IMG/VR virus record: IMGVR_UViG_2822699256_000006
Origin: an uncultured virus (IMG/VR IMGVR_UViG_2822699256_000006)
Taxonomy: Duplodnaviria > Heunggongvirae > Uroviricota > Caudoviricetes
DNA: 64,000 bases
Direction: 5' to 3' (one strand)
Part shown: piece after piece, positions 1-64,000 of the stretch
How the letters are laid out: every line of letters starts with the position of its first letter
Position numbering within the stretch: position 1 is the first letter of the stretch
Notes under the pieces: model-generated
The model's database searches: none
Seen by the model: only the letters and a program-made list of their open reading frames with translations
What the model was told of the DNA's origin: nothing
Made by a program: the position numbers and the translations under genes

Positions 1-324
1 ATGATTATAAACACTGTCTTTGATTCATTTGAGTATCCTGTTGAGGGTACTTTTTTTAATATCTATCCATTTGCAGAAGCTTTATATAAAGCAGAAAGAA
101 TTACATTTGAAGTATTTAGTTCTTTTGTTGACTTAGAGCGATTAGATGGATATATAGAAGGGCGAATTGAAGATTATGTCTTTGATTATGAATTATATAA
201 CATGAATTCAATTTGTTTAGAGGATGCTCGTGTGTCTTCTTTGTACGTTATTCATACCGAATTAAATAAAGAGCTTGAACTTATGAAAATACTTAATAAT
301 AACGAATTACTGCTTATGGTGTGA
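1..324 (+). CDS. hypothetical protein (may be 5'-truncated by the window edge)
   Basis: ORF track; co-oriented with the array. Confidence 0.6.
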   Translation: MIINTVFDSFEYPVEGTFFNIYPFAEALYKAERITFEVFSSFVDLERLDGYIEGRIEDYVFDYELYNMNSICLEDARVSSLYVIHTELNKELELMKILNNNELLLMV

Positions 325-325
325 G

Positions 326-347
326 CCGACTCCGTCGGATGTGTGTG
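326..347 (+). promoter_or_regulatory. C-TCC-G hairpin + TGT box, copy 1
   Basis: ccgac-tcc-gtcgg, a, tgtgtgtg; intergenic, upstream of the RBS of the next ORF. Confidence 0.75.
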
Positions 348-385
348 AGCAAAATATAATTCTATAACTATTGGAGGAATCATTC

Positions 386-661
386 ATGAAATACAAATTA
401 AATATGCAAGGCTTAGAGGTAAAAGTTCCAGAAACTACAATGAATCCAGAAATCAACATAGACTTCAAGGGGATGACTATTGAAGTAGACGATTTAAGTC
501 TAACTGAATATGCTTCACTAATGAAAGAAATGTTTACTATTGGTAAAGAAGTAACAAAAGAAATATTACTTTTCCAACAAGAAATGCAGGAGCGTAGTGA
601 TGAGCTAAGACGCTCACGTTTACAAGATTGTAATGCAATTCTAAAGAAACAAGCTGAATGA
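386..661 (+). CDS. hypothetical protein
   Basis: GGAGG RBS before ATG at 386. Confidence 0.7.
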   Translation: MKYKLNMQGLEVKVPETTMNPEINIDFKGMTIEVDDLSLTEYASLMKEMFTIGKEVTKEILLFQQEMQERSDELRRSRLQDCNAILKKQAE

Positions 662-842
662 TTTATAAATTAGACACCTATCTGTTCATAGATATTCATT
701 TTATGAACAGTTAAGATTGCCTAATTATATACTTTATGGTTTATATTTTCTATTTCATAGTAATCTATTTCTTATTTTTTATGAAAATACAAAATATAAA
801 CCATTTATTATTATAAAAATAAACCTTGGAGGTATACATATA

Positions 843-1100
843 ATGACTACAAATTTAACTCAAAAAGCTATGAACGTTCAATCTAAAAAGGAATTACAAC
901 AATTACTGTCTCCTCACACTATTGAAATGCAACATTCTATTGTTAAAAGTGCTATTAATAATTTGAATTCTGAAATTGAGTGTGATATTCGTTCTAACGA
1001 TACATCTATTGCATTATATAAAATGTCACAAGTTGTTGTACTGGAAGATTCATTACATATTATAGAGCGTGTTTTATTAAAACAGCGGGTGCTAGTTTAA
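843..1100 (+). CDS. hypothetical protein
   Basis: GGAGGT RBS before ATG at 843; the upstream extension in the ORF track is AT-rich and probably non-coding. Confidence 0.7.
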   Translation: MTTNLTQKAMNVQSKKELQQLLSPHTIEMQHSIVKSAINNLNSEIECDIRSNDTSIALYKMSQVVVLEDSLHIIERVLLKQRVLV

Positions 1101-1251
1101 TGAACTCGTCAGCTGTTGTGATATGTGTTTTCTTAGTTGTCACTGGTCAATTATATGCAATCCCGCTACTTCTATTATTCACCGCTGTAGTGGGATTTAT
1201 TCGTAAATATTGTTAATTCTAAATCAACTCATATTCCTGGAGGTAATTATT

Positions 1252-2322
1252 ATGTCTAATATTTTAAAAATGGTTCAAGATACAATCGCTAATTCTATTC
1301 GTGTTGAAGTTAAAAGTCCAATTAATAAAAACGGTAAACAAAGATATCCTGTTATTGTTACAGATATGTCACCGTCATTTACATCAGGTTGGTTTGTTCA
1401 ATATAATCCAGTAGCAATGGATAATGGTACTCGTTTATATGATGGTTCTGAAAGTTTCTCAGAATTAAACATCGCTCGTTTTAGTGAATTGCAGAACTTT
1501 TTATTAACTGCAGCTTATTATTTTTCTCAAGGCTCTAATGTTGAAACTTTAACAAACGGAAGACAGCGTGCGATTTATGACCCAGATCCTCGTTTCCGTT
1601 TGACAGTAACATCTTCTAATAATTCAATTTCTGTTGTTTTAACGATTACTGATAATGCATCTCCATTCCATATGTTAAGTATTGCATTTCGTATTGTGCA
1701 ATCTAATACAGGAGATGGTTCATACCACATTATTGGTGCAGATAAGTGTTGGGATAGAAATACAGATACATTCCGTGAAGTAAAAAATGCGAATTTCGCA
1801 CCAAGTAAATCTCGTTTTTATCGTGTGTTTCAGAATCAAAATCAACCAGCAACTATTAAAGCGAAACTTGCTGTAAATAATAATCAATACATGATTAACT
1901 CTGATGGTACATTTGCCATTGATACACAAGCCGCTGCACCCGAATATATTCAAGTTATTTCAAGTGAATATAAAGCTCTAGCATATATTTATGAGCAAGC
2001 ATTAATGAAGAAATCTTTTGAGATTGCATTACAACAAGGATTACCTTCTTCAAAAGCTATGAATGCAAATATACCTAATAATGAGTTGGGACCTAATGGA
2101 ACATTCACTCCGTCCTTCACATTAGGAGGTATAGGAGCTCCTAATCCTGTTCAGAATCAAACAAATGTTAATCCTAATAATACGCAGTTACCACCTGTGC
2201 CACCTATGAATATGGCAGGTGGGCAACAGCAGCAACAACAGATGTCACAACAAGATAACTCATTTAATATTCCTAAAGTTAATGGAGTAGATATTCAAAA
2301 TGATGATCTTCCTTGGACATAA
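1252..2322 (+). CDS. hypothetical protein with Q/N/P-rich linker and SSB-like acidic C-terminal tail
   Basis: GGAGGT RBS; ends ...IQNDDLPWT. Confidence 0.75.
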   Translation: MSNILKMVQDTIANSIRVEVKSPINKNGKQRYPVIVTDMSPSFTSGWFVQYNPVAMDNGTRLYDGSESFSELNIARFSELQNFLLTAAYYFSQGSNVETLTNGRQRAIYDPDPRFRLTVTSSNNSISVVLTITDNASPFHMLSIAFRIVQSNTGDGSYHIIGADKCWDRNTDTFREVKNANFAPSKSRFYRVFQNQNQPATIKAKLAVNNNQYMINSDGTFAIDTQAAAPEYIQVISSEYKALAYIYEQALMKKSFEIALQQGLPSSKAMNANIPNNELGPNGTFTPSFTLGGIGAPNPVQNQTNVNPNNTQLPPVPPMNMAGGQQQQQQMSQQDNSFNIPKVNGVDIQNDDLPWT

Positions 2323-2524
2323 TATATGATAAATAGATGGTCATTCTTATAAACAGGATGGCGGTCTATTTATTTTTAATCTTTCCCCTACGACTACTCT
2401 CTTCATTAGACGCTAAAATTGTATGCATTTTGAAGCATGCCGAAGCATTATGTATATTTTACAATTATTTTCATGTATAATTATTTCTATATGATTTGTA
2501 ATCTTCTTAGGAAGGAGTGACAAC

Positions 2525-4396
2525 ATGATTCAAGTTCGTGAACAGTACGGAAACATCTATGTAAGAATCTTAGATTCACAAGAAACCTTTGATTATACAC
2601 TAGAAAAAATACGATTTATTGAAGGTCGTACTTTTAACTATGAAACTGGTGAATGGATGTTTGGTAAAGAATCTATTGGTGATCTTTTGCTACATTTCGG
2701 CAATCAAATCATCTGGAATCAACCATTAAAAGAAATTATTAAGAATTGTGATGTAAATCATGAACTTATAAATAAACATCTTTCTTGGGAAGATGATGAC
2801 GACTTTAAAACATGGACAATCAAACCATACCCTTATCAAAAAGTTGGCTCTCATTATTTAGCTGATAGAGGAAGAGCGGCTATCTTTGATGGCGTAGGAC
2901 TTGGTAAGACACCTCAAATTATCGGAGCATGTCAGATACTATTTAATAGAAATAAAGCACGTCGTGTATTAATCGTGACGCTAAACTCTTTAAAGAGACA
3001 GTGGGCTAAAGAGATATATAAATTTGCTGGTGAAGAAGCCATAGCTGTATACGGCAGCCCTGCAAAAAGAAAGAAATTTATTAAAGGATTTGCATCACGC
3101 TCTGATATTAGATATTTGGTTGTTAATTATGAAACATTAAGAAGTGCGCAGTATATGAAACTTATTAAAGAAATTCCATTTGATATTGTTGCTTTAGATG
3201 AAGCTCAAAAGATCAAGTCTGGTGTTACAGATAAGTATTTAAATATCGAACCTTCATTAAATGCTAAAGCTTGTTATGACTTAAAGCATATTCCTTATCG
3301 CTTTATAGCGACTGCTACACCAGTACAATCAAAAGCTGAGGAAGTATGGAGTTTATTTAATTTTGTTGATGATAGTATCTTAGGGACATGGGAAGTATTC
3401 CGTGAAAGATACTGTAAATATTCAAATCGATTTGGTATTACAGGTAGCTTTAATCTTGGTGAACTATATTACCGAATTGCTCCTCATTTTATTAGGAGAA
3501 CCAAAGAAATGCCTGAGATTCAACAACAGTTGCCTAAAGTACAGCATTCACATGTATTCTTAGAAATGACTGATGCACAAGAGAGAATTCAAGACCATCT
3601 CTTAATGAAGATGGAAGAGATTAAAGATACAGTTCGTTCTCTTGGATCCGGTACAAAAGTGATTAACGGAAATCTAATGAATGCACAACAAGCGAAAGAA
3701 TACTATGACGGCATTATTCAAGGACTACAGACATTCTTAATTGAAACCTGTGATGCTCCGCAGTTATTAGTGCACCCAGAGGCTTCACAAATGTCTCATA
3801 ATGTAATTTCCGAATTAGGTCTTTCCCCTAAGGATATAGCAAAATCACCTAAATTAGAGCAATTAAAGGACTTTATTAAGCAGCTTTTAAATGATGAACC
3901 TAGCTCTAAGGTAGTTATATTTACAGAGTATGAACGCATGGCCCGCATTATATATGAAGCCCTACCACAATCCGTACTATACACTGGGCAAATATCTGAT
4001 AAAGAAAAGGATTCTGTAATCGAACGATTCCGTGAAGATCCACATACGAAATTCTTCATAAGCACTCGTGCTGGTAGTACTGGGTTAAACCTGCAGGTTG
4101 CTAATTATATGGTTCATTTTGACCTACCATATACGGCAACTGAATTAGAGCAGCGTAATGGCCGTATTGACCGAACTGGTAATGCATTTAGCAATATCAC
4201 TATGTATTACTACATTATGAGTGAATCTTATGATGAACATATGCTACAACTGTTATTCAAGAAATCTGAATTAGCAAAAGAAATCCTAACGGGTGGCGTA
4301 GATAAAACATCTAAAGGCAAAGATGTGAACTCACTTGCTATGGATCGTTTGTTGAAAAAGAGAGCAAAATCACAAGGTAAAATGGCTACTGGCTAA
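2525..4396 (+). CDS. SNF2-family (DEAD/H-like) helicase/ATPase
   Basis: DGVGLGKT Walker A, LDEAQ Walker B, TATP motif III, STRAGSTGLNLQ and QRNGRIDR C-terminal motifs. Confidence 0.9.
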   Translation: MIQVREQYGNIYVRILDSQETFDYTLEKIRFIEGRTFNYETGEWMFGKESIGDLLLHFGNQIIWNQPLKEIIKNCDVNHELINKHLSWEDDDDFKTWTIKPYPYQKVGSHYLADRGRAAIFDGVGLGKTPQIIGACQILFNRNKARRVLIVTLNSLKRQWAKEIYKFAGEEAIAVYGSPAKRKKFIKGFASRSDIRYLVVNYETLRSAQYMKLIKEIPFDIVALDEAQKIKSGVTDKYLNIEPSLNAKACYDLKHIPYRFIATATPVQSKAEEVWSLFNFVDDSILGTWEVFRERYCKYSNRFGITGSFNLGELYYRIAPHFIRRTKEMPEIQQQLPKVQHSHVFLEMTDAQERIQDHLLMKMEEIKDTVRSLGSGTKVINGNLMNAQQAKEYYDGIIQGLQTFLIETCDAPQLLVHPEASQMSHNVISELGLSPKDIAKSPKLEQLKDFIKQLLNDEPSSKVVIFTEYERMARIIYEALPQSVLYTGQISDKEKDSVIERFREDPHTKFFISTRAGSTGLNLQVANYMVHFDLPYTATELEQRNGRIDRTGNAFSNITMYYYIMSESYDEHMLQLLFKKSELAKEILTGGVDKTSKGKDVNSLAMDRLLKKRAKSQGKMATG

Positions 4397-4435
4397 GCTT
4401 TTAGCCATTTTATACATAAAAAGGAGATGTATATT

Positions 4436-4675
4436 ATGAGTGAAATTTTTGAAAGAGCTTTAAAGGAATTACCGGAAGGTATTAGTTTTGATCCATCAAC
4501 AGTGAAAAAAGTTGCTGGTCTTATTATTAAGATGGATAAAGAAATTGAATTTATCAATGAAGGAACACATCCATTTATCGAAAACCATACTGAAGAAGAA
4601 GTTGCAGCTTTTAAAAAAGCATGTGAAAAATACATTCAAATGTATGGAAAGGCATTTACAATAGATCACGATTAA
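4436..4675 (+). CDS. hypothetical protein
   Basis: AAGGAG RBS; ORF track. Confidence 0.65.
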   Translation: MSEIFERALKELPEGISFDPSTVKKVAGLIIKMDKEIEFINEGTHPFIENHTEEEVAAFKKACEKYIQMYGKAFTIDHD

Positions 4676-4711
4676 GGACAGGTCATTTAAACTTATAAAG
4701 GAGAGGTTTTT

Positions 4712-4999
4712 ATGCAGTATGTACTCATTCAATCTGGATTTTTCGTAGAGAGTATGGATTTAAATCAAAAGGGTGAAATTTCTAACGTTACATTCACCAC
4801 TATTTCTGAAAAAGCTAAAATCATTGAAGAAGATGAACTAAAAGCTTACGAAAAAGCTTTAAAGCATCATTTTAGTGATGGTGATTATCGTATTTTACCT
4901 ATTGGCACACCAGCTCATCTATCTTCACTTGAGGAAGATGATGCATTACAGGTTCATCTTGATTTTGGGAAAAGCCCTAAAGATGTTCTGAAAAAATAA
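4712..4999 (+). CDS. hypothetical protein
   Basis: GGAGAGG RBS; ORF track. Confidence 0.7.
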   Translation: MQYVLIQSGFFVESMDLNQKGEISNVTFTTISEKAKIIEEDELKAYEKALKHHFSDGDYRILPIGTPAHLSSLEEDDALQVHLDFGKSPKDVLKK

Positions 5000-5005
5000 G
5001 TACAT

Positions 5006-5026
5006 CCCCTCCGGGGGGTGTATTTG
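5006..5026 (+). promoter_or_regulatory. C-TCC-G hairpin + TGT box, copy 2
   Basis: cccc-tcc-gggg, gg, tgtatttg. Confidence 0.75.
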
Positions 5027-5080
5027 ATTTATGTTCATTTATATTCAGTATTTTACTATTAAAAATTAGGAGTGAACTGT

Positions 5081-5314
5081 ATGTCAAAAGATAATTTATT
5101 AAGATGCGATACGTGTGGAATGGACACACATCAAATTGATACACCTATTTTTGAAAAACCATTACGATTTGCTTTTCGTTCAGATATTAAAACGTTACAA
5201 CAAAATAATAGTAGTAAGAGAACACAAGAAAATATTTGTCTTGATTGTTTCTCTAAAGAATTAAAACAGCTTAGTAAAAATTGCAAGACACAATGTACTG
5301 TTACATTCATTTAA
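5081..5314 (+). CDS. small putative zinc-binding protein
   Basis: CDTC...CLDC pairs; AGGAGTG RBS. Confidence 0.65.
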   Translation: MSKDNLLRCDTCGMDTHQIDTPIFEKPLRFAFRSDIKTLQQNNSSKRTQENICLDCFSKELKQLSKNCKTQCTVTFI

Positions 5315-5332
5315 ATATAGGGGTGACTATTT

Positions 5333-5896
5333 ATGACTCAAACAATGCAAGTTAGTTTTACTTATGATCCAATCGTATTATCAAAACTAACATTACAAAT
5401 TTATGCCGAAAAACACATTGATATAGACAACGCAATTAAATCTACTGTTTACGCTGTATATGAATACTTGCGTACGGTAACTGACGAAGAGTTAGAAAGG
5501 GTTCTAATTCAATACACTCAAGAGGAAGAAATTGAAGCAATTACTTTTAGCAACTTTGAAGAAGAGTGCAAATTGATTTTTACATATATTTTTAAAAGCC
5601 AGCAATTTATAGACCTTGAGTTTGGTTATAAGAGAGAATGTTATTCAAAAACCGGTCTTGGCGTAGTTGATAAGCATGAAAAGACATTTTATGATTGTGC
5701 ATTTGGTGAACACTGGCGGACTGTAGAGAGTATTTTAGAAACTAAATATCCAAAACAGTTTGAAGCTTACTTGCAACTTAATTATGAAAATAAAGAAGAA
5801 CATAATGGTTTTACTCATAAGCAATTAGATCGATTTATTCTAAATACATTTGAATTAGTTGGTGAAATGCGCTCTATTGAAAACCATTTAGATTAA
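5333..5896 (+). CDS. hypothetical protein
   Basis: GGGGTG RBS; 187 aa ORF. Confidence 0.7.
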   Translation: MTQTMQVSFTYDPIVLSKLTLQIYAEKHIDIDNAIKSTVYAVYEYLRTVTDEELERVLIQYTQEEEIEAITFSNFEEECKLIFTYIFKSQQFIDLEFGYKRECYSKTGLGVVDKHEKTFYDCAFGEHWRTVESILETKYPKQFEAYLQLNYENKEEHNGFTHKQLDRFILNTFELVGEMRSIENHLD

Positions 5897-5977
5897 GATA
5901 TTCATCATTTCCTTGCTAGCTAATTTTTACATAATAAAAAGAAGTATTTATTACTATTACATGAAGGGATGGTTTAC

Positions 5978-6265
5978 ATGACAAAAAGCTTAAAAGAAGA
6001 ACATTTGCAAGCAATGAAAGACATTACATCAGGTGCAACTATTTTTAGCTATTCCTTAGCAATGCGGTTACGAGAAGTTGAAAGGTTTGATTTAGAATTG
6101 ATTGATATTATTCATGATTTAGATGAATTAGAAGCTATTTCTGGTGAAGTGTTTCCAGGTGAAAAGAAGCTCCCTTACTTTGGTGCAATACTTACTAAGA
6201 AGGGAAAAGAATATCTAAATAATCATACGAGAGGTGTTGTTAGTAATGAAAATCACCATGCATAA
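5978..6265 (+). CDS. hypothetical protein
   Basis: ORF track; RBS. Confidence 0.65.
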   Translation: MTKSLKEEHLQAMKDITSGATIFSYSLAMRLREVERFDLELIDIIHDLDELEAISGEVFPGEKKLPYFGAILTKKGKEYLNNHTRGVVSNENHHA

Positions 6266-6467
6266 TCCTGTAGCTCCATTTGTAGCTATTGGGCAAAAAC
6301 TTGATTTTAAAATTGGAAAAGAAGTTGCAGGGAAATGTGAAATTGTTTCAGTAGATACAGAAACTAATGCTATCGGCATTGAATTAGATCGTGCAGCAGC
6401 TCACGCTTTCCATGCTACATCTGATTTTCACGGAAGAATTTGCTCTGTTTCTGTGGATTGCAAGTAA
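6246..6467 (+). CDS. hypothetical protein
   Basis: GAGGTG RBS within the previous ORF. Confidence 0.6.
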   Translation: MKITMHNPVAPFVAIGQKLDFKIGKEVAGKCEIVSVDTETNAIGIELDRAAAHAFHATSDFHGRICSVSVDCK

Positions 6468-6518
6468 ACAGGAGAAATCAGGAGATTTCAGCCAATATCA
6501 GCAGGAAAATAACACGAT

Positions 6519-6568
6519 TGTAATGCAATACATCATTACATATTAAAATATTATTGAAATACATTACA
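6519..6568. promoter_or_regulatory. two copies of the palindromic operator (consensus TGTAATGCATTACA)
   Basis: tgtaatgcaataca 6519-6532 and tgaaatacattaca 6555-6568, just upstream of TTGACG-17-TATCGT (6575-6603). Confidence 0.65.
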
Positions 6569-6668
6569 AATCCATTGACGTATTATGTTTTTTGGTATAT
6601 CGTGGAGAACGTACAGTATAAAACCTAGGGAAAGAAATGATATTCCCTTTATTATAATAAATAGTTAA

Positions 6669-6690
6669 TCCACTCCGTGGAATGTTTTTG
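6669..6690 (+). promoter_or_regulatory. C-TCC-G hairpin + TGT box, copy 3
   Basis: tccac-tcc-gtgga, a, tgtttttg. Confidence 0.8.
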
Positions 6691-6715
6691 AAAATTAGAT
6701 ATTGGAGGTCTTTAT

Positions 6716-7057
6716 ATGAATTTTGGCTCAATCGCTCCAGATGAAGTAAAAGTAGGAGAACAATATCAATTTGAATCTAAATATTATTGGTGTGTTCACG
6801 CTACTGTGATTGAAAACCAATGTGGTGAAAATAAAGAGAAATCACGTGGTGAGAAATGGAACGGCTGGAAAATCCGTGTTGATGAAACATTCGGCGGACT
6901 ATCTCCAATACCTATAGGTGAAGAGTTTGAGCTTGGATGGGATGATAGATACCCTCATTATTCAAGCGTAAAAATTAAACCTGTAGGCAGCATGCCTGAT
7001 TATACAGGTTTCGAAGAACCTAAAAGCTATAATTCCACTACAAAGAAGGAGGCTTAA
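6716..7057 (+). CDS. hypothetical protein
   Basis: GGAGGT RBS. Confidence 0.7.
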   Translation: MNFGSIAPDEVKVGEQYQFESKYYWCVHATVIENQCGENKEKSRGEKWNGWKIRVDETFGGLSPIPIGEEFELGWDDRYPHYSSVKIKPVGSMPDYTGFEEPKSYNSTTKKEA

Positions 7058-7059
7058 CC

Positions 7060-7404
7060 ATGAAGCATAACACTTTCTATCAACATTACAGAAACGAAAA
7101 GGAATACTTCTTTGATAGTATCGCAATTCCTATCAGTGAATTTACAGGCAATAAAAATGATTTAACGGTAGCTAACTTAGCATATGATGCAGATACTCCA
7201 GAAGGAGAAGAAGTAAAAAGAGTGCAGCTATATGTACATAAAGGGGCTACATATATAGATAGAGATGTTTATCACGTTATTTACCAATCTGAAGATGATT
7301 ACGATACAGATAAGGTATGGGTGCGCAATGTAGAAGACTTTTTTGGAATGGTTGATTTGCCTATAGGAAATAAAGTGAAACGCTTTACACGATTAAAGAA
7401 ATAA
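7060..7404 (+). CDS. DUF1653-like protein
   Basis: YQHYR...VIYQ...VWVRNVEDFFGMV...RF pattern. Confidence 0.6.
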   Translation: MKHNTFYQHYRNEKEYFFDSIAIPISEFTGNKNDLTVANLAYDADTPEGEEVKRVQLYVHKGATYIDRDVYHVIYQSEDDYDTDKVWVRNVEDFFGMVDLPIGNKVKRFTRLKK

Positions 7405-7435
7405 ATATGGGCTTTATAAGAAAAGAGGGATAATA

Positions 7436-7630
7436 ATGACTTTGACATTAGCCGACTTACACACAATGAAAACTGGTACGGTATTACAAAAAGGAAAAAG
7501 AAAGCGAATCTTTTTAGGCGTTGAGGGCATGTTTGCTTATTATAAAACTCCTTCCTCAAAATCAATTACAGGTGAGAATTTAGCTATTTTTAGAAAGTGG
7601 CTTATGAATGCAACAGTAGTTGAAAATTAA
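7436..7630 (+). CDS. hypothetical protein
   Basis: RBS; ORF track. Confidence 0.6.
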   Translation: MTLTLADLHTMKTGTVLQKGKRKRIFLGVEGMFAYYKTPSSKSITGENLAIFRKWLMNATVVEN

Positions 7631-7650
7631 AAAAGGGCGCTCTTTGGTAG

Positions 7651-7848
7651 GTGAATGAAATGGAAGATAGAATACACCTTTTTGAAGATGGTGAAAAAGT
7701 TAGGATTAAAGAAACTGGTGAGGAAGTTACAATTGATCATTGGTGGTTTGCGAAACCAAACGTAGACATAAGACTCTTTACAGCACAATACAATATTGTG
7801 GAGCATCCTGAAACATGGTTTGATGAACGTGAATTAGAGAAAGTTTAA
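7651..7848 (+). CDS. hypothetical protein
   Basis: ORF track; start could be 7660. Confidence 0.6.
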   Translation: MNEMEDRIHLFEDGEKVRIKETGEEVTIDHWWFAKPNVDIRLFTAQYNIVEHPETWFDERELEKV

Positions 7849-7881
7849 TATAATTATTGAATTGAAGCGGGGGATTTGTAA

Positions 7882-8304
7882 ATGAAAACACTTGAACAGG
7901 TTATTGAAATGCATGAATCGAAAACATTAGACGGTCGAGATCTTTCGAGATTGGCCATGTTTGTGCCGGAAGAGTCTTTACACTTAATCGGTGTATCCTT
8001 AAAGGAAGAATACAAAGGGACTCATAAGCATATTGCATTTACAAAAGAGAACGTATTAAAGCAACTAGAGGAAGATGTTAGTTTCGCTTTTGAAAAAGCA
8101 TTAAATCAAAGAGGGCTATCCGCAGGATTGATGTTTGATGTAGTAATGATGTGGAATTGGATTCTTGAAGACGGTCTTGAGAACTGGAATACAAATGAAT
8201 ATGCGCAATATGGATTACCATTATTTAAGGCTACTGCTATTAAGTATGGGTTTGATAATCCAATCGGAGAAGATACAGGCAGCGAAAGCAAATTTGCATG
8301 TTAG
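7882..8304 (+). CDS. hypothetical phage-like protein
   Basis: GGGGG RBS; 140 aa. Confidence 0.7.
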   Translation: MKTLEQVIEMHESKTLDGRDLSRLAMFVPEESLHLIGVSLKEEYKGTHKHIAFTKENVLKQLEEDVSFAFEKALNQRGLSAGLMFDVVMMWNWILEDGLENWNTNEYAQYGLPLFKATAIKYGFDNPIGEDTGSESKFAC

Positions 8305-8352
8305 TTTTTATCAATAAATATATTAATTTCATTAATCAAGGAGGATAAAAAA

Positions 8353-8832
8353 ATGAGTGAAACGGTTATTTATGGTGTGAAATCAAATGGTGAAGTTGAA
8401 TTTGTAGGGGAAACAAAAAACGCATGGAGAGGCGGAATGCATGTATGGATGAAACTTTCAGAAGCATATGGCATTCAAGGCGGTTTTCTTGGCGGGTTTA
8501 AAGAATTATGGAAAATGGCTGATAAAGGTGTTTTAAAAGACTTTGAAAATATAACATTAAAGTCTACTTTCGATAACGTTGTGGTGAAGAAGGAAGATAT
8601 TCCGAAATTAATTGCTGCATTTAAAGAATTCGAAGAGAATTATCCTAACAGTAGTTTATGGGAGCAAGCTAGAATCATTGAAGACGATATTATTAATGAT
8701 GAAGACATGATTGGTGTATGCTGGAATCAGACATCTGTTAACAGTAATCCTTGGAGTGAAGGGTATGATGAAGAAAAGGATGAGGAAATCCCTTATAATG
8801 TGCTACAAGGCAATCGTCACTGGTACTTATAA
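8353..8832 (+). CDS. hypothetical protein
   Basis: AAGGAGG RBS. Confidence 0.75.
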   Translation: MSETVIYGVKSNGEVEFVGETKNAWRGGMHVWMKLSEAYGIQGGFLGGFKELWKMADKGVLKDFENITLKSTFDNVVVKKEDIPKLIAAFKEFEENYPNSSLWEQARIIEDDIINDEDMIGVCWNQTSVNSNPWSEGYDEEKDEEIPYNVLQGNRHWYL

Positions 8833-8879
8833 AAACGGCTGGAATAACTATCTTACAATAAAGGAGTAGCATAGTAATT

Positions 8880-9083
8880 ATGGAACTAAAGTGGCATGAG
8901 CGACTATATGCTCTTTATAAAGGAGAACAATTTGTGACCGAAGGAACTCTTCCTGAGATTAGTCTAGCAGCAAAAAAATCTATTCAATGGCTTAGATATA
9001 TGACTTATCCAGCTTATGATAAACGCTGCAATGATAGTGTTAAGCGCCTTCGTTTGGTTTCATTGGATGATGAAGACGAATAA
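8880..9083 (+). CDS. small phage-type protein, possibly DNA-binding
   Basis: YALYKGEQFVTEGTLPEIS pattern common in Firmicutes phages. Confidence 0.55.
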   Translation: MELKWHERLYALYKGEQFVTEGTLPEISLAAKKSIQWLRYMTYPAYDKRCNDSVKRLRLVSLDDEDE

Positions 9084-9114
9084 TATTTAATCTCATAAGA
9101 AAGGATGGACCATA

Positions 9115-9279
9115 TTGCTTAGGGTTAGGTATATAGGAGAAATGGATTTTTATGATGGAGTAACAACAGGACACGTTTATGAGGTTATTGGAGAAAACGA
9201 ACAACAATATATTGTAAACAATGATTTAGGAGGAACTAGCACTCTTAAAAAATCTAAATTCGTATTAGTAAATTCATAG
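9115..9279 (+). CDS. 54-aa hypothetical protein (not in ORF track)
   Basis: AAGGA RBS, TTG start, LRVRYIGEMDFYDGVTTGHVYEVI...; fills an intergenic gap. Confidence 0.55.
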   Translation: MLRVRYIGEMDFYDGVTTGHVYEVIGENEQQYIVNNDLGGTSTLKKSKFVLVNS

Positions 9280-9317
9280 TACAGTAAATTATTATTTTGT
9301 GTAAAGGAGAATGAAAT

Positions 9318-9569
9318 ATGGAATTTTATGCTATTGCTTATCAATTTGAAGAAGATTCATTTTATGATCTATCGACGGAAGAGGAAACTCTTTCTTTAAA
9401 AGAAACTTGTTTTCTTCCAACTAAAGAATTAGCACAACAGATTATTGATGAAGAATTATCAACTAGATATGTTCCTGTAAGAATCAAACTAATTTCTTTA
9501 CAAGAGAACGGAATTTGGACCTATGAACGTGGACGGGTAGATGTATGGGACAGTGAATGTGATGAATAA
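9318..9569 (+). CDS. hypothetical protein
   Basis: AAGGAG RBS. Confidence 0.7.
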   Translation: MEFYAIAYQFEEDSFYDLSTEEETLSLKETCFLPTKELAQQIIDEELSTRYVPVRIKLISLQENGIWTYERGRVDVWDSECDE

Positions 9570-9772
9570 ATTTTATGTATTTGTTATAAAAAAACAAGAG
9601 GACATCATCAATACCTGCTCTTTCTCATCTGGTGATATTAAAGAGGTCTTTCAACATAGAAATAAGCTTTTATTCTATGTATATGAAGAAGCAACTGATG
9701 TTGAAGTCTTTAGGTATGAAAATGGTTCACTTGTGCGTGTAAATACGGATAACTAAAAAGGAGCGGAAAAAG

Positions 9773-10510
9773 ATGAATTTAGAAACTAGTATTAAGGATG
9801 TTATTACCCAAAAATTAGAAGATGGTACGGTTGATAGATTAGTTGCAGAACAGCTAGAAAAAGGTGTTAAGAATGCATTAGATCATCTTTTTAGTTCTTA
9901 TGGAGATGTAACTAAAATTCTTGAAGAACAAATCAAATCAATTATGGTCCCTTATTTAGAGAAACATGATTACTCTGAATATATCGTGAAGCTAGATGCT
10001 GTACTGGTTGATATCCTAAAACAAACCGCATCACCTAATCAAAAGCTTATTAGTAACTTCCAGCAGTTAATGCTGCCAGAAACAGAAAAAGAATTACAAG
10101 TAACAGATTTATTCACAAAGTGGACAGAGCATGTTGCTAAGAATGTAGAAACTGATGGATTAGAGATTGATTATGATGATGAACCATCTTATGAGTTAGT
10201 AGAAGTTACAATGAGTGTTGAGATGGATGAAGAACGAGATTGGAGTTCCTTTAAGTATGCAACATTACTATTTGAATGTGAGCATGATGAGAAAATGAAT
10301 TTTGCAGTTCGTTTATCTAAATGGAAAAAAGAACAAGGATGGTCTATTAACTATGATAAATCTCCTGATATTAGATCATTAAGATATCTATCTGATTTCG
10401 AAGTTTTATTAATGCGTTTAGATCAAGGTGGAACACAATTAATTCTTGATTCAGAATATGAAAACGAGCATGTTCGACCAGAGACAGAACCTGAAATAAC
10501 ATTTAGCTAA
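9773..10510 (+). CDS. hypothetical phage-like protein
   Basis: AAGGAG RBS; 245 aa. Confidence 0.75.
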   Translation: MNLETSIKDVITQKLEDGTVDRLVAEQLEKGVKNALDHLFSSYGDVTKILEEQIKSIMVPYLEKHDYSEYIVKLDAVLVDILKQTASPNQKLISNFQQLMLPETEKELQVTDLFTKWTEHVAKNVETDGLEIDYDDEPSYELVEVTMSVEMDEERDWSSFKYATLLFECEHDEKMNFAVRLSKWKKEQGWSINYDKSPDIRSLRYLSDFEVLLMRLDQGGTQLILDSEYENEHVRPETEPEITFS

Positions 10511-10528
10511 TAGGAAAGGGTTTTAGAT

Positions 10529-11092
10529 ATGTCAATCATTACGGTGCTTAATACTTTATTCGAAAAGGTGAAAGCTATGGCCACTCTTACAAAAATTAAT
10601 GGAAAAGAAACATTAAAGGCAGCTGTTGAGAAGGATGCAAACCAAGAAAGAGATGTTCGTAGTTCTCAAGAGTATTGGGACAAGTATAATTGGGTATTAC
10701 AACGAGCTGAGCATTACGCTGAAAAGACTGGCTTATCTAGTGAAGAAATTCTTAATGCTTGGGAAGAAGATAGAACGTATTGGTATATGAATTACTATCA
10801 AGAAGCAAATCAACCTGAAATTAAGGGCGATAAAGTTCGAGTATTTGAAACAGTACAAGATATGTTGGATAACATCAGTGAAAAGAAATTCCGTTGTCCT
10901 TGTTGTAATGGCGTGTCTACTAACCCTTATGTTTGTAACAGTGGAGTATTAGTAGATAAAAAAGAGTGTTCCTGGAAGGTATATGGCTTCCTTGGTGATT
11001 TAGGCAAAGGTTCATATATTTATATCAAAAAAGAATTACGTGGCGAAACAATCTTTATGCCACTTGCATGGGAAGAGGGAGAAAGTAAATGA
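10529..11092 (+). CDS. hypothetical protein with Cys cluster
   Basis: FRCPCCNG...C...C. Confidence 0.7.
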   Translation: MSIITVLNTLFEKVKAMATLTKINGKETLKAAVEKDANQERDVRSSQEYWDKYNWVLQRAEHYAEKTGLSSEEILNAWEEDRTYWYMNYYQEANQPEIKGDKVRVFETVQDMLDNISEKKFRCPCCNGVSTNPYVCNSGVLVDKKECSWKVYGFLGDLGKGSYIYIKKELRGETIFMPLAWEEGESK

Positions 11093-11442
11093 CAGTAGAA
11101 GACAAAGAGATGCTTTATAGAATCAAGGCTCAAAAGGCAGATAACTCTATGAGTATAACTGCAACAACAAGTAATGATGTTTCTTTGGAAGAAGCAATTG
11201 ATATGGCGACAAAAGAAGTATTGGTTTCACCGGCAGAAAGTTATCGTCATTTTATTGTTGAGCCAATCTGTACAAAAGAAGATTGGAAGGAAGGTATCGT
11301 TTCTTTTTGTCCAAGGTGCGGTGTTAATCTAAAGGATTCTGATATTGGCAAAGGTGGCATCTTTGACTGTTATGACTGCAGTACAACTATAGAAGCGCAT
11401 ATTCTTGGTGGACATGAACATGAGGATGAGGATGAAGATTAA
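11089..11442 (+). CDS. putative zinc-ribbon protein
   Basis: CPRC...CYDC; ATGA overlap. Confidence 0.65.
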   Translation: MTVEDKEMLYRIKAQKADNSMSITATTSNDVSLEEAIDMATKEVLVSPAESYRHFIVEPICTKEDWKEGIVSFCPRCGVNLKDSDIGKGGIFDCYDCSTTIEAHILGGHEHEDEDED

Positions 11443-11467
11443 TTAAAGTAAATAAAAAGGGGATTGC

Positions 11468-11833
11468 ATGATGATTAAAGAAACAACTCTTATGAGTAAT
11501 AGATATAAATATAAACACATTGATATTAAGGTATTAAAGAAAAATAGTAATGAAAACGTATTAGCTTTTAGTGCAACATTCGTACATGTTGGTATGAACG
11601 GCAAATTAAGCGATGGTCACATTGAAATTAACAAAACTTTATGGGATCAGCAATCTAGCAAACGACCACCTGGATTTCTTGTATATCGAAACGTTGAAAA
11701 AGATGATGGAACCACAACTACAGTAATGGTTTCAGAAGAGTGGCTTTTTGAAGTGGCAACTAAAGATGCTAAAGTAGCTTTTAAACAAATGCTAGATGAA
11801 GAAGTTGGAATGTCAGCTTTAGAACGTTTATAG
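11468..11833 (+). CDS. hypothetical protein
   Basis: RBS; ORF track. Confidence 0.65.
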   Translation: MMIKETTLMSNRYKYKHIDIKVLKKNSNENVLAFSATFVHVGMNGKLSDGHIEINKTLWDQQSSKRPPGFLVYRNVEKDDGTTTTVMVSEEWLFEVATKDAKVAFKQMLDEEVGMSALERL

Positions 11834-11846
11834 GAGATGAGTTAAT

Positions 11847-12518
11847 TTGATTACAGCAGAAGCGATTATAAGTAAGTACAATGAATTTGGAGAGTTTTTA
11901 AAGACTGTTGATATATCAGAGTTAAAGCAACAATACACTCGTAAGGAATTAATAACTTTATCTGAATCTATTCGTACCAGCGATTTACGTAGCTTATGGC
12001 ATGAAATTTATAAATTAACAGAGCAATTAAAACTAGAAGAATTCCCTGAATTACTAGGTGTTCATAACTTTCCTGTTTTAAAGAAAATTGATTTCATGAC
12101 AGAGAATCAGAAGATTGAGCTAGATAAAAAACTAGTTAGCTTTAGAGTGGGAAACTACCTTCCTTATCTAGGTAGATATACGGATGAGCACAAAAAACTT
12201 GAAGAATTTCTATTAGAAAACGAAATGGTAGAGAAAGAATATGTTGTTACTTGCCCTTGTTGTGGCAGAGATGAATGGCTATCAGGCACTTTAGATACCA
12301 AAACAAAAGAAGTTTTAGATAAATTACTTACAAAAGAAATTGTAGATGAATGTGATGATGAAGAAGCATTTGATAATATTGTTGATACCACTTGTCAAGA
12401 ATGTGATTTTTATCCTGAACTTGAATCTATGCGTGAATATAAATCAAAAGACCAATTACATTATAAAGAATTGCTTAAAATGAATGTGAAACGTGATACA
12501 AGCTTAGACAATATTTAA
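11847..12518 (+). CDS. hypothetical protein with CxxC pairs
   Basis: CPCC...CQEC; AGGAG RBS, TTG start. Confidence 0.7.
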   Translation: MITAEAIISKYNEFGEFLKTVDISELKQQYTRKELITLSESIRTSDLRSLWHEIYKLTEQLKLEEFPELLGVHNFPVLKKIDFMTENQKIELDKKLVSFRVGNYLPYLGRYTDEHKKLEEFLLENEMVEKEYVVTCPCCGRDEWLSGTLDTKTKEVLDKLLTKEIVDECDDEEAFDNIVDTTCQECDFYPELESMREYKSKDQLHYKELLKMNVKRDTSLDNI

Positions 12519-12556
12519 TATTTTATTTTTGCCATAAGAGAGGTTGAAAGATAATC

Positions 12557-12850
12557 ATGAATACACTATTAACTGCTAAATATACAATTTCAGAAGAAGA
12601 TGCTAATTTACTTAAAGTATTAGCTCATCCTGTACGATTTAGACTCGTAGCAGAGTTAATTCATAACAAATCACTTAATGTAACACAACTTATTTATTTA
12701 CTAGGTGCTCCACAATCTACAGTGTCACAGCATCTTACCAAATTAAAAAGTGCACGAGTTGTAAAATTTGAAAGAAGCGGTCTTGAAGTGTATTACAGCA
12801 TGAATAGTGATAAAGCGAGTAAACTCGTTCAACTTCTTCTTGAAGACTAG
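12557..12850 (+). CDS. ArsR/SmtB-family transcriptional regulator
   Basis: LKVLAHPVR...SLNVTQL...PQSTVSQHLTKLK...G.EVYYS. Confidence 0.85.
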   Translation: MNTLLTAKYTISEEDANLLKVLAHPVRFRLVAELIHNKSLNVTQLIYLLGAPQSTVSQHLTKLKSARVVKFERSGLEVYYSMNSDKASKLVQLLLED

Positions 12851-12856
12851 TTTATT

Positions 12857-13276
12857 GTGACTATTGTAGGGAGTTGTATGGCCATGGAATTGGTGAAAAA
12901 ATATATGTTTCAGCGTTTTGATGATAAACAAGCGCCATTGCCTTTTCCTGATTACCTGTTACCTCATAATCGCTACAAGAATGACTTTTGGATTACACAA
13001 CAAGGAGAATGCGTTTATCCTTATGAAATGGAAGATCGGCATTTACTTAATACTGTTCGCATGGTTCATCGTTCTCACCCTAATTTCGAGGAATTATATA
13101 GAGAAGTACATGCCGATCAATATATTTTACTTGGAAACGCACCTTGGTTAACAAGTTCAGGAAAAAAGAAGAAAAATAATAATCGTACAATGTATATGAA
13201 TCTTTGGAAGACCAAAAGATTATATATGTTGCTTAGAAGAGAAATAAAATTACGTAATTTAGGTGATCACTTATGA
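12857..13276 (+). CDS. hypothetical protein
   Basis: ORF track; start uncertain. Confidence 0.6.
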   Translation: MTIVGSCMAMELVKKYMFQRFDDKQAPLPFPDYLLPHNRYKNDFWITQQGECVYPYEMEDRHLLNTVRMVHRSHPNFEELYREVHADQYILLGNAPWLTSSGKKKKNNNRTMYMNLWKTKRLYMLLRREIKLRNLGDHL

Positions 13277-13464
13277 GTCGAAAACAAGAAGAAAGTATTT
13301 TAAATGCAATTGTTCAGAGCACAGCCGCTGCAAGTGGTGAGCCTGTAGAAAAAATACAAGATATATCTTCCCAAATGATTGCATACATCAACGCAGGAGC
13401 TCCATATGGCATGTCTCCCGAAGGATGTGCACGTTGGTATATAGAAAAAGGCGGAAAGCTTTAA
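13273..13464 (+). CDS. hypothetical protein
   Basis: AGGTG RBS; ATGA overlap. Confidence 0.6.
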   Translation: MSRKQEESILNAIVQSTAAASGEPVEKIQDISSQMIAYINAGAPYGMSPEGCARWYIEKGGKL

Positions 13465-13482
13465 GATGCAGGAGGATTTAAA

Positions 13483-13800
13483 ATGAGCGAAATCAGAGTA
13501 ACTATCAATAAAGGTGATACTTTTACTGAAGTAAAGGATGACATTTTCGTAATATCTCATACCAATTCAAAGTCTGATAAGATTAATACTTTAATTGAGG
13601 GTAAGGCTTCAAAATCTGAACTTGAAGAAATTTTGATTGCATCTCAAATTGGTATCTTTTCTACTTTATTAAAACATCCTGAATGTAGTATTGATGATGT
13701 AAAGAAGATTCAGGAGAAAACTAATAGAGTAGTACTAGAAGAACTATTTAGAAAACATGAAGGAGATTCGAGTGGGGAAGATGGTGCAGTTAAAGAATAA
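13483..13800 (+). CDS. hypothetical protein
   Basis: AGGAGG RBS. Confidence 0.7.
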   Translation: MSEIRVTINKGDTFTEVKDDIFVISHTNSKSDKINTLIEGKASKSELEEILIASQIGIFSTLLKHPECSIDDVKKIQEKTNRVVLEELFRKHEGDSSGEDGAVKE

Positions 13801-13987
13801 ACCTAAGGCTGCTCTTAGTCAGGTAGAATACTTAGAAAGTAAATATGCTGAAATCAATGAGCAGATTAGTGGGCTAGAAGAACAACAAAAAGAAACAGAA
13901 CATGATCTGCATGAATTGTATTTCCAAAAAGGAAAGATTTTTGCAGATTTAGAATTAATGAAACGTGTTCCAAAGTATGAAGATTAA

Positions 13988-14009
13988 TCCCCTCCGGGGA
14001 CTGTTTATG
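13988..14009 (+). promoter_or_regulatory. C-TCC-G hairpin + TGT box, copy 4
   Basis: tcccc-tcc-gggga, c, tgtttatg. Confidence 0.8.
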
Positions 14010-14044
14010 AATATAAAATACATATATTAAAGGAGATTTACATA

Positions 14045-14941
14045 ATGACAACTACTACAGCTAATGCAACTTTTTTCCGTGTTTTAATTAACCCTCAAGG
14101 AAATGAAGGTATATTCATTATTGAGTCAGAAATTCTTGGTTACAAAGATAATACTGTATATGCAAGGCTTTTATTTGATGTTTTAGAAAGTGAAGCAAAA
14201 CAATATAAATTTAAACCAGAACATTCCAATATGCATGAGACACCTCAAGAAGCATTTAAATTTATCCTACACAATCACTTTGATAAATTGGTTAACAGTA
14301 CAGTATGGTTATTTGCAAAATACTTTGGTGGCGGCGTAGGTGTAGACTTCAAAGAAATGATAGCTATGCTTAAAAATACACCAGAACTAAAACATTTTGA
14401 TTTAGAAAAAAGGCTTCGTGAAATGCAATCTAAATCTACTGCATCACAAGAAAGCAAACAACAAAAGCCACAGCAAAAAACACAACAAAAGCCACAGCAA
14501 CATAAGACATATACTGCTGCTGAATTGTTAGATGATAGTGTTTTACCATTTGGAAATATGGCACTTTGTGTTTCTGGGCCACTAAAAGGCTCTTATGTAA
14601 CAAAAAGAAGAGAAGGCCATCTTGTACATTGTAATAAAGATTTAAGCAATACATATCCTTTACAATTTGGAGTTAATGCATTTAATTCAGAATTCACTTT
14701 AGTAGTAGACAGAAAAGAGTGGAAGCAAGTTTCAGTAGAAGATGCTATTACAGCTTTAAATGCAGGTTTACAAGTTAAAATTAACTATATGAATACAGAG
14801 CGATGCATCCAGAAAAGTGATACACAAGAAAAAGTTAAATTCTCTACAAAAGGTTCTCAAGAAATGCTGGTTAGCACAAAAGAAGTTATGATCTCATTAG
14901 ATGAGATTATAGCAGCTAATTTTTATGTTTTAAGTGAATAG
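14045..14941 (+). CDS. hypothetical protein with QQK repeats
   Basis: AAGGAG RBS; 298 aa. Confidence 0.75.
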   Translation: MTTTTANATFFRVLINPQGNEGIFIIESEILGYKDNTVYARLLFDVLESEAKQYKFKPEHSNMHETPQEAFKFILHNHFDKLVNSTVWLFAKYFGGGVGVDFKEMIAMLKNTPELKHFDLEKRLREMQSKSTASQESKQQKPQQKTQQKPQQHKTYTAAELLDDSVLPFGNMALCVSGPLKGSYVTKRREGHLVHCNKDLSNTYPLQFGVNAFNSEFTLVVDRKEWKQVSVEDAITALNAGLQVKINYMNTERCIQKSDTQEKVKFSTKGSQEMLVSTKEVMISLDEIIAANFYVLSE

Positions 14942-14969
14942 GCAGGAGATTTTTACTCTTGCCTTTTTT
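14940..14969 (+). terminator. intrinsic terminator
   Basis: aggcaggag...ctcttgcct followed by a T-run. Confidence 0.65.
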
Positions 14970-14979
14970 ATTTGTACGA

Positions 14980-15002
14980 TTCCACTCCGTGGAAAGTAGG
15001 TG
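14980..15002 (+). promoter_or_regulatory. C-TCC-G hairpin, copy 5 (degenerate box)
   Basis: ttccac-tcc-gtggaa, agtaggtg. Confidence 0.7.
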
Positions 15003-15023
15003 ATATATAAGGAGGAACATTTT

Positions 15024-16205
15024 ATGACAACAGCCACTATTGATTTAACAGCCATGCAAATGGATGCAGTAAATACTATTACTACATGGTACAAAAATAG
15101 CTCTGAACAATGCTTTTTTCTAGCAGGATATGCAGGTACTGGTAAGACTACATTAGTTGAATATGTTATTAGAAAGCTTGGCATTAAGCTAAATAAAGTT
15201 ACTTTTGCTTGTTACACTGGGAAAGCTGCACTTGTATTAACACAAAAAGCAAAGGGAAAATATAAGGCTCACACTATACATAGAACAATTTATCACTTAG
15301 ATGTTAATTCTAAAGGAAAAACTGAATTCATTTTAAAAGAAAAAGAAGAACTTCAACATATTAAGCTTATTGTTATTGATGAAGCATCTATGGTTGATGG
15401 AGAAATCATGAGAGATTTAAAATCTTTTGGAATAAAAATCTTATTTATCGGTGACCAGGGACAATTACCACCAGTATCTCAAAAAGGGAATGAAGAGTTC
15501 TTGCAAATGTTTAATAATCCTGATTTCTCTTTAACTGAAATCCATCGCCAAGCAGAAGGAAACCCAATTATTCATTTATCAATGCTTGCTCGTAAAAGAC
15601 AAAAGATTGATTATGGATGGTATGGTCAAAATAACGAAGTGCTTGTTATAAATCGTTATGACTGGAATCGTTTGAGAGAAAAATGCTATACCACTGCTGA
15701 CCAAATTATATGTGGTTACAATAAAACTCGACATGCTTTAAATCAAGACATCCGTAGGTTTATTGGCTTCAATGAAGATTTACCACAAGTAGGCGATAAG
15801 TTAATTTGTGTGAAAAATAACTGGAATAAAAACATTCAAGATGTTAGCTTGGTTAACGGTATGACAGGATATGTGAAAAGTGTAAAACCATCTATAAAAG
15901 ATAATCTATATCTTACTCGTGATAGCATTAATATTAAATTTAGACCTGACTTTACCGATCAAGCTTTTGATGACTTAAACTTAGTTAATGCTCATTTCTT
16001 GGGAGAGAAATATGAATTATTACCACATGAGTATAGTGTATATGATTCATTTGACTTTGGTTATGCAATTACTTGTCATAAGAGCCAAGGTTCTCAATGG
16101 GAGAAGGTTGTAGTTATTAATGAAGTCTTAAATCATGAAGAGCATCACAGATGGCTTTATACTGCAATTACTCGCTCTAGTGATAGATTAGTACTGGTCA
16201 TATAA
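15024..16205 (+). CDS. RecD/Dda-like superfamily 1B helicase
   Basis: GYAGTGKT, IDEASM, GDQGQLPPV, EIHRQ, YAITCHKSQGS, LYTAITR. Confidence 0.9.
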   Translation: MTTATIDLTAMQMDAVNTITTWYKNSSEQCFFLAGYAGTGKTTLVEYVIRKLGIKLNKVTFACYTGKAALVLTQKAKGKYKAHTIHRTIYHLDVNSKGKTEFILKEKEELQHIKLIVIDEASMVDGEIMRDLKSFGIKILFIGDQGQLPPVSQKGNEEFLQMFNNPDFSLTEIHRQAEGNPIIHLSMLARKRQKIDYGWYGQNNEVLVINRYDWNRLREKCYTTADQIICGYNKTRHALNQDIRRFIGFNEDLPQVGDKLICVKNNWNKNIQDVSLVNGMTGYVKSVKPSIKDNLYLTRDSINIKFRPDFTDQAFDDLNLVNAHFLGEKYELLPHEYSVYDSFDFGYAITCHKSQGSQWEKVVVINEVLNHEEHHRWLYTAITRSSDRLVLVI

Positions 16206-16226
16206 AAGAGAAAAGAGGCCAAAGTT

Positions 16227-16610
16227 ATGATGACTTCTGTTCAGCAACTTGTAAAAGAAATTAATCAAAAATTTACAGATGACAGTAAGCGAATTAAAGA
16301 ATATAAAAGGAGTATTCAGGAGCTTTTCTTATCATTTCCAATGAAGAATTTTAGAGATGAGACTGTATATGTGCTTCCATCTCTAAGAACACCCTATCTT
16401 GCTGATTATGGAGATAAACGTAGACACATTTGTTTCTATAAAGGGAAAGGCATTACAGAAAGAGAGCGATATGATGAATTAATAGAAACGCTTTATTATG
16501 AAAACAAAATAGAAGATTTCATTCATTTTGTATCTTCACATGTTATGCCTATGTACTTGCAGGAATCTTTTGAAGCAATAGCAAATGAAAATAAGTATTT
16601 TTATTATTAA
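16227..16610 (+). CDS. hypothetical protein
   Basis: ORF track; RBS. Confidence 0.65.
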   Translation: MMTSVQQLVKEINQKFTDDSKRIKEYKRSIQELFLSFPMKNFRDETVYVLPSLRTPYLADYGDKRRHICFYKGKGITERERYDELIETLYYENKIEDFIHFVSSHVMPMYLQESFEAIANENKYFYY

Positions 16611-16627
16611 TATAGAGGTTTTGTAAT

Positions 16628-16948
16628 ATGGAAATGATCTCTTTTTATTTAAGTAGCTCAAGATATGCTCAATACATGTATGTAAGAAAACTATGGAATC
16701 AACACAAAATTAAAGTCACCCCTGATATTGCAGAATTCATAGAGAATACATGTGGTTTTTCAAGACATACTTTAAAAAAACTATCTACACAACTATCTAC
16801 CGGTGAAGAAGAAATGTCACAAGACTTAGAAGGAGTTTGTGCTTTAGGCTTAGTATGGATTATTTATCTTATTGACTCTCAAAACTTCGACAAGATAAGT
16901 GCTATTTTTAAACAGATTGACCACTCTATTTCGGCGTATTCTTCTTGA
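16628..16948 (+). CDS. hypothetical protein
   Basis: GAGG RBS. Confidence 0.6.
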   Translation: MEMISFYLSSSRYAQYMYVRKLWNQHKIKVTPDIAEFIENTCGFSRHTLKKLSTQLSTGEEEMSQDLEGVCALGLVWIIYLIDSQNFDKISAIFKQIDHSISAYSS

Positions 16949-16962
16949 CTTTTTAATTATAT

Positions 16963-16976
16963 TGTAATGCCTTGCA
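16963..16976. promoter_or_regulatory. palindromic operator copy
   Basis: tgtaatgccttgca (2 mismatches), intergenic. Confidence 0.5.
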
Positions 16977-17041
16977 GACCTTATTTTAGTATGCTAAACT
17001 TAGGGAAAAGGTACAGGGGATCGTAAAGGAGTAATAGCATA

Positions 17042-17308
17042 ATGAAGAATTTAGCAAAAAAACCGAGTATTTACTTGGCTTTAACTACTTTATCTTCTCT
17101 GGCTCTCGCAATCCATTTCTATTCTTTTAAATCAGATTCTGATAAAGTGAATCAATCTTATGAGGAACTGCATCAAAAGTATCTTGAAGTACTATTTAAG
17201 AATGAAGATTTGCGTGAATCTAATCAAACTCTTACCGAGTCTTTAGAGGAATCACAGCGAAATGTCGAAGAAATGAAGAAGTATCTTCAAGAATTGCAAC
17301 GAAAATGA
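17042..17308 (+). CDS. membrane-anchored coiled-coil protein
   Basis: N-terminal hydrophobic helix followed by heptad-rich tail. Confidence 0.65.
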   Translation: MKNLAKKPSIYLALTTLSSLALAIHFYSFKSDSDKVNQSYEELHQKYLEVLFKNEDLRESNQTLTESLEESQRNVEEMKKYLQELQRK

Positions 17309-17365
17309 AATCCCTGATTTAAATTATTGTATAACTATAAACATGAGTATTTTAAATAAAAGGAG

Positions 17366-17632
17366 ATGAGTTTCATGGCAGCACCTTGCTCTGATGAATT
17401 TAACTTTAATGAACAAGTATTAGGAAGTGCTGGTTTTTCTAGTAATAAAGAAACAGTTTTTAAAGAAACAAATAGTCCATTCTCAGTTGAAAGTGAAGTG
17501 CAAACTTCATTTTTACTTAGTAATGCTCTTCTTAATATTTTATTGCGTAAGAATATTATTTCTCAAAACGAAGTAACAGAACTTGTTTCCGAGCTATTTG
17601 AGGTTTATCAGCAAAAGAAAGGATTGAGGTAA
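17366..17632 (+). CDS. hypothetical protein
   Basis: ORF track; start could be 17375. Confidence 0.6.
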   Translation: MSFMAAPCSDEFNFNEQVLGSAGFSSNKETVFKETNSPFSVESEVQTSFLLSNALLNILLRKNIISQNEVTELVSELFEVYQQKKGLR

Positions 17633-17634
17633 CA

Positions 17635-17979
17635 GTGGATATCCAAGCGTTAAAGAAATGCATTACGCACTTCTCTGGACAAATACATTTATCTGGAGTA
17701 CATAAAGATGAAGTAAAGGTTGGCGGTAGAATTACTGATGTCTTTCATCCTCTAGAATTCATACCAGGAGGAGCATCTTTAGTCATAATCGATGACTTTG
17801 TAGGGACACTTCGTGTTTCAGTTCCAGAAGAGGTAACACAAGCACATCTGAATGACTTAATAGTTGGCAATTATGTATCTTTTGAAGGATTTGTTAATAC
17901 TGTTTCAAGGTCTTCTGGAATAGAAGTATCTGTTGTTGCATATGCAGCCAACAATCTTCTAGAGGAATGCACAAAATGA
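17635..17979 (+). CDS. stand-alone OB-fold protein (DnaE-OB-like)
   Basis: VKVGGRITDV...IIDDFVGTLRVSV...GNYVSFEGFV. Confidence 0.55.
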   Translation: MDIQALKKCITHFSGQIHLSGVHKDEVKVGGRITDVFHPLEFIPGGASLVIIDDFVGTLRVSVPEEVTQAHLNDLIVGNYVSFEGFVNTVSRSSGIEVSVVAYAANNLLEECTK

Positions 17980-18161
17980 GAAATGTATTAGTTTTCCCTG
18001 ATGGGACTGAACAAGATTTTATGTATCCTCATAATAGAGATGTTCTGGTAGGAGAAAAACTACAAGTACAAATGAAAGATGACGCACTTCACATTTTAGA
18101 AGTGTGGAATATTCAACATACAGATAAAGTTATTTACTATCACTTGAAATACTAAATCTTA

Positions 18162-18183
18162 TCCACTCCGTGGAATGTTTTTG
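18162..18183 (+). promoter_or_regulatory. C-TCC-G hairpin + TGT box, copy 6
   Basis: tccac-tcc-gtgga, a, tgtttttg (identical to copy 3). Confidence 0.8.
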
Positions 18184-18219
18184 AATAAAATATAATTTAT
18201 TATACTGGAGGAATTTAAA

Positions 18220-19026
18220 ATGCAAAACGGATATAACAATTTCAATCAACAACCAAATAATTTTCAACCTCAAGGTGGCGGATTCCAACCACAACAAGGT
18301 AACTTCCAAGGTCAACCACAAGGTAATTTCCAAGGGCAACAGCAAGGTAATAATGGACATAAAAATAACGGCGCAGATAATCATGTTAAAATACAAGTTG
18401 TTGGTCGCTTAGTAAAAGACCCTGAATCTAAACCTGTAAACAACTCTAAAGTAGCAAGTTCTAAAATTGTAGTAAATCACCGTGGTAGCGATAAGGCAGA
18501 CTTTTGGTTTATTGAAGTTTGGGGAAATGAAAACTCTGATGGATATTACAAATTCTTATTAAACCATTGCCCTAAAGGACGTAAAGTATTTATTGAAGGT
18601 GTGCCAGAATTACGTCAAACGAAAAATAACGATGGATCATACACTTACTACCCAACAATTAAAGTTACATCTCTTATTGGTTTAGATGGTGGTAGTTCAG
18701 ATAATTCACAAGGTGGGCAACAGCAACAACAACAGCCTACAGGTCAATTTAATCAGCAACAAGGCGGTGGATTCCAGCAACAACAAGGCGGATTCCAACA
18801 ACAGCAACAACAGCAACAAGGCGGATTCCAAGGTCAACAACAAAACTTTGGTGCGCCACAAGGTGGACAACAACCACAACAAGGCGGATTCCCACCGAAT
18901 ATGCCTAATAATAATCAAGGATTCCAACCACAACAAGGCGCTCCAGTTGGTGTAGGTGCTCCGGTTGGAGTTGGTGCTCCAGCTGGTGCTCCAGGTGCTG
19001 GTGGATTTCCTCCAATCCCACAATAA
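18220..19026 (+). CDS. ssb: single-stranded DNA-binding protein with Q/G/N-rich termini
   Basis: NHVKIQVVGRLVKDPE...ADFWFIEVWG...KGRKVFIEG OB fold. Confidence 0.85.
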   Translation: MQNGYNNFNQQPNNFQPQGGGFQPQQGNFQGQPQGNFQGQQQGNNGHKNNGADNHVKIQVVGRLVKDPESKPVNNSKVASSKIVVNHRGSDKADFWFIEVWGNENSDGYYKFLLNHCPKGRKVFIEGVPELRQTKNNDGSYTYYPTIKVTSLIGLDGGSSDNSQGGQQQQQQPTGQFNQQQGGGFQQQQGGFQQQQQQQQGGFQGQQQNFGAPQGGQQPQQGGFPPNMPNNNQGFQPQQGAPVGVGAPVGVGAPAGAPGAGGFPPIPQ

Positions 19027-19032
19027 TGAATT

Positions 19033-19052
19033 AGGGGACGATTCCCCTTTTT
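19033..19052 (+). terminator. intrinsic terminator
   Basis: agggga-cgat-tcccct followed by a T-run. Confidence 0.6.
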
Positions 19053-19101
19053 CGTTATTTTATGATACTTCACATTTATTAATTGGTTGGAGTGATATGA
19101 T

Positions 19102-19305
19102 TTGAAAATTCAAGACGAAAAAATCCAAGCAGAATTAGTGAAATCTAGGCATAGTATGTTATCCACTATTTTTGTTTCATTCTTTATATTTGCTACTATT
19201 TCTTCTATGGTAGGCGGTTGCACGTACTATAATGTCGAAACCTTAAAGCATCCAGTTGACCATGAAGTAAACCACAATGAATCTTATAAGCGTGGTGATA
19301 AATAA
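19102..19305 (+). CDS. small membrane protein
   Basis: one hydrophobic helix; GGAGTG RBS. Confidence 0.6.
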   Translation: MKIQDEKIQAELVKSRHSMLSTIFVSFFIFATISSMVGGCTYYNVETLKHPVDHEVNHNESYKRGDK

Positions 19306-19682
19306 TGTCCCGCAAAAGACTAAATCCAGCAAATTCATTAGGTCAGTTTATATATGGTATCTATGATTATCATCATGATCGTGGTATGCCTCAAAAGACA
19401 GCAAAGGCTCGTATGATTGATAATACTTTAGAAGCATGTGTAAATGTTATAAGAAAAGAGGAAGAAATTCCTGATCAAATGATAGTTCTTGTGGCTCAGT
19501 GGATGTCCCGCACTTTAAATGACAGAGGTACTCACATCACAAGAGAAGTAACAAGTAAACAAATTGAAGACAAAGAAGCCTTTAAGGCATTAACAGATTT
19601 AAAGAATCTAAAAAACTCATTAGATACATTTATTGAGAATTACAAAGGCTGGAGTGATACGAATGGCAAAGAAGACAGATAA
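19305..19682 (+). CDS. hypothetical protein
   Basis: translationally coupled ORF. Confidence 0.7.
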   Translation: MSRKRLNPANSLGQFIYGIYDYHHDRGMPQKTAKARMIDNTLEACVNVIRKEEEIPDQMIVLVAQWMSRTLNDRGTHITREVTSKQIEDKEAFKALTDLKNLKNSLDTFIENYKGWSDTNGKEDR

Positions 19683-20841
19683 GCCTAAGGTAGAAAAAAG
19701 TGAAGATATTCTTAGTAATAAAGATATGTTGCTTATGATTAATAAACGTCTGGGAGAAGGTACAATTTACACATTTGATGGTGATAGCACTGTTAAAATT
19801 CAACCTGTTTCAACTGGAATTCCTTCATTAGACTTCGCTCTTGGTATCGGCGGATGGCCGTGGGGACGTCTTGTTGAATTATATGGACCAGAAAGTTCAG
19901 GGAAAACAACAATCGCACTAAAAACAGCTGCTACATTTCAAGCTTTAGCTAAAATCCCAGGTCATCCTTTCTATGGGAAGAAAGTTGTTTTTATTGATGC
20001 TGAACATGCGCTTGATCCATTTCATGCGCAAAAACTTGGTGTTGATATTTCCGAAGAAACAGGAATGTTAATTGCACAACCAGATTGTGGTGAGAGTGCA
20101 TATGACCTTATGGAAGTATTAATTCTATCAGGACAAACTGGATTAATTGTAGGTGATAGTTTACCTTCATTTATTCCGAAAAAAGTAATTGATGGTTCAG
20201 CTGAAGATAATCATATTGGATTACAAGCAAGATTAAACTCTCAGTGCCTCCCTAAGATGGCGAACTTTGGTTCGAAGAATGACACTTTAATCATCATGAT
20301 TAATCAGATTCGAGAAAAGGTGGGTGTCATGTATGGAAATCCCGAGACGACTCCTGGTGGCCGTGCGTTAAAATTCTACTCATCGGTTCGTGCTGAAGTT
20401 CGAAAAAAAGAGTTAAAAAAAGGCGATGTCGTTATCGGGCAAACAATGACAGTTTCTTTGAAAAAGAATAAAGTAGCTAGACCTTTTACAAAAGCTGAAT
20501 TTGATTATTACTACGATACTGGTGTTGATGTTGTTAAAGATATTATGAATGTAGCTATTGATATGAAAATTATTCATCGTAGAGGGGCTGTCTATTTCTT
20601 GGGTCCAGATCCTGAAGATGTTAAAAATGTATATACAGATGGTGCGGGAAATGAATTGAAATGGTCAGGAAAAGAAACATTGGAAGCTGTTTTAAAAGAA
20701 AGCCCTGCTTTATATCAATATATCGACGACATTGTGCAAGGTCGTATTCCAAAAGACGCTCAATTCATTGAAGAAGAGCATGACGAAAATGAAGTATTAG
20801 AAGAAGAGATTGCACTTCAACAAAAAGAAGCCTTAGTGTAA
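19663..20841 (+). CDS. recA: RecA recombinase (divergent, element-encoded)
   Basis: STGIPSLDFALGIGG, ELYGPESSGKTT, FIDAEHALDP, INQIREKVGVMYGNPETTPGGRALKFYSSVR, KNKVA. Confidence 0.95.
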   Translation: MAKKTDKPKVEKSEDILSNKDMLLMINKRLGEGTIYTFDGDSTVKIQPVSTGIPSLDFALGIGGWPWGRLVELYGPESSGKTTIALKTAATFQALAKIPGHPFYGKKVVFIDAEHALDPFHAQKLGVDISEETGMLIAQPDCGESAYDLMEVLILSGQTGLIVGDSLPSFIPKKVIDGSAEDNHIGLQARLNSQCLPKMANFGSKNDTLIIMINQIREKVGVMYGNPETTPGGRALKFYSSVRAEVRKKELKKGDVVIGQTMTVSLKKNKVARPFTKAEFDYYYDTGVDVVKDIMNVAIDMKIIHRRGAVYFLGPDPEDVKNVYTDGAGNELKWSGKETLEAVLKESPALYQYIDDIVQGRIPKDAQFIEEEHDENEVLEEEIALQQKEALV

Positions 20842-20867
20842 TTGCTGGTTAGAGGAGGAATAATATC

Positions 20868-21485
20868 ATGAATACAATTGGAGTTGAATCACCCTTTGAT
20901 ACTGCTGATGTGTTTTCGGAATCAAAAACAAAATTAGAACCGGGTTATTATAATGAAATTTTGATGCCGGAACATATCTATAAGAAAATTACTCCATTTG
21001 ATATCAAGACAAGTGTTCATAATTGTTTTGCATGTGATAACTGTAAGTTTGCAAAGCCACTTGAATTAAGCAATTTTGATGCAAGTATTATGATTATAGG
21101 TCAGGTGCCAAGTGACGTTGACATAAGAACTCCAGAAGGGAAAACTTTAATTGATACGCTATCTTGGTCTGGCTATAACTTAAATGATATCTATTTGACT
21201 TCATTAGTTAAATGTGAAGATTCTACTCAACCAGAACAATGTCAACATCATCTAGTTAGTGAGCTTTTATGTGTTCAACCTAAGATGGTCATTGCATTAG
21301 GCTATGATGTAGGCAAATATTTTGACCCTACTATTAATCAGGCAGGTTATCAATCTGTCTTAATGGGGCGCTATAATATGATTACAACTTATAGAACATT
21401 ATATACTATGAAAGATCAAAACTTATTTCAAGAACTTTGTGGACATATTTTACGAGCAAAACAGCAAATGGAGATCACGGTATAA
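20868..21485 (+). CDS. family-4 uracil-DNA glycosylase-like protein with degenerate catalytic motifs
   Basis: CxxC, IMIIGQVP, IYLTSLVKC, C...EL..VQPKMVIALG; no HPS motif. Confidence 0.7.
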   Translation: MNTIGVESPFDTADVFSESKTKLEPGYYNEILMPEHIYKKITPFDIKTSVHNCFACDNCKFAKPLELSNFDASIMIIGQVPSDVDIRTPEGKTLIDTLSWSGYNLNDIYLTSLVKCEDSTQPEQCQHHLVSELLCVQPKMVIALGYDVGKYFDPTINQAGYQSVLMGRYNMITTYRTLYTMKDQNLFQELCGHILRAKQQMEITV

Positions 21486-21498
21486 AGGAGTTCGTAAT

Positions 21499-21753
21499 AT
21501 GGAAGCAACTAAAATTGAGTACACAATGAAACAGGCAGCGAAGATGTTAGGGGTACATCGAGATACAATCATGTATTGGGAAGAAAATAAGTTAATTCCT
21601 GTGGCACGGAGGGATCCAAGGAATAATTATCGCAAATACTGTGTTGAAGAAATTATAGAGATAGCCAAGGTTAGGGGAATAGGTGTTGTAGACACTGAAG
21701 TAATTGAGAGAGAAAAAGCTGATAAACGCAAGCAGAGGCAGATGCAATTATAG
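21499..21753 (+). CDS. MerR-family HTH protein
   Basis: YTMKQAAKMLGVHRDTIMYWEENKLIP..R...NYRKY. Confidence 0.85.
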   Translation: MEATKIEYTMKQAAKMLGVHRDTIMYWEENKLIPVARRDPRNNYRKYCVEEIIEIAKVRGIGVVDTEVIEREKADKRKQRQMQL

Positions 21754-21788
21754 ATTCTTATATTATACATTTTCTTATCAAAACTTCA

Positions 21789-21818
21789 TTGACATATTTA
21801 GACAAGTATCGCTATACT
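21789..21818 (+). promoter_or_regulatory. sigma-A-like promoter
   Basis: TTGACA-18-TATACT. Confidence 0.55.
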
Positions 21819-21963
21819 AACTAAAGATATTGAAATATGTAGCAAAATATAGAGATATTTGGAGCATTTAACAATACCTTGCATCATTCCTCAAAAAACT
21901 AACCGCTGATAGGAGTAAAATTAGCGATATTATGTTATATTAATTATTGTTATGGACTTTATA

Positions 21964-21977
21964 TGTAGTACATTACA
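21964..21977. promoter_or_regulatory. palindromic operator copy
   Basis: tgtagtacattaca, upstream of an HTH gene. Confidence 0.6.
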
Positions 21978-22021
21978 TATTAAAAGGATATACGAGAGGG
22001 AAAAAGGAGATGTTTTGAAGA

Positions 22022-22540
22022 ATGATGAATCATGATGAGGTATTATCAATGCTAACCGAAAATGAAAAGAAGATTTTTAATTATATCAAAGAAACAGCTA
22101 GTGAGCAGGGTGGTTCAGTAAAAGCATCTATGAGCAAGATGGGTGAAGCAACAGGACTTAGTGAGGCTACTGCGCACAGGGCGGTTAAGAAATTGCGTAA
22201 GCTAGGTATTATCGGTATTGTTCCGTCCTTAGAAAAAGCTGAATCTAATGAAATTGTATACTATGGTTCTTCTGTTGATGAGTCACAACAAATTATGGAT
22301 ATCATGAAGCAAGCTGGTCAATTAACCTCTGGATTAAATAGGCTTGAATCCGTATTGAAAACAAAAGAAGAATCTCTTGAAAAAATTCAAAGAGAAAAAG
22401 CTGAACTAGAACAGCAGGTTCATGCATTACGACAAGAGTTAGCTACTGTTCGTGCGCAGCAATCTGGAATAGATTCAAACAAAATCATTTCGAGTCAGTC
22501 ATTAGGTGATGGAACAACCGCTTATATAGTTAAAGACTAA
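22022..22540 (+). CDS. winged-helix DNA-binding protein with C-terminal coiled coil
   Basis: LTENEKKIFNYI...SMSKMGEATGLSEATAHRAVKKLRKLGII. Confidence 0.8.
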   Translation: MMNHDEVLSMLTENEKKIFNYIKETASEQGGSVKASMSKMGEATGLSEATAHRAVKKLRKLGIIGIVPSLEKAESNEIVYYGSSVDESQQIMDIMKQAGQLTSGLNRLESVLKTKEESLEKIQREKAELEQQVHALRQELATVRAQQSGIDSNKIISSQSLGDGTTAYIVKD

Positions 22541-22560
22541 GAAGGGGTTGTGAGTGTTTA

Positions 22561-22776
22561 ATGAGCGCCAACATGAGAAATCAAACTGATACTATCGTGG
22601 AAAAAGTTTTTGATTTTTTTCAAAGTGACCAACCATCTAATGTAGAAGGAAATGAAATCATTGAAGTATTATCTCAGCAGATCTCAGTTAATCCTGAATC
22701 TGCTGGAGATATTATGGATGAGCTTGCAATGAAGTTCGCTAATAAACTTGAGCAAATATGTAATCAATATGAATAA
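22561..22776 (+). CDS. hypothetical protein
   Basis: ORF track. Confidence 0.6.
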   Translation: MSANMRNQTDTIVEKVFDFFQSDQPSNVEGNEIIEVLSQQISVNPESAGDIMDELAMKFANKLEQICNQYE

Positions 22777-22828
22777 ACATGGTCCATATCTTCACAGATT
22801 AGAATATAGAAAGTGAGTTTGTTTAAAT

Positions 22829-23296
22829 ATGGGTATGTTAGAACGTTTATTGTACGAAGATTTATTAACTTGGGAAAATACAACTAGAGAATATGAAGAT
22901 GCGAATGTATTACTTAAAGTGCCAAATGAAAACTCTCCATCCACCTTGCATGCTTTTAATATAAATGTAAATGAACTGTATACAAAAGTTATACATGATT
23001 TCGCAAGGGCTCGTCGAAATAAGGATGCAATTCAAAGATTAATAAAAACGGTGTTAGAAGATTACTATAAGGGATCTAATGAGCAAGCCAGAAAAGCAGC
23101 AGGAATTCAGTTAGCAAGAGCGTTTCCAACTCCTGAAAACTTTCCTGTACAAACTGTAAACTTATTTGATTTAGAAGATGCATTTAATGGCATTTTTTAT
23201 TCTCTTGAAGCGACTGTTAAATCTCTGCAAGCTAAGGCTGATGCGAAGATTACCAGCAATTCACTATTAAATATTGAAAAGAACTTGGTATGTTGA
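22829..23296 (+). CDS. hypothetical helical protein
   Basis: ORF track; 155 aa. Confidence 0.7.
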   Translation: MGMLERLLYEDLLTWENTTREYEDANVLLKVPNENSPSTLHAFNINVNELYTKVIHDFARARRNKDAIQRLIKTVLEDYYKGSNEQARKAAGIQLARAFPTPENFPVQTVNLFDLEDAFNGIFYSLEATVKSLQAKADAKITSNSLLNIEKNLVC

Positions 23297-23662
23297 TTAG
23301 ATAGTTTAACCGAAGGTATCGTATCATGAAGGATAGTAATAATTCTCCCTCTTAATTATAAAAATGAAACATCTTATTCATTCTTCTACCTATCATTCAT
23401 GAACGAGGAATACAGTTAGCCTTTGAACGTGCAAACTATATATAATACATTTAATTTCGCATACAGCTTTCGATAGTGTCATACACCATTTAGATATTAT
23501 ATAGAATGGCATTACATTGAAATTTCAGATGATGGTGATAAGTTTCATAATTTAAAAATACCGTTACAGCAACATAGGGTAATCAATTTATTATAATTCA
23601 ATCAAATATATCCTGAAAATAAATCGCTTTTAGGAAGCCATGAAGAAGTAAGGAGTTAGATT

Positions 23663-24205
23663 ATGAGTATAGAGTGCATATATGAAGAAGAATGTTCCAA
23701 TGTAGGGAAGTCTTGCTTCAAGTGTTTTAATTATCAAATGTTTCAGCCAATCAAAGAAAGAAAAGGGCTGAAACCAAAATCGGATAATAAGAAAGAAATA
23801 AAAGAAGGTATGGTTTTTGAGCAGCGTGGTACGAAAAAATACAATCATGCTGTAAAAGAAGCTAAAGATATTGCACGTCGTCAAATTGCTTCAGGAGCTC
23901 TTCATTTTGCATTAGGCGATATGATTACAGAAGAAGAATTGACTGCAGCGTTAGCTGAATTCAAAGAACGTGGCTCTACTGATTCTAGAGGTGCTAAACA
24001 AATTACAATAAAAAAAGAATGGCTGACTAAGTTAAAAGAGGAAGCTAGACAAATGGGAAGAGAGTATTATTTTCTTCCCTTTACTTTTAAAGGTAGTACT
24101 GATGATTATGTAGCAATGGAATATGACACTTTATTGCGTTATATACAAACCATTCAAATGCTATTAGAACAAAATCGGTTACTAATACAACAAATAAAAG
24201 ATTGA
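23663..24205 (+). CDS. Hjc-like PD-(D/E)XK nuclease / Holliday junction resolvase-like protein
   Basis: FEQR...RRQIASGA...GD...AEFK...ITIKKEWLTKL..EA. Confidence 0.65.
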   Translation: MSIECIYEEECSNVGKSCFKCFNYQMFQPIKERKGLKPKSDNKKEIKEGMVFEQRGTKKYNHAVKEAKDIARRQIASGALHFALGDMITEEELTAALAEFKERGSTDSRGAKQITIKKEWLTKLKEEARQMGREYYFLPFTFKGSTDDYVAMEYDTLLRYIQTIQMLLEQNRLLIQQIKD

Positions 24206-24222
24206 TATGCAGGTGATATACT

Positions 24223-24858
24223 ATGGCAACACATTCTAAAGCTCCAAGAAACCTTAATCGACATTGGACCAAACAACAAGAAGAAGAATTATTAGATATG
24301 TATGGTGTATATTCATTTTCACATTTATCTCGTCGTTTCGGGAAAACACCATATGCTATCAAGTGTAAATATGCTAGTTTAACTGGAAACTGGGGTGCCC
24401 TTGAAGCTGGTGGATACGTTCTTACAGTAGATGTAGCTGATGCTTTAGGAATTTGCGATAAAACGGTTCGGAGATGGATTGAGGTATATGATTTGCCAGC
24501 TACTCAGCTTTATAAAAAAAGAAACGATTCTAAAAGAAGGCAATACTACATTTCGGTTGAAGAGTTTTGGAAATGGGCTTATGAACATAAAAATCTTATC
24601 GTTTTTTCTAGAGTTAAAAGAGATGTGTTATTACCAGAACCCGCTTGGCTCGATGTTGAAATAAAAAACAACAAAGAAATTCCACCTAAAACAAGACAAA
24701 CTTGGTCTAAAGAAGAAGCAGATCAAGCATACACGTGGTTTATGTCTGGTGTTCATTATAAAGAGATTGCTGAAAAATTAGGTCGCACATCTCATGGAGT
24801 ACATCGCAAATTAATGAGAATGATTCATCAAAAAAGAAACGGAGTGTTAGGATTATGA
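24223..24858 (+). CDS. multi-HTH DNA-binding protein
   Basis: WTKQQEEEL and WSKEE..YKEIAEKLGRT repeats, plus DVADALGICDKTVRRW. Confidence 0.7.
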   Translation: MATHSKAPRNLNRHWTKQQEEELLDMYGVYSFSHLSRRFGKTPYAIKCKYASLTGNWGALEAGGYVLTVDVADALGICDKTVRRWIEVYDLPATQLYKKRNDSKRRQYYISVEEFWKWAYEHKNLIVFSRVKRDVLLPEPAWLDVEIKNNKEIPPKTRQTWSKEEADQAYTWFMSGVHYKEIAEKLGRTSHGVHRKLMRMIHQKRNGVLGL

Positions 24859-25541
24859 CAAAAATTTATGAAGCATTTGAAGAAGAAGCTAAAGGTTTAA
24901 ATATAAGTGAATTAATGGGTGATATGAGCAGTATGCTTGATTCTTATAATCAGGAGAAAGGGTATACTCCTACCGTCCATGATGAATTAAGAGTACGAAA
25001 TTTAATGCTTGCATATAAATATACAGAAAAAGAAATGGACCGATTAACATTATTAAAAGCAGCTGTTATGGCTGATTGGGATAAGCACATTCAAGCAAAG
25101 AAAAAAGATATGGAAGGCATTAAAGGACTGGTTGATAATTATATTCGTAATGTCAATCAAGGTAAAAAGTTATCTCTTGATGTAGGAACTGTAACAATGA
25201 AAAAGCAAGGGCATAAAGTTAAGTTAAAAGGTGATGCTGAAGCGCAAGCACGTGAGTTCTTAAATCACCATAAATTGCTTGAATCTTATTTAAAGCCGGC
25301 GCCATTAGACGTTACGCTGTTACAAAATGCCTATATGCATCAATTTAATCAGCAGGTAGAACAAGAAGCAGCCAAACGTGTTGAGAAAGAAAAAGAGGAA
25401 AAGGGCAAGATCACTAAGAAGCGTGAAAAAGAAATTGCTCTTGCAGTAGAAGAAGAAATGAAGCCAGGATTCATCGAAAGTCTTCCTGATTTCTTTGACT
25501 ATATTCCAGAAGAACAAAAATTATCTATCACTATGAAGTAA
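24855..25541 (+). CDS. Mu Gam-like DNA end-protection / host-nuclease inhibitor
   Basis: N-terminal coiled coil followed by KKLSLDVGTVTMKK. Confidence 0.55.
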   Translation: MTKIYEAFEEEAKGLNISELMGDMSSMLDSYNQEKGYTPTVHDELRVRNLMLAYKYTEKEMDRLTLLKAAVMADWDKHIQAKKKDMEGIKGLVDNYIRNVNQGKKLSLDVGTVTMKKQGHKVKLKGDAEAQAREFLNHHKLLESYLKPAPLDVTLLQNAYMHQFNQQVEQEAAKRVEKEKEEKGKITKKREKEIALAVEEEMKPGFIESLPDFFDYIPEEQKLSITMK

Positions 25542-25554
25542 AGAGGGGATTCTA

Positions 25555-25830
25555 TTGTTGCCTATTACAAAAGTTCTTGAATTATCTACACATCATATCT
25601 CTGAAGTTTCAGCTTGCCTTTTAAATACTTCTATGATTTCAGGCATAATTGTATATCACAAAGAAAAGTATGGATGGTTTATTTATGTATCATCTGAGGA
25701 AGAGGAAAATGAGCAAATTCCAGATGATTTAAATGAAATTCTAAAATTCGCTCGCTCTAATGATTGTTCATGGATTATGCTTGATCGTGATTACGACACA
25801 ATCAAAGAGCTTCCTACATTTGAATGGTAA
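25555..25830 (+). CDS. DUF5983-like protein
   Basis: LSTHHI...YGWFIYV...IPDDL..ILKFAR...WIMLDRD. Confidence 0.55.
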   Translation: MLPITKVLELSTHHISEVSACLLNTSMISGIIVYHKEKYGWFIYVSSEEEENEQIPDDLNEILKFARSNDCSWIMLDRDYDTIKELPTFEW

Positions 25831-25842
25831 GGTGGTAATACT

Positions 25843-26037
25843 ATGTCGTGGAATTTACAGCCAGCATATGAAAAGTTAGATGAGAAAGCTTTATTATGCT
25901 TACTTACAGATTGTTTAAATCGTGCAAAAGACGGAACGGCTGGAAATGCTTATGCTTACAATCAATTAGAACGTGCTGAGCAAATTGTTCGAACATTAGG
26001 TTCTAAGATGACAGAGAGTACAGCTACAGCTATTTAA
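25843..26037 (+). CDS. hypothetical protein
   Basis: AAGGTGG RBS. Confidence 0.6.
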   Translation: MSWNLQPAYEKLDEKALLCLLTDCLNRAKDGTAGNAYAYNQLERAEQIVRTLGSKMTESTATAI

Positions 26038-26060
26038 TATATGTTTTCTTTTCTATATTC

Positions 26061-26098
26061 GACGGATTTTAATCTTTCTTTAAAATCCGTCGTTTTTT
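26061..26098 (+). terminator. intrinsic terminator
   Basis: cgacggattttaa...ttaaaatccgtcg followed by a T-run. Confidence 0.8.
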
Positions 26099-26099
26099 A

Positions 26100-26149
26100 T
26101 TGTCTTTCCCAAGGTTTTTAGATATAATCTTATTATGAAATGCATTACA
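26100..26149 (+). promoter_or_regulatory. sigma-A promoter with downstream operator
   Basis: TTGTCT-17-TATAAT, then tgaaatgcattaca at 26136-26149. Confidence 0.7.
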
Positions 26150-26172
26150 ACATGCATAGAAGGAGCATTAAT

Positions 26173-26403
26173 ATGATAATTAAAGATGTAAATACACTAT
26201 CATCTCTTAGTTTGCTTATGGAATTTGAAGAAGTAGTTCAAGAAATAGCTAAAGGAAATGATGATTCAGCTTTAGCTTCTTATCAGCATGAATTATTCAG
26301 TGAGATTGAAATGCGTATGAGTGAAGGATATGATCATAGCTGTGATCCCGATGAAGATGATGACCTGGAAGAAGATTTAGAGGAGGATGAAGATGATGAA
26401 TAA
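26173..26403 (+). CDS. small acidic protein
   Basis: AAGGAG RBS; D/E-rich tail. Confidence 0.65.
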   Translation: MIIKDVNTLSSLSLLMEFEEVVQEIAKGNDDSALASYQHELFSEIEMRMSEGYDHSCDPDEDDDLEEDLEEDEDDE

Positions 26404-27190
26404 TATCCTTCGATTTATCGGTGTTAATAGAGATACGAGGACAGCCGGACCAGGAAAGCGTTTAGAGTTTTTCACAAAAGGCTGCATTCGTGGTGTCATC
26501 GCTCCATGTGAAGGTTGTTTTAATGAATCCACATGGACGTTTGAAGGGCATTACAGAGAAATGACAGTAGCTGAAGTTGTAGATGTGTGTAATGAAACTG
26601 CTTGGAATCGTCAAGTAACCTTCTGTGGAGGTGAGCCGATACTTCAAGCTAAATCTATTGCACAAGTTGCAAAGCGTTTAAAAGAACTAGATCCTACATT
26701 CCACTTCGTTATGTATACTGCATATAAGCTAGATACACTTATGAAGTATGGGTTGAAATTCACATGGTTGCCTAAACACGGAGAAGGCATGAAGCAAGCT
26801 CTGATTAAATATTGTAGCGGGTATATGCCATGGCCTAATAAAATTGAGTTCACTATATTAACTCCAGAAGATGTTAAAGAACTTATGAAATACATAGATC
26901 TTATTGTAGATGGTGATTATCAATATGATAAACGTCTTACAAAAGCTACATATATGCATGAAGGCTGGTTTATTGGTTCTGCCAATCAACGAGTGATTAA
27001 TTGTAGAAAGACATTAGAAGAAGATAATTTATCCTATTGGCCTGCTGATGAATATAACGAGTATATGCACTCTGTTGTTGTCCCATGTAAATGTTGTGGT
27101 CATCATACTAGGAGAGGTTTCTGTTCTGATTTGTGCCAAAAGCGTTTTTCTGCTCGTGAAGAAGAACTGAAATTATTTGGAGGCGCATAA
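26393..27190 (+). CDS. NrdG/activase-like radical SAM protein
   Basis: GPGKR..FFTKGC-x7-CEGCFN, VTFCGGEP, DLIVDG.Y, GSANQRVI; C-terminal CxxC...CSxxC. Confidence 0.8.
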   Translation: MMNNILRFIGVNRDTRTAGPGKRLEFFTKGCIRGVIAPCEGCFNESTWTFEGHYREMTVAEVVDVCNETAWNRQVTFCGGEPILQAKSIAQVAKRLKELDPTFHFVMYTAYKLDTLMKYGLKFTWLPKHGEGMKQALIKYCSGYMPWPNKIEFTILTPEDVKELMKYIDLIVDGDYQYDKRLTKATYMHEGWFIGSANQRVINCRKTLEEDNLSYWPADEYNEYMHSVVVPCKCCGHHTRRGFCSDLCQKRFSAREEELKLFGGA

Positions 27191-27349
27191 ATGAAATCGG
27201 ATATTTTTAAATTCCTGCTTGGATTTACCTTGCTTTTTCTAGGAATAGCTACACCTCTTTTACTTGGTGAAGAAACTGTTCCTGATTGGTATATCCTCGG
27301 TGTATTAATTTCTTGCATGGGAGCGATATACTTAACAGAAAGGAGATAA
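27191..27349 (+). CDS. 52-aa two-helix membrane protein (not in ORF track)
   Basis: GGAGG RBS; MKSDIFKFLLGFTLLFLGIATPLLL... Confidence 0.55.
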   Translation: MKSDIFKFLLGFTLLFLGIATPLLLGEETVPDWYILGVLISCMGAIYLTERR

Positions 27350-27354
27350 ATATT

Positions 27355-28398
27355 ATGTATTTCCCATCTAACTCTTGGGGTAAATTCTCTGATATCTATG
27401 TAACATATGAAGATAAAGAAGGAAATGAAAAAAGGATATATCCTATGGAGGTAGTGAACCTATCTACACCTCATGTTCGAAAAAATAAATTAAAAGAAGT
27501 ATTGGAGGTTTTACAAATGCCCGTTTATAATCCTGAAACAAAAGAAAACGATTATGTTGATTTAAAACTTGTTGATAAGATTCTAATTGATTCTGAATAC
27601 ATACAAGACATGAAAACAAACAAAAAAGAGAAGATTGACATTACATTAAAAGCGAATGAAGAAAAGAAATTAGTTCAAGTAGTTCTCTCTAATAAAGAAG
27701 TTAAATTTGAGCATACTCATGAAATTGAGTTACAAACATTTGAAGAAATGCTATTTCATGCGATAAATAACGAGTCTACACAAAAGCTTGAGAATACAGA
27801 AGATTTTAAGGCTATCATTTATAATGGCATTTCATCATTTATTGATGCTAATACTTTAAAGAAAAAGCATTTTGCTTATTTAAATGAAGAATATATCTTA
27901 GATAATGGCATTGGAATCATTCATGATACAAAAACAAATCAAGATATAGGAACATTCGAATCGATTAAATATGTATACTCTTCTAAGAAACGAACTGTTG
28001 ACTTTAATACCATCATTTTATTTGGCAGATCATTAGAGGACTTAGCAGAAAACGATCGCTATGAATTTTCTTTTTATTCATTAGAGCATAAACTTTTATA
28101 TTCATTCATGATTAATGATTTATCTGTAACTAATTTTAAAAACAATAAAACTTCATCTATTGATGAATTTATCTTTGTGTCTGAACAATTTAACACAGAC
28201 CATAAGTTTTATAAATTGATTCAAGAAGCTCAAGGTAAGAAAACATTACTGGAAGGCTTAACTGAAGATAGTCCACTATATGAAGTAAATATGGATCAAT
28301 TTAGGCAGTCTCGATTATCAATTTTAGAATTGAGCAAGCAAAAACAAAAGCAAGAGAAGATTGTAAATCAGTTTGCTGATATTGATTTAGGTTTTTAA
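27355..28398 (+). CDS. hypothetical protein
   Basis: AAGGAG RBS before ATG at 27355. Confidence 0.75.
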   Translation: MYFPSNSWGKFSDIYVTYEDKEGNEKRIYPMEVVNLSTPHVRKNKLKEVLEVLQMPVYNPETKENDYVDLKLVDKILIDSEYIQDMKTNKKEKIDITLKANEEKKLVQVVLSNKEVKFEHTHEIELQTFEEMLFHAINNESTQKLENTEDFKAIIYNGISSFIDANTLKKKHFAYLNEEYILDNGIGIIHDTKTNQDIGTFESIKYVYSSKKRTVDFNTIILFGRSLEDLAENDRYEFSFYSLEHKLLYSFMINDLSVTNFKNNKTSSIDEFIFVSEQFNTDHKFYKLIQEAQGKKTLLEGLTEDSPLYEVNMDQFRQSRLSILELSKQKQKQEKIVNQFADIDLGF

Positions 28399-28403
28399 TT
28401 AAT

Positions 28404-28426
28404 TGCCCCTCCGGGGCATGTTTTAG
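28404..28426 (+). promoter_or_regulatory. C-TCC-G hairpin + TGT box, copy 7
   Basis: tgcccc-tcc-ggggca, tgttttag. Confidence 0.8.
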
Positions 28427-28462
28427 AATAAATAACGAACCACCCACTTAGGAGGAAATAAC

Positions 28463-30100
28463 ATGATTACAGAAGCGAAGAAGATGACAGGTATTGATGA
28501 GATTGGAACATTAATGAATTCAAGAAGAAAATGCATTCTAGTGCATACTTTTGAAGAAGAGCGATTCCAAGAAGATTTAAAAGTTATCGTTGAAGCAAAA
28601 TCTTATGAGGGATTTTCTTGGACTATCACATCTGGATTAATCGATATGATTACATTAGAACAAACAGAAAAGATTCATGATCCGGTAAAGATTTTAGATT
28701 ACATTGATAAATATGAAAAGCAAGCAATCTTTGTTATTAAAGATTTTCATGATATTTGGTCTAATTTCCAAGTAAAACGAAAGTTACGAGATATCTTAGA
28801 AAAACCTAGTAGCATATACAAAGCAATTATCTTAGTTTCACCACAAATAAACATCCCAATGGAATTAGAAAAACTAATTACTGTTGTTACATATGAGTTG
28901 CCTGACCGTGAGCAAGTCATTACTCAATTAGAAGGCATGGAAGTATACTTGCATGAAAATGGTCTGAAAGTCCCAGAAGGTCGTGAACGTGTTTCTATTA
29001 TTAATGCATTAATTGGTATGACTCAAGCTGAAATTATCAATGTATTAAAGAAATCTGTTGCTAAGAATAAACAAATCATTCTTGATGAAATTGTTGCAGA
29101 AAAAGAGCAAGTTATTAAGAAAACAGGATTACTGGAATACGTTACAAAGCTAGGGAATATGGACAATGTTGGTGGATTAGATATCTTAAAAGATTGGTTT
29201 AATGATGCTCATTATGCCTTTGATCATGAAGCAAGACAATATGGCATTGATCCAGTACGTGGAACAGTTGTCGCTGGATTCCCTGGTACAGGTAAATCAC
29301 TTGTATCTAGGTCTGTTGCTCATATGTGGAATTTACCTTTATTAAAGATGAATATGAGTGACATTATGGATTCAAAAGTTGGACAGTCTGAAAAGAATAT
29401 TGACCGTGCATTAAAATTAGCTGAAAGTGTATCACCTTGTGTATTGTGGATTGATGAGTTTGAAAAAGCATTATCAGGTATGGCTTCTTCTGATCGTTCG
29501 GACGGTGGTACTACTTCTCGTGTAATTCAATCTTTATTAACTTGGTTATCAGATAAGTTAGCACCAGTGTTTGTAATTGCAACAGCCAATGATATTACGA
29601 AGCTTCCTGCTGAATTAACTCGTGCAGGTCGATTTGATGACATCTTCTTTGTTTCACTTCCTGCACAACGTGAGCGTCAAGATATCTATAAAATTCATTT
29701 AACAAAACGAGGATATTCTATCTGCTCTGAATCAACAGGTTCAGATTGTTTTACTGAAAGTCAAATTGAAGAATTAGCCAAGATTTCAGAAGACTTTACT
29801 GGTGCAGAAATTGAACAGGTTGTTGCTGAAGCAGGAAGACGAGCTTATGCAGACTTTAAGAAAAACAATCGTGATGTTCATCATATTACAACTGAGGATA
29901 TGAAAGAACAAATTGAAAGGATTGTTCCTCTATCTAAACGCAATCCAGAGTTATTATCTGATTTACGTGAATGGGCTAAACATTCAGCTAAGTGTGCTTC
30001 TAGTGAGGAACATAAACACATTCACGGTGAAGATAAAAAAGGCTCTAATAAGCAACCTGCTCTATTTAGTATTAACGATCTTGAACTTAATAGTAAGTGA
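28463..30100 (+). CDS. Ycf46-like AAA+ ATPase
   Basis: TFEEER, KDFH, VGGLDILKDW, GFPGTGKS, LWIDEFEK, ATAND, RAGRFD. Confidence 0.85.
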   Translation: MITEAKKMTGIDEIGTLMNSRRKCILVHTFEEERFQEDLKVIVEAKSYEGFSWTITSGLIDMITLEQTEKIHDPVKILDYIDKYEKQAIFVIKDFHDIWSNFQVKRKLRDILEKPSSIYKAIILVSPQINIPMELEKLITVVTYELPDREQVITQLEGMEVYLHENGLKVPEGRERVSIINALIGMTQAEIINVLKKSVAKNKQIILDEIVAEKEQVIKKTGLLEYVTKLGNMDNVGGLDILKDWFNDAHYAFDHEARQYGIDPVRGTVVAGFPGTGKSLVSRSVAHMWNLPLLKMNMSDIMDSKVGQSEKNIDRALKLAESVSPCVLWIDEFEKALSGMASSDRSDGGTTSRVIQSLLTWLSDKLAPVFVIATANDITKLPAELTRAGRFDDIFFVSLPAQRERQDIYKIHLTKRGYSICSESTGSDCFTESQIEELAKISEDFTGAEIEQVVAEAGRRAYADFKKNNRDVHHITTEDMKEQIERIVPLSKRNPELLSDLREWAKHSAKCASSEEHKHIHGEDKKGSNKQPALFSINDLELNSK

Positions 30101-30109
30101 GGTGTCTAA

Positions 30110-30490
30110 ATGTATGATAAGCAACTAGTCAGAGAAAAAGTTTTAAAAATGTTAAATGAATACTCTCCAAGTGAAAAGCAATTCACTAGACAAGAAAACT
30201 TTCATAGAGCCGTATCATTTGCTTTAGATGAAGTTACCGAAATGGAACAAGCTTTTGATAAATTTGTTCAATCAGTAGGGCATTTGGAACTTTTTAAGGA
30301 GGTGGTACATCAACCATTAACTAAAGAAGGCACTAGAGTCTTTCAAAACCTAAGGTATCTGATTGAAAAGAATTACACGAAAGAAGAAACACAAAAGATG
30401 CCTGAAAATGTATTTAATCAAGTACAGTCATCACAGCAGCGTCGTGTAGAACTACTACAAAAAGTTGCTAAAAAATATCTAGCTAAATAA
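30110..30490 (+). CDS. hypothetical protein
   Basis: GAGGTG RBS. Confidence 0.7.
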   Translation: MYDKQLVREKVLKMLNEYSPSEKQFTRQENFHRAVSFALDEVTEMEQAFDKFVQSVGHLELFKEVVHQPLTKEGTRVFQNLRYLIEKNYTKEETQKMPENVFNQVQSSQQRRVELLQKVAKKYLAK

Positions 30491-30511
30491 TAAGAGGAGG
30501 AAGTAATAATT

Positions 30512-30895
30512 ATGTCACACTTTGCAGTTTATACTTGTAACGTTTCAAATATGGAGTTTGTTAAGAAAGGTCTTGCAGAAATGGGACTAGGTTTCAAAGA
30601 GAATACTCAAATCACTGATTGGTATGGTCAGAATCGCCAAGCAGAACTTGCTGTTGTAAAAGATGGAACTGTTTTACCACTTGGTTGGGTTCGTGAAAAC
30701 GGTGAACTTGGACTTCAAGCTGACTGGTATAAAGTGCCTTACTCTGAAAAGCAATTCACAGATCAAATTTCTCAGCTTCATTCCAAATATCAAGTCTTAG
30801 AAGTTTGTGAAGAAAATCGCTGGAATGTAGATGCAGAAGATATTACGATGAACGCTAATGGTGAAATTGAAATTATTGCAACACAATTCGCTTAA
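30512..30895 (+). CDS. DUF1257 (Ycf35-like) protein
   Basis: MSHF...L.EMG...GW......LQADW pattern; adjacent to Ycf46-like ATPase. Confidence 0.65.
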   Translation: MSHFAVYTCNVSNMEFVKKGLAEMGLGFKENTQITDWYGQNRQAELAVVKDGTVLPLGWVRENGELGLQADWYKVPYSEKQFTDQISQLHSKYQVLEVCEENRWNVDAEDITMNANGEIEIIATQFA

Positions 30896-30974
30896 TCAAT
30901 GCTCTTTTAATTATCATTTATACTAACTTAGGAGCAGGATTCTGTCCTGCTCTATAAAAGGAGATGTTATTTAT

Positions 30975-31202
30975 ATGACTGATTTTTTAATTGTCACATG
31001 CCAATCGTTTACTGATCCATCTGGAGTATTAGCAAGACCAGACGGAGAACCTGGGGGAGAAGGATGGATTTCATTACCTTCTAAAGAAGTTGTTTTAGGA
31101 ATTTATTCAGCAACTGAAGAAGAGGATGCTATTCAAAAAGCTGCCTATGAATATGGAGTCTCTACAGAAGTTCTTGCTTCTTATCAGCTTGCAAAATTAT
31201 AA
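30975..31202 (+). CDS. hypothetical protein
   Basis: AAGGAG RBS. Confidence 0.65.
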   Translation: MTDFLIVTCQSFTDPSGVLARPDGEPGGEGWISLPSKEVVLGIYSATEEEDAIQKAAYEYGVSTEVLASYQLAKL

Positions 31203-31222
31203 AATGAAAGCGAGGAATTAAG

Positions 31223-31792
31223 ATGGATTCATTAACTACAACAGAAAACAAATCAGAAAGAGTATTACTTGGCACAGTAGGTGTTGATACTGGTCAATTA
31301 TTCATTTCTGACCCTTCATATATTGAACATCAATGGACCCCTTTTTCTAAGGGTGAACTGCTATCCATTAAATTTTGGGGACAAGCATGTGAAAAAGTAA
31401 AAGCTTATTTAGAAAAAGAAGGGTATTCTATTTCTATTCATGGTGGCGCTTGTTACATAGATACTCCAAATAATACAAATTTATATGAATCACTAAAATC
31501 TAAAATCCATCATTATGCAACATCTATAGATGAAGTCATTGTTTGTGCACCACACACTACAAGTACATATGATTCTATCTCTGATCTTACTTTAAGTGAT
31601 AAAGGATATGGACAAACCACATGGCCTCATGGTGTTGCATTTACATCTGGTTTAGGTGATGGAACTTATAATGTTTATGGAACTATTCAAGATGTTAAAG
31701 GATGGGGAGAGCGTATTACCAAAGTAGAAATTGAATTAATTTCTGATGAATTTATTGCAGAGTTAGAAGCGGCGGGTGAAGATCATGCCTAA
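31223..31792 (+). CDS. DUF4241-like protein
   Basis: GVDTGQLFISD...SGLGDGTYNVY. Confidence 0.5.
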   Translation: MDSLTTTENKSERVLLGTVGVDTGQLFISDPSYIEHQWTPFSKGELLSIKFWGQACEKVKAYLEKEGYSISIHGGACYIDTPNNTNLYESLKSKIHHYATSIDEVIVCAPHTTSTYDSISDLTLSDKGYGQTTWPHGVAFTSGLGDGTYNVYGTIQDVKGWGERITKVEIELISDEFIAELEAAGEDHA

Positions 31793-32072
31793 TACTCAAA
31801 CAGTATTATTTGAATTAAGAGGTGTTCCAGTTGTAACAGCAACATCGCTTCGTATTCCTCAAGAAGAACGTAATTCTGATCTATATTATTATGATATACG
31901 TCATGCAGATTGCGGTTGGTGTGAACCTGCTACCATAGAGCCTTTTGTCATGGTTAACCATTATGGCACAATCGCTACGACACGTCCGTTAGAATTAAAT
32001 GATGGAACTGAATCAAATCAATATTTAGTACTAACTGATGAAGAGGGAAATTTAATTTCACAATATGCATAA
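31785..32072 (+). CDS. LPD28-like (large polyvalent protein-associated domain) protein
   Basis: RIP....LYYYDIRH.D....EPATIEPFVMVNHYGTI. Confidence 0.6.
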   Translation: MPNTQTVLFELRGVPVVTATSLRIPQEERNSDLYYYDIRHADCGWCEPATIEPFVMVNHYGTIATTRPLELNDGTESNQYLVLTDEEGNLISQYA

Positions 32073-32087
32073 GGAGTGGTAATTAGC

Positions 32088-32336
32088 ATGGCAATTGTAA
32101 AAATTGTATCAACAGAGGATATGGCTATTTTAGAAAAATATCTTAAAGATCAAGATAGTGTCATATTAATTCCTGAAGAAATTGCTAAAGAAAATAATGT
32201 AATGCATTTAAATGATACAACAAATGCTTATTATTCTTACCAATCAGAGCCTAATCTTTTTGTAGATATTGTTGATAATAAAGAGCATGGGTTCATGGAT
32301 TACTTAAATTTAAAAGAAAAAGGGGAAGTTGAATAA
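32088..32336 (+). CDS. hypothetical protein
   Basis: GGAGTGG RBS. Confidence 0.6.
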   Translation: MAIVKIVSTEDMAILEKYLKDQDSVILIPEEIAKENNVMHLNDTTNAYYSYQSEPNLFVDIVDNKEHGFMDYLNLKEKGEVE

Positions 32337-32551
32337 TGGAACAAACTAAAGTGCAATTCACTGTTAAACCAGGTGGAGCTATTAATATGGAAGTCGTTAA
32401 TGGAGTGGGTCAATCATGTGTTGATGTAACTCAAGAATTAGAAGTATCGTTAGCAAAAGCTGGTTCTAGAAAATCAGATGAAGGAAAGAAACCAGAGTAT
32501 TATGATGGTGGTGCAAACATTTCTGCATTCAATGATTTAACAGGAATGTAA
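32336..32551 (+). CDS. DUF2997 protein
   Basis: VQFTVKPGG...EV..GVGQSCVDVTQELE......KPEYY. Confidence 0.7.
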   Translation: MEQTKVQFTVKPGGAINMEVVNGVGQSCVDVTQELEVSLAKAGSRKSDEGKKPEYYDGGANISAFNDLTGM

Positions 32552-32624
32552 TACATATCATCACTGGATGGCGATACAGTCGCCCATCCTAATGAATAAG
32601 AAATGTTTACTTATAATAATGTAG

Positions 32625-33380
32625 ATTATTTCTTATTGATTAGGGTGTTCTCTTTTAGACTTTTTGTTCCACCCCTTAAAAGAGCCAACAAAGTCGAGTT
32701 TATATTTATTTGACTCCATAGGTGCGTATGAGTGTGAGTAAGGTTGCGGAGCTGCAGATCCAATGCTGAGATACGGCTTAATAGGCATACTAGGAAAAAT
32801 AGATGCGGTGCGCCCAATCCACTGTTAATGGGATATTGGGTAGTCTTGAAGGACGATAACCAGGACAGCTGACAGTCCTAAAAAGCCAAGAGAAGAGAAC
32901 TAAATGTTGGGTTCTCCAATTTACAGCCAAGCGGTGGGTGAGGGCATGTATAAGGGTAGTGGAGATGTGATACGCCTCCCTGACAGAAAAAGTGCGCAGA
33001 ATCTAAGGTCTTTCATCCTTTATTCCCCAAAACAAAAATAAAGGGTACTCCCAAATAAGCAGAGGGGTTAGTCATGTTCCTCCAAAACAACATGAAATTA
33101 TATTTTGTTCGCTCCCCTCTGTTTATTCGGGAGTTTTATAAATCAGATTGTCTCCTATAACTAATAATGCTGATTGAAGTAGGTGAAATCCCTACGCCCC
33201 CTTCAAAACTTAAAAATATTGGCAAAGATGTCTTGCGAGGATATATTTCTTCGCTCGTCATCACGTGAAATCAGGTATAAAAATATGCAAACGAGAGAGG
33301 AGAGCACACCCCTTAACCACCCTTTCCGCCTGATTTCGGGTGATGGCGATTATACATGGCCATTATTTAAACAAACGTTT
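32625..33380 (+). ncRNA. candidate large, highly structured ncRNA (GOLLD/ROOL-like size class; family not confirmed)
   Basis: about 750 nt with no credible ORF, raised GC, TATAAT at 32612-32617, many local helices and long-range complementarities. Confidence 0.65.
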
Positions 33381-33402
33381 GATTAATTAGGAGGAACAAG
33401 CC

Positions 33403-33657
33403 TTGCAAAGCAAATTAGCTCAATTAAAAGAACAGATTGCGGAAGCACAACAAATAGGGGCAAAGTTCATTTACATTATTGTAAAGAACCCAGAGCTTAA
33501 AGAGAATGAAATTATTATTAATCCTATTGTGAATGCAGATGCAAAAATTAAATACTTCGAAAAAGCATATGATGAAAATCTATGCCTAAAAAATAAAAAT
33601 GAAATTGAGATTGTTGATTTTGGATATTCTCATGAAATTTCTGATGAAGTTTTGTAA
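33403..33657 (+). CDS. hypothetical phage-like protein
   Basis: AGGAGG RBS; EIIINP..N...KIKY..KAYDENL pattern. Confidence 0.7.
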   Translation: MQSKLAQLKEQIAEAQQIGAKFIYIIVKNPELKENEIIINPIVNADAKIKYFEKAYDENLCLKNKNEIEIVDFGYSHEISDEVL

Positions 33658-33673
33658 TAAGGAGTGAATCATA

Positions 33674-35380
33674 TTGACAACAAAAGATGAAAAAGAAATC
33701 AAAGCAGGTGTAGAGCATGAAGCTGCCAATCCCAAAACTAGGACTCGCAAGCAAAATAGCACTAAAGCAACTAAGCAAAAACCCGCAACTAGCGAAAAAA
33801 CTGACAAACTGGAAAGCTCCGAAGAAAAAGTAGTATTAATGGTGCCAGTTATTAGTGATGAACCGGATATTTCTAAATACGTTACCAATGTAAAAGGAGA
33901 TGTATATGCCATCTCTGGCTTACCAGAAGAGTTTATCGCTACTTTATTTGCATGGGTATCCCGTTCACCTAAATCCTTTAAAGAGCATCTTAAAACCGCA
34001 TTAAAAGAACTTAACTATGAATCATCTGCTGGTCACTTTGGGGCTCTTACGGAAAAAGCAAAAGCCTTTCATGAGAAATGGACTGTTGGATATGGTCATA
34101 GTTCTGTAGCAGAACATGCTGTAGCTCACGTTGGCATAGAAAAGGTATCTCGATTAGCTTCTGCTGAATTAGAATTATCTAATCCATTTTTAAGTATTAC
34201 AGAGTATTCGCAGCGTTACCAGAAACCTAAACGAAATGAATGGTATAATCCATTCCCTGAATATGTGAGTCATAACGGTCCAACTAGGGATATGAAGCCT
34301 AGTACATGGCATCGTGAGTTTGAGAAGTTTATGCATGATTCATTTGATGCATTTGAACAACTTGTTGATGGGATATACACTGCTTTAAAGAAAGAATTTG
34401 TTAATACAAAAGAATATAAAGAGTTACAAGCAAAAGGAGATACAAAAGCGATTGATCGTGAATTATCCAAGTTAGAAAAATTAGCTTTTGAAGATGGACG
34501 ATATGCATTACCTTTAGCTATGTACACTCAATTAGGAATGACTGCAAATGGTCGTGCTTGGCGTGATTCGATTGCACAAATCGGAATATCTGACCATAAA
34601 GAAGTTCATGACCTTGGAGACAACTTAAAAACAGAAATCACTAAAGTGCTGCCTGTTTTATTGAAGTATGCAACACCTTCTCAATACCAGCAAAATTATA
34701 AAAAGAGAATGCAATCTCATTTTCATGATTCGGATTATAATACTTCAGGTCGCTCTAGCGTTAAATTACATACTGTAGATCATGAAGATACAGCAATAAA
34801 TGAAATTATTACACATCTACTTATTGAGAACGAAAGTTTAACATATGTAGCAGCAAACAACATAGTTAAAGTAATGGATAAAGAAAAGAAATTAGAAATG
34901 ATTCAGGATATGTTGTTTGAAATGCAACACTTTGACACTCCACCAGAATCATTCAAACAAATTCAATATAAAGCTTCTTTCTTAATTTCAGAAGCGAACT
35001 GGCATCAATTACTTCGACATAACAGAAAAACAGATTTTACATTTGCTAAGCCAACAACTAAATTTGGTATTAAGATCCCTCCAAGAGTTAAGAAATTTGG
35101 TCTTGAATATATCTTGGAAGACATTGCTAAGAAATCAGAGGAACTGTATAATAAGATGGTAAATGCATTACATAAATCAGAAGCTGAATATGTTGTACTG
35201 AATGCGCATAAGCGTCCAATTGCAGCTAGTTTCAATTTATGGGAAGCATATCACTTAATTAATCTTCGCACATCTGATGAAGCCCAATGGGATATCAGAG
35301 AAACATTTGAAGAATTATATGAATTCTTATGTGCAGTACACCCAACTTTGATTAGTAAAGCAAAACGTCGATTATCATAA
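33674..35380 (+). CDS. thyX: flavin-dependent thymidylate synthase, tandem two-domain form
   Basis: GHSSVAEHA, EYSQRY, RYALP, TANGRAW; second domain QLLRHNR...NL....HLINLRTS..AQWDIR. Confidence 0.85.
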   Translation: MTTKDEKEIKAGVEHEAANPKTRTRKQNSTKATKQKPATSEKTDKLESSEEKVVLMVPVISDEPDISKYVTNVKGDVYAISGLPEEFIATLFAWVSRSPKSFKEHLKTALKELNYESSAGHFGALTEKAKAFHEKWTVGYGHSSVAEHAVAHVGIEKVSRLASAELELSNPFLSITEYSQRYQKPKRNEWYNPFPEYVSHNGPTRDMKPSTWHREFEKFMHDSFDAFEQLVDGIYTALKKEFVNTKEYKELQAKGDTKAIDRELSKLEKLAFEDGRYALPLAMYTQLGMTANGRAWRDSIAQIGISDHKEVHDLGDNLKTEITKVLPVLLKYATPSQYQQNYKKRMQSHFHDSDYNTSGRSSVKLHTVDHEDTAINEIITHLLIENESLTYVAANNIVKVMDKEKKLEMIQDMLFEMQHFDTPPESFKQIQYKASFLISEANWHQLLRHNRKTDFTFAKPTTKFGIKIPPRVKKFGLEYILEDIAKKSEELYNKMVNALHKSEAEYVVLNAHKRPIAASFNLWEAYHLINLRTSDEAQWDIRETFEELYEFLCAVHPTLISKAKRRLS

Positions 35381-35411
35381 ACTAGTTATGAATCACCTCT
35401 CTTGAAGGGAG

Positions 35412-35606
35412 GTGAATTATATGGCAAACGTAGCAGGCATGGAAAAAGTGTTTAATGAGTTATTAAAGAAGTATGAAGGTGCAGCTCGTATTCGTGAATG
35501 GAATAATGCAGCTCGTGGTGTTCAATTAACGCAAAACATGAACGCTTTAAATACTGAACTCAAATCATTTAAAAAACGATTTGAAACAGCTAAAGCTGAA
35601 GCGTAA
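35412..35606 (+). CDS. hypothetical protein
   Basis: GGGAGG RBS; start may be 35421. Confidence 0.6.
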   Translation: MNYMANVAGMEKVFNELLKKYEGAARIREWNNAARGVQLTQNMNALNTELKSFKKRFETAKAEA

Positions 35607-35620
35607 TACACTTCTTGATT

Positions 35621-35656
35621 AAGAAAGCAGGCATAATATAATGTCTGCTTTCTTTT
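35621..35656 (+). terminator. intrinsic terminator
   Basis: aagaaagcaggcat...atgtctgctttctttt. Confidence 0.7.
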
Positions 35657-35690
35657 ATTTTGTAAAAAATTAAGTGGAAGGAGAATATTA

Positions 35691-36035
35691 ATGAAAGTTA
35701 CCTTATCAGTAGGTCATGTAAAACCCTACATTATTAAAAAAATAAATCATTTAAAAGAACTTGTTGAAATGCTCAATGAAGAACTGGAACAAGCTGATGA
35801 AAATTATAAGAAAAAATTAAACAAATATGAGCAAAAGCATCCTTTAATCCGATTTTTCACTTCCAGACCTGAACATCCTGATAAAGGCTTTATATCTGTT
35901 TATACAATAGTAAAAGTACGTAAGGAGAACATTGAAGAGAAAATCGATGATATTTCATGCCTATTATCTTCTTTAGATCATGCAACAAAAATAGAGCTAG
36001 ATGAAAAGGATATTGCTTATTATGGGATTGTTTAA
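35691..36035 (+). CDS. hypothetical protein
   Basis: AAGGAG RBS. Confidence 0.65.
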   Translation: MKVTLSVGHVKPYIIKKINHLKELVEMLNEELEQADENYKKKLNKYEQKHPLIRFFTSRPEHPDKGFISVYTIVKVRKENIEEKIDDISCLLSSLDHATKIELDEKDIAYYGIV

Positions 36036-36218
36036 AAGAAAAAAACTAATAGAGACACCATCCAGCGAAAGAATCTGTGAATGTGGATATCCAATCGCAA
36101 TGCCACCAAGAACAATGTATGAAGGTTTTGGTTATAAGAGAATTATTCGAGAGCACACTGATACATGCGTTAAGTGTGGCAAAATCAATAAAATTAATGG
36201 CTAGGAGTACAAAACAAT

Positions 36219-36467
36219 ATGAAACAAGAAGTACAAGTAACACAGCAAGCACCAATCGAAATATTTCCTTTTGCAGAAGCACCTGATAGATATAAATCAC
36301 TTGGTTTTATGAAAGGAAATGAACAATATATTATCGTCGGACAAGGTGGCTATTCTAAACAAGTGGAACAAATAGCAGAAGATACAAGCGGTGTGTATCA
36401 AATGATTAAATTTAATGATGAAAGTCAAAATGAATTGAAATCTATTGCTATTACATATTACGAGTAA
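36219..36467 (+). CDS. hypothetical protein
   Basis: AGGAG RBS. Confidence 0.6.
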   Translation: MKQEVQVTQQAPIEIFPFAEAPDRYKSLGFMKGNEQYIIVGQGGYSKQVEQIAEDTSGVYQMIKFNDESQNELKSIAITYYE

Positions 36468-36487
36468 GAAAGGATGTTTTGGAGGAC

Positions 36488-38485
36488 ATGACAACAGCAG
36501 TAGCAGAACAAACTAATTTAAATGCATTTGAAATGGCGAATATGTTAAATGAATTAAATGAACAACAACGTGAGGCAGCAAAAACCATTTATGGCCCTGT
36601 TCTAATTTTAGCTGGAGCTGGAAGTGGGAAGACAAAAACATTAACAGTACGTATTGCGAATATGCTCAGTCAAGGAGTGAATCCTGGCAACATTTTCTGT
36701 GCTACATTTACAAATAAAGCAGCTAAAGAGATGCAAGCACGTCTACAGAAAGTAGTTGGAGAAGAGCCGATGAAACACATTTGGATGGGAACGTTCCATA
36801 GCTTATGTGTAAGAATTCTCCGTAAGCATGGTCATTTATTAGGTTATGATCAAGATGAGAATAGTAAACGCTGCAAGTTTATCATTTATGATACTGGAGA
36901 TTGCTTGCAAGTTATTGAACGTGTCTATAAACAAATGAATATTCAAGATACATATAAACCTGGCTTTGCACTGCATTACATTGACCAGGCGAAGAATAAC
37001 TTATGGGATCCAGAATACTGCTTATATCATGTTGCAGAGACTACGGACCAACAGGTTATGGCTCAAGTATATGAAAAGTATCAATTTCATATGAAGCAAA
37101 TGAATGCAATGGATTTCAATGACCTTATCATGAACACTGTGGTTATTCTTAGAGATTTTGAAGAAGCTCGCAACTATTGGCAAAGTAAATTTCATTTTGT
37201 AATGTCTGACGAATATCAAGATGCTAACTATGCTCAATTTCAGTTATTACTACTGTTAGCAGCGCCGCATTATAACTTATTTACTGTTGGAGATGATGCA
37301 CAATCCATTTACGGATTCCGTGGTTCTGATATCAGTATTATCTTGAACTTCGAAAATCAATTCCCTCATGCAGCCATTATTAAATTAGAAAAGAATTATC
37401 GCTCTGTTGGTAATGTTGTTCATGCTGGTAATGAAATTATCAAATTTAATAAGCATCAAAAAGAAAAAACCTTAATCACAGATAAGCAGGATGGTGAACC
37501 TATTCGTATTGTGGGGTCAGCTACTGAATATCAGGAATCAGCTTATATTGCTGCAGTTATTAAGAGAAAGGTTTTAGCGGGAGAGTGTAAATGGGAAGAT
37601 TGCGCTATTTTATATAGAGGTAATGCCCAATCCCGCATAATTGAAGACTTCTTTAGAAATCAATTTATTCCATATACAATTTTAGGAGGTACGAGTTTCT
37701 ATGACAGGGAAGAAATCAAAGATATTGTGGCTTATTTACGGGTTATCGCTAATCGCAAAGATGACACAGCTATGCTTAGGATTATTAATAAGCCTACTAG
37801 AGGTATTGGAAAAACAACTCAAGACAAAGTAGAAGAATACGCAAATGAACATAACGTAAGTATTCATCGTGCACTTAAAAATGCTGGAGATATTCCAACG
37901 ATGAACAAACGATCAGCAGGGAAGGTAAGAGATTTTTTCGACTTATTAGATCACTTTGAAAAGAAAGCTGAATCTGGCTTGCTATTAACTACGTATGTGA
38001 AATACATTCTTGAGCAATCTGGCTTATGGAGACATTATGAAGCAGATAAGAAAGCTGAAGAAAAAGTAGATAATCTAAAAGAATTCCTTATTTTAATTGA
38101 TAAGTATCAAACGGAAAATCCTGAAAAAACATTAGAAGATTTCTTGCAAGAGATTTCATTGGTTACTGATACAGGCAAAAAGAATGAGATTGATTCCGTT
38201 AAACTTATGACAATGCATGCTTCAAAAGGACTAGAATTCCCTATTGTATTCTTAGTAGGATGGAATGAAGGCGTATTTCCTTCTTGGAGAAGTCAGAATG
38301 AAAAAGATTTAGAAGAAGAACGCAGATTAGCTTATGTAGGAATCACTCGTGCAGAAAAAGAGTTACACATTACATTTGCTGAACAACGATCACAACAGGA
38401 TGGAAAAACTAGAATACATAAACCTTCACGGTTCCTTGAGGAAATACCGCAGGAAATTGTTGAAAGTCACATGCTTACTCTATAA
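36488..38485 (+). CDS. pcrA: PcrA/UvrD-family superfamily 1A helicase
   Basis: AGAGSGKT, TFTNKAA, DEYQD, VGDDAQSIYGFRG, LEKNYRS, TMHASKGLEF, EEERRLAYVGITRA. Confidence 0.9.
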   Translation: MTTAVAEQTNLNAFEMANMLNELNEQQREAAKTIYGPVLILAGAGSGKTKTLTVRIANMLSQGVNPGNIFCATFTNKAAKEMQARLQKVVGEEPMKHIWMGTFHSLCVRILRKHGHLLGYDQDENSKRCKFIIYDTGDCLQVIERVYKQMNIQDTYKPGFALHYIDQAKNNLWDPEYCLYHVAETTDQQVMAQVYEKYQFHMKQMNAMDFNDLIMNTVVILRDFEEARNYWQSKFHFVMSDEYQDANYAQFQLLLLLAAPHYNLFTVGDDAQSIYGFRGSDISIILNFENQFPHAAIIKLEKNYRSVGNVVHAGNEIIKFNKHQKEKTLITDKQDGEPIRIVGSATEYQESAYIAAVIKRKVLAGECKWEDCAILYRGNAQSRIIEDFFRNQFIPYTILGGTSFYDREEIKDIVAYLRVIANRKDDTAMLRIINKPTRGIGKTTQDKVEEYANEHNVSIHRALKNAGDIPTMNKRSAGKVRDFFDLLDHFEKKAESGLLLTTYVKYILEQSGLWRHYEADKKAEEKVDNLKEFLILIDKYQTENPEKTLEDFLQEISLVTDTGKKNEIDSVKLMTMHASKGLEFPIVFLVGWNEGVFPSWRSQNEKDLEEERRLAYVGITRAEKELHITFAEQRSQQDGKTRIHKPSRFLEEIPQEIVESHMLTL

Positions 38486-38576
38486 TTTCTTGTTTTTCAA
38501 AGAGTTTCTTGCATTCTTTTACATATACAGATTATTATGAGTGTAAGGAACTTTTTTCTTAAAGGAGATGTTTTAT

Positions 38577-39662
38577 ATGGCAAGGCCGTTACAAAATAAA
38601 GTGAATCGTGATGATGTTTATAAAGAAGTAGCTAAAGAGATAGAGTTGTCTCCTAATGGAGAGGCTGAAATATCTTCTTCTAATTTAGCTGATAAGTTTG
38701 GTGTACAAGGTCCAACTATGGATTATCATTTAAATGTTTTAGTTAAGAATGGTGCACTTATTCTTTCAGATAAAAGAGGTAAATATAATAAGAAAATATT
38801 TAAATTGCCTTCAGATACTAACGAAATCGAAAATAAGAATGATGCTAAAGCAGATGTTCATATTCCATTTCAATCTAAAGAATCTCAAGAAAAATTTAAT
38901 AATTTCATAGAACAGTACAAGAAGAAAAATAAGGCTAAAAATAATGAAGCAGCTGAAGCTAAAGAAGATCAGAAAGATGCAGTGCAAGAAAATAAAGCAA
39001 TTGAACAACAAGAAGATGAATTGATTGCTAATAATCCTGGAAAGTATCTAACTAATGTCTTTACACCGGTTCAAACTGAAGAAGTAGAAGAACCGAAAAA
39101 AGTAAAAGAGCCTGAAGAAGTTGAAGAAATTGAGGTTTCTGAAGCTAAAGAATCTACTCCAGTGCATACAGTAGATGCAGCTAACTTTGAAATAAAAGAG
39201 TTAACACTAGATCAAAAAATAGAGAAATTTTTAGATAAAACAAATCAAATTCATAACGCTGAAGAGCTATTAAGTCATCAAGATAAAGAAATCTTATCTG
39301 TAATGAATGAAACTATTCAACAGAATATGGTTTATTTAAAAGATTTATCTGAACAGCTAACTACAGTTAATAATAAGCAACTTATTCAACACTTAATCGA
39401 TGATCGTAATAGATTGAATAGCGAAGTTGAAAAGCTTCAAAAAGAACTAGAAGAAGCTAGGAAACAATCTCAACAGACTGTAGAAAAATATGAAATAGAT
39501 CCAAATAGAGTACGCTTTATGCAGCAAATGATTTTTGATACATTAGATAATTATGTGAATCAACAAAACCATGCGTTAGCACTAGGAAGGATTCCTTTCA
39601 GAAACAAAATATCTAAAGAAGTTAATGATTTAGTTAAATACACTTTACGCTTAGAAAAATAA
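38577..39662 (+). CDS. N-terminal HTH protein with acidic linker and coiled coil
   Basis: SSSNLADKFGVQGPTMDYHLNVLVKNG. Confidence 0.7.
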   Translation: MARPLQNKVNRDDVYKEVAKEIELSPNGEAEISSSNLADKFGVQGPTMDYHLNVLVKNGALILSDKRGKYNKKIFKLPSDTNEIENKNDAKADVHIPFQSKESQEKFNNFIEQYKKKNKAKNNEAAEAKEDQKDAVQENKAIEQQEDELIANNPGKYLTNVFTPVQTEEVEEPKKVKEPEEVEEIEVSEAKESTPVHTVDAANFEIKELTLDQKIEKFLDKTNQIHNAEELLSHQDKEILSVMNETIQQNMVYLKDLSEQLTTVNNKQLIQHLIDDRNRLNSEVEKLQKELEEARKQSQQTVEKYEIDPNRVRFMQQMIFDTLDNYVNQQNHALALGRIPFRNKISKEVNDLVKYTLRLEK

Positions 39663-39728
39663 TTATTAAAGAGCTTTGAGTAAACTTCTCAGGCTCTTTA
39701 ATAGCTTTTAATGTTCTAAATAATCTTT

Positions 39729-39751
39729 CTCCCTCCGGGAGCTGTATATAG
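39729..39751 (+). promoter_or_regulatory. C-TCC-G hairpin + TGT box, copy 8
   Basis: ctccc-tcc-gggag, c, tgtatatag. Confidence 0.75.
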
Positions 39752-39784
39752 AAATATATTGTAAAACTAAGGAGGATATGCAAA

Positions 39785-41155
39785 ATGACAAGATATCCAG
39801 ATGACTTCAAAGAATATCTAAAAGAAACTGCACCGATGCACGAAGTCATCAATTCAATCGTTGGTAATGTGCAACAGTCTGGAGTAAACTATGTTACATA
39901 CTGTCCTTTTCATAAAGATGATAAACCAAGCTTAATGATTAAACCTGACACAAATACATGGTCATGTTTAGGTTGCGGAGCTGGAAGTAGATATCATAGC
40001 ACAGCAACTGCTTCTGATGTTTATGGTTTTTTAAAAGGGTATTATAATCATAATATGACACAAAGTATAGAATGGTTGGCCAAGTTTTTAAATGTATCTC
40101 TACCAGTTCTAGATTCAAAACAGCAGTATAAGATTAATCAGCATCAATGGTGGCATTCTAAATGTTTAGATACTCAAAATAGATTTACACAAAATCTTTT
40201 AAAAAATATTGATGCTTATAAATATTTACGTAATCGTGGGATTGATGATATGGATATTCAAGTTTGGCAAATTGGTTTTGGAGATGCAGAAGAGGTTGAA
40301 TTCGTGAATACAAAGGCTAAAATAACTTTTGCGATTCACGATTATCAAGGTAATATCGTTTCATTTACAGGTCGAGTTCCATTTGGTTCAGATGTATTAG
40401 CTGAATTGAATAAAAAACAAAAAGCAGAAGAGAAACGCATTACACCTAAATATGACCATCGTTATCCACTTACAGAAAAATTTGTAGAGAAGTCTTATAT
40501 TCAAAATCATCCGTTTCCTGAATTTGATCGCAATGCATACTTATATGGTATTGCTCATGCCAAGTCTTATATTAATCAATGGAAGTCTGCTACTTTAGTT
40601 GAAGGTTTTACTGATGTAATTCAAATGCATAAGTATGGCATTAGAAACACTGTAGCGTCTCTAGGAACGTCTTTAAGTGACCAGCAAGTGTTAATGCTTA
40701 AACGTGCTGGAGCGAAGCGTGTGCTCCTTATGAGAGATGGTGATGAAGCTGGATTCAAAGCAATGGAAAGAGATGCATTAGTTTGTATGAAGCATGGATT
40801 AATAGTTGAAGTTTGTCCGCTTCCTGAAGGGCATGACCCTGATACATTATGTCAGTCATATCCTGTATTAGATGATTCTTTATCTAAGTTTATACAAAAG
40901 AAAACACGCACACTTACACAATGGAGAGTTGAAAGAATCTATAGAGAAAACCAGGAAGAGATGTTATATCATTATTCTCGTATTGGCGAAATTCAAGATC
41001 ATAGAATCGATAAAGTGATTTCTCTTTTAGTAGATGAACAGGATCCGGTGCAACAAGACATATTAATTAGGCAGTATGCTGATTTATTTACTGTATCTTA
41101 TGAGGCATTGCGAATGAAGATAAACATGTGTCAACGTGATACTACTGCGTGTTAA
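39785..41155 (+). CDS. dnaG: DnaG-like primase (CHC2 zinc finger + TOPRIM)
   Basis: CPFHKDDKPS...CLGC, YLRNRGI, FTGR, LVEGFTDV, SLGT, DGDEAG, DPD. Confidence 0.9.
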   Translation: MTRYPDDFKEYLKETAPMHEVINSIVGNVQQSGVNYVTYCPFHKDDKPSLMIKPDTNTWSCLGCGAGSRYHSTATASDVYGFLKGYYNHNMTQSIEWLAKFLNVSLPVLDSKQQYKINQHQWWHSKCLDTQNRFTQNLLKNIDAYKYLRNRGIDDMDIQVWQIGFGDAEEVEFVNTKAKITFAIHDYQGNIVSFTGRVPFGSDVLAELNKKQKAEEKRITPKYDHRYPLTEKFVEKSYIQNHPFPEFDRNAYLYGIAHAKSYINQWKSATLVEGFTDVIQMHKYGIRNTVASLGTSLSDQQVLMLKRAGAKRVLLMRDGDEAGFKAMERDALVCMKHGLIVEVCPLPEGHDPDTLCQSYPVLDDSLSKFIQKKTRTLTQWRVERIYRENQEEMLYHYSRIGEIQDHRIDKVISLLVDEQDPVQQDILIRQYADLFTVSYEALRMKINMCQRDTTAC

Positions 41156-41178
41156 AAATATTAAAAGGTGGAATAAAC

Positions 41179-41904
41179 ATGGCTTACAACAATAATAAAG
41201 GTGGAAACTATAATAATTTTGATTTAAATAACTATGAAACTGTAAAGTCTCGTAAAACTCGTTTACGTAATGACCATCCCGATTCAATTATCTATCCGTT
41301 ACCTTTATCTGATATTAATTATGCTAATAACTATGTATTAATAGGAGCGCTAATTTGGAAAGATAAAAAGACCTTTGATTCTTTGCAAATTGAAACAATA
41401 GAGAAGATGACACAATTAGCTGCTACGACAACACCACAAAATGCAGGTATGGTCATGGCTTCAATCGGGATTGCTGCAAAAGCAGATGGCGTAGGTTATT
41501 CACTTTCTATTGCAGGTGGAAAAGGCGCTGATAAAAATGCTTGGGTAGAAAATGCTGAAGAATCTGCTATTGGACGTGCATTAGATAATATGGGATATCA
41601 CTCTGGATCCGCATCACAAGAAGAGATGAAGAAAGTTCAGCATATGCAAGAAGTACAACAAGAGAGAGTGCAACTTGAAAACCAAGTTAATGCACTGTAT
41701 ACGCAATTAATGGCACAAGGTCATAATGTAAATTACATTAATAATATTGTCCAACAATCTGTTGGTCAGTTTACTCATCTTAATAACTTATCTATTGATC
41801 AGTTAAATACTTTAGTAACTTCTTTAAATTCTATATCAGGTGGATCTGTTCCAATGGGACAACCGGCACCTGTTCCAACACCTAATATGGGGGCTGGGCG
41901 ATGA
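41179..41904 (+). CDS. Rad52/Sak-like single-strand annealing protein (putative)
   Basis: YETVKSR...HPD...ENAEESAIGRALDNMG. Confidence 0.55.
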   Translation: MAYNNNKGGNYNNFDLNNYETVKSRKTRLRNDHPDSIIYPLPLSDINYANNYVLIGALIWKDKKTFDSLQIETIEKMTQLAATTTPQNAGMVMASIGIAAKADGVGYSLSIAGGKGADKNAWVENAEESAIGRALDNMGYHSGSASQEEMKKVQHMQEVQQERVQLENQVNALYTQLMAQGHNVNYINNIVQQSVGQFTHLNNLSIDQLNTLVTSLNSISGGSVPMGQPAPVPTPNMGAGR

Positions 41905-42056
41905 GCGAACAATTATTATGTGGGCATTGCGGAAAACCAAATTGGTCACAATGGTTCAATACATGTGAATGTCAAAAACCTGATTTCCGTTTCAAAAGTA
42001 TCTATGAATATGAAGAATATCAAATTAAAAAAGAACAACAAAATAAAGAAAAATAG
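41901..42056 (+). CDS. 51-aa Cys-rich protein (not in ORF track)
   Basis: ATGA overlap; MSEQLLCGHCGKPNWSQWFNTCEC... Confidence 0.55.
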   Translation: MSEQLLCGHCGKPNWSQWFNTCECQKPDFRFKSIYEYEEYQIKKEQQNKEK

Positions 42057-42083
42057 ATTCATAAAAAGTATTTCTTATGAAAA

Positions 42084-42112
42084 TTGCCTTCTATCATATT
42101 TTTATGTATAAT
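42084..42112 (+). promoter_or_regulatory. sigma-A-like promoter
   Basis: TTGCCT-17-TATAAT. Confidence 0.6.
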
Positions 42113-42145
42113 AAACCTACGGAAAGATTGATAGGAGGTTATTTT

Positions 42146-42715
42146 ATGAGTAGCGCAAAAGATAGAATGAGAAATATACATAGACAGAAAAACACAGTTA
42201 ACACGGTACCGCCGGTTAAGATTGATAAGGCACCAGCAAAAATTGTTCAACAACAGGTTCAACAACAAGTACAGGAAGAAGTTGCTGCAACAACAGCTGA
42301 AGAAACTTTAATGAATGATGCTTTAGATATGAAAAAACAAATGAGTGATGCCTTAGAGGACTATGAAGCACAAGTTGTTTTTAGACCTAAAAAACATATA
42401 GTAGTAGAAGGAAGAAAAATTCCTAAAAAAGTGGCTTTATTCGCTCGTGAAGAAGGAATTGTAAATGGTTCTTATGGAAGCAAAAGACTACAAACAAGCT
42501 TTGATTGTGCGAACAAGGAAGTCCATCAATGGGCAAAAAGCTTTACTACTGAAAATCAATTTAATGGTGGTTGCTCTATTACAAAATCAGATCTAATTGA
42601 AATATGCTTAGATACATTTTTCTATGACTTAGGAATTGAGCCAGTTGGCTATGAAACTTATGCAGAATTCCGAGAGGATATCTGGAGAAAAATGAAGGAA
42701 TTTAAAGGCAAATAG
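42146..42715 (+). CDS. hypothetical protein (possible C-terminal ribbon-helix-helix)
   Basis: AGGAGG RBS; ITKSDLIEICLD. Confidence 0.65.
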   Translation: MSSAKDRMRNIHRQKNTVNTVPPVKIDKAPAKIVQQQVQQQVQEEVAATTAEETLMNDALDMKKQMSDALEDYEAQVVFRPKKHIVVEGRKIPKKVALFAREEGIVNGSYGSKRLQTSFDCANKEVHQWAKSFTTENQFNGGCSITKSDLIEICLDTFFYDLGIEPVGYETYAEFREDIWRKMKEFKGK

Positions 42716-42718
42716 AAG

Positions 42719-42746
42719 AATCTGCAAAATACTTGCAGATTTTTTT
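42719..42746 (+). terminator. intrinsic terminator
   Basis: aatctgcaa...ttgcagatt followed by a T-run. Confidence 0.7.
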
Positions 42747-42764
42747 ATTTGCCTTTAAGGATCA

Positions 42765-42787
42765 TGCTATAATTGTAGTGCATTACA
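42765..42787 (+). promoter_or_regulatory. extended -10 promoter with abutting operator
   Basis: TGcTATAAT then tgtagtgcattaca at 42774-42787. Confidence 0.7.
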
Positions 42788-42794
42788 CAGGAGG

Positions 42795-43226
42795 GTGAAT
42801 TTTATTATGGAACTTGTTACTTTATATAATGCTAATAGACATCCAGTTGATTTAAATAATATAGATACTCAAACTTTTCACAAGCTAAAGAGGAATGGCT
42901 GGTATACAGATTCTAGGACGAATCTAAAGTTTACTATGCTTAATAAACGTATCAAACACGATAATAAATGGTATCGAGTGCTAGTTCGCTTTGGCACACA
43001 AGGAAAAGATCATTTGTATAGAAATACATTTCAATTGAGCTCACCTTGTCCTTTTTTAATTACTGAATGTATTCCTATGGATGAAAAACATGAAAAATGG
43101 AAAGACGTTAAAACATATCATGGCCCTAAAATGGGGTCAGTATCTGGATATCTACAAAACGGGCTTCCTTATGAAGTTATTAATGAAGTAAATGAAGATC
43201 TAGTAGAATATATTGTTTATGCTTAA
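42795..43226 (+). CDS. hypothetical protein
   Basis: AGGAGG RBS; start may be 42807. Confidence 0.65.
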   Translation: MNFIMELVTLYNANRHPVDLNNIDTQTFHKLKRNGWYTDSRTNLKFTMLNKRIKHDNKWYRVLVRFGTQGKDHLYRNTFQLSSPCPFLITECIPMDEKHEKWKDVKTYHGPKMGSVSGYLQNGLPYEVINEVNEDLVEYIVYA

Positions 43227-43244
43227 TAGAAGGAGAGAGAAGAG

Positions 43245-44633
43245 ATGGATACCCTTAAAATCAATGAACCTTTATCTGAATATACAACAAGAATATTAAG
43301 AAGTTATTTAAAGTTTCCTGAAGGAGCAAGCTTCACTGCAATGGATTGGAAAGCATTTAATGGACAATTTCTGCATCAATTAACATCTGCAGTTAGAGAT
43401 AATCGAAAATTATATGGTGTATCTTCTGACTATTATGGTTGCGATACAATGAAGAATGAATATGGCTTTGAAAGGGCAATTTGCTCAGATTATAAAAGTG
43501 AAGCAAAAATCACAAATGATGTTTTCTCACTTATGGTGGTAAATCCAAATATAGATCGTAGATTAGTTAATGAGATTTTTGAACAAGTTGATCCTTATAA
43601 TATGCCAGATTTTGAAGCTGATGCTCGAGCTTATGTTAGAAGACAAGAAGAAGAAAAAAACAGGCTTCAGAATCAATTAAAGAACCAAATAGATTTCGGT
43701 AAGCTAGATGAACACAATAGAAGTGCTGAGTCTGCAAATAGTGAATCTGAACAAGAAAAAGAAGCAAAAATAGAACTTAAAATTCGTAAAGAACTAGAAA
43801 ACCGCATTAAGACTTGGAGAATGGCTATGAAGCAACAACAAAAAGCTATGGCCAATATGAGATATGATACGTTTCTTTTACAACGTGCAACTACATATTT
43901 ACGTCCAGGTGGTATTTTAGTATTCATTACACCAAAAGAATTCATAGACGATACAATCACTTTTAAATTAGTAAATCAGTATGAGGATATTAGAATTATA
44001 AGACTAGATGATGAAGAATATCCTGATTATAGAAAGTGCATTGTGCTTGCTAAAAAGAGAAGAAAAGCTACACGAGAACAATATGAATTAGGTAGATTAT
44101 TATCTCGAACGAAAGAAAAGCCATTTAGAACATTTGGACATGTTCGTGAGGTAACTGCTACTGATGAAGATAGAAGATTACAGCAGGAACTCTTAGCGCA
44201 AGTGGATGCTATGTACAGCGTATTAGATTTCCAAAGCACTCCATTGTATGAGGTTCCTATAAGTGAAGCAGAGGAAATCAATTCATTCCGTGTTGGACCT
44301 GTAACAGCAAAAGAAGCATTAGAAGCTATTAATAAATCGAAGGTTCTTTCTTCTTATCAAGAGACTTACTCTCAGACGACAAATATGAAGAATCCAGTTG
44401 CTCCAACACCGCTTCATAAGGGACACATTATGTTACTTTTAACTAGTGGTTTGCTAAATGGTTACATTGGTAAAGGAGTAAATCAGCATTTAGTTAAAGG
44501 AAGTGCGATTAAAGATATTCATGAGTTTTCAGAAGTTGAAGAAGATGGCACATCAAAAATAGTAGAACGTGAATTTTATAATATTGGAGTTAAATTGCTT
44601 GATAGTAACGGTGAATTTCGAAAGATAATGTAA
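43245..44633 (+). CDS. class I SAM methyltransferase-like (DUF6094-like) protein, degenerate
   Basis: FSLMVVNP, FLLQRATTYLRPGGILVFITP, PLHKGHIMLLLTSGLLNG, HLVKG. Confidence 0.65.
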   Translation: MDTLKINEPLSEYTTRILRSYLKFPEGASFTAMDWKAFNGQFLHQLTSAVRDNRKLYGVSSDYYGCDTMKNEYGFERAICSDYKSEAKITNDVFSLMVVNPNIDRRLVNEIFEQVDPYNMPDFEADARAYVRRQEEEKNRLQNQLKNQIDFGKLDEHNRSAESANSESEQEKEAKIELKIRKELENRIKTWRMAMKQQQKAMANMRYDTFLLQRATTYLRPGGILVFITPKEFIDDTITFKLVNQYEDIRIIRLDDEEYPDYRKCIVLAKKRRKATREQYELGRLLSRTKEKPFRTFGHVREVTATDEDRRLQQELLAQVDAMYSVLDFQSTPLYEVPISEAEEINSFRVGPVTAKEALEAINKSKVLSSYQETYSQTTNMKNPVAPTPLHKGHIMLLLTSGLLNGYIGKGVNQHLVKGSAIKDIHEFSEVEEDGTSKIVEREFYNIGVKLLDSNGEFRKIM

Positions 44634-44647
44634 GGAGGTAACATGTA

Positions 44648-47600
44648 ATGTCAGACTTTAAAAGTAATGAAATCTATACATTAGAAATGTATCATAGAAA
44701 CACAAACTCAAATGTTGCTTATTGTGATTTATTAGTTTTGGATAGTCATAATACAATTCATTTAGCTAATATTATTGGCCAAGATTCAAAGGTAAAACAA
44801 GTTGCTTGGTTAATGCAAGAGGGGAAGGTTGGTCAAATCCGCCGTGCCGAGGGTCCTCATTATGAACAAGGACATCAAAAACATTCTGTATATTCTATTG
44901 CTGATAGAAAAGCTTGCTATGATGAGTATTCTGGTAAATCTGATGATTTAACACATACATTATTAATCTCAAAGAATGCAAAACTTGATTTGAAAGTTCG
45001 TAAAGAATGGTTCAAAGACGAAGAGAAGCGCATTGCAGATGGCAATGAGCCAAGAAAAATGCCAGCAGAATTAGCTGAGTTAATCTTAGCTTGGGATGGA
45101 GATTATAAAGCACAAATCTTTGAAGTTCTTAATGATAGATACAATACGCCAATGCTTGAAGAATGGGCTGATTATATTATTAATGCTTTAGAAGAAAACG
45201 GTGGATATGAAGCATTATCTGTAAAATGTTATGGATCAGATTATGATTTAAAAGCTGGCTTATTACGTGTTACCGAACAAGAATTAGAATCTATCATTAC
45301 AGATGGTATTCAAAGTTATGAATTAGAGTTTGCAGTTGAAGAAGATGATACAGTAGAACCTATATTAGATAAATGCCAAACTACTGATGATTACTTAACA
45401 CACTTTGCTGCTGAATTAGGTCAGCGTATCCAGGAGAATGTAAAGGTATGCTTTGATCCAGCTGAACAGAAGCATCATCCTGCTTTTTATGATGTAAACT
45501 TGCAAGCAAATGAACAAGGGATAACAGGTTTATATCCACCTCAAGCCAATACTATTATGGGGATTGTTAATACTCTTTCAACAGAAGCCTTTTGCTTTTT
45601 AATTGGGGAAATGGGTACAGGTAAAACAGTGCAAGGGGCGATTATTCCTTATATTACTGAAGCTTCTATTCAAAATGTAGAACATAATCCTAAGCCGCAG
45701 CGTGTCATTGTTCTATCTCCAAGTATCATGGTTGAGAAATGGGCAAGGGAAATTAGAGAACGTATTCCTAATTGTAAAACTCATATGATTAATCATTGGA
45801 CTGATGTGAAAAAGATAGAAGATGCGAATGTATTTATTGATAGTAAAGGAAAGCGCAAATTTAAAAAGCCTGAACAGTGGGAGTATTACATTATTAGTTC
45901 TGAGCTTTCTAAATTTACATTTCCACTGGAGCCAATTAAAGATTGGAGAACAAAGAAAGATGACATGACACTCTACCATGTGGATGAAGTAGATCCTGAG
46001 CAAACAAAATTCATTTCTCGTACAGTCTTTCATGAAGATGGTACAACTGAGAGAGTAAAAGAACGTGTTGTGAAACCTGAATATAAAGTTAGATTTGAAA
46101 AAACATACATTCAAAACCCAGAGTCTGGCGATACAAGACAAGTTTTAACATGCGGGGATACAGGTTTTTATTGCCCAAAATGTGGTGGTATTTTAAAAGG
46201 ACGTGGCGATAAAGTAGCAGGCGAAAACTTCTTTGGTCGATTTAACAAAAGCTCTGAAAGATTCGTTAAAAACATGACAAAAGAGAATCTTGTTTGTCGT
46301 AATGATGTAGATACAAGCACATTGCCAAAATCAGAAGTGAAAGAGTGGGTTTTAGATACATTAACACAACGATATGTACCAGCAGAACCAACACAGGAAT
46401 GTGGGTATGTGTTATGGCAACCAGAAAAGTTACCAGTAGATTCTGGATATAGAAAAGTATCACCTATTTGGTACATTAACAAAAGATTACCTCGTGGCTT
46501 CTTTAAATATTTAGTTGCCGATGAAGTTCATGAATATAAATCTGGTGATAGCGCAATTGGACAAGCATTCGGTCAATTGATTAATCATACAGAGAAACAA
46601 ATTTTACTTACTGGTACATTAATGGGTGGTATGTCTCGTGATGTCTTCTATTTATTAGCAAGACTTAATCCAAAACAATTGCTGAAAGAAAGTATTACTT
46701 ATTATGACGAAACAGTCTTTAATAAACGATATGGTATTTCTGAATTTAACACGAGAAGTATTGAAGGTAGATTGAAGAAAAATACACTGCAAAAGCCTGG
46801 TATTTCTCCTCATTTATTCCCAATTCATTTAATGGCCAATTGTGCATTTTTAGAACTAAATGATATGGGTTATGCATTACCTCCATATGAGGAAATTCCT
46901 GTGGTTGTAGATATGTCAGAAGAGCATGCGTTAGCTTATAATTCACTTGCTAAAGATATGCTTACTACAATTAGAAGTGAAGACGACTTAAAAGGCATGG
47001 CTAGTGTTTCTACATTTATGAATGCTATGTATCAGTACGCTGATGCTCCATTTAACGTTCCTGAAATTTCAACATACAACTCAGAAGGTAAGCAGTTTGT
47101 ATTAGGCGAACCACGTAATTTTGATACAAATGAATTCATGCCAGCTAAGTTACAACAACTTATCAATACCATTGATGAAGAAGTATATGTGCATGGCAGA
47201 AAGAATCTTGTTTATGTGAAATATACAGGAACAGAAGCTTGGAATCAGATGGATACTTACTTATATGATGAATTTAAAAAGCGTGGGTTTAAAGTAGGTA
47301 TTTTACGTAACGGCAGAAGCTATGATGGTATTAAGATGCCGAAGAACTCTCGCTCTCGTGAAGCTTGGCTACATGACATGATGGAAAAACATGATTGGGA
47401 TGTATTAATTACAAATCCTCGTCTAGTAAAAGTAGGTTTGGATTTGCTCGCATTCCCTAATATTCATTTCTTCCAATTAGATTATAGTACTTATGACTAT
47501 ATGCAAGCATCTAGAAGATCATGGAGATTAAAACAAACGAAAAATGTAAAAGTATTCACGTATGTTTATCGTGGGACAATTCAAGAAAAAGCATTAAATC

Positions 47601-48085
47601 TGATCGCTCGTAAGATTGATGCTGCTCTCGCTATGCAAGGTAAGTTTTCAGAAGAAGGCTTACGTGCAATGGCTGATAGTGGTGATGGTATGAATGCATT
47701 AGCAAAACAATTAATGCAAGATGATGTACTAGAAGAACTTGATACTGTTCATGATATATTCGCTCGTAAGAATCAATCTTTCGAAGAGATGCAGTCTGTT
47801 GAATTCCAAGATTACGATGGATATATAATGAATCCAATTGAGGGCGGAATGGATACAGTTCGCAAGATTGCACAAGGGCTTATTACTCATGTTGAAGAAG
47901 AAGAGAAAGCTGGCCGAGCAACAAACGAAGATGTTCGACGTACAAAAGAAACAGTCTCTGACTATCTTGATATGTTTGATAATGTCCTGAAGCAGGTTGA
48001 TAACATTCGAGAATACAATAAAGGTGTTAGTAAAAATAAACAAGTTATTGAAGGACAACAAGCATTAGACCTCTTTGCTTTATAA
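44648..48085 (+). CDS. large SNF2-like/DExH helicase with zinc-ribbon insertion
   Basis: GEMGTGKT, ADEVHE, LTGTLMGG, VGLDL, QASRRSWR; CPKC insertion. Confidence 0.85.
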   Translation: MSDFKSNEIYTLEMYHRNTNSNVAYCDLLVLDSHNTIHLANIIGQDSKVKQVAWLMQEGKVGQIRRAEGPHYEQGHQKHSVYSIADRKACYDEYSGKSDDLTHTLLISKNAKLDLKVRKEWFKDEEKRIADGNEPRKMPAELAELILAWDGDYKAQIFEVLNDRYNTPMLEEWADYIINALEENGGYEALSVKCYGSDYDLKAGLLRVTEQELESIITDGIQSYELEFAVEEDDTVEPILDKCQTTDDYLTHFAAELGQRIQENVKVCFDPAEQKHHPAFYDVNLQANEQGITGLYPPQANTIMGIVNTLSTEAFCFLIGEMGTGKTVQGAIIPYITEASIQNVEHNPKPQRVIVLSPSIMVEKWAREIRERIPNCKTHMINHWTDVKKIEDANVFIDSKGKRKFKKPEQWEYYIISSELSKFTFPLEPIKDWRTKKDDMTLYHVDEVDPEQTKFISRTVFHEDGTTERVKERVVKPEYKVRFEKTYIQNPESGDTRQVLTCGDTGFYCPKCGGILKGRGDKVAGENFFGRFNKSSERFVKNMTKENLVCRNDVDTSTLPKSEVKEWVLDTLTQRYVPAEPTQECGYVLWQPEKLPVDSGYRKVSPIWYINKRLPRGFFKYLVADEVHEYKSGDSAIGQAFGQLINHTEKQILLTGTLMGGMSRDVFYLLARLNPKQLLKESITYYDETVFNKRYGISEFNTRSIEGRLKKNTLQKPGISPHLFPIHLMANCAFLELNDMGYALPPYEEIPVVVDMSEEHALAYNSLAKDMLTTIRSEDDLKGMASVSTFMNAMYQYADAPFNVPEISTYNSEGKQFVLGEPRNFDTNEFMPAKLQQLINTIDEEVYVHGRKNLVYVKYTGTEAWNQMDTYLYDEFKKRGFKVGILRNGRSYDGIKMPKNSRSREAWLHDMMEKHDWDVLITNPRLVKVGLDLLAFPNIHFFQLDYSTYDYMQASRRSWRLKQTKNVKVFTYVYRGTIQEKALNLIARKIDAALAMQGKFSEEGLRAMADSGDGMNALAKQLMQDDVLEELDTVHDIFARKNQSFEEMQSVEFQDYDGYIMNPIEGGMDTVRKIAQGLITHVEEEEKAGRATNEDVRRTKETVSDYLDMFDNVLKQVDNIREYNKGVSKNKQVIEGQQALDLFAL

Positions 48086-48118
48086 GAGTTCTAATGCATT
48101 TATTGGAGGTAATGAAAC

Positions 48119-48487
48119 ATGAGAGAGACTATTATTTTTCATGATTTTATTTTTGTTGATTGTGGACGTCAAAAGCCATATGAGCAAGGAAATAGATGTA
48201 TTGATTGGAAAGCTGTATTTCAATTTATAGAGGAAAATAAGAATGAAATTGAATCTGTTTCAGCCGGATTAGCTGAAGAATGGTATTCTACTTCAGCTAC
48301 AATTTACACAAAAGAAGATAGCTATGTAGATCCACATGAAATGGAAGCACATCTATCAAGTGATTGGGCTACACCTTCTATACATGTAGTTTATAAAAAT
48401 AAAATGATACAAAGTTTTGAAGTATGGGAGCTTGGGGAAGAGATCGCTAATCCCTACAATCCTCCAATTTATCAACTATTATATTAA
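48119..48487 (+). CDS. hypothetical protein
   Basis: GGAGGT RBS. Confidence 0.7.
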   Translation: MRETIIFHDFIFVDCGRQKPYEQGNRCIDWKAVFQFIEENKNEIESVSAGLAEEWYSTSATIYTKEDSYVDPHEMEAHLSSDWATPSIHVVYKNKMIQSFEVWELGEEIANPYNPPIYQLLY

Positions 48488-48501
48488 AAGGGGCGTTTAT
48501 A

Positions 48502-49074
48502 ATGATGAAAAAAATTACACCAGACACACTAGAAGCTATTATTGAACATACTGAGGCAATGCATAAACAAACTGAAGTATTACTAAATGTATCTTTAGAA
48601 TTAGATCAAGTTTATGCAGAAAACAAACATAAGGATGAATTGATTTCTCAGCTTAGCGACGACATTGAAAAAGCTACAGAACAAATAAAAGACTTAAAAA
48701 CAACATTATCCGAAGAACAAGATGACAATAGTGAAAAAGAAGAAGAAATACAAAAATTGAAATCAAGTACTGAAGATCTTCTTCACGATATAAAAGAACG
48801 TGATGAAACTATTGCTAAGTTAACTGGCAACAAAAATGAGCCTATTAACTTTGACGAATTTGCTAAGAAATTTATTACTATTAAATCAAGTGATGTAATT
48901 GAGTTTTTACCTGAAGAAGATCAAAAGAAATTAGGACAGCTATTAGACATAATTGCAGAAGGGCGAAAGGAAGCAGGAAAACAAGCGCATAATCAATATC
49001 TTACAATTAATGTAGATGAAGCATATTCTAATCAAGTTGCAAACATGATGAAAGCTCATAATCACTATAACTAA
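48502..49074 (+). CDS. coiled-coil hypothetical protein
   Basis: heptad-rich N-terminal half. Confidence 0.7.
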   Translation: MMKKITPDTLEAIIEHTEAMHKQTEVLLNVSLELDQVYAENKHKDELISQLSDDIEKATEQIKDLKTTLSEEQDDNSEKEEEIQKLKSSTEDLLHDIKERDETIAKLTGNKNEPINFDEFAKKFITIKSSDVIEFLPEEDQKKLGQLLDIIAEGRKEAGKQAHNQYLTINVDEAYSNQVANMMKAHNHYN

Positions 49075-49130
49075 GGTTAATTAAAACTATAAAATAATAA
49101 ATAAAAAAAAAGAATAAGGAGACTCATACA

Positions 49131-49814
49131 ATGACAGATTTACATTTTTTAAATTCACCTACACCAAAGCCAATATCAAATAAGCCTGATTGCAATAGGA
49201 TGGTAGCGGAAAAACTAGGGACTACTACTCGTGGTTGTAACTGTCAAAGTATGATATTACTCCTTATTCAGAATGGTGAAATTAAAACGTGGGAGAATAT
49301 TACTGCTACACCTTGCCATTTGATAGAAATGAAGATAGGTAAAACTGAAGATGAATATACTTCTTACATTAAAGATGGTGAGGGCATATATGCTCCTGAA
49401 AGAAAAGGGACATCCTATACTTTTGATATAAATGGTGATTTTAAAGAATTCGGGGAACCAGCTCGCTATATTGAGACAATTAAACTTGGTGATAAATATT
49501 TTACAAAGCAAGTTTGTGATGCATTCGATGAAGTCACTTGGGAATTTTTCGAAGACTATAATTGTCCTGATGAATTAAAAGAATTACCTACTGGCATTTA
49601 TCGTTTACTAATTGAACATGCGTGCTTTAATTCTTGGTCACCTGATTGTGGTTATGAAGGGGATGGAGATGTAGATTATAAACTTTATACTGATATTCCT
49701 CTTCATTATTATTGGAAATATAAAGAAGAGTTAGTTGCTGAAGCTGAGCCTGAAGCAGAAGAATTAGCAGCAAGATATATTTATTTACAAGAGATCAATA
49801 ATCTAAATTATTAG
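49131..49814 (+). CDS. hypothetical protein
   Basis: AAGGAG RBS; 227 aa. Confidence 0.7.
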   Translation: MTDLHFLNSPTPKPISNKPDCNRMVAEKLGTTTRGCNCQSMILLLIQNGEIKTWENITATPCHLIEMKIGKTEDEYTSYIKDGEGIYAPERKGTSYTFDINGDFKEFGEPARYIETIKLGDKYFTKQVCDAFDEVTWEFFEDYNCPDELKELPTGIYRLLIEHACFNSWSPDCGYEGDGDVDYKLYTDIPLHYYWKYKEELVAEAEPEAEELAARYIYLQEINNLNY

Positions 49815-49817
49815 GAG

Positions 49818-50138
49818 ATGGATAAGATGGACCAAAAATATAAATTATTTAACAAGGCAACAAATGCACTAATCATGGAAAACAATGAAGAAACAATACG
49901 TGAAAAAGTAGAAGAAATGCTAGAAGATAAAGTTGGTCTTATTATTATGCTTGAACAAACTACTGAAGAGGATAATGTAAATCCATTACTTATTTACTTA
50001 CATAGTGATAATTACGACCATTTAAGTGACGAAGAACTTGAAGGCTTAGCAAATAATTCTATTGATTTAGAAGGTACAATGTTAGAACAACATGAAGGGA
50101 TTTGTCAGTATCTTGACATTTATGTGGTGGCAGCGTAA
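49818..50138 (+). CDS. hypothetical acidic protein
   Basis: ORF track. Confidence 0.65.
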   Translation: MDKMDQKYKLFNKATNALIMENNEETIREKVEEMLEDKVGLIIMLEQTTEEDNVNPLLIYLHSDNYDHLSDEELEGLANNSIDLEGTMLEQHEGICQYLDIYVVAA

Positions 50139-50440
50139 TGGTTATGAAGCAAATATCTGATTGTATAGATCGTGCGTTAAAAGGATTACCTCCATTAAAG
50201 AGTAAAAAGTGGAAGGCTTATTTACAATGGAACGAAGAACATAGGACTCATTATATCTGTCTCTATCACTATCAACATCTCGTTTTAATTTATGATACTG
50301 TGAAGAAAAGTATTTTACATCAGTGGTGGGAAAAACCAGCTGATAAAAGAGGTCTGGATAGTGCGAAAGAGTATATAGAAGAAAAAGAGAGAATTTGTTT
50401 AAAAGAGAAGAAACCTCTTATTCAAATGGGGGATAAGTAG
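50138..50440 (+). CDS. hypothetical protein
   Basis: coupled ORF. Confidence 0.65.
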   Translation: MVMKQISDCIDRALKGLPPLKSKKWKAYLQWNEEHRTHYICLYHYQHLVLIYDTVKKSILHQWWEKPADKRGLDSAKEYIEEKERICLKEKKPLIQMGDK

Positions 50441-50477
50441 ATTATTCTTGAGTTATTCAAACAAAACCTGTTATTAT

Positions 50478-50491
50478 TGTAATGTATTACA
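50478..50491. promoter_or_regulatory. palindromic operator copy
   Basis: tgtaatgtattaca immediately after TGtTATTAT. Confidence 0.7.
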
Positions 50492-50492
50492 T

Positions 50493-50515
50493 TCCCCCTC
50501 CGGGGGATGTTTTTG
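50493..50515 (+). promoter_or_regulatory. C-TCC-G hairpin + TGT box, copy 9
   Basis: tccccc-tcc-ggggga, tgtttttg. Confidence 0.8.
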
Positions 50516-50536
50516 TATAACTAAGGAGGAATTCAT

Positions 50537-51856
50537 ATGACAACAGCTACTCAAGATGAGGTCAATATCAATCAAATTGATGAACAAATTGAACAGGAAC
50601 TAAAAACAACACTGACTTTGGCAATACAAACAGATTCATTAAAAGCAGCCGTAGGAAAAGTTGAAAAAGCAATTTCTAAAAGAACTACAATCGAGATTTT
50701 TACATATATTTATATTGATATTCAGCCTGATTTATTAACATTCCGTGGAGTGAATGGAGACTATATTGAAGAAGCTACTATTAAACAAAATGAAGATCAA
50801 TCTAATTTTAAAATTACAGCTGGGAATGGTGGTTCAGTTTGCTTCCCTGGAGCAAAATTTGTGGATATCGTTAAAAAGCTACAACATAAGGATACTGCAA
50901 TTAAAATTGAAGAATATAAAGCAGTTATTAAATCTGGGCGACCTAAGTTTAGTATTAATGGTGTAAGTGGTGATGAGTTCCCAGCTATGCCTGATATTGA
51001 TCCGGCTACATCTGTATCTATTTCGTTACATAGTGATATTTTAAGCACCATGTATAATAAAACGATGTATGCTGCTTCTGCTAGTGAGACACGTCCAATT
51101 TTAACTGGTGTAGAGCATAAGATTCTTGATAATAATTTCAAATGCGTAGCGACAGACTCTCATCGTTTAGCTCAATATGTTCATGAGATGGATGAAGAAA
51201 ATTTACCTGATTTTAATGCAGTTGTTCCAGCTTCAGTTTTAAAGGAAGTGAAGAAACACTTAGATGCTTATTCTGGTGAAGTGCTTTTACATTTATCGGA
51301 TTCACAATTAATCTATGAATTTTTTGATGTGCGTCTTTCAACACGTCTACTCGATGGCAACTACCCAGCAACAGAGCGCCTTATTTTTAAAGAAGCCAAT
51401 ATTGGTGTAACTTTTATTGCTGGTCCATTAAAAGAAATGCTTACAAGAGCTACAGTAATGAATGAAGATAAACCTATTCGCATTAAAATTAAGCCTGAAT
51501 TAAATCAATGTCGTATTTCTACTCTTGAAAATCAAATTGGTGCATTTCAAGAAGATATTACAACACTAAAAGGAGAAGGCCCTGATATAGAATTATGCGT
51601 AAACGTACGATATCTTCAAGATGCATTATCTAAGTATGGCGCTGATGATTATGTTCGTTTTGAATTTCTTGAAGCATTAAGACCGTTTAAATTACGATTA
51701 TTAGATGGTAATCCAGATTGCCTTGAAATCGTTTTACCGGTTCGTTCGTTTGATAACAATAATACAACAGATGAAGTGGTTATCGAAAACTTCCAAGATG
51801 CTATGGCTGTACAGGAATTTAATCCATTTGAGGATGATTTTAATAATATTGAGTAA
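50537..51856 (+). CDS. dnaN: DNA polymerase III beta sliding clamp
   Basis: DEFP, ASASETRPILTGV, VATDSHRLA, TRLLDGNYP, NVRYLQDAL, IVLPVR. Confidence 0.9.
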   Translation: MTTATQDEVNINQIDEQIEQELKTTLTLAIQTDSLKAAVGKVEKAISKRTTIEIFTYIYIDIQPDLLTFRGVNGDYIEEATIKQNEDQSNFKITAGNGGSVCFPGAKFVDIVKKLQHKDTAIKIEEYKAVIKSGRPKFSINGVSGDEFPAMPDIDPATSVSISLHSDILSTMYNKTMYAASASETRPILTGVEHKILDNNFKCVATDSHRLAQYVHEMDEENLPDFNAVVPASVLKEVKKHLDAYSGEVLLHLSDSQLIYEFFDVRLSTRLLDGNYPATERLIFKEANIGVTFIAGPLKEMLTRATVMNEDKPIRIKIKPELNQCRISTLENQIGAFQEDITTLKGEGPDIELCVNVRYLQDALSKYGADDYVRFEFLEALRPFKLRLLDGNPDCLEIVLPVRSFDNNNTTDEVVIENFQDAMAVQEFNPFEDDFNNIE

Positions 51857-51894
51857 TACATTTCATTAAAATAATATGCAATACACCAAAGGAG

Positions 51895-52197
51895 ATGTTT
51901 ATTTTGTCATTACTAATGAAAGAGCCTACATACCGTAGTCATTCAGTGCTATGTTGTTGCGGAAATATGATTGAAACTGTAACAGCTATCGGAATGGCAT
52001 ACCTGGACATAAACAATGAGGTTTACGCAGCTGAAAAGCTAGGAGGGTTATTAACTGGAGATGAAGCACCTTTACTTGATGGCCGCTATGTAAACTTGCC
52101 ATATGAATATCACATTAAAGGCGGAAAGATTGAGCATATTTACAATGTATTGACTGATGAAAACCAACTAAATCTATTTGAGGAGACAAATCTATGA
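51895..52197 (+). CDS. hypothetical protein with C-terminal QLNLF
   Basis: ORF track. Confidence 0.65.
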   Translation: MFILSLLMKEPTYRSHSVLCCCGNMIETVTAIGMAYLDINNEVYAAEKLGGLLTGDEAPLLDGRYVNLPYEYHIKGGKIEHIYNVLTDENQLNLFEETNL

Positions 52198-52424
52198 GCA
52201 TGGAGCACATATCAAAATCAATTTTTATTACAAATACATTTGCACAAGCACACCCAGAAGAGCATATTCGTCTATGGGCTCAGTTTGAAAAAGAGGTACC
52301 TTATTCAAGGAGGTCTGGAACATATGGTGCAGACAATTTAGCCTATGTCAGCTGGTTAAAAAAGCAACAAAATCCTGTTGTGAAGCAGTTCTTAACAACA
52401 AATATCACGCAATCTTCGTTTTGA
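52194..52424 (+). CDS. hypothetical protein
   Basis: GAGGAG RBS; coupled. Confidence 0.65.
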   Translation: MSMEHISKSIFITNTFAQAHPEEHIRLWAQFEKEVPYSRRSGTYGADNLAYVSWLKKQQNPVVKQFLTTNITQSSF

Positions 52425-52450
52425 TGAATACCTTTAAATATACTTTCACC

Positions 52451-52497
52451 CATTTATCTCATAGATTTCTATAATGAAAATATCTATGAGATAAATG
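52451..52497. repeat. perfect 16-bp inverted repeat
   Basis: catttatctcatagat-N15-atctatgagataaatg. Confidence 0.85.
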
Positions 52498-52590
52498 CCA
52501 TAAGTAAACATCGTACAATGATATATTACTATATGTTTCTCTTAACATATGATTGTATGAAAATAATTATTAGCAGGGGGCTTATTTAAC

Positions 52591-52983
52591 ATGAAAGAAT
52601 TATCACTACAGGAACAACTTATAATGGATCAATCTATTCTTATTGCAGCTTCTAAATATGCAATGAAGATATCAGGATTTAAGGAGCAACTTGAACAAAT
52701 TAAGCCTGAATTAAATGAAGATATGAAACTAGAGAAACGTTATGATATTGAGAGCCAATGGTTCGTTCAAAAGGAGATTATTATGTTAGCTCGTTCTGTA
52801 ACTCATGATGATGAACTAGCAACATATGAAACACTTAATGATGATATGCTCTCTTTTAAAGATGAAGTAAATAATAACTTAGATAAACCTTACTATTTCT
52901 ATTACAAAGATGGAATGATGTATCTTGCTCGTTTAGTAGAAGAGGAATCTAATAATAAAGAAAAAGAATTAGTGGAGGTGTAA
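52591..52983 (+). CDS. hypothetical protein
   Basis: AGGGGG RBS. Confidence 0.7.
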   Translation: MKELSLQEQLIMDQSILIAASKYAMKISGFKEQLEQIKPELNEDMKLEKRYDIESQWFVQKEIIMLARSVTHDDELATYETLNDDMLSFKDEVNNNLDKPYYFYYKDGMMYLARLVEEESNNKEKELVEV

Positions 52984-53418
52984 TAGTAATGGAAATCACA
53001 GAACATTATCCATTTCAAGAAGATGTTTATAAGCAGCTACAAGATATTGCAGCGAATGGGGAATATATGGCCATTGGCATGCCTTCTAGATTTGGTACTA
53101 TCATAAGCTTAGAACCAGTTAATCTAAAAGGAGAAAAATACATTGAGACAATCATTCAAATAAATGATTAGAAAGACGGTGGAATTTTGCACATTTCAGA
53201 AGCTATCAAAACAATCACCGATAATAAGAAATGCTACGCTACAAATGGAACAGTAAGCATTTTTTGCAACAGCTTTGGAGCCATCCAAACAAGAGGAAAA
53301 ATATCACATTTAACTCTATCACCTAATGTAATGAAGAGTGATTGGAAAATTATTAATGAACCCTGGTATAAGGAAGAGTAACGAAAACATTCTAAAGATT
53401 AAAGGAGACGAGTAGATA

Positions 53419-53802
53419 ATGGCATTACCAACATTTCATATGGAACAAGATTCTGAGGGTGGACTTACCCTAACATATACTACAAGTTCTGGCAGATCAT
53501 CCTCTACATATTTTAATGCACCGCCTAGTAGTATTGACCATGTTTGTATTGATTACATGAAAGGACGTTTTAATAATATAAAAACATGGAGTCAGGTTGA
53601 TTTTATTAAGCAGCAATATAAAAAAGAATATACTCGCATTCAAGCAGAAAATGTTCTTAATAGAGTAAAAGAATTCATGATAACAAATAAAATAACTTGT
53701 GAAGAAACAATTCATCAAAGTGATAGAGTTATTGAAAATGCTTATGGATTTATTGAAGATTTATATAATCTAGTAGAGGATTCACTTCCTTCTGAAGAAT
53801 AA
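53419..53802 (+). CDS. hypothetical protein
   Basis: AAGGAG RBS. Confidence 0.65.
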   Translation: MALPTFHMEQDSEGGLTLTYTTSSGRSSSTYFNAPPSSIDHVCIDYMKGRFNNIKTWSQVDFIKQQYKKEYTRIQAENVLNRVKEFMITNKITCEETIHQSDRVIENAYGFIEDLYNLVEDSLPSEE

Positions 53803-53822
53803 ATTGACGAGGTGAATAATAG

Positions 53823-54134
53823 ATGGAAGGTTATAAAATAACAACTCTTGATGCAATGGGATATAGCTATGGGGATAAATACTTTTTAGATTATAAGAAA
53901 GCTGAAAATGAATTTTATGAGCGATTAGGTTCAGTCATACAAGATCGAGAAGAACTAGCACAACCAGAGGATATCGATGGTCAGTCTCCATGGAAAATAC
54001 AAAATGAAGTAGATAAGGAGCAAATCATTAAAAGAGCTTATTGTCTATTATGGGAAGAAACATGTGGATTTGACGGATGCGAATCTTATATTACCAGCGA
54101 AGAAATTGTATTTGAAAAGATAGAAATAAACTAA
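53823..54134 (+). CDS. hypothetical protein
   Basis: GAGGTG RBS. Confidence 0.65.
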   Translation: MEGYKITTLDAMGYSYGDKYFLDYKKAENEFYERLGSVIQDREELAQPEDIDGQSPWKIQNEVDKEQIIKRAYCLLWEETCGFDGCESYITSEEIVFEKIEIN

Positions 54135-54169
54135 TGGAAATCCTTATTTAATAGAAAGAGGTATAAGAA

Positions 54170-54421
54170 ATGGTTAACTTAACACCTTTTATGTATGCTC
54201 GACATTATGATCCAGATAAACCTTATCTAGTGTATTCCGTTAATTGCGATAAGCCAGAGACAACTAGTGGATATATGCAAGGGTATTGGGAATGCACTCA
54301 TTGTGGAGAAGGTAGTCAATTTAGATTTTATGACGATACCTATTGGCCTAAATACGAAGCGAAGTGTCCGAAATGCAACAAAGAGTTTATTGCAATTGAT
54401 GATACTGACTATGATGACTAA
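54170..54421 (+). CDS. small zinc-ribbon protein
   Basis: CTHC...CPKC. Confidence 0.65.
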   Translation: MVNLTPFMYARHYDPDKPYLVYSVNCDKPETTSGYMQGYWECTHCGEGSQFRFYDDTYWPKYEAKCPKCNKEFIAIDDTDYDD

Positions 54422-54466
54422 TTCATAACAAAAGCATTATTTGAAAGTAAGGGTAGGTGATGAAAG

Positions 54467-54643
54467 ATGATGGGATTTAATCCGTTTCATGAATGGTGGA
54501 AGAGGGACGGTTATGTTTCATGGCCAGCATACTTAATAGGAATGCCGATTATAACAATAGTGATTATAATAGCATGGATAGTTATTACAATTGGTGGACC
54601 TATATTAGGACTAATTCAATGGATAAAAAATAAAACAAAATAG
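54467..54643 (+). CDS. 58-aa membrane protein (not in ORF track)
   Basis: AGGTG RBS; long hydrophobic stretch. Confidence 0.55.
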   Translation: MMGFNPFHEWWKRDGYVSWPAYLIGMPIITIVIIIAWIVITIGGPILGLIQWIKNKTK

Positions 54644-55396
54644 TTATTTTGCATAAAAGTGGAGGGAGCAAAGTGAACATTCCTGAAGGTTTATCATTTG
54701 GTCAAATGTTAGATGAAATAAAAGAAGGGGATAAAGCAGAGTGTTTGGATTTTAGATATGATTCAATATGCTGTATTGACAATGAAGTATTGGTTTGGGA
54801 ACTAAGTGAAGAAGTAGTTCGTTTAAATGGTGATTTCTTTAGAATGAAGTGGAAGATTTTAAGAGGTGCATCAGAATTATAAAAATAAGCTGGAAGATAA
54901 GAAATGTATAAAAAGATAGCTATCTTGAAGAAAGTTGGTATTAAAATGAAAACTATTGTTTTTAGATGGAGATATGGCATGGCTGACCATGAAGTTGAAG
55001 AAGAAGAATTTGAATTCGACAATGATGCAACAGAAAAGGAAATAAGTGAGGAATGGCAAAGTTGGATTTGGTCTAAGGTTGGAGAGCAATTTACTTGGTA
55101 TGAAAAAGAAAACAAAAGCATTATTTCATAGAATTTTATAGAAAAGTAGGTGTTTGTGTGGGTGAGACTTTTAAAGTAAATCCATCTGAAATTCCTAATG
55201 AAATCACTATTGTATTAAGCGAAAAAGACAAGTGTTTATTTGCTCAAATGCTGACGGATTTTATGATTAGTGCAGAAGATGCAGGAAGTAATTATAGGAG
55301 CATATATAGAAGAGGTTTGAAGATGGTTTATAACGATTATTATCCAGAAGATAAAATCTATTAATCGTAACAAAAGTGTTAGAGCAAAGAGGTGAA

Positions 55397-55603
55397 ATGA
55401 GCTTGCAACTATTAAATCTAATTTTAAAGTTTCCTTTTAGATTAATATGCAAAAAGAAAGGTCATATTCTTCAGAATTGTAATGGTTATTTTGGAATCTT
55501 TGCACCTAAGTATACCTGGCACTGTACAAGATGTGGAATTAGGAGTAAGGGAGATTATGATAGTTTAAAGAAAAAAGGAATGCTGTATAAACCAAAAGAT
55601 TAG
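55397..55603 (+). CDS. DUF1660-like small Cys/His protein
   Basis: ICKKKGH...WHCTRCG. Confidence 0.55.
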   Translation: MSLQLLNLILKFPFRLICKKKGHILQNCNGYFGIFAPKYTWHCTRCGIRSKGDYDSLKKKGMLYKPKD

Positions 55604-55635
55604 ATAAAATTATCACATAAAAATGAGGTACTGAT

Positions 55636-55851
55636 ATGACAACTACAGAATGGATATTATGCGGGATCATCGTGTATCTGTTAATTGGATTTATAATATG
55701 GATTTGGTCTGTATGTACAGATCGCTGGGGAGGATTCCTCTTATATCCAGTGTTTGCTTTATTAATAATAGTTGGGTGGCTGCCATTAACAATAAGAAAC
55801 GTAATTGAATTAATCTCAGAAAAATATAAGAAGTGGAAGGGAAGAGTTTGA
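55636..55851 (+). CDS. small membrane protein
   Basis: two hydrophobic helices; GAGG RBS. Confidence 0.6.
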   Translation: MTTTEWILCGIIVYLLIGFIIWIWSVCTDRWGGFLLYPVFALLIIVGWLPLTIRNVIELISEKYKKWKGRV

Positions 55852-56068
55852 TGGAAAAAGATATTAAAAAATTAATAGATTTAATATGTTCTAATTCTAC
55901 AGATGATGAAATCATTGGTGAAGTTGTTGTGTTCTTGCAGCGAGATGATGTTGAAAATGGCTATAAAGTTGATCTATTAGCTGAACTAGCAAGTAAAGCA
56001 AATCACAATTACTTTGTAGATGCACAAAATAAATTAGATGCACTTAATTTTAGCTGAGGAACTATCAA

Positions 56069-56224
56069 ATGAAAAAGACTTCTAGAATTCAAAGATTTAT
56101 ATGTAAGAACTTTAAAGGTCACATTTGGAAATTTTCATATGCGACATATCAAGATGGAGAACTTGTAAAAAGACAATGGCATTGTACTAGATGTGGATAT
56201 GGAAAGGTGAATTACTTTTCATGA
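56069..56224 (+). CDS. DUF1660-like small Cys/His protein (not in ORF track)
   Basis: FICKNFKGHIW...WHCTRCG. Confidence 0.55.
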   Translation: MKKTSRIQRFICKNFKGHIWKFSYATYQDGELVKRQWHCTRCGYGKVNYFS

Positions 56225-56349
56225 AAACTTCTGTAGGCAATATCAAATTAAATCCTAAAATAAAATGCTTTTTTATTGGACATGATTGGAGATTTTGTTT
56301 TGAGATAGGTAAGCGAAAATGTTTACGATGTGGTGTACATAAATACTAG
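56221..56349 (+). CDS. DUF1660-like small Cys/His protein (not in ORF track)
   Basis: KCFFIGHDW...CLRCG; ATGA overlap. Confidence 0.55.
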   Translation: MKTSVGNIKLNPKIKCFFIGHDWRFCFEIGKRKCLRCGVHKY

Positions 56350-56388
56350 TCATTTAAAAATTTAAAAAAGGAGTAAACAGTACAGCAA

Positions 56389-56655
56389 ATGGGGATTGAC
56401 GGTCAGTTATCAATATTTGATATAGATGTTACAAAAGAGAAGCTCTACAACGTATTAAAAATGAACAAGTGCAAATATATTATCCAAAATTACTACTTAT
56501 ATAAAGATTATTATGGCTTAGTTAAATACTTTTATATTCGAACAACAGAAAATATTATTATTGATTTGTGCTTATCTGATTTCCCTGAGGTGTTTGCGAT
56601 ATATGAGGGATTTACAGATAAAGAAATTAAGCAAATATACCGTGGAAGATTATAG
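56389..56655 (+). CDS. hypothetical protein with N-terminal QLSIF
   Basis: AAGGAG RBS. Confidence 0.65.
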   Translation: MGIDGQLSIFDIDVTKEKLYNVLKMNKCKYIIQNYYLYKDYYGLVKYFYIRTTENIIIDLCLSDFPEVFAIYEGFTDKEIKQIYRGRL

Positions 56656-56691
56656 CTTACAGTTTTTATAAAGAAAGAAGGCGCAACTGAA

Positions 56692-56979
56692 ATGTATAAC
56701 AAGGAAAATATTTATGATGAGCAGATTGCTCCGTTATTACAGCAGATTCTAGATATATGTAAAAAGGAAGAAATTCCAATGGTTGCACAATTTTATCTTG
56801 CTGAAGAATCGCCTTATGTGGAGGAAGTAAAACCCTTATATTCTTCATCGGTTATTATTCCAAAGAGTCATAATAGTGATAAAAAAGGGATTCAGCATTT
56901 AAAATCCATTAATCAAATTATGAAATACGGAACAATAGGTCCACCTGTGATTATGGCTACAACTATTAGAAAGGGATGA
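56692..56979 (+). CDS. hypothetical phage-like protein
   Basis: KENIYDEQIAPLLQQILDICK...IPM pattern. Confidence 0.65.
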   Translation: MYNKENIYDEQIAPLLQQILDICKKEEIPMVAQFYLAEESPYVEEVKPLYSSSVIIPKSHNSDKKGIQHLKSINQIMKYGTIGPPVIMATTIRKG

Positions 56980-56986
56980 ATGTTAA

Positions 56987-57277
56987 ATGATTATTGGCAA
57001 AAAAGAAATGCTTGAAACTATTGAAGTGTTTCATAATACGAGAGAAGAAATGCTTGAGAATCGAAAACAATTAGTTTCTGAAGGCTGGTCAGATAATATT
57101 AGGCAAACTGTTCTTGGTGCAACTTTAGTAGAAATGCATGTAGCTGACCAGGAAGATTTCAAGCGAAAATACCCTACAGTTACTATTTATGAGCATGGCT
57201 CAAACTACTATACAAATATGCCTTATGTATTTTGTACTAAGCATGAAAGAAAAGTAGATGCAAAGAATGAATTTTAA
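56987..57277 (+). CDS. hypothetical protein
   Basis: ORF track. Confidence 0.6.
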   Translation: MIIGKKEMLETIEVFHNTREEMLENRKQLVSEGWSDNIRQTVLGATLVEMHVADQEDFKRKYPTVTIYEHGSNYYTNMPYVFCTKHERKVDAKNEF

Positions 57278-57503
57278 AAATAGGAGAGATAACTATCTAT
57301 GGCTAATTATCAATTTGTAGTTATTTGGTTAAATGAAATGGGCGAGGAACAAAAAAGATATGCAACTTGCGAAGAAGATCGCAACACAATTATGCAAGGC
57401 CTAGCTGATGATGGCTATTCACCAGTTTGGCGCCCAGTTGAATAAATTAAGCAAAAAGACCTTCAGTTGTTTTGAGGGTCTTTTTTATGAAAGGTGGATG
57501 GAG

Positions 57504-58379
57504 ATGAAATTAAAAGAAAAGAGTGCTTACTATGGAATTGAAGATTATTCGCAGGAACAGTTATTTACTATGCAGCAGCATCTATTTCAATTTGCGGAAG
57601 CTATTGGCGGTTTACCAAAAAATCATTTAGAGGTGTTTCATAAAAGAGGATGGTTATTACCATTCTTATATGCTTATGATGATTTACTTTGGGGAAGATG
57701 GAACTACTGGTTTGAAATATTAGAAAAAGAAACTATTGAAGGGTCCGGTCCAATTCCTCAAATAGAATGGGTAATGCCAGGGAATTCAGGATTTGAATTC
57801 ACTAAGAAGATGCTTATGAAATGTGTAGATCATTATGATTCTAGAATTGACTCATTTGCTCATTGGCTTCACTGGGGATTAGCATTAACAGATGAGCCGT
57901 TAAACATATCAGAAAAACTAAATCAGCATTACTATGAAAATTTCGATATGTTTTTAATGCAGAAATATCCTTCCGATTATATGTCCCATGTTTTATGTGA
58001 ACAAACAGGTAAAGGCTATAAAGATGGATTAGGATATTTTCCAACACCATACCAAGTATCTATCATGATGACACAAATAGCATATACAGATGCAGATAAC
58101 CCTATAATGGCAGAAAAATATAAAAAGCAAACTATTAATGATCCTTGTGTTGGATGTGGATCTACATTTTTACCTGCATCCAATTATTCATTAAGAGGTG
58201 CTGCTTGTGATGTCAGCAAAATTGCTATTGATTTAGTAAAGATACAAAGCAGGATATATGCACCATGGTTTTCTATGCACCCAGAACATATAAAAGGATT
58301 TGATAAGGAAGACATATTTGAATTACGTCCTTCTGAAGAAAAGAAGAGTATGGAAGGTCAATTACAATTAGTGTTCTAA
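57504..58379 (+). CDS. N6-adenine methyltransferase-like protein (HsdM-like fragment lacking NPPY)
   Basis: GYFPTPYQV, INDPCVGCGS, CDVS; no catalytic motif IV before the stop. Confidence 0.65.
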   Translation: MKLKEKSAYYGIEDYSQEQLFTMQQHLFQFAEAIGGLPKNHLEVFHKRGWLLPFLYAYDDLLWGRWNYWFEILEKETIEGSGPIPQIEWVMPGNSGFEFTKKMLMKCVDHYDSRIDSFAHWLHWGLALTDEPLNISEKLNQHYYENFDMFLMQKYPSDYMSHVLCEQTGKGYKDGLGYFPTPYQVSIMMTQIAYTDADNPIMAEKYKKQTINDPCVGCGSTFLPASNYSLRGAACDVSKIAIDLVKIQSRIYAPWFSMHPEHIKGFDKEDIFELRPSEEKKSMEGQLQLVF

Positions 58380-58398
58380 TATAGAAGGAGGATTCCAT

Positions 58399-59001
58399 AT
58401 GAACCATACGCAAGAAACAATAAAACAATTAGAAGCAGCAGCTCTTAAAGGGTTGTTTTCAAAAAAGCCAATTACAGATTTCCTCACAACAGGAAATACA
58501 CACATTATAATTCCAGGGTATACAATCGGCATTATGCTGGCATTGGAAATAGAACATCTTCTTGAGGGCGATACTTTTCAAATAAAAGCACAGCATCTAA
58601 AAACAAAAGAAATAACTACTATTACTGTCCCATGTTCAGTTAACATATATGAGGTTATTGAAGATAATCAAAGAATTGTTCATTTAAAGGACATTGCTAA
58701 AGGAGATATTATTAGTCGTTGTTTAGACGGTTCTAATTATGTAAAAATTACACACCTAAAGAACTATAATGATAATCGTAAAATTGAATATAAAAGTAGT
58801 AACTTAGAAACGGGAGATACAAGGTATTATGCCTTTATGGAACCTGAAGAACCGGTATGGCTATTCAATCCATCAATAGCTATGAACACTTCCAGCCAAA
58901 AGTTAGCCGTTATCACTGAATACATACAACAAATCAACCTAAGTGAATTATCAGAACACAATAGAAGTGTAATGACCAATATCAAGAGTATCCTTTCTTA
59001 A
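58399..59001 (+). CDS. hypothetical protein
   Basis: AAGGAGG RBS. Confidence 0.7.
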   Translation: MNHTQETIKQLEAAALKGLFSKKPITDFLTTGNTHIIIPGYTIGIMLALEIEHLLEGDTFQIKAQHLKTKEITTITVPCSVNIYEVIEDNQRIVHLKDIAKGDIISRCLDGSNYVKITHLKNYNDNRKIEYKSSNLETGDTRYYAFMEPEEPVWLFNPSIAMNTSSQKLAVITEYIQQINLSELSEHNRSVMTNIKSILS

Positions 59002-59044
59002 TTAAGCGAGTTTCTTCCTATTATATAGGAAACTATTTATAGAC

Positions 59045-59079
59045 AAAAAAAGACCCTCTGCAATAGAGGGCCTCTTTTT
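59045..59079. terminator. bidirectional terminator ending the + strand array
   Basis: A-run, ccctct...agaggg stem, T-run. Confidence 0.7.
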
Positions 59080-59116
59080 AGGAAAATCATATATATTCAT
59101 ATGACATATGTTCTGT
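59045..59116 (-). ncRNA. candidate ~70-nt small RNA
   Basis: minus-strand TTGCAT-17-TATAAT (59151-59123) about 70 nt before the terminator; no ORF. Confidence 0.4.
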
Positions 59117-59499
59117 ACTTTCATTATAATAGCTTTTTACAATTTATGCAATCATTAATGTGAGTGAAATAGCGTTGAATTATTTCGTTAAAGAGGGAGG
59201 AGGATAAAATCTCAATCTATAATCTAATTTTTTTATTTCGTCTCAAAAAACAAGAATACTTTTTGTTTTGAGATATGAGATTTTCATAAGAAATACTTTT
59301 TATAATAATAGAAAATAGTATATTAGCATTCTTCCATCTTTATGTAAATTTATATAGAAATTAAATTTTATACAAACTTATAATTATACTTAATATCTCA
59401 TAAATATAAGTAATGTAGTCTCTATGAGATGGGATTTTTTTACTTTTCACAACTTCCTATAAGATAGGTTATGTAAACTAACTAAAAGTAAGTAGGTAA

Positions 59500-59649
59500 A
59501 TAAAGCAAAACCCTCCTGATCGACAGGAAGGCTTGTTTTGCTTTATGCACTTTTTATGAGTGAATCTGATTTTATGAATTGAAGTGTACGTCGCATGTTA
59601 TACCCCTACAACATGAAACTAATCAGAGCGTCCTCTGATGTATCGATAC
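59500..59649 (-). ncRNA. candidate ~150-nt small RNA (may encode a 17-aa peptide)
   Basis: minus-strand TTGATA-17-TATAAT (59684-59656); terminator hairpin at 59502-59544. Confidence 0.5.
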
Positions 59650-59743
59650 CTCTTTATTATAATAAAAATGCATAAAGATATCAATCAGAATTTAATAACT
59701 AAATTCTTACGATTACCAGAAAGAGGAAGCTCCTTTTTAGCTA

Positions 59744-59899
59744 CTATTGTTCTTCTATTTCCAATCTTGCGAAAGATACATTTGTAGTTGATGGTTCACT
59801 TGCCGCTTCAATTTTAACTTCCTTAGAATTAGAAATAATATTTAATAGTTTTTCTATGTCCTTCTTTTCACCTTGAATCTTTAAATCTACTTTAGACAT
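59744..59899 (-). CDS. 51-aa hypothetical protein
   Basis: AGGGGG RBS; MSKVDLKIQGEKKDIEKLL... Confidence 0.6.
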   Translation of the reverse strand: MSKVDLKIQGEKKDIEKLLNIISNSKEVKIEAASEPSTTNVSFARLEIEEQ

Positions 59900-60228
59900 G
59901 CCATATTCCCCCTGTATCCTTAATTTGTAAATCCCCTCTTTTATCTTATTATATCCTCTAAGATCGTGCAATCTATCTGTTTTACTAAATCATACAAAAC
60001 ATTAAATTTATGTAAATCTCCCTTTTTTTATGCTATACTTTTATTGAGTCTATTAATCGTCATTTTTCGGCAGCCCTTAAAATACATATAACAAGGGTTG
60101 TTCTTTTTATTTTCAGAATTTTCTGTGATTTATTGAGAAATGGTATATGATGGATATAGTCTTGTCTAATTTCTGTTATGATATTTATTAAGATATATCA
60201 TATATATATATGGGATGAGGAGGATACT

Positions 60229-61323
60229 ATGAACGTTTCAGTTAAGGGGAATAAAGAAATTACTAAACTTTTAAATGAGTGGTACATTGAAATTCGTTCA
60301 AGACGCATAGGAAATGCACTGCGTTTAAAAGAAATTATTGATTCTAAGATTCACAGTATTGAAGAAGATCAAAATTTATTACTTTACTATTCACTATTAG
60401 ACTTTAGATATCAGTTTGTTGTTGATAATTTGAGTGTATCCAAAAATAGCTTCGACAAAGTTGAATCTTTTGATACACCTACAGATGATTTCTTAGCTTA
60501 TTATTATCACTTTTTCAAAGGTATGCATGCCTCTACTATTGGTGAATATAATGTAGCAAAAGAGAATTACGATAAAGCTGAAGCATTTCTAGAGAGTATT
60601 CCTGATGAATTAGAAAAAGCTGAATTTCAGTATAAGGTTGGCGCTTTCCATTATGATATTTACGAATCACTTAACTCAGTTAAATACACTACAAAAGCAA
60701 AAGAGATTTTCGAACGGCATATGGATTATGAGCGAAACGTTGGATTTTGCGAAAATCTACTTGGAATGGCATGCACCAACTTAAGAGAATGGGTATTAGC
60801 AGAAGAACATCTTGTGAAAGCAATGGATATTTTTCAAAAGCTCAATGAAGAGAAATTTATTCTTATGGTTCGCCATAACTTAGGTCTTCTCTATGCAGGG
60901 CAAAACATGTCTGAGTTGGCTATTAGATATTTATCTGAGGTGTCTGAGAAAAAGCCGAACCATTTCAAAGCAATATTCATTGAAGCAAAGGAATATTTGA
61001 AGTTAGGAGAGCACGACACAGCAGCAATGTTGATTGCAAAAGGACATCAACTATGTAATGAGTTAGGTAATGAAGAGTATTGTCATCATTTTGAGATTTT
61101 AAATGCTCTTAATGGAAAAGTTTTTGCCGAAGAGTTTGAGAAAATTGTTCTAGCAGGAGTTTCATATTTTGAAAAAGAAGAACTATATGAATACATCCAA
61201 GAGTATGAGGAGCAATTAGCAATTCGCTTTTATCAAGAGAACAATGATTCAAAAGCGAGTGAATACTTCTATTTAAGTTCTCAAGCAAGAAAAAAATCTT
61301 TTGATAAGGGGGCATTAAAATGA
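60229..61323 (+). CDS. rap: Rap-family (RRNPP) TPR regulator / aspartate phosphatase
   Basis: LLNEWY..IR, DQNLLLYYSLLDFRY, LAYYYHFFKG, IPDELEKAEF, TPR repeats. Confidence 0.9.
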   Translation: MNVSVKGNKEITKLLNEWYIEIRSRRIGNALRLKEIIDSKIHSIEEDQNLLLYYSLLDFRYQFVVDNLSVSKNSFDKVESFDTPTDDFLAYYYHFFKGMHASTIGEYNVAKENYDKAEAFLESIPDELEKAEFQYKVGAFHYDIYESLNSVKYTTKAKEIFERHMDYERNVGFCENLLGMACTNLREWVLAEEHLVKAMDIFQKLNEEKFILMVRHNLGLLYAGQNMSELAIRYLSEVSEKKPNHFKAIFIEAKEYLKLGEHDTAAMLIAKGHQLCNELGNEEYCHHFEILNALNGKVFAEEFEKIVLAGVSYFEKEELYEYIQEYEEQLAIRFYQENNDSKASEYFYLSSQARKKSFDKGALK

Positions 61324-61451
61324 AGAAAGCAATATCTAGTTTAATCGGAATTATTACAGTTTTAACCTTGACGTTTGGTGTTCAATCACCTGTGGGAGAA
61401 CAGAAAGCTCCTGATATCGTTCAATACGCACATGGAGATCATGGTGGTTGA
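61320..61451 (+). CDS. phr: Phr signalling pre-peptide, 43 aa (not in ORF track)
   Basis: overlaps the rap stop; signal peptide MKKAISSLIGIITVLTLTFGV; C-terminus QYAHGDHGG. Confidence 0.85.
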   Translation: MKKAISSLIGIITVLTLTFGVQSPVGEQKAPDIVQYAHGDHGG

Positions 61452-61489
61452 GATCCTATTTTAATGTACACTGAATAATTACTAATTCA

Positions 61490-61516
61490 AAGGGAAGAGT
61501 CATTTCTTCCCTTTTT
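61490..61516 (+). terminator. terminator after phr
   Basis: aagggaaga...tcttccctt followed by a T-run. Confidence 0.75.
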
Positions 61517-61551
61517 ATATTGTTTGAACTTGTATATGCTATCATTTCTTT

Positions 61552-61719
61552 TTAGTGAAAAATATTCCTATGCATAGATTTTAATAATTCGTTATAGTGA
61601 TTACACTCTTTTTCAGTAAGATCACTCATTGTTAATTCCTTCACAGAGCCATCTATGTAAATACCTACCGGTATGTAATTTTTGTTCTTTTCTTTAATTC
61701 CAATTGCAATTCTAATCAT
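61552..61719 (-). CDS. 55-aa hypothetical protein (not in ORF track)
   Basis: AGGAGG RBS; MIRIAIGIKEKNKNYIPVGIYIDG... Confidence 0.55.
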   Translation of the reverse strand: MIRIAIGIKEKNKNYIPVGIYIDGSVKELTMSDLTEKECNHYNELLKSMHRNIFH

Positions 61720-61868
61720 GTAATCCTCCTATATAAACTTGAACGTAGTAAATTTGAATACTCCATTTATCGGATATTCATTCCCTAAACAAAGTAAAAC
61801 TCATAAACTCTAGGCGCACACCCTTATGAATTTTACCTCATCATCTACTTGTACTTAACTCATCATTT

Positions 61869-61994
61869 TTACTCATTGTCTGAAATAGTTTCTGCATCAT
61901 ATGTAGTTAAAATTGTTTCGATTCTTTCTAAGCTGCTTTCTAAAATTTGTCCTACCATGATTAATTGTTGAGTGGTTTGAGATAAAGTAGACAT
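61869..61994 (-). CDS. 41-aa acidic helical protein, probably SOS-regulated (not in ORF track)
   Basis: AAGGGG RBS; MSTLSQTTQQLIMVGQILESSLERIETILTTYDAETISDNE. Confidence 0.6.
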   Translation of the reverse strand: MSTLSQTTQQLIMVGQILESSLERIETILTTYDAETISDNE

Positions 61995-62018
61995 GTAAAA
62001 AATTCCCCTTTCGAAAAT

Positions 62019-62072
62019 CGAACTGATGTTCTTATCTGCATTTATTATAATTGAACATCCTTATTTAGTCAA
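62019..62072 (-). promoter_or_regulatory. sigma-A promoter with LexA (Cheo) box
   Basis: TTGACT-17-TATAAT (62072-62044); cGAAC-tgat-GTTCt at 62019-62032. Confidence 0.7.
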
Positions 62073-62225
62073 TTCAATTACCAAATTCATTATAACAGCA
62101 TGAAGAATTATCCAACAATATATAATATTATACAAATATAGGATTTTTTTACTATTATTTAGCTATTTGATAATTAATATTTACCAAATGATAGTTACTA
62201 GTTAATATTAATTAAATAAAAAAAG

Positions 62226-62250
62226 AGCTACTGATATGAAATCAGTAGCT
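62226..62250 (-). terminator. terminator
   Basis: agctactgat-N5-atcagtagct with an A-run on the left. Confidence 0.75.
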
Positions 62251-62264
62251 TAAAAATTTTGACT

Positions 62265-62381
62265 CTAGTTAGCGAAATAAGTTACTACCCCTATAATAAT
62301 CGGGATAACAATAAAAATCGCCAGACACCAAAGTACAATTTTGGAAGTTGATCTTTTTCTAGCAGGTTTTGTATCTTGCAC
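62265..62381 (-). CDS. 38-aa single-pass membrane peptide (not in ORF track)
   Basis: AGGAGGTG RBS, GTG start; basic N-terminus followed by IVLWCLAIFIVIPIIIGVV. Confidence 0.6.
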   Translation of the reverse strand: MQDTKPARKRSTSKIVLWCLAIFIVIPIIIGVVTYFAN

Positions 62382-62405
62382 TTAATCACCTCCTTTATCT
62401 AAATA

Positions 62406-63152
62406 TTAATCTCTCCAAAACGAACCGCTAGTTTTGCCATTTCCATTACCATTTACAGTACAGTGTACGTTACCAATTTGAACTCCATATCCTGCTACTC
62501 CTACTTTGTAATAGAATGTTGCTTTACCGTAGTATTTTCCATTGCTAACATATCCGTTTTTATCTGAACGGTCTGTAGTAATAGTAGGATTGTAATGTTT
62601 CACTACTCGGCCACTTGTATAATTGTGCGAAGTAGCCTTACTTCCATTATAGTTGTAAGAACCTTCCACTGCATATTGAGACATTGTTATTCCGAATAGA
62701 GAAAGTGTTCCATAATGAGACACACTTCTTGATCCAGCAGCCATTTTCATCTCTGGGAAGTTAACTTCAGTCTCATTTAGTTTAACTTCATTCGCAAATT
62801 TACCTAATTTCTTTGTGTCATTGTTGAAAAATGCTGCCATTTTTTCCGGACTGTTAATGAATTCTACATACGCCTCTTGCTTTTCTTTTGAGAGCGCTTT
62901 AAATTCTTTTAATGTTTCTTTAGCCCCTGCTACTGAAAACATAACAGATGCTTTGTCTGTGATACCTGAGTCATTTGCATCTTTTACTGAATAATTCTCC
63001 AGATACTTAATATAATCTTCCGGAGTTTGAATGGAGCTTTGTGCCTTAACCTCATCTGCTTTTACTCCGTTCGGCGTTGCAAACAAAGCAGATACCAAAA
63101 ACAATGCGACAGCAACCAATAAAACTTTACTTCCTTTCAAAAGCTTTAACAC
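62406..63152 (-). CDS. secreted protein with Gly/Tyr-rich beta C-terminal domain
   Basis: GGGAGG RBS, GTG at 63152; signal peptide ending VKA-DE. Confidence 0.75.
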   Translation of the reverse strand: MLKLLKGSKVLLVAVALFLVSALFATPNGVKADEVKAQSSIQTPEDYIKYLENYSVKDANDSGITDKASVMFSVAGAKETLKEFKALSKEKQEAYVEFINSPEKMAAFFNNDTKKLGKFANEVKLNETEVNFPEMKMAAGSRSVSHYGTLSLFGITMSQYAVEGSYNYNGSKATSHNYTSGRVVKHYNPTITTDRSDKNGYVSNGKYYGKATFYYKVGVAGYGVQIGNVHCTVNGNGNGKTSGSFWRD

Positions 63153-63439
63153 AAAAAATTCCTCCCCTATATCTTTATATGCTGTCGAAACTTGGAAGTA
63201 TCTCTGAAACAAAAATAACACAAATATTTACAGAAATGTTAGCATCTTAAAATTTGTAATACAATTGTAAATATTTCCTAAATTGGAAATAGAGATGATT
63301 AGATTTAAAAAATGTTCTAAATAAATATAATTGTGCACTAAAAATATCATTTCTTCTCTTTATCATAAGAACCTCTAATACTCTTATAGCTTTATATTTA
63401 TTAATAATAAAAAGATATGATTAAATTCTTTTTAATTCG

Positions 63440-63704
63440 GTATCAAATTTTGATGGGGGGTGCACCAGATTTTGATAGGCGATTTTTCACGTATCAAAAT
63501 TTGATAGGCGATTTTTTGGGGATAAATCCATTTTGCTGTTGATAAGCAATGAAAACTTTTATTAATTTTAGGGTATCAAAATTTGATAGGCGAGGGTGTC
63601 AAATTTTGATAGGCGAGTTGTAAAAAAATGGATTGTCGGGTGTCAAATTCTGATAGGCGGCGTATCAAATCTTGATGGGCGAGGGTATCAGAATTTGATG
63701 GGCG
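63440..63704 (+). repeat. eight ~20-bp iteron-like direct repeats (GTRTCAAAWTTTGATRGGCG)
   Basis: starts at 63440, 63462, 63491, 63573, 63596, 63640, 63662, 63685; AT-rich flank upstream. Confidence 0.85.
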
Positions 63705-63758
63705 GAGAATACTAGGGTCATCCATTAAATGTAAGCAAGACAAATATTCTGACAAAAG

Positions 63759-63787
63759 TTGTTTTCTGACAACATAAGTTGTATAAT
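63759..63787 (+). promoter_or_regulatory. sigma-A-like promoter facing out of the window
   Basis: TTGTTT-17-TATAAT. Confidence 0.55.
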
Positions 63788-63855
63788 GAGTGTGTAGAGA
63801 TTAACTATCTCACATCAATGGTTTTAACTACTTAAATTAGTGCATAATAATAAAA

Positions 63856-63979
63856 GACGAGATGCTGGTAACATCCCGTCCGATATGTAACTGCTGCCGC
63901 TAGGTGGTAGGTTGCAAAAATTTTATTTTCTTTTTGAACCACCTTTATTACGTTTGGCTGACGTGGAGGTGGTTCTTTT
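63856..63979 (+). promoter_or_regulatory. structured leader resembling Bacillus plasmid rep leader/antisense-control hairpins
   Basis: gacgagatg/catcccgtc and gaaccacct...acgt-ttggctg-acgt...aggtggttc followed by a T-run. Confidence 0.5.
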
Positions 63980-64000
63980 ACGTTTATTACTGCCTTTTAC

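Follow-up and report, generated by a model that had tools for sequence, protein, structure and literature searches.

Hairpin elements in the gene array

The window, by which we mean the whole 64,000-nt stretch analysed here, comes from an uncultured virus of the Caudoviricetes (IMG/VR record IMGVR_UViG_2822699256_000006). Genes for a RecD-like helicase, SSB, an AAA ATPase, a primase and DnaN were recognized in it with Pfam. Over the stretch compared, the window was ~91% identical to a 260-kb phage-plasmid of Bacillus thuringiensis, hereafter pd. Judged from its gene content, the element carrying the window is itself a phage-plasmid.

The first-pass annotation had described nine intergenic C-TCC-G hairpins in one orientation, with covarying stems and a TGT-initiated box at a fixed distance, ahead of genes that included these five. 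The window sequence bore this out. All nine hairpins were present, on the + strand and between ORFs (Table 1), with 39–72 nt from loop to start codon. The TGT lay at +7 to +9 after the loop in eight of the nine copies, the one at 14980 having AGT instead. A second conserved part of the box, TGA or WGA, was found at +13 to +15, and the consensus is better given as TGTnnnTGA. The elements often lay 0–6 nt past the preceding stop codon, and the hairpin of element 4 directly abutted the stop codon of the ORF before it.

Table 1 Hairpin-plus-box elements of the window and the terminator-like hairpin before element 5.
Feature	Hairpin	Box	Position	Strand	Downstream feature	Score (bits)
Element 1	CCGAC-TCC-GTCGG (326–338)	TGTGTGTGA (340–348)	326..348	+	91-aa ORF, start 386	32.0
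Element 2	CCCC-TCC-GGGG (5006–5016)	TGTATTTGA (5019–5027)	5006..5027	+	start codon 5081	32.8
Element 3	TCCAC-TCC-GTGGA	TGTTTTTGA	6669..6691	+	113-aa ORF, start 6716	38.2
Element 4	TCCCC-TCC-GGGGA	TGTTTATGA	13988..14010	+	298-aa ORF, start 14045	37.5
Terminator-like hairpin	9 pairs, 5 G-C, T-run		14940..14972	+	ends ~8 nt before element 5	
Element 5	TTCCAC-TCC-GTGGAA	AGTAGGTGA (variant)	14980..15003	+	RecD-like helicase, start 15024	31.0
Element 6	TCCAC-TCC-GTGGA	TGTTTTTGA	18162..18184	+	SSB, start 18220	38.2
Element 7	TGCCCC-TCC-GGGGCA	TGTTTTAGA	28404..28427	+	AAA ATPase, start 28463	34.6
Element 8	CTCCC-TCC-GGGAG	TGTATATAGA	39729..39752	+	primase, start 39785	29.9
Element 9	TCCCCC-TCC-GGGGGA	TGTTTTTGT	50493..50516	+	DnaN, start 50537	36.0

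CTCCG occurred 16 times on the + strand of the window, nine times within a perfect stem of 4–6 bp (C:G closing pair counted), and 11 times on the − strand, never within such a stem. Shuffling the window 300 times with dinucleotides preserved gave a mean of 0.14 such hairpins and a maximum of 2, against the nine observed. The plasmid pd had 12 copies, on one strand and inside 52 kb, and none elsewhere at a comparable score. The CTCCG core was kept in 12/12 pd copies and 9/9 window copies. A covariance-model scan, which had been proposed as a check, covered the window and relatives (800,808 bases); in the window and pd, only these nine and 12 copies scored >26 bits, all on the array strand.

Covariation was calculated from 13 copies: the nine of the window, three more from pd and one from a Bacillus halotolerans plasmid. 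The score was 0.767 versus 0.178 for shuffles, and 0/500 shuffles reached 0.767. Bases paired in 98.5% of the alignment cells, and four of the five stem pairs had changes on both sides (19 cells). With the 3′ partner slid as a control, the paired fraction was at most 51%. The loop and its closing pair were invariant while the stems covaried, a pattern that fits recognition by a specific protein. The hairpin energies were modest for RNA (−4.1 to −9.7 kcal/mol). For DNA they were small (−2.0 to −5.7 kcal/mol, nearest-neighbour) and the same for both strands.

Terminator-like sites were found inside the array on the + strand, at positions 31, 4390, 14940, 19033, 24055, 26060 and 35621. Because element 5 starts ~8 nt after the one at 14940 and lies 39 nt before the start codon, there is no room for a sigma-A promoter ahead of the RecD-like gene.

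The candidate polymerase gene and its distribution

According to Pfam, and as the annotation had stated, the window has no RNA polymerase gene. In pd, the ORF at 102435–106364 encodes a 1310-aa protein carrying the sequence QGGADFDGDK. This candidate polymerase gene is ~4.6 kb upstream of the point matching the window start and ~1.8 kb upstream of the first pd hairpin. A protein 96% identical to it was found in a B. thuringiensis contig. Together with the ~91% identity to pd, this suggests that the window's own replicon probably carries the gene as well, just outside the window.

The motif GGADxDGD, which contains the DxDGD metal-binding signature, was invariant in 14/14 aligned homologs. The Pfam family RdRP (PF05183) was above the cut-off in three of the eight homologs scanned, with no match for P0001 or the pd protein itself. 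The fold was compared with Foldseek, using an AlphaFold model (pLDDT 75.6) of the homolog P0012, which is ~34% identical to the pd protein. The search gave 24 chains at E ≤ 1e-3. Among the best structural matches of the model were QDE-1 (E 7.8e-17, TM 0.51, range 0.46–0.53) and RDR2 (E about 1e-16); the virion RNA polymerase of the crAss phage phi14:2 (E 1.6e-4) and P23-45 gp96 (E 1.6e-3) matched too. By this model, the fold of the family is that of the two-barrel RNA polymerase class of QDE-1 and RDR2, to which YonO also belongs.

The T7-type motif B (R-x3-K-x7-[YF]-G) was not found in pd ORFs of at least 300 aa, and no RNA polymerase family turned up when 12 large ORFs were searched with Pfam and PHROGs. 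Two matches to the motif, both in other plasmids, look unrelated. With this search negative in pd and a two-barrel fold for the candidate, a T7/N4-like cognate polymerase was rejected.

Homologs of the polymerase were found in pd, in plasmids of B. halotolerans and B. licheniformis, and in the Paenibacillus plasmids of P. urinalis and P. rhizovicinus. In each of these five plasmids, co-oriented hairpin-plus-box elements begin downstream of the polymerase gene. As in the window, an element stands ahead of SSB in the plasmids of B. halotolerans and B. licheniformis, and in the latter ahead of the primase gene too. Plasmids of B. halotolerans and B. paralicheniformis have a small protein with a KOW motif annotated close to the AAA ATPase gene. 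Uncultured phages from IMG/VR also had polymerase homologs with analogous elements. Across 13 IMG/VR loci whose homolog was full-length, 45 hairpins of the class lay downstream of the gene on the same strand versus two on the opposite strand, while upstream there were three on the same strand and 11 on the other; the class was defined post hoc, after inspection of these loci.

The loop varied by lineage, being TCC in the window and pd, and ATCC, TAAC, TGAC, TGTC or TATC elsewhere. Close polymerases had like loops, such as pd with the B. halotolerans plasmid and L095 (TCC/ATCC), or L085 with L096 (TGAC). On the coding strand the loop had the form T...C, giving G...A on the template as in the N4 geometry, in every lineage except the plasmids of B. 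halotolerans and B. licheniformis, whose ATCC reads GGAT on the template, not GNNA.

No polymerase homolog was found in pG9842_140. Its copy ahead of SSB is decayed, and the other, the ortholog of element 4, has slipped to the perfect hairpin TTCTC-TACG-GAGAA, followed by TGTTTTTGA. None of five related proviruses (0/5) had a polymerase homolog, and seven 20-kb loci of these proviruses had no such intergenic element. The sole CTCCG with a stem of at least 4 bp in the seven loci, in L023, was discarded, having neither a box nor a start codon downstream. Absence of the polymerase thus appears to go with absence or decay of the elements.

Possible roles of the elements

The nine elements are probably promoters whose template strand folds into a hairpin, read by the element's own two-barrel polymerase; they would work as in N4, with an unrelated polymerase. 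The first-pass annotation had proposed hairpin promoters on single-stranded or cruciform DNA as one option. The check that it suggested, co-occurrence with a polymerase gene, was positive and favours this option, as do the analogous arrays in other lineages and the parallel loss of elements and polymerase. An N4-type enzyme did not stand. The suggested role on incoming single-stranded DNA, after conjugative transfer, finds no support here; by its gene content the element is a phage-plasmid.

In such a scheme, the single-chain polymerase (~1300 aa) would be expressed by the host RNA polymerase from a gene closing with its own terminator. At each element, the inverted repeat of 5–6 bp would extrude from negatively supercoiled or replicating DNA. 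The template loop would then read 5′-C-GGA-G-3′ (C-GNNA-G in other lineages), a compact loop of the kind held in N4 by a sheared G:A pair. We infer that what the polymerase reads is the loop together with its closing pair and the junction to the stem, and that it is the DNA hairpin, not its RNA copy, that matters. RNA would start a set distance further on, inside or beside the TGTnnnTGA box; our guess is one of the purines of the TGA, 14–15 nt past the loop. The resulting mRNAs would have 5′ leaders of ~25–55 nt with the ribosome-binding sites of the RecD-like helicase, SSB, AAA ATPase, primase and DnaN genes. Some observations count against promoters. Equal energies for the two DNA strands mean that the template strand is not favoured energetically, and the GGAT template loop in the plasmids of B. 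halotolerans and B. licheniformis and the post hoc definition of the hairpin class weigh on the same side. No RNA run was found to contain the stretch, and four runs labelled with the same species yielded 0 reads, which says nothing either way.

The elements could instead act in the nascent RNA, where a boxB-type hairpin with a boxA-like tract would load a factor encoded by the element, alone or together with NusB/S10, onto the elongating polymerase for read-through of terminators in the 59-kb array, or bind an RNA-binding regulator. Leaders of B. subtilis rrn operons, in the part of PMC13753749 consulted, have a small hairpin followed by the boxA-like AUGAUCUUUGAAA, which binds NusB. The element of the B. 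cereus lineage, a hairpin plus AUGUUUUUGAA, resembles this boxA with a box one base shorter, and shares with the rrn leader and lambda nut a small hairpin that runs straight into a U-rich box ending GAA(A), on the sense strand of a long unit. The array does contain terminator-like sites on the + strand (seven positions, 31 to 35621), and the KOW-motif protein encoded near the AAA ATPase gene in two plasmids would suit a factor of this kind. BoxB-type sites, too, show lineage-specific loops on covarying stems. On the coding strand, the loop of the pG9842_140 ortholog reads C-UACG-G, an RNA tetraloop of high stability, and this would hint at an RNA role. However, known nut and rrn sites occur once per operon, just past the promoter, whereas there are 12 sites per 52 kb here, each right before a ribosome-binding site. 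Moreover, the boxes of four other lineages (such as TTAGGTGA, ATTTGGTGAA and CATTCnnnnTGATG) are unlike boxA, and element 5 lies just past a terminator, not ahead of one. What the elements track is the polymerase gene; they go with no identified N-like gene or known antiterminator, and we know of no RNA rationale for the T...C loop ends. We regard an RNA-level site as unlikely, and both of the annotation's other options, antitermination and an RNA-binding regulator, are weakened.

A role in mRNA processing or stability is less probable still. A long polycistronic transcript might be cut near the box, or a 5′-end hairpin might block 5′-to-3′ decay, raising selected replication genes. 5′-terminal hairpins stabilise Bacillus mRNAs, the elements keep a fixed position ahead of ribosome-binding sites, often 0–6 nt past a stop codon, and the pyrimidine-rich left arm with the loop (CCCTCC) resembles an anti-Shine-Dalgarno sequence. 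Yet a generic stabiliser needs neither an invariant loop and closing pair nor a box at constant distance that differs between lineages in step with the polymerase gene. The RNA hairpins are also only modestly stable, and no candidate nuclease was identified. We give the least credence to weak terminators or pause signals for the host or element polymerase, made of a hairpin and a T-rich tract. Such a tract does follow the stem in several lineages, and a loose consensus scan scored six of the nine elements as terminator-like. The stems, however, have only 4–6 bp, with RNA energies down to only −4.1 kcal/mol, and the T-runs are short, interrupted and start 2–3 nt past the stem. Termination requires neither a conserved loop nor a TGA box, and the elements stand directly ahead of replication-essential genes. 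Were element 5 a terminator, the RecD-like gene would be promoterless, because a real terminator sits just before it.

Comparison with N4 and two-barrel polymerases

Hairpin promoters read by the element's own polymerase would have a close parallel in the early promoters P1–P3 of phage N4, used by its virion RNA polymerase gp50. As described in the part of PMC4496689 available to us, the N4 template loop consists of −12A, −11G and −10G with −9C:−13G as the closing pair, so that the non-template strand reads CTCCG; these bases belong to a GC-rich heptamer centred at −11. The parallel drawn in the annotation was accurate, the template loop 5′-GGA-3′ with C:G closure giving a core identical to that of the window, and is to be read as an analogy only. 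Both systems have a 3-nt loop on a short inverted repeat (stems of 4–6 bp in 9/9 elements here, 5–7 bp in N4), variable stem bases that in N4 matter for pairing only, and co-oriented elements, ahead of early genes in N4 (PMC4496689). N4 transcripts start at a fixed distance downstream, and SSB assists extrusion of the N4 hairpin from supercoiled DNA (PMC4496689); the same may hold here. The differences are several. N4 uses a T7-like single-subunit polymerase, whereas the candidate here has the unrelated two-barrel fold, and the host is Gram-positive. The three N4 promoters lie together at one end of the genome, against 9–12 elements over 50 kb. No copy in the window keeps the N4 template −8G, a stem base that the specificity loop contacts: at this place the non-template strand has T in four copies and G in five, giving A or C on the template and never G. 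Other lineages of the element family have 4-nt loops, unlike N4.

YonO of the Bacillus prophage SPbeta is likewise a single-chain two-barrel polymerase with a long one-directional gene block (PMC5467207, in part). Its catalytic DxDGD aligned with that of the candidate family, with a weak overall hhalign result (probability 15.5%, E 0.0017); a tblastn search against phages found nothing. YonO has 839 aa versus ~1300 aa here, and serves late structural genes from one start site, whereas many sites precede replication genes here (PMC5467207). The same text, as far as available, gives the sequence of the late YonO promoter, P(yonO), as undetermined. The SPbeta interval with the mapped YonO start begins at the hairpin TGGAGA-TTCC-TCTCCA, followed by GTGTGAA, and the authors' forward primer for this interval spans exactly that hairpin (PMC5467207). 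It is closed by A:T, the window elements by C:G.

The crAss gp66 and QDE-1 transcribe single-stranded DNA much better than duplex (preprint 10.1101/2020.03.07.982082), a preference that fits a promoter exposing a single strand. The part of the preprint consulted reports no hairpin promoter for QDE-1, RDR2 or phi14:2 gp66. It describes gp66 early transcripts as lacking a common upstream motif, which counts against promoters here, and gp66 as packaged in the virion. The two-barrel polymerase of P23-45 uses linear motifs, which also counts against them.

Start signals for this one-protein polymerase were previously undescribed. Tentatively, template mini-hairpins with C-GNA-G or C-GNNA-G loops, short covarying stems and a start box may be a general promoter grammar of YonO/QDE-1-like polymerases of phages and phage-plasmids, SPbeta YonO included. 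If so, the loop would decide which polymerase reads the elements of each lineage, and the N4 hairpin promoter would have been invented a second time, independently. Such a grammar would also explain why polymerases with this fold, those of eukaryotic RNAi included, prefer single-stranded DNA.

Hairpin elements in the window and in a jumbo phage-plasmid

The motif CTCCG was found 16 times on the + strand of the window. Nine of these copies were flanked by perfect complementary arms of 4–6 bp, counting the C:G pair that closes the TCC loop, versus none of the 11 copies on the - strand. Shuffled windows had a mean of 0.14 such hairpins and a maximum of 2 (300 dinucleotide-preserving shuffles). 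The series of nine hairpins with a fixed-distance box (elements) reported by the first-pass annotation is confirmed, with the same starts, orientation bias and intergenic placement, and with 39–72 nt between the loop and the next start codon. The genes following the elements were recognized by Pfam as those already named: RecD-like helicase, SSB, AAA ATPase, primase and DnaN. On re-reading, TGT stood 6 nt past the loop in eight of the nine copies, as claimed, and was replaced by AGT in the copy at 14980. Positions +13 to +15 after the loop were conserved as well, reading TGA or WGA, and the box is therefore better written as TGTnnnTGA.

The proposed covariation of the stems was borne out by an ungapped alignment of 13 copies with a 5-bp helix. 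The helix was paired in 98.5% of cells, with two-sided changes at four of the five pairs (19 cells) and an invariant closing C:G. The covariation score was 0.767, versus 0.178 in shuffles, and was reached by none of 500. Sliding the partner by 1–3 columns left no more than 51% of cells paired. As suggested with the original annotation, a covariance model was derived from the 13 copies; the sequence searched with it, the window plus its relatives, came to 800,808 bases. It matched nine copies in the window and 12 in the plasmid NZ_CP097261.1, at 26–38 bits and all on one strand; the rest of both sequences gave no comparable match.

NZ_CP097261.1 is a 259,656-bp Bacillus thuringiensis plasmid, typed as mobilizable in PLSDB, with ~91% identity to the window across the 14-kb stretch compared and 88% in a second stretch. 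It encodes a terminase, a tail sheath, a baseplate J protein and ParM, along with several giant virion proteins of 1867–2393 aa that match PHROGs over their full length. The window is part of a ~260-kb jumbo phage-plasmid. The 12 plasmid elements, all on the + strand, extend from 108,186 to 159,399; this block, sampled by the window, holds replication and recombination genes that all point the same way. Because the window starts at about plasmid position 111,000, three more copies lie upstream of it. Megablast of 14 kb of the window against the phage collection gave no match, and no relative of the RecD-like protein was found in the genome contigs.

Several other features of this replicon were recorded. 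Shortly before the third extra element, a terminator was followed by three small hairpins. A 2309-aa protein within the virion gene block had, around residue 250, an RNase H-like 3'-5' exonuclease domain, and no match elsewhere along its length. In the window, a 211-aa protein with helix-turn-helix matches and a weak Sigma70 region 4 match (E 2.7e-4, below the cut-off) is, from its sequence, a candidate regulator of the next gene class. ThyX proteins are normally far shorter than the 568 aa of the ThyX-like protein found here, which has two Thy1 stretches and may therefore be duplicated or fused. The one-directional array is closed by a gene for a Rap-family TPR protein (RapH_N domain), and in the relative a small ORF is annotated directly after it, which suggests a signaling pair of the Rap-Phr type.

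Coordinates and sequences of the elements, the polymerase gene and neighboring features
Feature	Record	Position	Strand	Detail
Element 1	window	326	+	
Element 2	window	5006	+	
Element 3	window	6669	+	
Element 4	window	13988	+	
Element 5	window	14980	+	
Element 6	window	18162	+	
Element 7	window	28404	+	
Element 8	window	39729	+	
Element 9	window	50493	+	
211-aa protein	window	24223-24855		
ThyX-like protein	window	33674-35380		
Rap-family protein	window	60178-61323		
Polymerase gene	NZ_CP097261.1	102,435-106,364	+	1.8 kb before first hairpin; own terminator after gene
Three small hairpins	NZ_CP097261.1 (L007)	109,690-109,790		ATCACC-CTCC-GGGTGAT, ACACC-TTCG-GGTGT, ACACC-TTGC-GGTGT
2309-aa protein	NZ_CP097261.1	50023-56952 (L016:20026-26952)	complementary	
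Elements	B. halotolerans and B. licheniformis plasmids		polymerase strand	GCCCC-ATCC-GGGGC plus N-TTAGGTGA or similar
Elements	P. urinalis plasmid		polymerase strand	stems GGAGCC / GCTATC / GCAGTC, loop TAAC, plus RRGGKCTTTWTGA
Elements	P. rhizovicinus plasmid		polymerase strand	loop TGTC or TATC plus CATTCnnnnTGATG
Elements, TGAC loops	IMG/VR loci L085, L096			5 and 6 copies
Elements, TCC loops	IMG/VR locus L087			6 copies, with ATTTGGTGAA
Elements, TATC loops	IMG/VR loci L084, L094			2 copies each
AACCCCC-ATCC-GGGGGTT element	NZ_CP114067.1; NZ_CP035189.1	near 144930; near 178637 (complementary strand)		
pG9842_140 stretch	NC_011774.1	L030 1400-3730		
SPbeta hairpin plus GTGTGAA	NC_001884.1	60564-60538 (L083 10564-10538)	complementary	yonN-yonK gap; hairpin itself 60564-60549

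A putative two-barrel polymerase accompanying the elements

When all ORFs were scanned for motifs, QGGADFDGDK turned up in a protein of 1310 aa encoded by NZ_CP097261.1, annotated as "hypothetical" in RefSeq and without a Pfam family. GGADxDGD was invariant in 14 homologs, and three of the eight homologs scanned matched Pfam RdRP above the cut-off. The AlphaFold model of one homolog (P0012, 1053 aa, pLDDT 75.6, pTM 0.69) matched QDE-1 in a fold search (E 7.8e-17, TM 0.46–0.53), as well as RDR2, the virion polymerase of the crAss-like phi14:2 and gp96 of P23-45. Profile comparison aligned the GGADxDGD region weakly with FDNDGDK of YonO (probability 15.5%, E 0.0017). The putative identity as a two-barrel polymerase came from the motif scan, the fold search and Pfam on the homologs. 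No RNA polymerase name emerged when this protein and the giant virion-module ORFs were searched by sequence against Pfam, PHROGs and PDB; tblastn against phages gave no match, and T7-like motif B was not found in the plasmid. YonO-like single-chain two-barrel polymerases were already noted by Iyer and colleagues in the B. thuringiensis phage 0305phi8-36 (excerpts of PMC7824862).

Co-occurrence with a polymerase, proposed as a check by the first-pass annotation, was seen in four further plasmids. By tblastn, homologs were present in B. halotolerans, B. licheniformis, P. urinalis and P. rhizovicinus plasmids, each with its own version of the element, starting downstream of the gene. As in the window, the B. 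licheniformis plasmid has an element ahead of both SSB and primase, and the B. halotolerans plasmid has one ahead of SSB, showing that element positions were conserved and sequences turned over.

Thirteen IMG/VR loci carried a full-length polymerase homolog. Here we scored, on both strands, perfect stems that were 4 bp or longer, contained three or more G-C pairs and closed an A?TCC or TNNC loop with C:G. Downstream of the polymerase gene there were 45 hairpins on its strand versus 2 on the other, and in the 10 kb upstream there were 3 and 11, respectively. The hairpin class is post hoc, because the rule was written after seeing these loci; the asymmetry of strand and position around the gene is not. 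In a tree of 14 polymerases, the B. thuringiensis plasmid protein (TCC loops) grouped with those of B. halotolerans and L095 (ATCC) with 100/99 support, and those of L085 and L096 (both TGAC) paired at 100/100. L087 (TCC) formed a long branch elsewhere, so that loop type tracks polymerase kinship only in part.

No homolog was found by tblastn in pG9842_140, a 140-kb relative with ~70% identity and sparse gene annotation. Its SSB copy of the element has decayed and the ortholog of the 13988 copy has slipped to TTCTC-TACG-GAGAA; the plasmid looks like a degenerating derivative. The polymerase was also missing from all five proviruses sharing the RecD-like gene, including the three that were at least 90% complete. 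The seven 20-kb loci of these proviruses had no intergenic element of this kind. Only one of their CTCCG motifs (L023) had a stem reaching 4 bp, and it had neither a box nor a following start codon; nothing similar lay upstream of the provirus RecD-like genes.

Two further repeats were observed. About 30 nt after an AACCCCC-ATCC-GGGGGTT element comes a strong terminator, and the gap holds no ORF; were the element a promoter, its product would be a tiny non-coding RNA. In the P. rhizovicinus plasmid (NZ_CP048288.1) the palindrome GTAATGCATTAC recurs, often beside TATAAT-like hexamers, and is probably a repressor operator unrelated to the hairpins. GTAATGCA occurs there 21 times on the + and 17 times on the - strand.

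Proposed hairpin promoters and alternative readings

The elements are best read as hairpin promoters, probably working as those of coliphage N4 but with a polymerase of a different superfamily. The N4 template loop consists of -12A, -11G and -10G, closed by -9C:-13G, and its sheared G:A pair makes a very stable DNA loop, extruded at physiological supercoiling (sections of PMC4496689). In favor of a DNA hairpin on the template strand, the element core CTCCG is the exact complement of this loop, and the loops of every lineage but the ATCC one begin with T and end with C on the coding strand, hence G...A on the template. The promoter option of the first-pass annotation is thus the most probable reading; the elements are nevertheless not members of the N4 promoter family, because both the -8G contact and a T7-like enzyme are missing. 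Enzymes of the two-barrel fold transcribe ssDNA far better than duplex (parts of preprint 10.1101/2020.03.07.982082). Element 5 is squeezed between a terminator at 14940 (imperfect stem), ~8 nt before it, and the RecD-like start codon 39 nt after it, leaving no space for another promoter.

Sigma-A promoters were rejected, since -35/-10 pairs did not fit in any consistent way, the array had fewer consensus matches than shuffles, and a -10 after the box would, in the two shortest elements, place the start inside the ribosome-binding site. A double-stranded operator of a dimeric repressor was ruled out, because the stem sequences vary while the pairing stays. Nor is an upstream terminator a general feature, perfect-stem terminators within 90 nt upstream being found in just 3 of 59 elements, a count that omits the imperfect one at 14940. 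Action at the RNA level, as nut-like antitermination or pause signals or as sites for an RNA-binding regulator, is on the whole rather unlikely. In favor of such a role, the ortholog in pG9842_140 carries C-UACG-G, a very stable RNA tetraloop, and terminator-like sites are present inside the array. A further point for it is the box of the B. cereus lineage, which resembles the boxA of B. subtilis rrn leaders, where a small hairpin comes before it (excerpts of PMC13753749). Nearest-neighbor energies did not distinguish the two DNA strands.

For the promoter reading, SPbeta offers a lead, not support. According to the 2017 paper (PMC5467207), the YonO promoter was undetermined and the only known start site lies upstream of yonK, at 2225998 in B. 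subtilis strain 168. Independently of the primer table, we picked out in the yonN-yonK gap the hairpin TGGAGA-TTCC-TCTCCA followed by GTGTGAA. The forward mapping primer in that table coincides exactly with this hairpin and the reverse primer lies ~230 nt downstream (PMC5467207), placing the start site within this interval. The forward primer had no match in the genome contigs. SPBc2 keeps the hairpin at the same place; the equivalent is weaker in phi3T, has a GGGG/CCCC stem in Goe11 and is unclear in SPbetaL4, so its retention among relatives is suggestive only.

In openly accessible literature, none of the matches listed described a hairpin promoter for a two-barrel polymerase, and none linked the two after the 2017 YonO paper. 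Cultured strains of B. thuringiensis, B. licheniformis, B. halotolerans and Paenibacillus carry the elements, which makes the promoter idea directly testable. The two-barrel single-chain polymerases are considered similar to the ancestor from which all cellular RNA polymerases descend, and a promoter of the kind proposed would give in vitro work on them a concrete, mutable target. Orthogonal polymerase-promoter pairs for Gram-positive hosts might also follow, and are conceivable because the loops differ between lineages. If true, a promoter of ~25 nt and a one-protein polymerase would explain the timing of replication genes in large phage-plasmids.

Follow-up and report, generated by a model that had tools for sequence, protein, structure and literature searches.

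The window analysed here is a 64,000-nucleotide stretch of DNA from an uncultured virus of the Caudoviricetes (IMG/VR record IMGVR_UViG_2822699256_000006), and in gene content it resembles a module for replication, recombination and nucleotide metabolism from a phage-like Bacillus cereus-group plasmid of approximately 200-260 kb. Its genes encode Dda-like and UvrD helicases, SSB, a UvsX-like recombinase, a Holliday-junction resolvase, a primase, a sliding clamp, a radical-SAM protein, an AAA ATPase and a replication initiator. Among public records, the nearest is B. thuringiensis plasmid NZ_CP097261.1 (L001; 259,656 bp), which aligns to 97% of a 20-kb query with an identity of 90.8%. Within this module lies an 851-nt gap (32552-33402) that is devoid of ORFs of 70 aa or more and has a GC content of 0.405. 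The whole window stands at 0.333; of its 13 gaps of at least 250 nt, this one alone exceeds 0.35, the rest ranging over 0.265-0.342. The ORF-poor, GC-enriched island described in the first-pass annotation is thus real. ORF-free gaps of more than 1 kb also occur at 59002-60177 and 61324-62405, and these are AT-rich (GC 0.28-0.29), unlike the gap considered here.

The gap is flanked on both sides by genes of the + strand (Table 1). Upstream, the DUF2997 gene matches its Pfam profile in full (positions 1-47 of 47) and is syntenic in all related plasmids; downstream, a small ORF (orf84) precedes a long thyX gene. A suspected kinship of orf84 with the first post-gap ORF of the B. licheniformis plasmid locus L021 was rejected, the two being unrelated. 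The ThyX protein itself, at 568 aa, is about twice the usual length and contains two Thy1 stretches; relatives comparable in size, at 24-34% identity, occur in Thermoanaerobacterium, Myxococcota, NC10 and an archaeal MAG. No tRNA gene was called by ARAGORN in the window, and no RF00005 match was obtained in 32400-33600 at E-values up to 10. The repeat finder detected no iterons in the region, only short, two-copy direct repeats, and the promoter/terminator scan found neither a convincing promoter nor a canonical terminator. The TATAAT that had been pointed out ahead of the region is present, in the loop of a 20-nt inverted repeat, although the scan makes no + strand promoter call there; its last T is altered in a natural variant (32617 T>A) recovered from DNA run X14.

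Table 1. Features of the gap and its flanking genes (window coordinates; the two arms of a helix are separated by a slash).
Feature	Position	Strand	Remarks
DUF2997 gene, 71 aa	32336-32551	+	Pfam PF11211, E 2.6e-9; upstream flank
Part A, variable spacer	32552-32742	+	Hairpins 32565-32590 and 32585-32604/32628-32647, the latter enclosing TATAAT 32612-32617
Module B as in RNA libraries	32743-33014	+	Contigs of three soil metatranscriptome runs
Module B conserved core	32803-32984	+	Covariance model R2
H1	32813-32821/32829-32840	+	Module B hairpin
H2	32862-32866/32875-32879	+	Module B hairpin
HP-A	32895-32901/32910-32916	+	Module B hairpin
HP-B	32922-32928/32943-32950	+	Module B hairpin; loop 32929-32942, AAGCGGUGGGUGAG
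H5	32961-32964/32976-32979	+	Module B hairpin
10-bp hairpin	33015-33046	+	Predicted; directly after longest RNA contig end
I1	33047-33134	+	20-bp hairpin with 46-nt apical part, followed by UUUUAUAAAU; z -6.94
Two small hairpins	33141-33175, 33179-33195	+	Predicted; invariant between window and L001
C2	33230-33352	+	Leader motif of about 120 nt, model R3
C2 P0	33235-33241/33248-33254	+	Helix
C2 P1	33255-33264/33340-33349	+	Helix
C2 P2	33266-33275/33329-33338	+	Helix
C2 P3	33292-33300/33321-33328	+	Helix
C2 apical loop	33301-33320	+	Contains CACCCCUUAAC
84-aa ORF (orf84)	33403-33657	+	PHROG 3915, E 8e-18; AGGAGG ribosome-binding site 33390-33395; downstream flank
Long ThyX gene	33674-35380	+	Pfam Thy1, E 2e-41; downstream flank

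A coding signal is lacking in the gap. Its 12 stop-to-stop frames (39-82 aa) yielded no Pfam match and one weak match only against PHROGs (frame 32738-32869, E 0.001; PHROG 38295), a lead that was rejected when tblastn of 50,697 phage records gave nothing beyond E-values of 2-8. What the gap does possess is secondary structure. On the + strand, 32625-33380 has a folding energy of -221.5 kcal/mol (z -5.58), which none of 20 shuffles equalled, versus a z of -1.17 for the - strand. The signal is unevenly spread, with z-scores of -7.81 for 33015-33385, -3.50 for 32552-32802 and -0.60 for 32743-33014, the last of which folds no better by itself than shuffles (48/200 as good). The repeat finder recovered inverted repeats at 33047-33067/33114-33134 (21 nt, 90%), 33255-33275/33329-33349 (21 nt, 86%) and 32942-32953/33350-33361 (12 nt, 92%).

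By blastn, the region matched a single plasmid record of 72,556 (L001) and none of 50,697 phage records. L001 aligns with 32803-33400 at 93.2% identity, differs there by six indels of 1-3 nt over some 600 nt, of which five break the reading frame, and wholly lacks 32560-32802. That 243-nt stretch is present in both the window and DNA run X14, and its absence removes the first 60 nt or so of the RNA seen in metatranscriptomes (below), so L001 may carry a 5'-shortened module B. When L001's 35 substitutions were mapped onto the + strand fold of the window alone, five pairs were broken versus 10.8 +/- 2.1 expected for substitutions placed at random on like bases (P 0.008); for the - strand, the same test gave 11 broken pairs versus 14.3 (P 0.12). 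The consensus fold of the window and L001 contains 163 pairs, of which none is broken, six are changed on one side by way of G-U and two are compensatory, both within helix 33266-33275/33329-33338. The strand-asymmetric G-U pairing and the substitution patterns favour an RNA on the + strand, and the tRNAs and flanking genes of the relatives lie on the same strand as the modules described below. The proposal of a non-coding region with conserved + strand RNA structure is therefore upheld by fold z-scores, by covariation and by the lack of coding signal.

Module B is a row of five hairpins. A covariance model built on 32803-32984 with the long-range consensus structure (R1) scored only 12.2 bits in Paenibacillus rhizovicinus plasmid NZ_CP048288.1 (W05), at a place that coincides with a 19-nt exact BLAST match. 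A model rebuilt with local hairpins (R2) reached 35.8 bits at the same place (E 4.2e-10) over its full length, and the long-range structure was rejected for module B on that comparison. The W05 copy falls in an unannotated gap of 1.33 kb that follows dnaN and three small ORFs. R2 also matched the syntenic gap in P. urinalis plasmid NZ_CP118109.1, which measures 1.6 kb and likewise follows dnaN (W04; 16.3 bits, E 0.00125, R2 E-values near 1e-3 being unreliable), as well as L054, a W04-like 206-kb IMG/VR contig found by a pattern scan of IMG/VR and then scored with R2 (13.5 bits). A match of similar score inside an annotated gene (W02:86608) was judged to be chance, as was an R1 match inside a gene (W03:66383), and the membership of W04 and L054 thus also rests on synteny, the shared loop motif and collinear blastn alignments between a Paenibacillus plasmid and the window, covering 32853-32970 (E 5.5e-4) and 32639-32770 (E 0.004). 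The latter, weak alignment (62.5% over 136 nt) pairs much of Part A with the stretch upstream of module B in that plasmid; in X14, Part A shows six substitutions and one insertion, all in 32617-32708.

Judged from the sequence, then, module B recurs in two Paenibacillus plasmids and one IMG/VR contig, beside predicted tRNA genes. Further searches added little: R2 gave nothing credible in B. licheniformis-type plasmids, blastn of the W05 gap found no match in the phage collection, exact-pattern searches of IMG/VR returned only one coding chance match (L042) and W05 itself, and a 20-mer scan of metagenomes returned only two unrelated coding contigs (L033, L034). A degenerate loop pattern hit eight loci, comprising six coding chance matches, W05 and the true member L054. 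The 14-nt G-rich loop of HP-B, AAGCGGUGGGUGAG, is identical in the window, L001 and W05. In W04 and L054, module B runs straight into a tRNA gene; these near-identical tRNA genes differ in anticodon, being Leu (GAG) in W04 (L051 3328-3399) and Ile (GAU) in L054 (1401-1472, - strand). At the end of the W05 gap (L038 3913-4033; NZ_CP048288.1 ~162412-162532), an Rfam tRNA match of 39.3 bits carries a 59-nt insert in place of the anticodon arm, receives no ARAGORN call and is followed by a terminator-like hairpin with a U-run.

Covariation within module B was counted over five sequences, as it was over seven for C2, drawn from two to three lineages each and placed on model-fitted alignments, a procedure that leans towards structure. 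For B, 97.5% of cells were paired and 17 of 32 pairs had changed on both sides, versus 6.2 +/- 1.9 in shuffles (0/500 as high) and at most 2 in slid controls. All five sequences span HP-A and HP-B, and pairing in these two hairpins is 100%. The local hairpins cccaat/attggg and gagaac/gttctc of the first-pass annotation show compensatory changes in homologues. The natural variant X14 carries four changes in the B core, three at unpaired positions and one that converts an A-U pair of HP-A to G-U.

Module B is also the only part of 32300-33700 that was found in RNA runs of three studies. Some part of this 1401-nt stretch occurs in 20 of the 24 public sequencing runs listed, with 14 DNA runs holding half or more of its words and six soil metatranscriptome runs holding 10-14%. 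Three RNA runs, from three studies, and one DNA run (X14) were aligned to the stretch. In the latter, a single contig of 181 kb carries all 1401 nt and differs by 23 substitutions and an insertion, and each RNA run contributed one contig at least 99% identical to the window (32761-32998, 32760-33014 and 32743-32934). None of these reaches a flanking gene, and all end at or before 33014. A second piece in one RNA run (33588-33627), less than 90% alike and with loose ends, was taken as unrelated. The contigs, at a depth of 2-6, attest to presence in the libraries rather than to strand, level or true ends; DNA carry-over is a formal possibility, and the uncovered parts are not evidence of silence. 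Two studies' contigs start within one base of each other at a point where the DNA run continues, a weak hint of an RNA end. That B appears to be the one part of the stretch visible in soil RNA from three studies points to an RNA of unusual abundance or stability.

Directly after the longest RNA contig, a predicted 10-bp hairpin with one wobble-compatible change in L001 leads into module I1, which contains the long stem 33047-33067/33114-33134 that had been picked out from the sequence at the start. Counterparts with similar arms are found in L021, L022 and L065, 60-70 nt past the DUF2997 stop codon (z -6.0 to -7.7), and five homologous I1 hairpins have z-scores of -6 to -8. The AGCAG/CUGUU core is kept with its G-U pair, and at least two pairs are compensatory between clades, as read by eye from the computed folds; MAFFT set the two I1 clades one base out of register, so the pair table understates conservation. 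Considered as an intrinsic terminator, I1 is a stem followed by UUUUAUAAAU, with four U versus the U-tract of at least five expected, and it was not called by the terminator scan because its apical part exceeds the loop limit. In L021 (6070-6140), L022 (3380-3500) and L065 (gap after 286), the I1-like hairpin is followed by a tRNA-like piece, comprising an acceptor stem and D-arm by eye (GGCAGTAGCTCAATTGGCTAGAGC...CTGCCA), for which neither ARAGORN nor Rfam made a call at E-values up to 0.1.

The right end of the gap is occupied by C2. Its model R3 has a single + strand match in each of five further Bacillus plasmids, immediately before thyX and ending 26 nt short of the start codon: B. halotolerans L022 (37.7 bits), B. 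licheniformis L021 (26.7), B. paralicheniformis L065 (28.3), L066 (34.9) and L067 (22.6). Three of five whole records (W01-W03) and three further loci (L065-L067) were matched, while R3 had no match in either Paenibacillus plasmid. Neither the viral contig L020, although syntenic, nor any of 18 genome-contig loci with a long ThyX carries any of the modules; in L020, R3 likewise gave no match. C2 ends 26-50 nt ahead of the start codon of the thyX unit. Over its seven sequences, 93.6% of cells are paired and 17 of 35 pairs have changed on both sides, versus 8.0 +/- 1.9 in shuffles (0/500 as high) and at most 3 in slid controls; further pair types (27 versus 27.3 in shuffles) are the one of five measures that does not exceed chance. 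Compensatory changes in homologues include helix 33255-33275/33329-33349, one of four long-range pairings that had been noted at the outset and that are all present in the sequence. The apical loop keeps CACCCCUYAAC. Several C2 pairs take the G-U form in most of the sequences, and on the window R3 scores 154.8 bits on the + strand versus 22.4 on the - strand, so the C2 structure belongs to the + strand. For the loop as an anti-Shine-Dalgarno element, pairing with the ribosome-binding site is favourable in the B. licheniformis type (-10.8 kcal/mol, z ~-2.8), but the window type gives such a role no support (-5.3 kcal/mol, z +0.27). A 5-bp pairing seen by eye between the HP-B and C2 loops was discarded, each loop being conserved where the other is absent.

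Taken together, Paenibacillus has B without I1 and C2, and B. licheniformis-type plasmids have I1 and C2 without B, with protein genes lying between I1 and C2; all three stand side by side only in B. cereus-group plasmids. This separate occurrence identifies the gap as a mosaic of modules rather than one ornate fold, and we put the probability at roughly two in three that it is a transcribed + strand intergenic region built of three independently conserved RNA modules with the functions proposed below. The observations behind this reading are the missing coding signal, conservation, covariation, strand bias, modular distribution and occurrence of B in RNA libraries; processing, action in trans and regulation are what the modules may do. 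The modules represent new RNA families, of a general type already known and of restricted distribution.

The first-pass annotation had instead proposed a single ornate RNA of about 750 nt, with pseudoknots and possibly of the GOLLD or ROOL class. In that case the modules would be domains of one large RNA of approximately 600-850 nt that is reduced or rearranged in relatives, as might be argued from the ORF-free, GC-enriched nature of the whole gap, from the identity to L001 exceeding that of the surrounding 20 kb, and from the 163 unbroken pairs of the consensus fold, which include a closing helix (32952-32956/33199-33203). W04 and W05, moreover, carry B in ORF-free regions of 1.3-1.6 kb beside tRNAs, which is the context given for GOLLD and ROOL in PMC5737381. 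We nevertheless consider this explanation unlikely. The parts occur apart in related plasmids, local hairpins outscore the long-range model of B on W05 nearly three to one (35.8 versus 12.2 bits), the RNA-library contigs stop at or before 33014, and no Rfam match to ROOL, GOLLD or OLE appears even at E-values up to 10. Neither of the crossing pairings from which pseudoknots had been deduced is supported: the 5' partner of gggtgt/acaccc is missing from L001, the only close homologue, and pairs locally instead in the window fold, while catgtataa/ttatacatg has two uncompensated changes in L001 and competes with the covarying 3' arm of HP-B. By chance alone, a sequence of 756 nt should contain approximately one perfect 9-bp complement, so these 6-bp and 9-bp pairings do not rise above chance. 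The homologue collection that had been suggested as a check brought out covariation in B and C2, from few homologues, and did not uphold a single ornate fold. In the window plasmid itself, the three modules may yet act as domains of a single transcript working as a whole.

Other explanations look beyond RNA structure or beyond RNA altogether. The position inside a replication gene module, together with long, near-perfect inverted repeats, would suit a DNA-level element whose hairpins serve as a replication origin, single-strand initiation site or partition site of the plasmid, but the region is GC-enriched rather than AT-rich and lacks iterons, G-U pairs and one-sided changes keep pairing on the + strand only, R3 falls steeply on the - strand, and B is present in RNA libraries; such an element seems quite improbable. 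More improbable still is a decayed gene or a set of unannotated small-protein genes, one candidate being a 31-aa frame (32946-33041), intact in the window and L001, that starts 4 nt past the Shine-Dalgarno-like GGGUGAGGG of the HP-B loop. This frame is not conserved in the Paenibacillus homologues, where the shared 20-nt block is followed by no conserved ORF. Against the same idea, and in spite of the weak PHROG match of frame 32738-32869, stand the fruitless tblastn search, the absence of Pfam matches, the frame-breaking indels elsewhere in the gap, and changes that fall in loops or are compensatory. The mosaic of three RNA modules therefore remains the preferred reading.

Known RNA families were searched for with Rfam 15, which gave no match at gathering score in the whole 64-kb window or in six related loci. 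In E-value mode (E up to 10), 32400-33600 drew six chance-level matches, all far below gathering score and all to snoRNA, miRNA and Mu-gpT-DE models; none was to a ROOL (which we take to be RF03087), GOLLD, OLE, intron, tRNA or riboswitch model. The family candidates named at the outset (GOLLD, ROOL, OLE and group I/II introns) thus all went unmatched, and membership in GOLLD or ROOL is not sustained; both of these covariance models are also unmatched in the Paenibacillus loci of module B. A group I or II intron was rejected, with no covariance match, a full-profile DUF2997 gene and an orf84 equipped with its own ribosome-binding site. Similarly, a tRNA or tRNA-like element was dismissed, as neither ARAGORN nor RF00005 makes a call in the region and the likeness of HP-B to a D-arm is by eye only. 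A sub-threshold match at L021 11921-12025 to n00280 (36 bits, E 0.012; gathering score 65) lies in a UvrD-type helicase gene, and n00280 is a Clostridioides difficile sRNA that was likewise described inside a helicase gene. A full-text search, judged on titles and abstract openings, turned up no literature on these elements or on RNA elements of large Bacillus and Paenibacillus phage-plasmids.

Comparison with characterized systems helps to place the modules. RNase III processing hairpins sit between the genes of phage polycistronic mRNAs, for example in the early mRNA of phage T7, and the stems of I1 and C2 are similarly near-perfect intergenic helices of about 20 bp in a phage-like operon. 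C2 differs from these in its conserved apical loop and fixed position before thyX, which suggest more than a cleavage site. Like riboswitches and translational operators, C2 is single-copy, shows conservation with covariation and lies shortly before the thyX unit's start codon; unlike riboswitches, it is one long interrupted hairpin rather than a multi-junction aptamer, and it matches no riboswitch family. For module B, the tRNA gene cluster of phage T4 offers a parallel, in that it encodes stable small RNAs of unknown function that are co-transcribed with tRNAs and released by tRNA-processing enzymes. The arrangement in W04 and L054 is similar in layout; the window copy of B has no adjacent tRNA. 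ROOL, too, is a structured non-coding RNA of unknown function in mobile or phage-like DNA of Bacillota. Both GOLLD and ROOL are placed in prophage or phage-like DNA, often beside tRNAs, in PMC5737381, much as the relatives of module B adjoin tRNA genes and the ORF-free tracts of W04 and W05 contain them. In contrast to ROOL, the conserved units here are a hairpin row of about 180-270 nt and a hairpin-type leader of about 120 nt, with no supported pseudoknot; in contrast to GOLLD, the evidence does not support the whole tract as one RNA.

How the mosaic might operate can be sketched as follows. The gap would be transcribed on the gene strand, within a replication and nucleotide-metabolism operon, and B would be cut from the long transcript and accumulate as a stable RNA of approximately 250-270 nt, acting in trans through its invariant G-rich 14-nt loop. 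In the Paenibacillus relatives, B forms the immediate 5' leader of a tRNA, and RNase P would therefore set its 3' end there. I1 may serve as a processing (RNase III-type) or termination/stability hairpin, parting the upstream genes from what follows. C2, a three-helix leader with a C-rich apical loop that always lies just before the thyX transcription unit, would be a cis-acting regulator of orf84-thyX translation or stability; to our knowledge, no dedicated RNA regulator of thyX has been described.

It is tempting, if speculative, to go further and regard C2 as a new class of thyX-dedicated regulatory RNA and B as a new, very abundant, tRNA-linked RNA of phage-plasmids. C2 would then sense a nucleotide- or folate-related metabolite or be the operator for an element-encoded protein. 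If either part were true, phage-plasmid biology would gain a new functional RNA class, and B would be visible in soil metatranscriptomes in spite of the rarity of its carrier. Large Bacillus and Paenibacillus phage-plasmids have barely been studied, and this one gap contains two RNA families that covariation supports, together with a long hairpin that is conserved, all at clear positions. It also illustrates that a long, GC-rich, hairpin-dense gap can mimic a single ornate RNA and yet be a mosaic.
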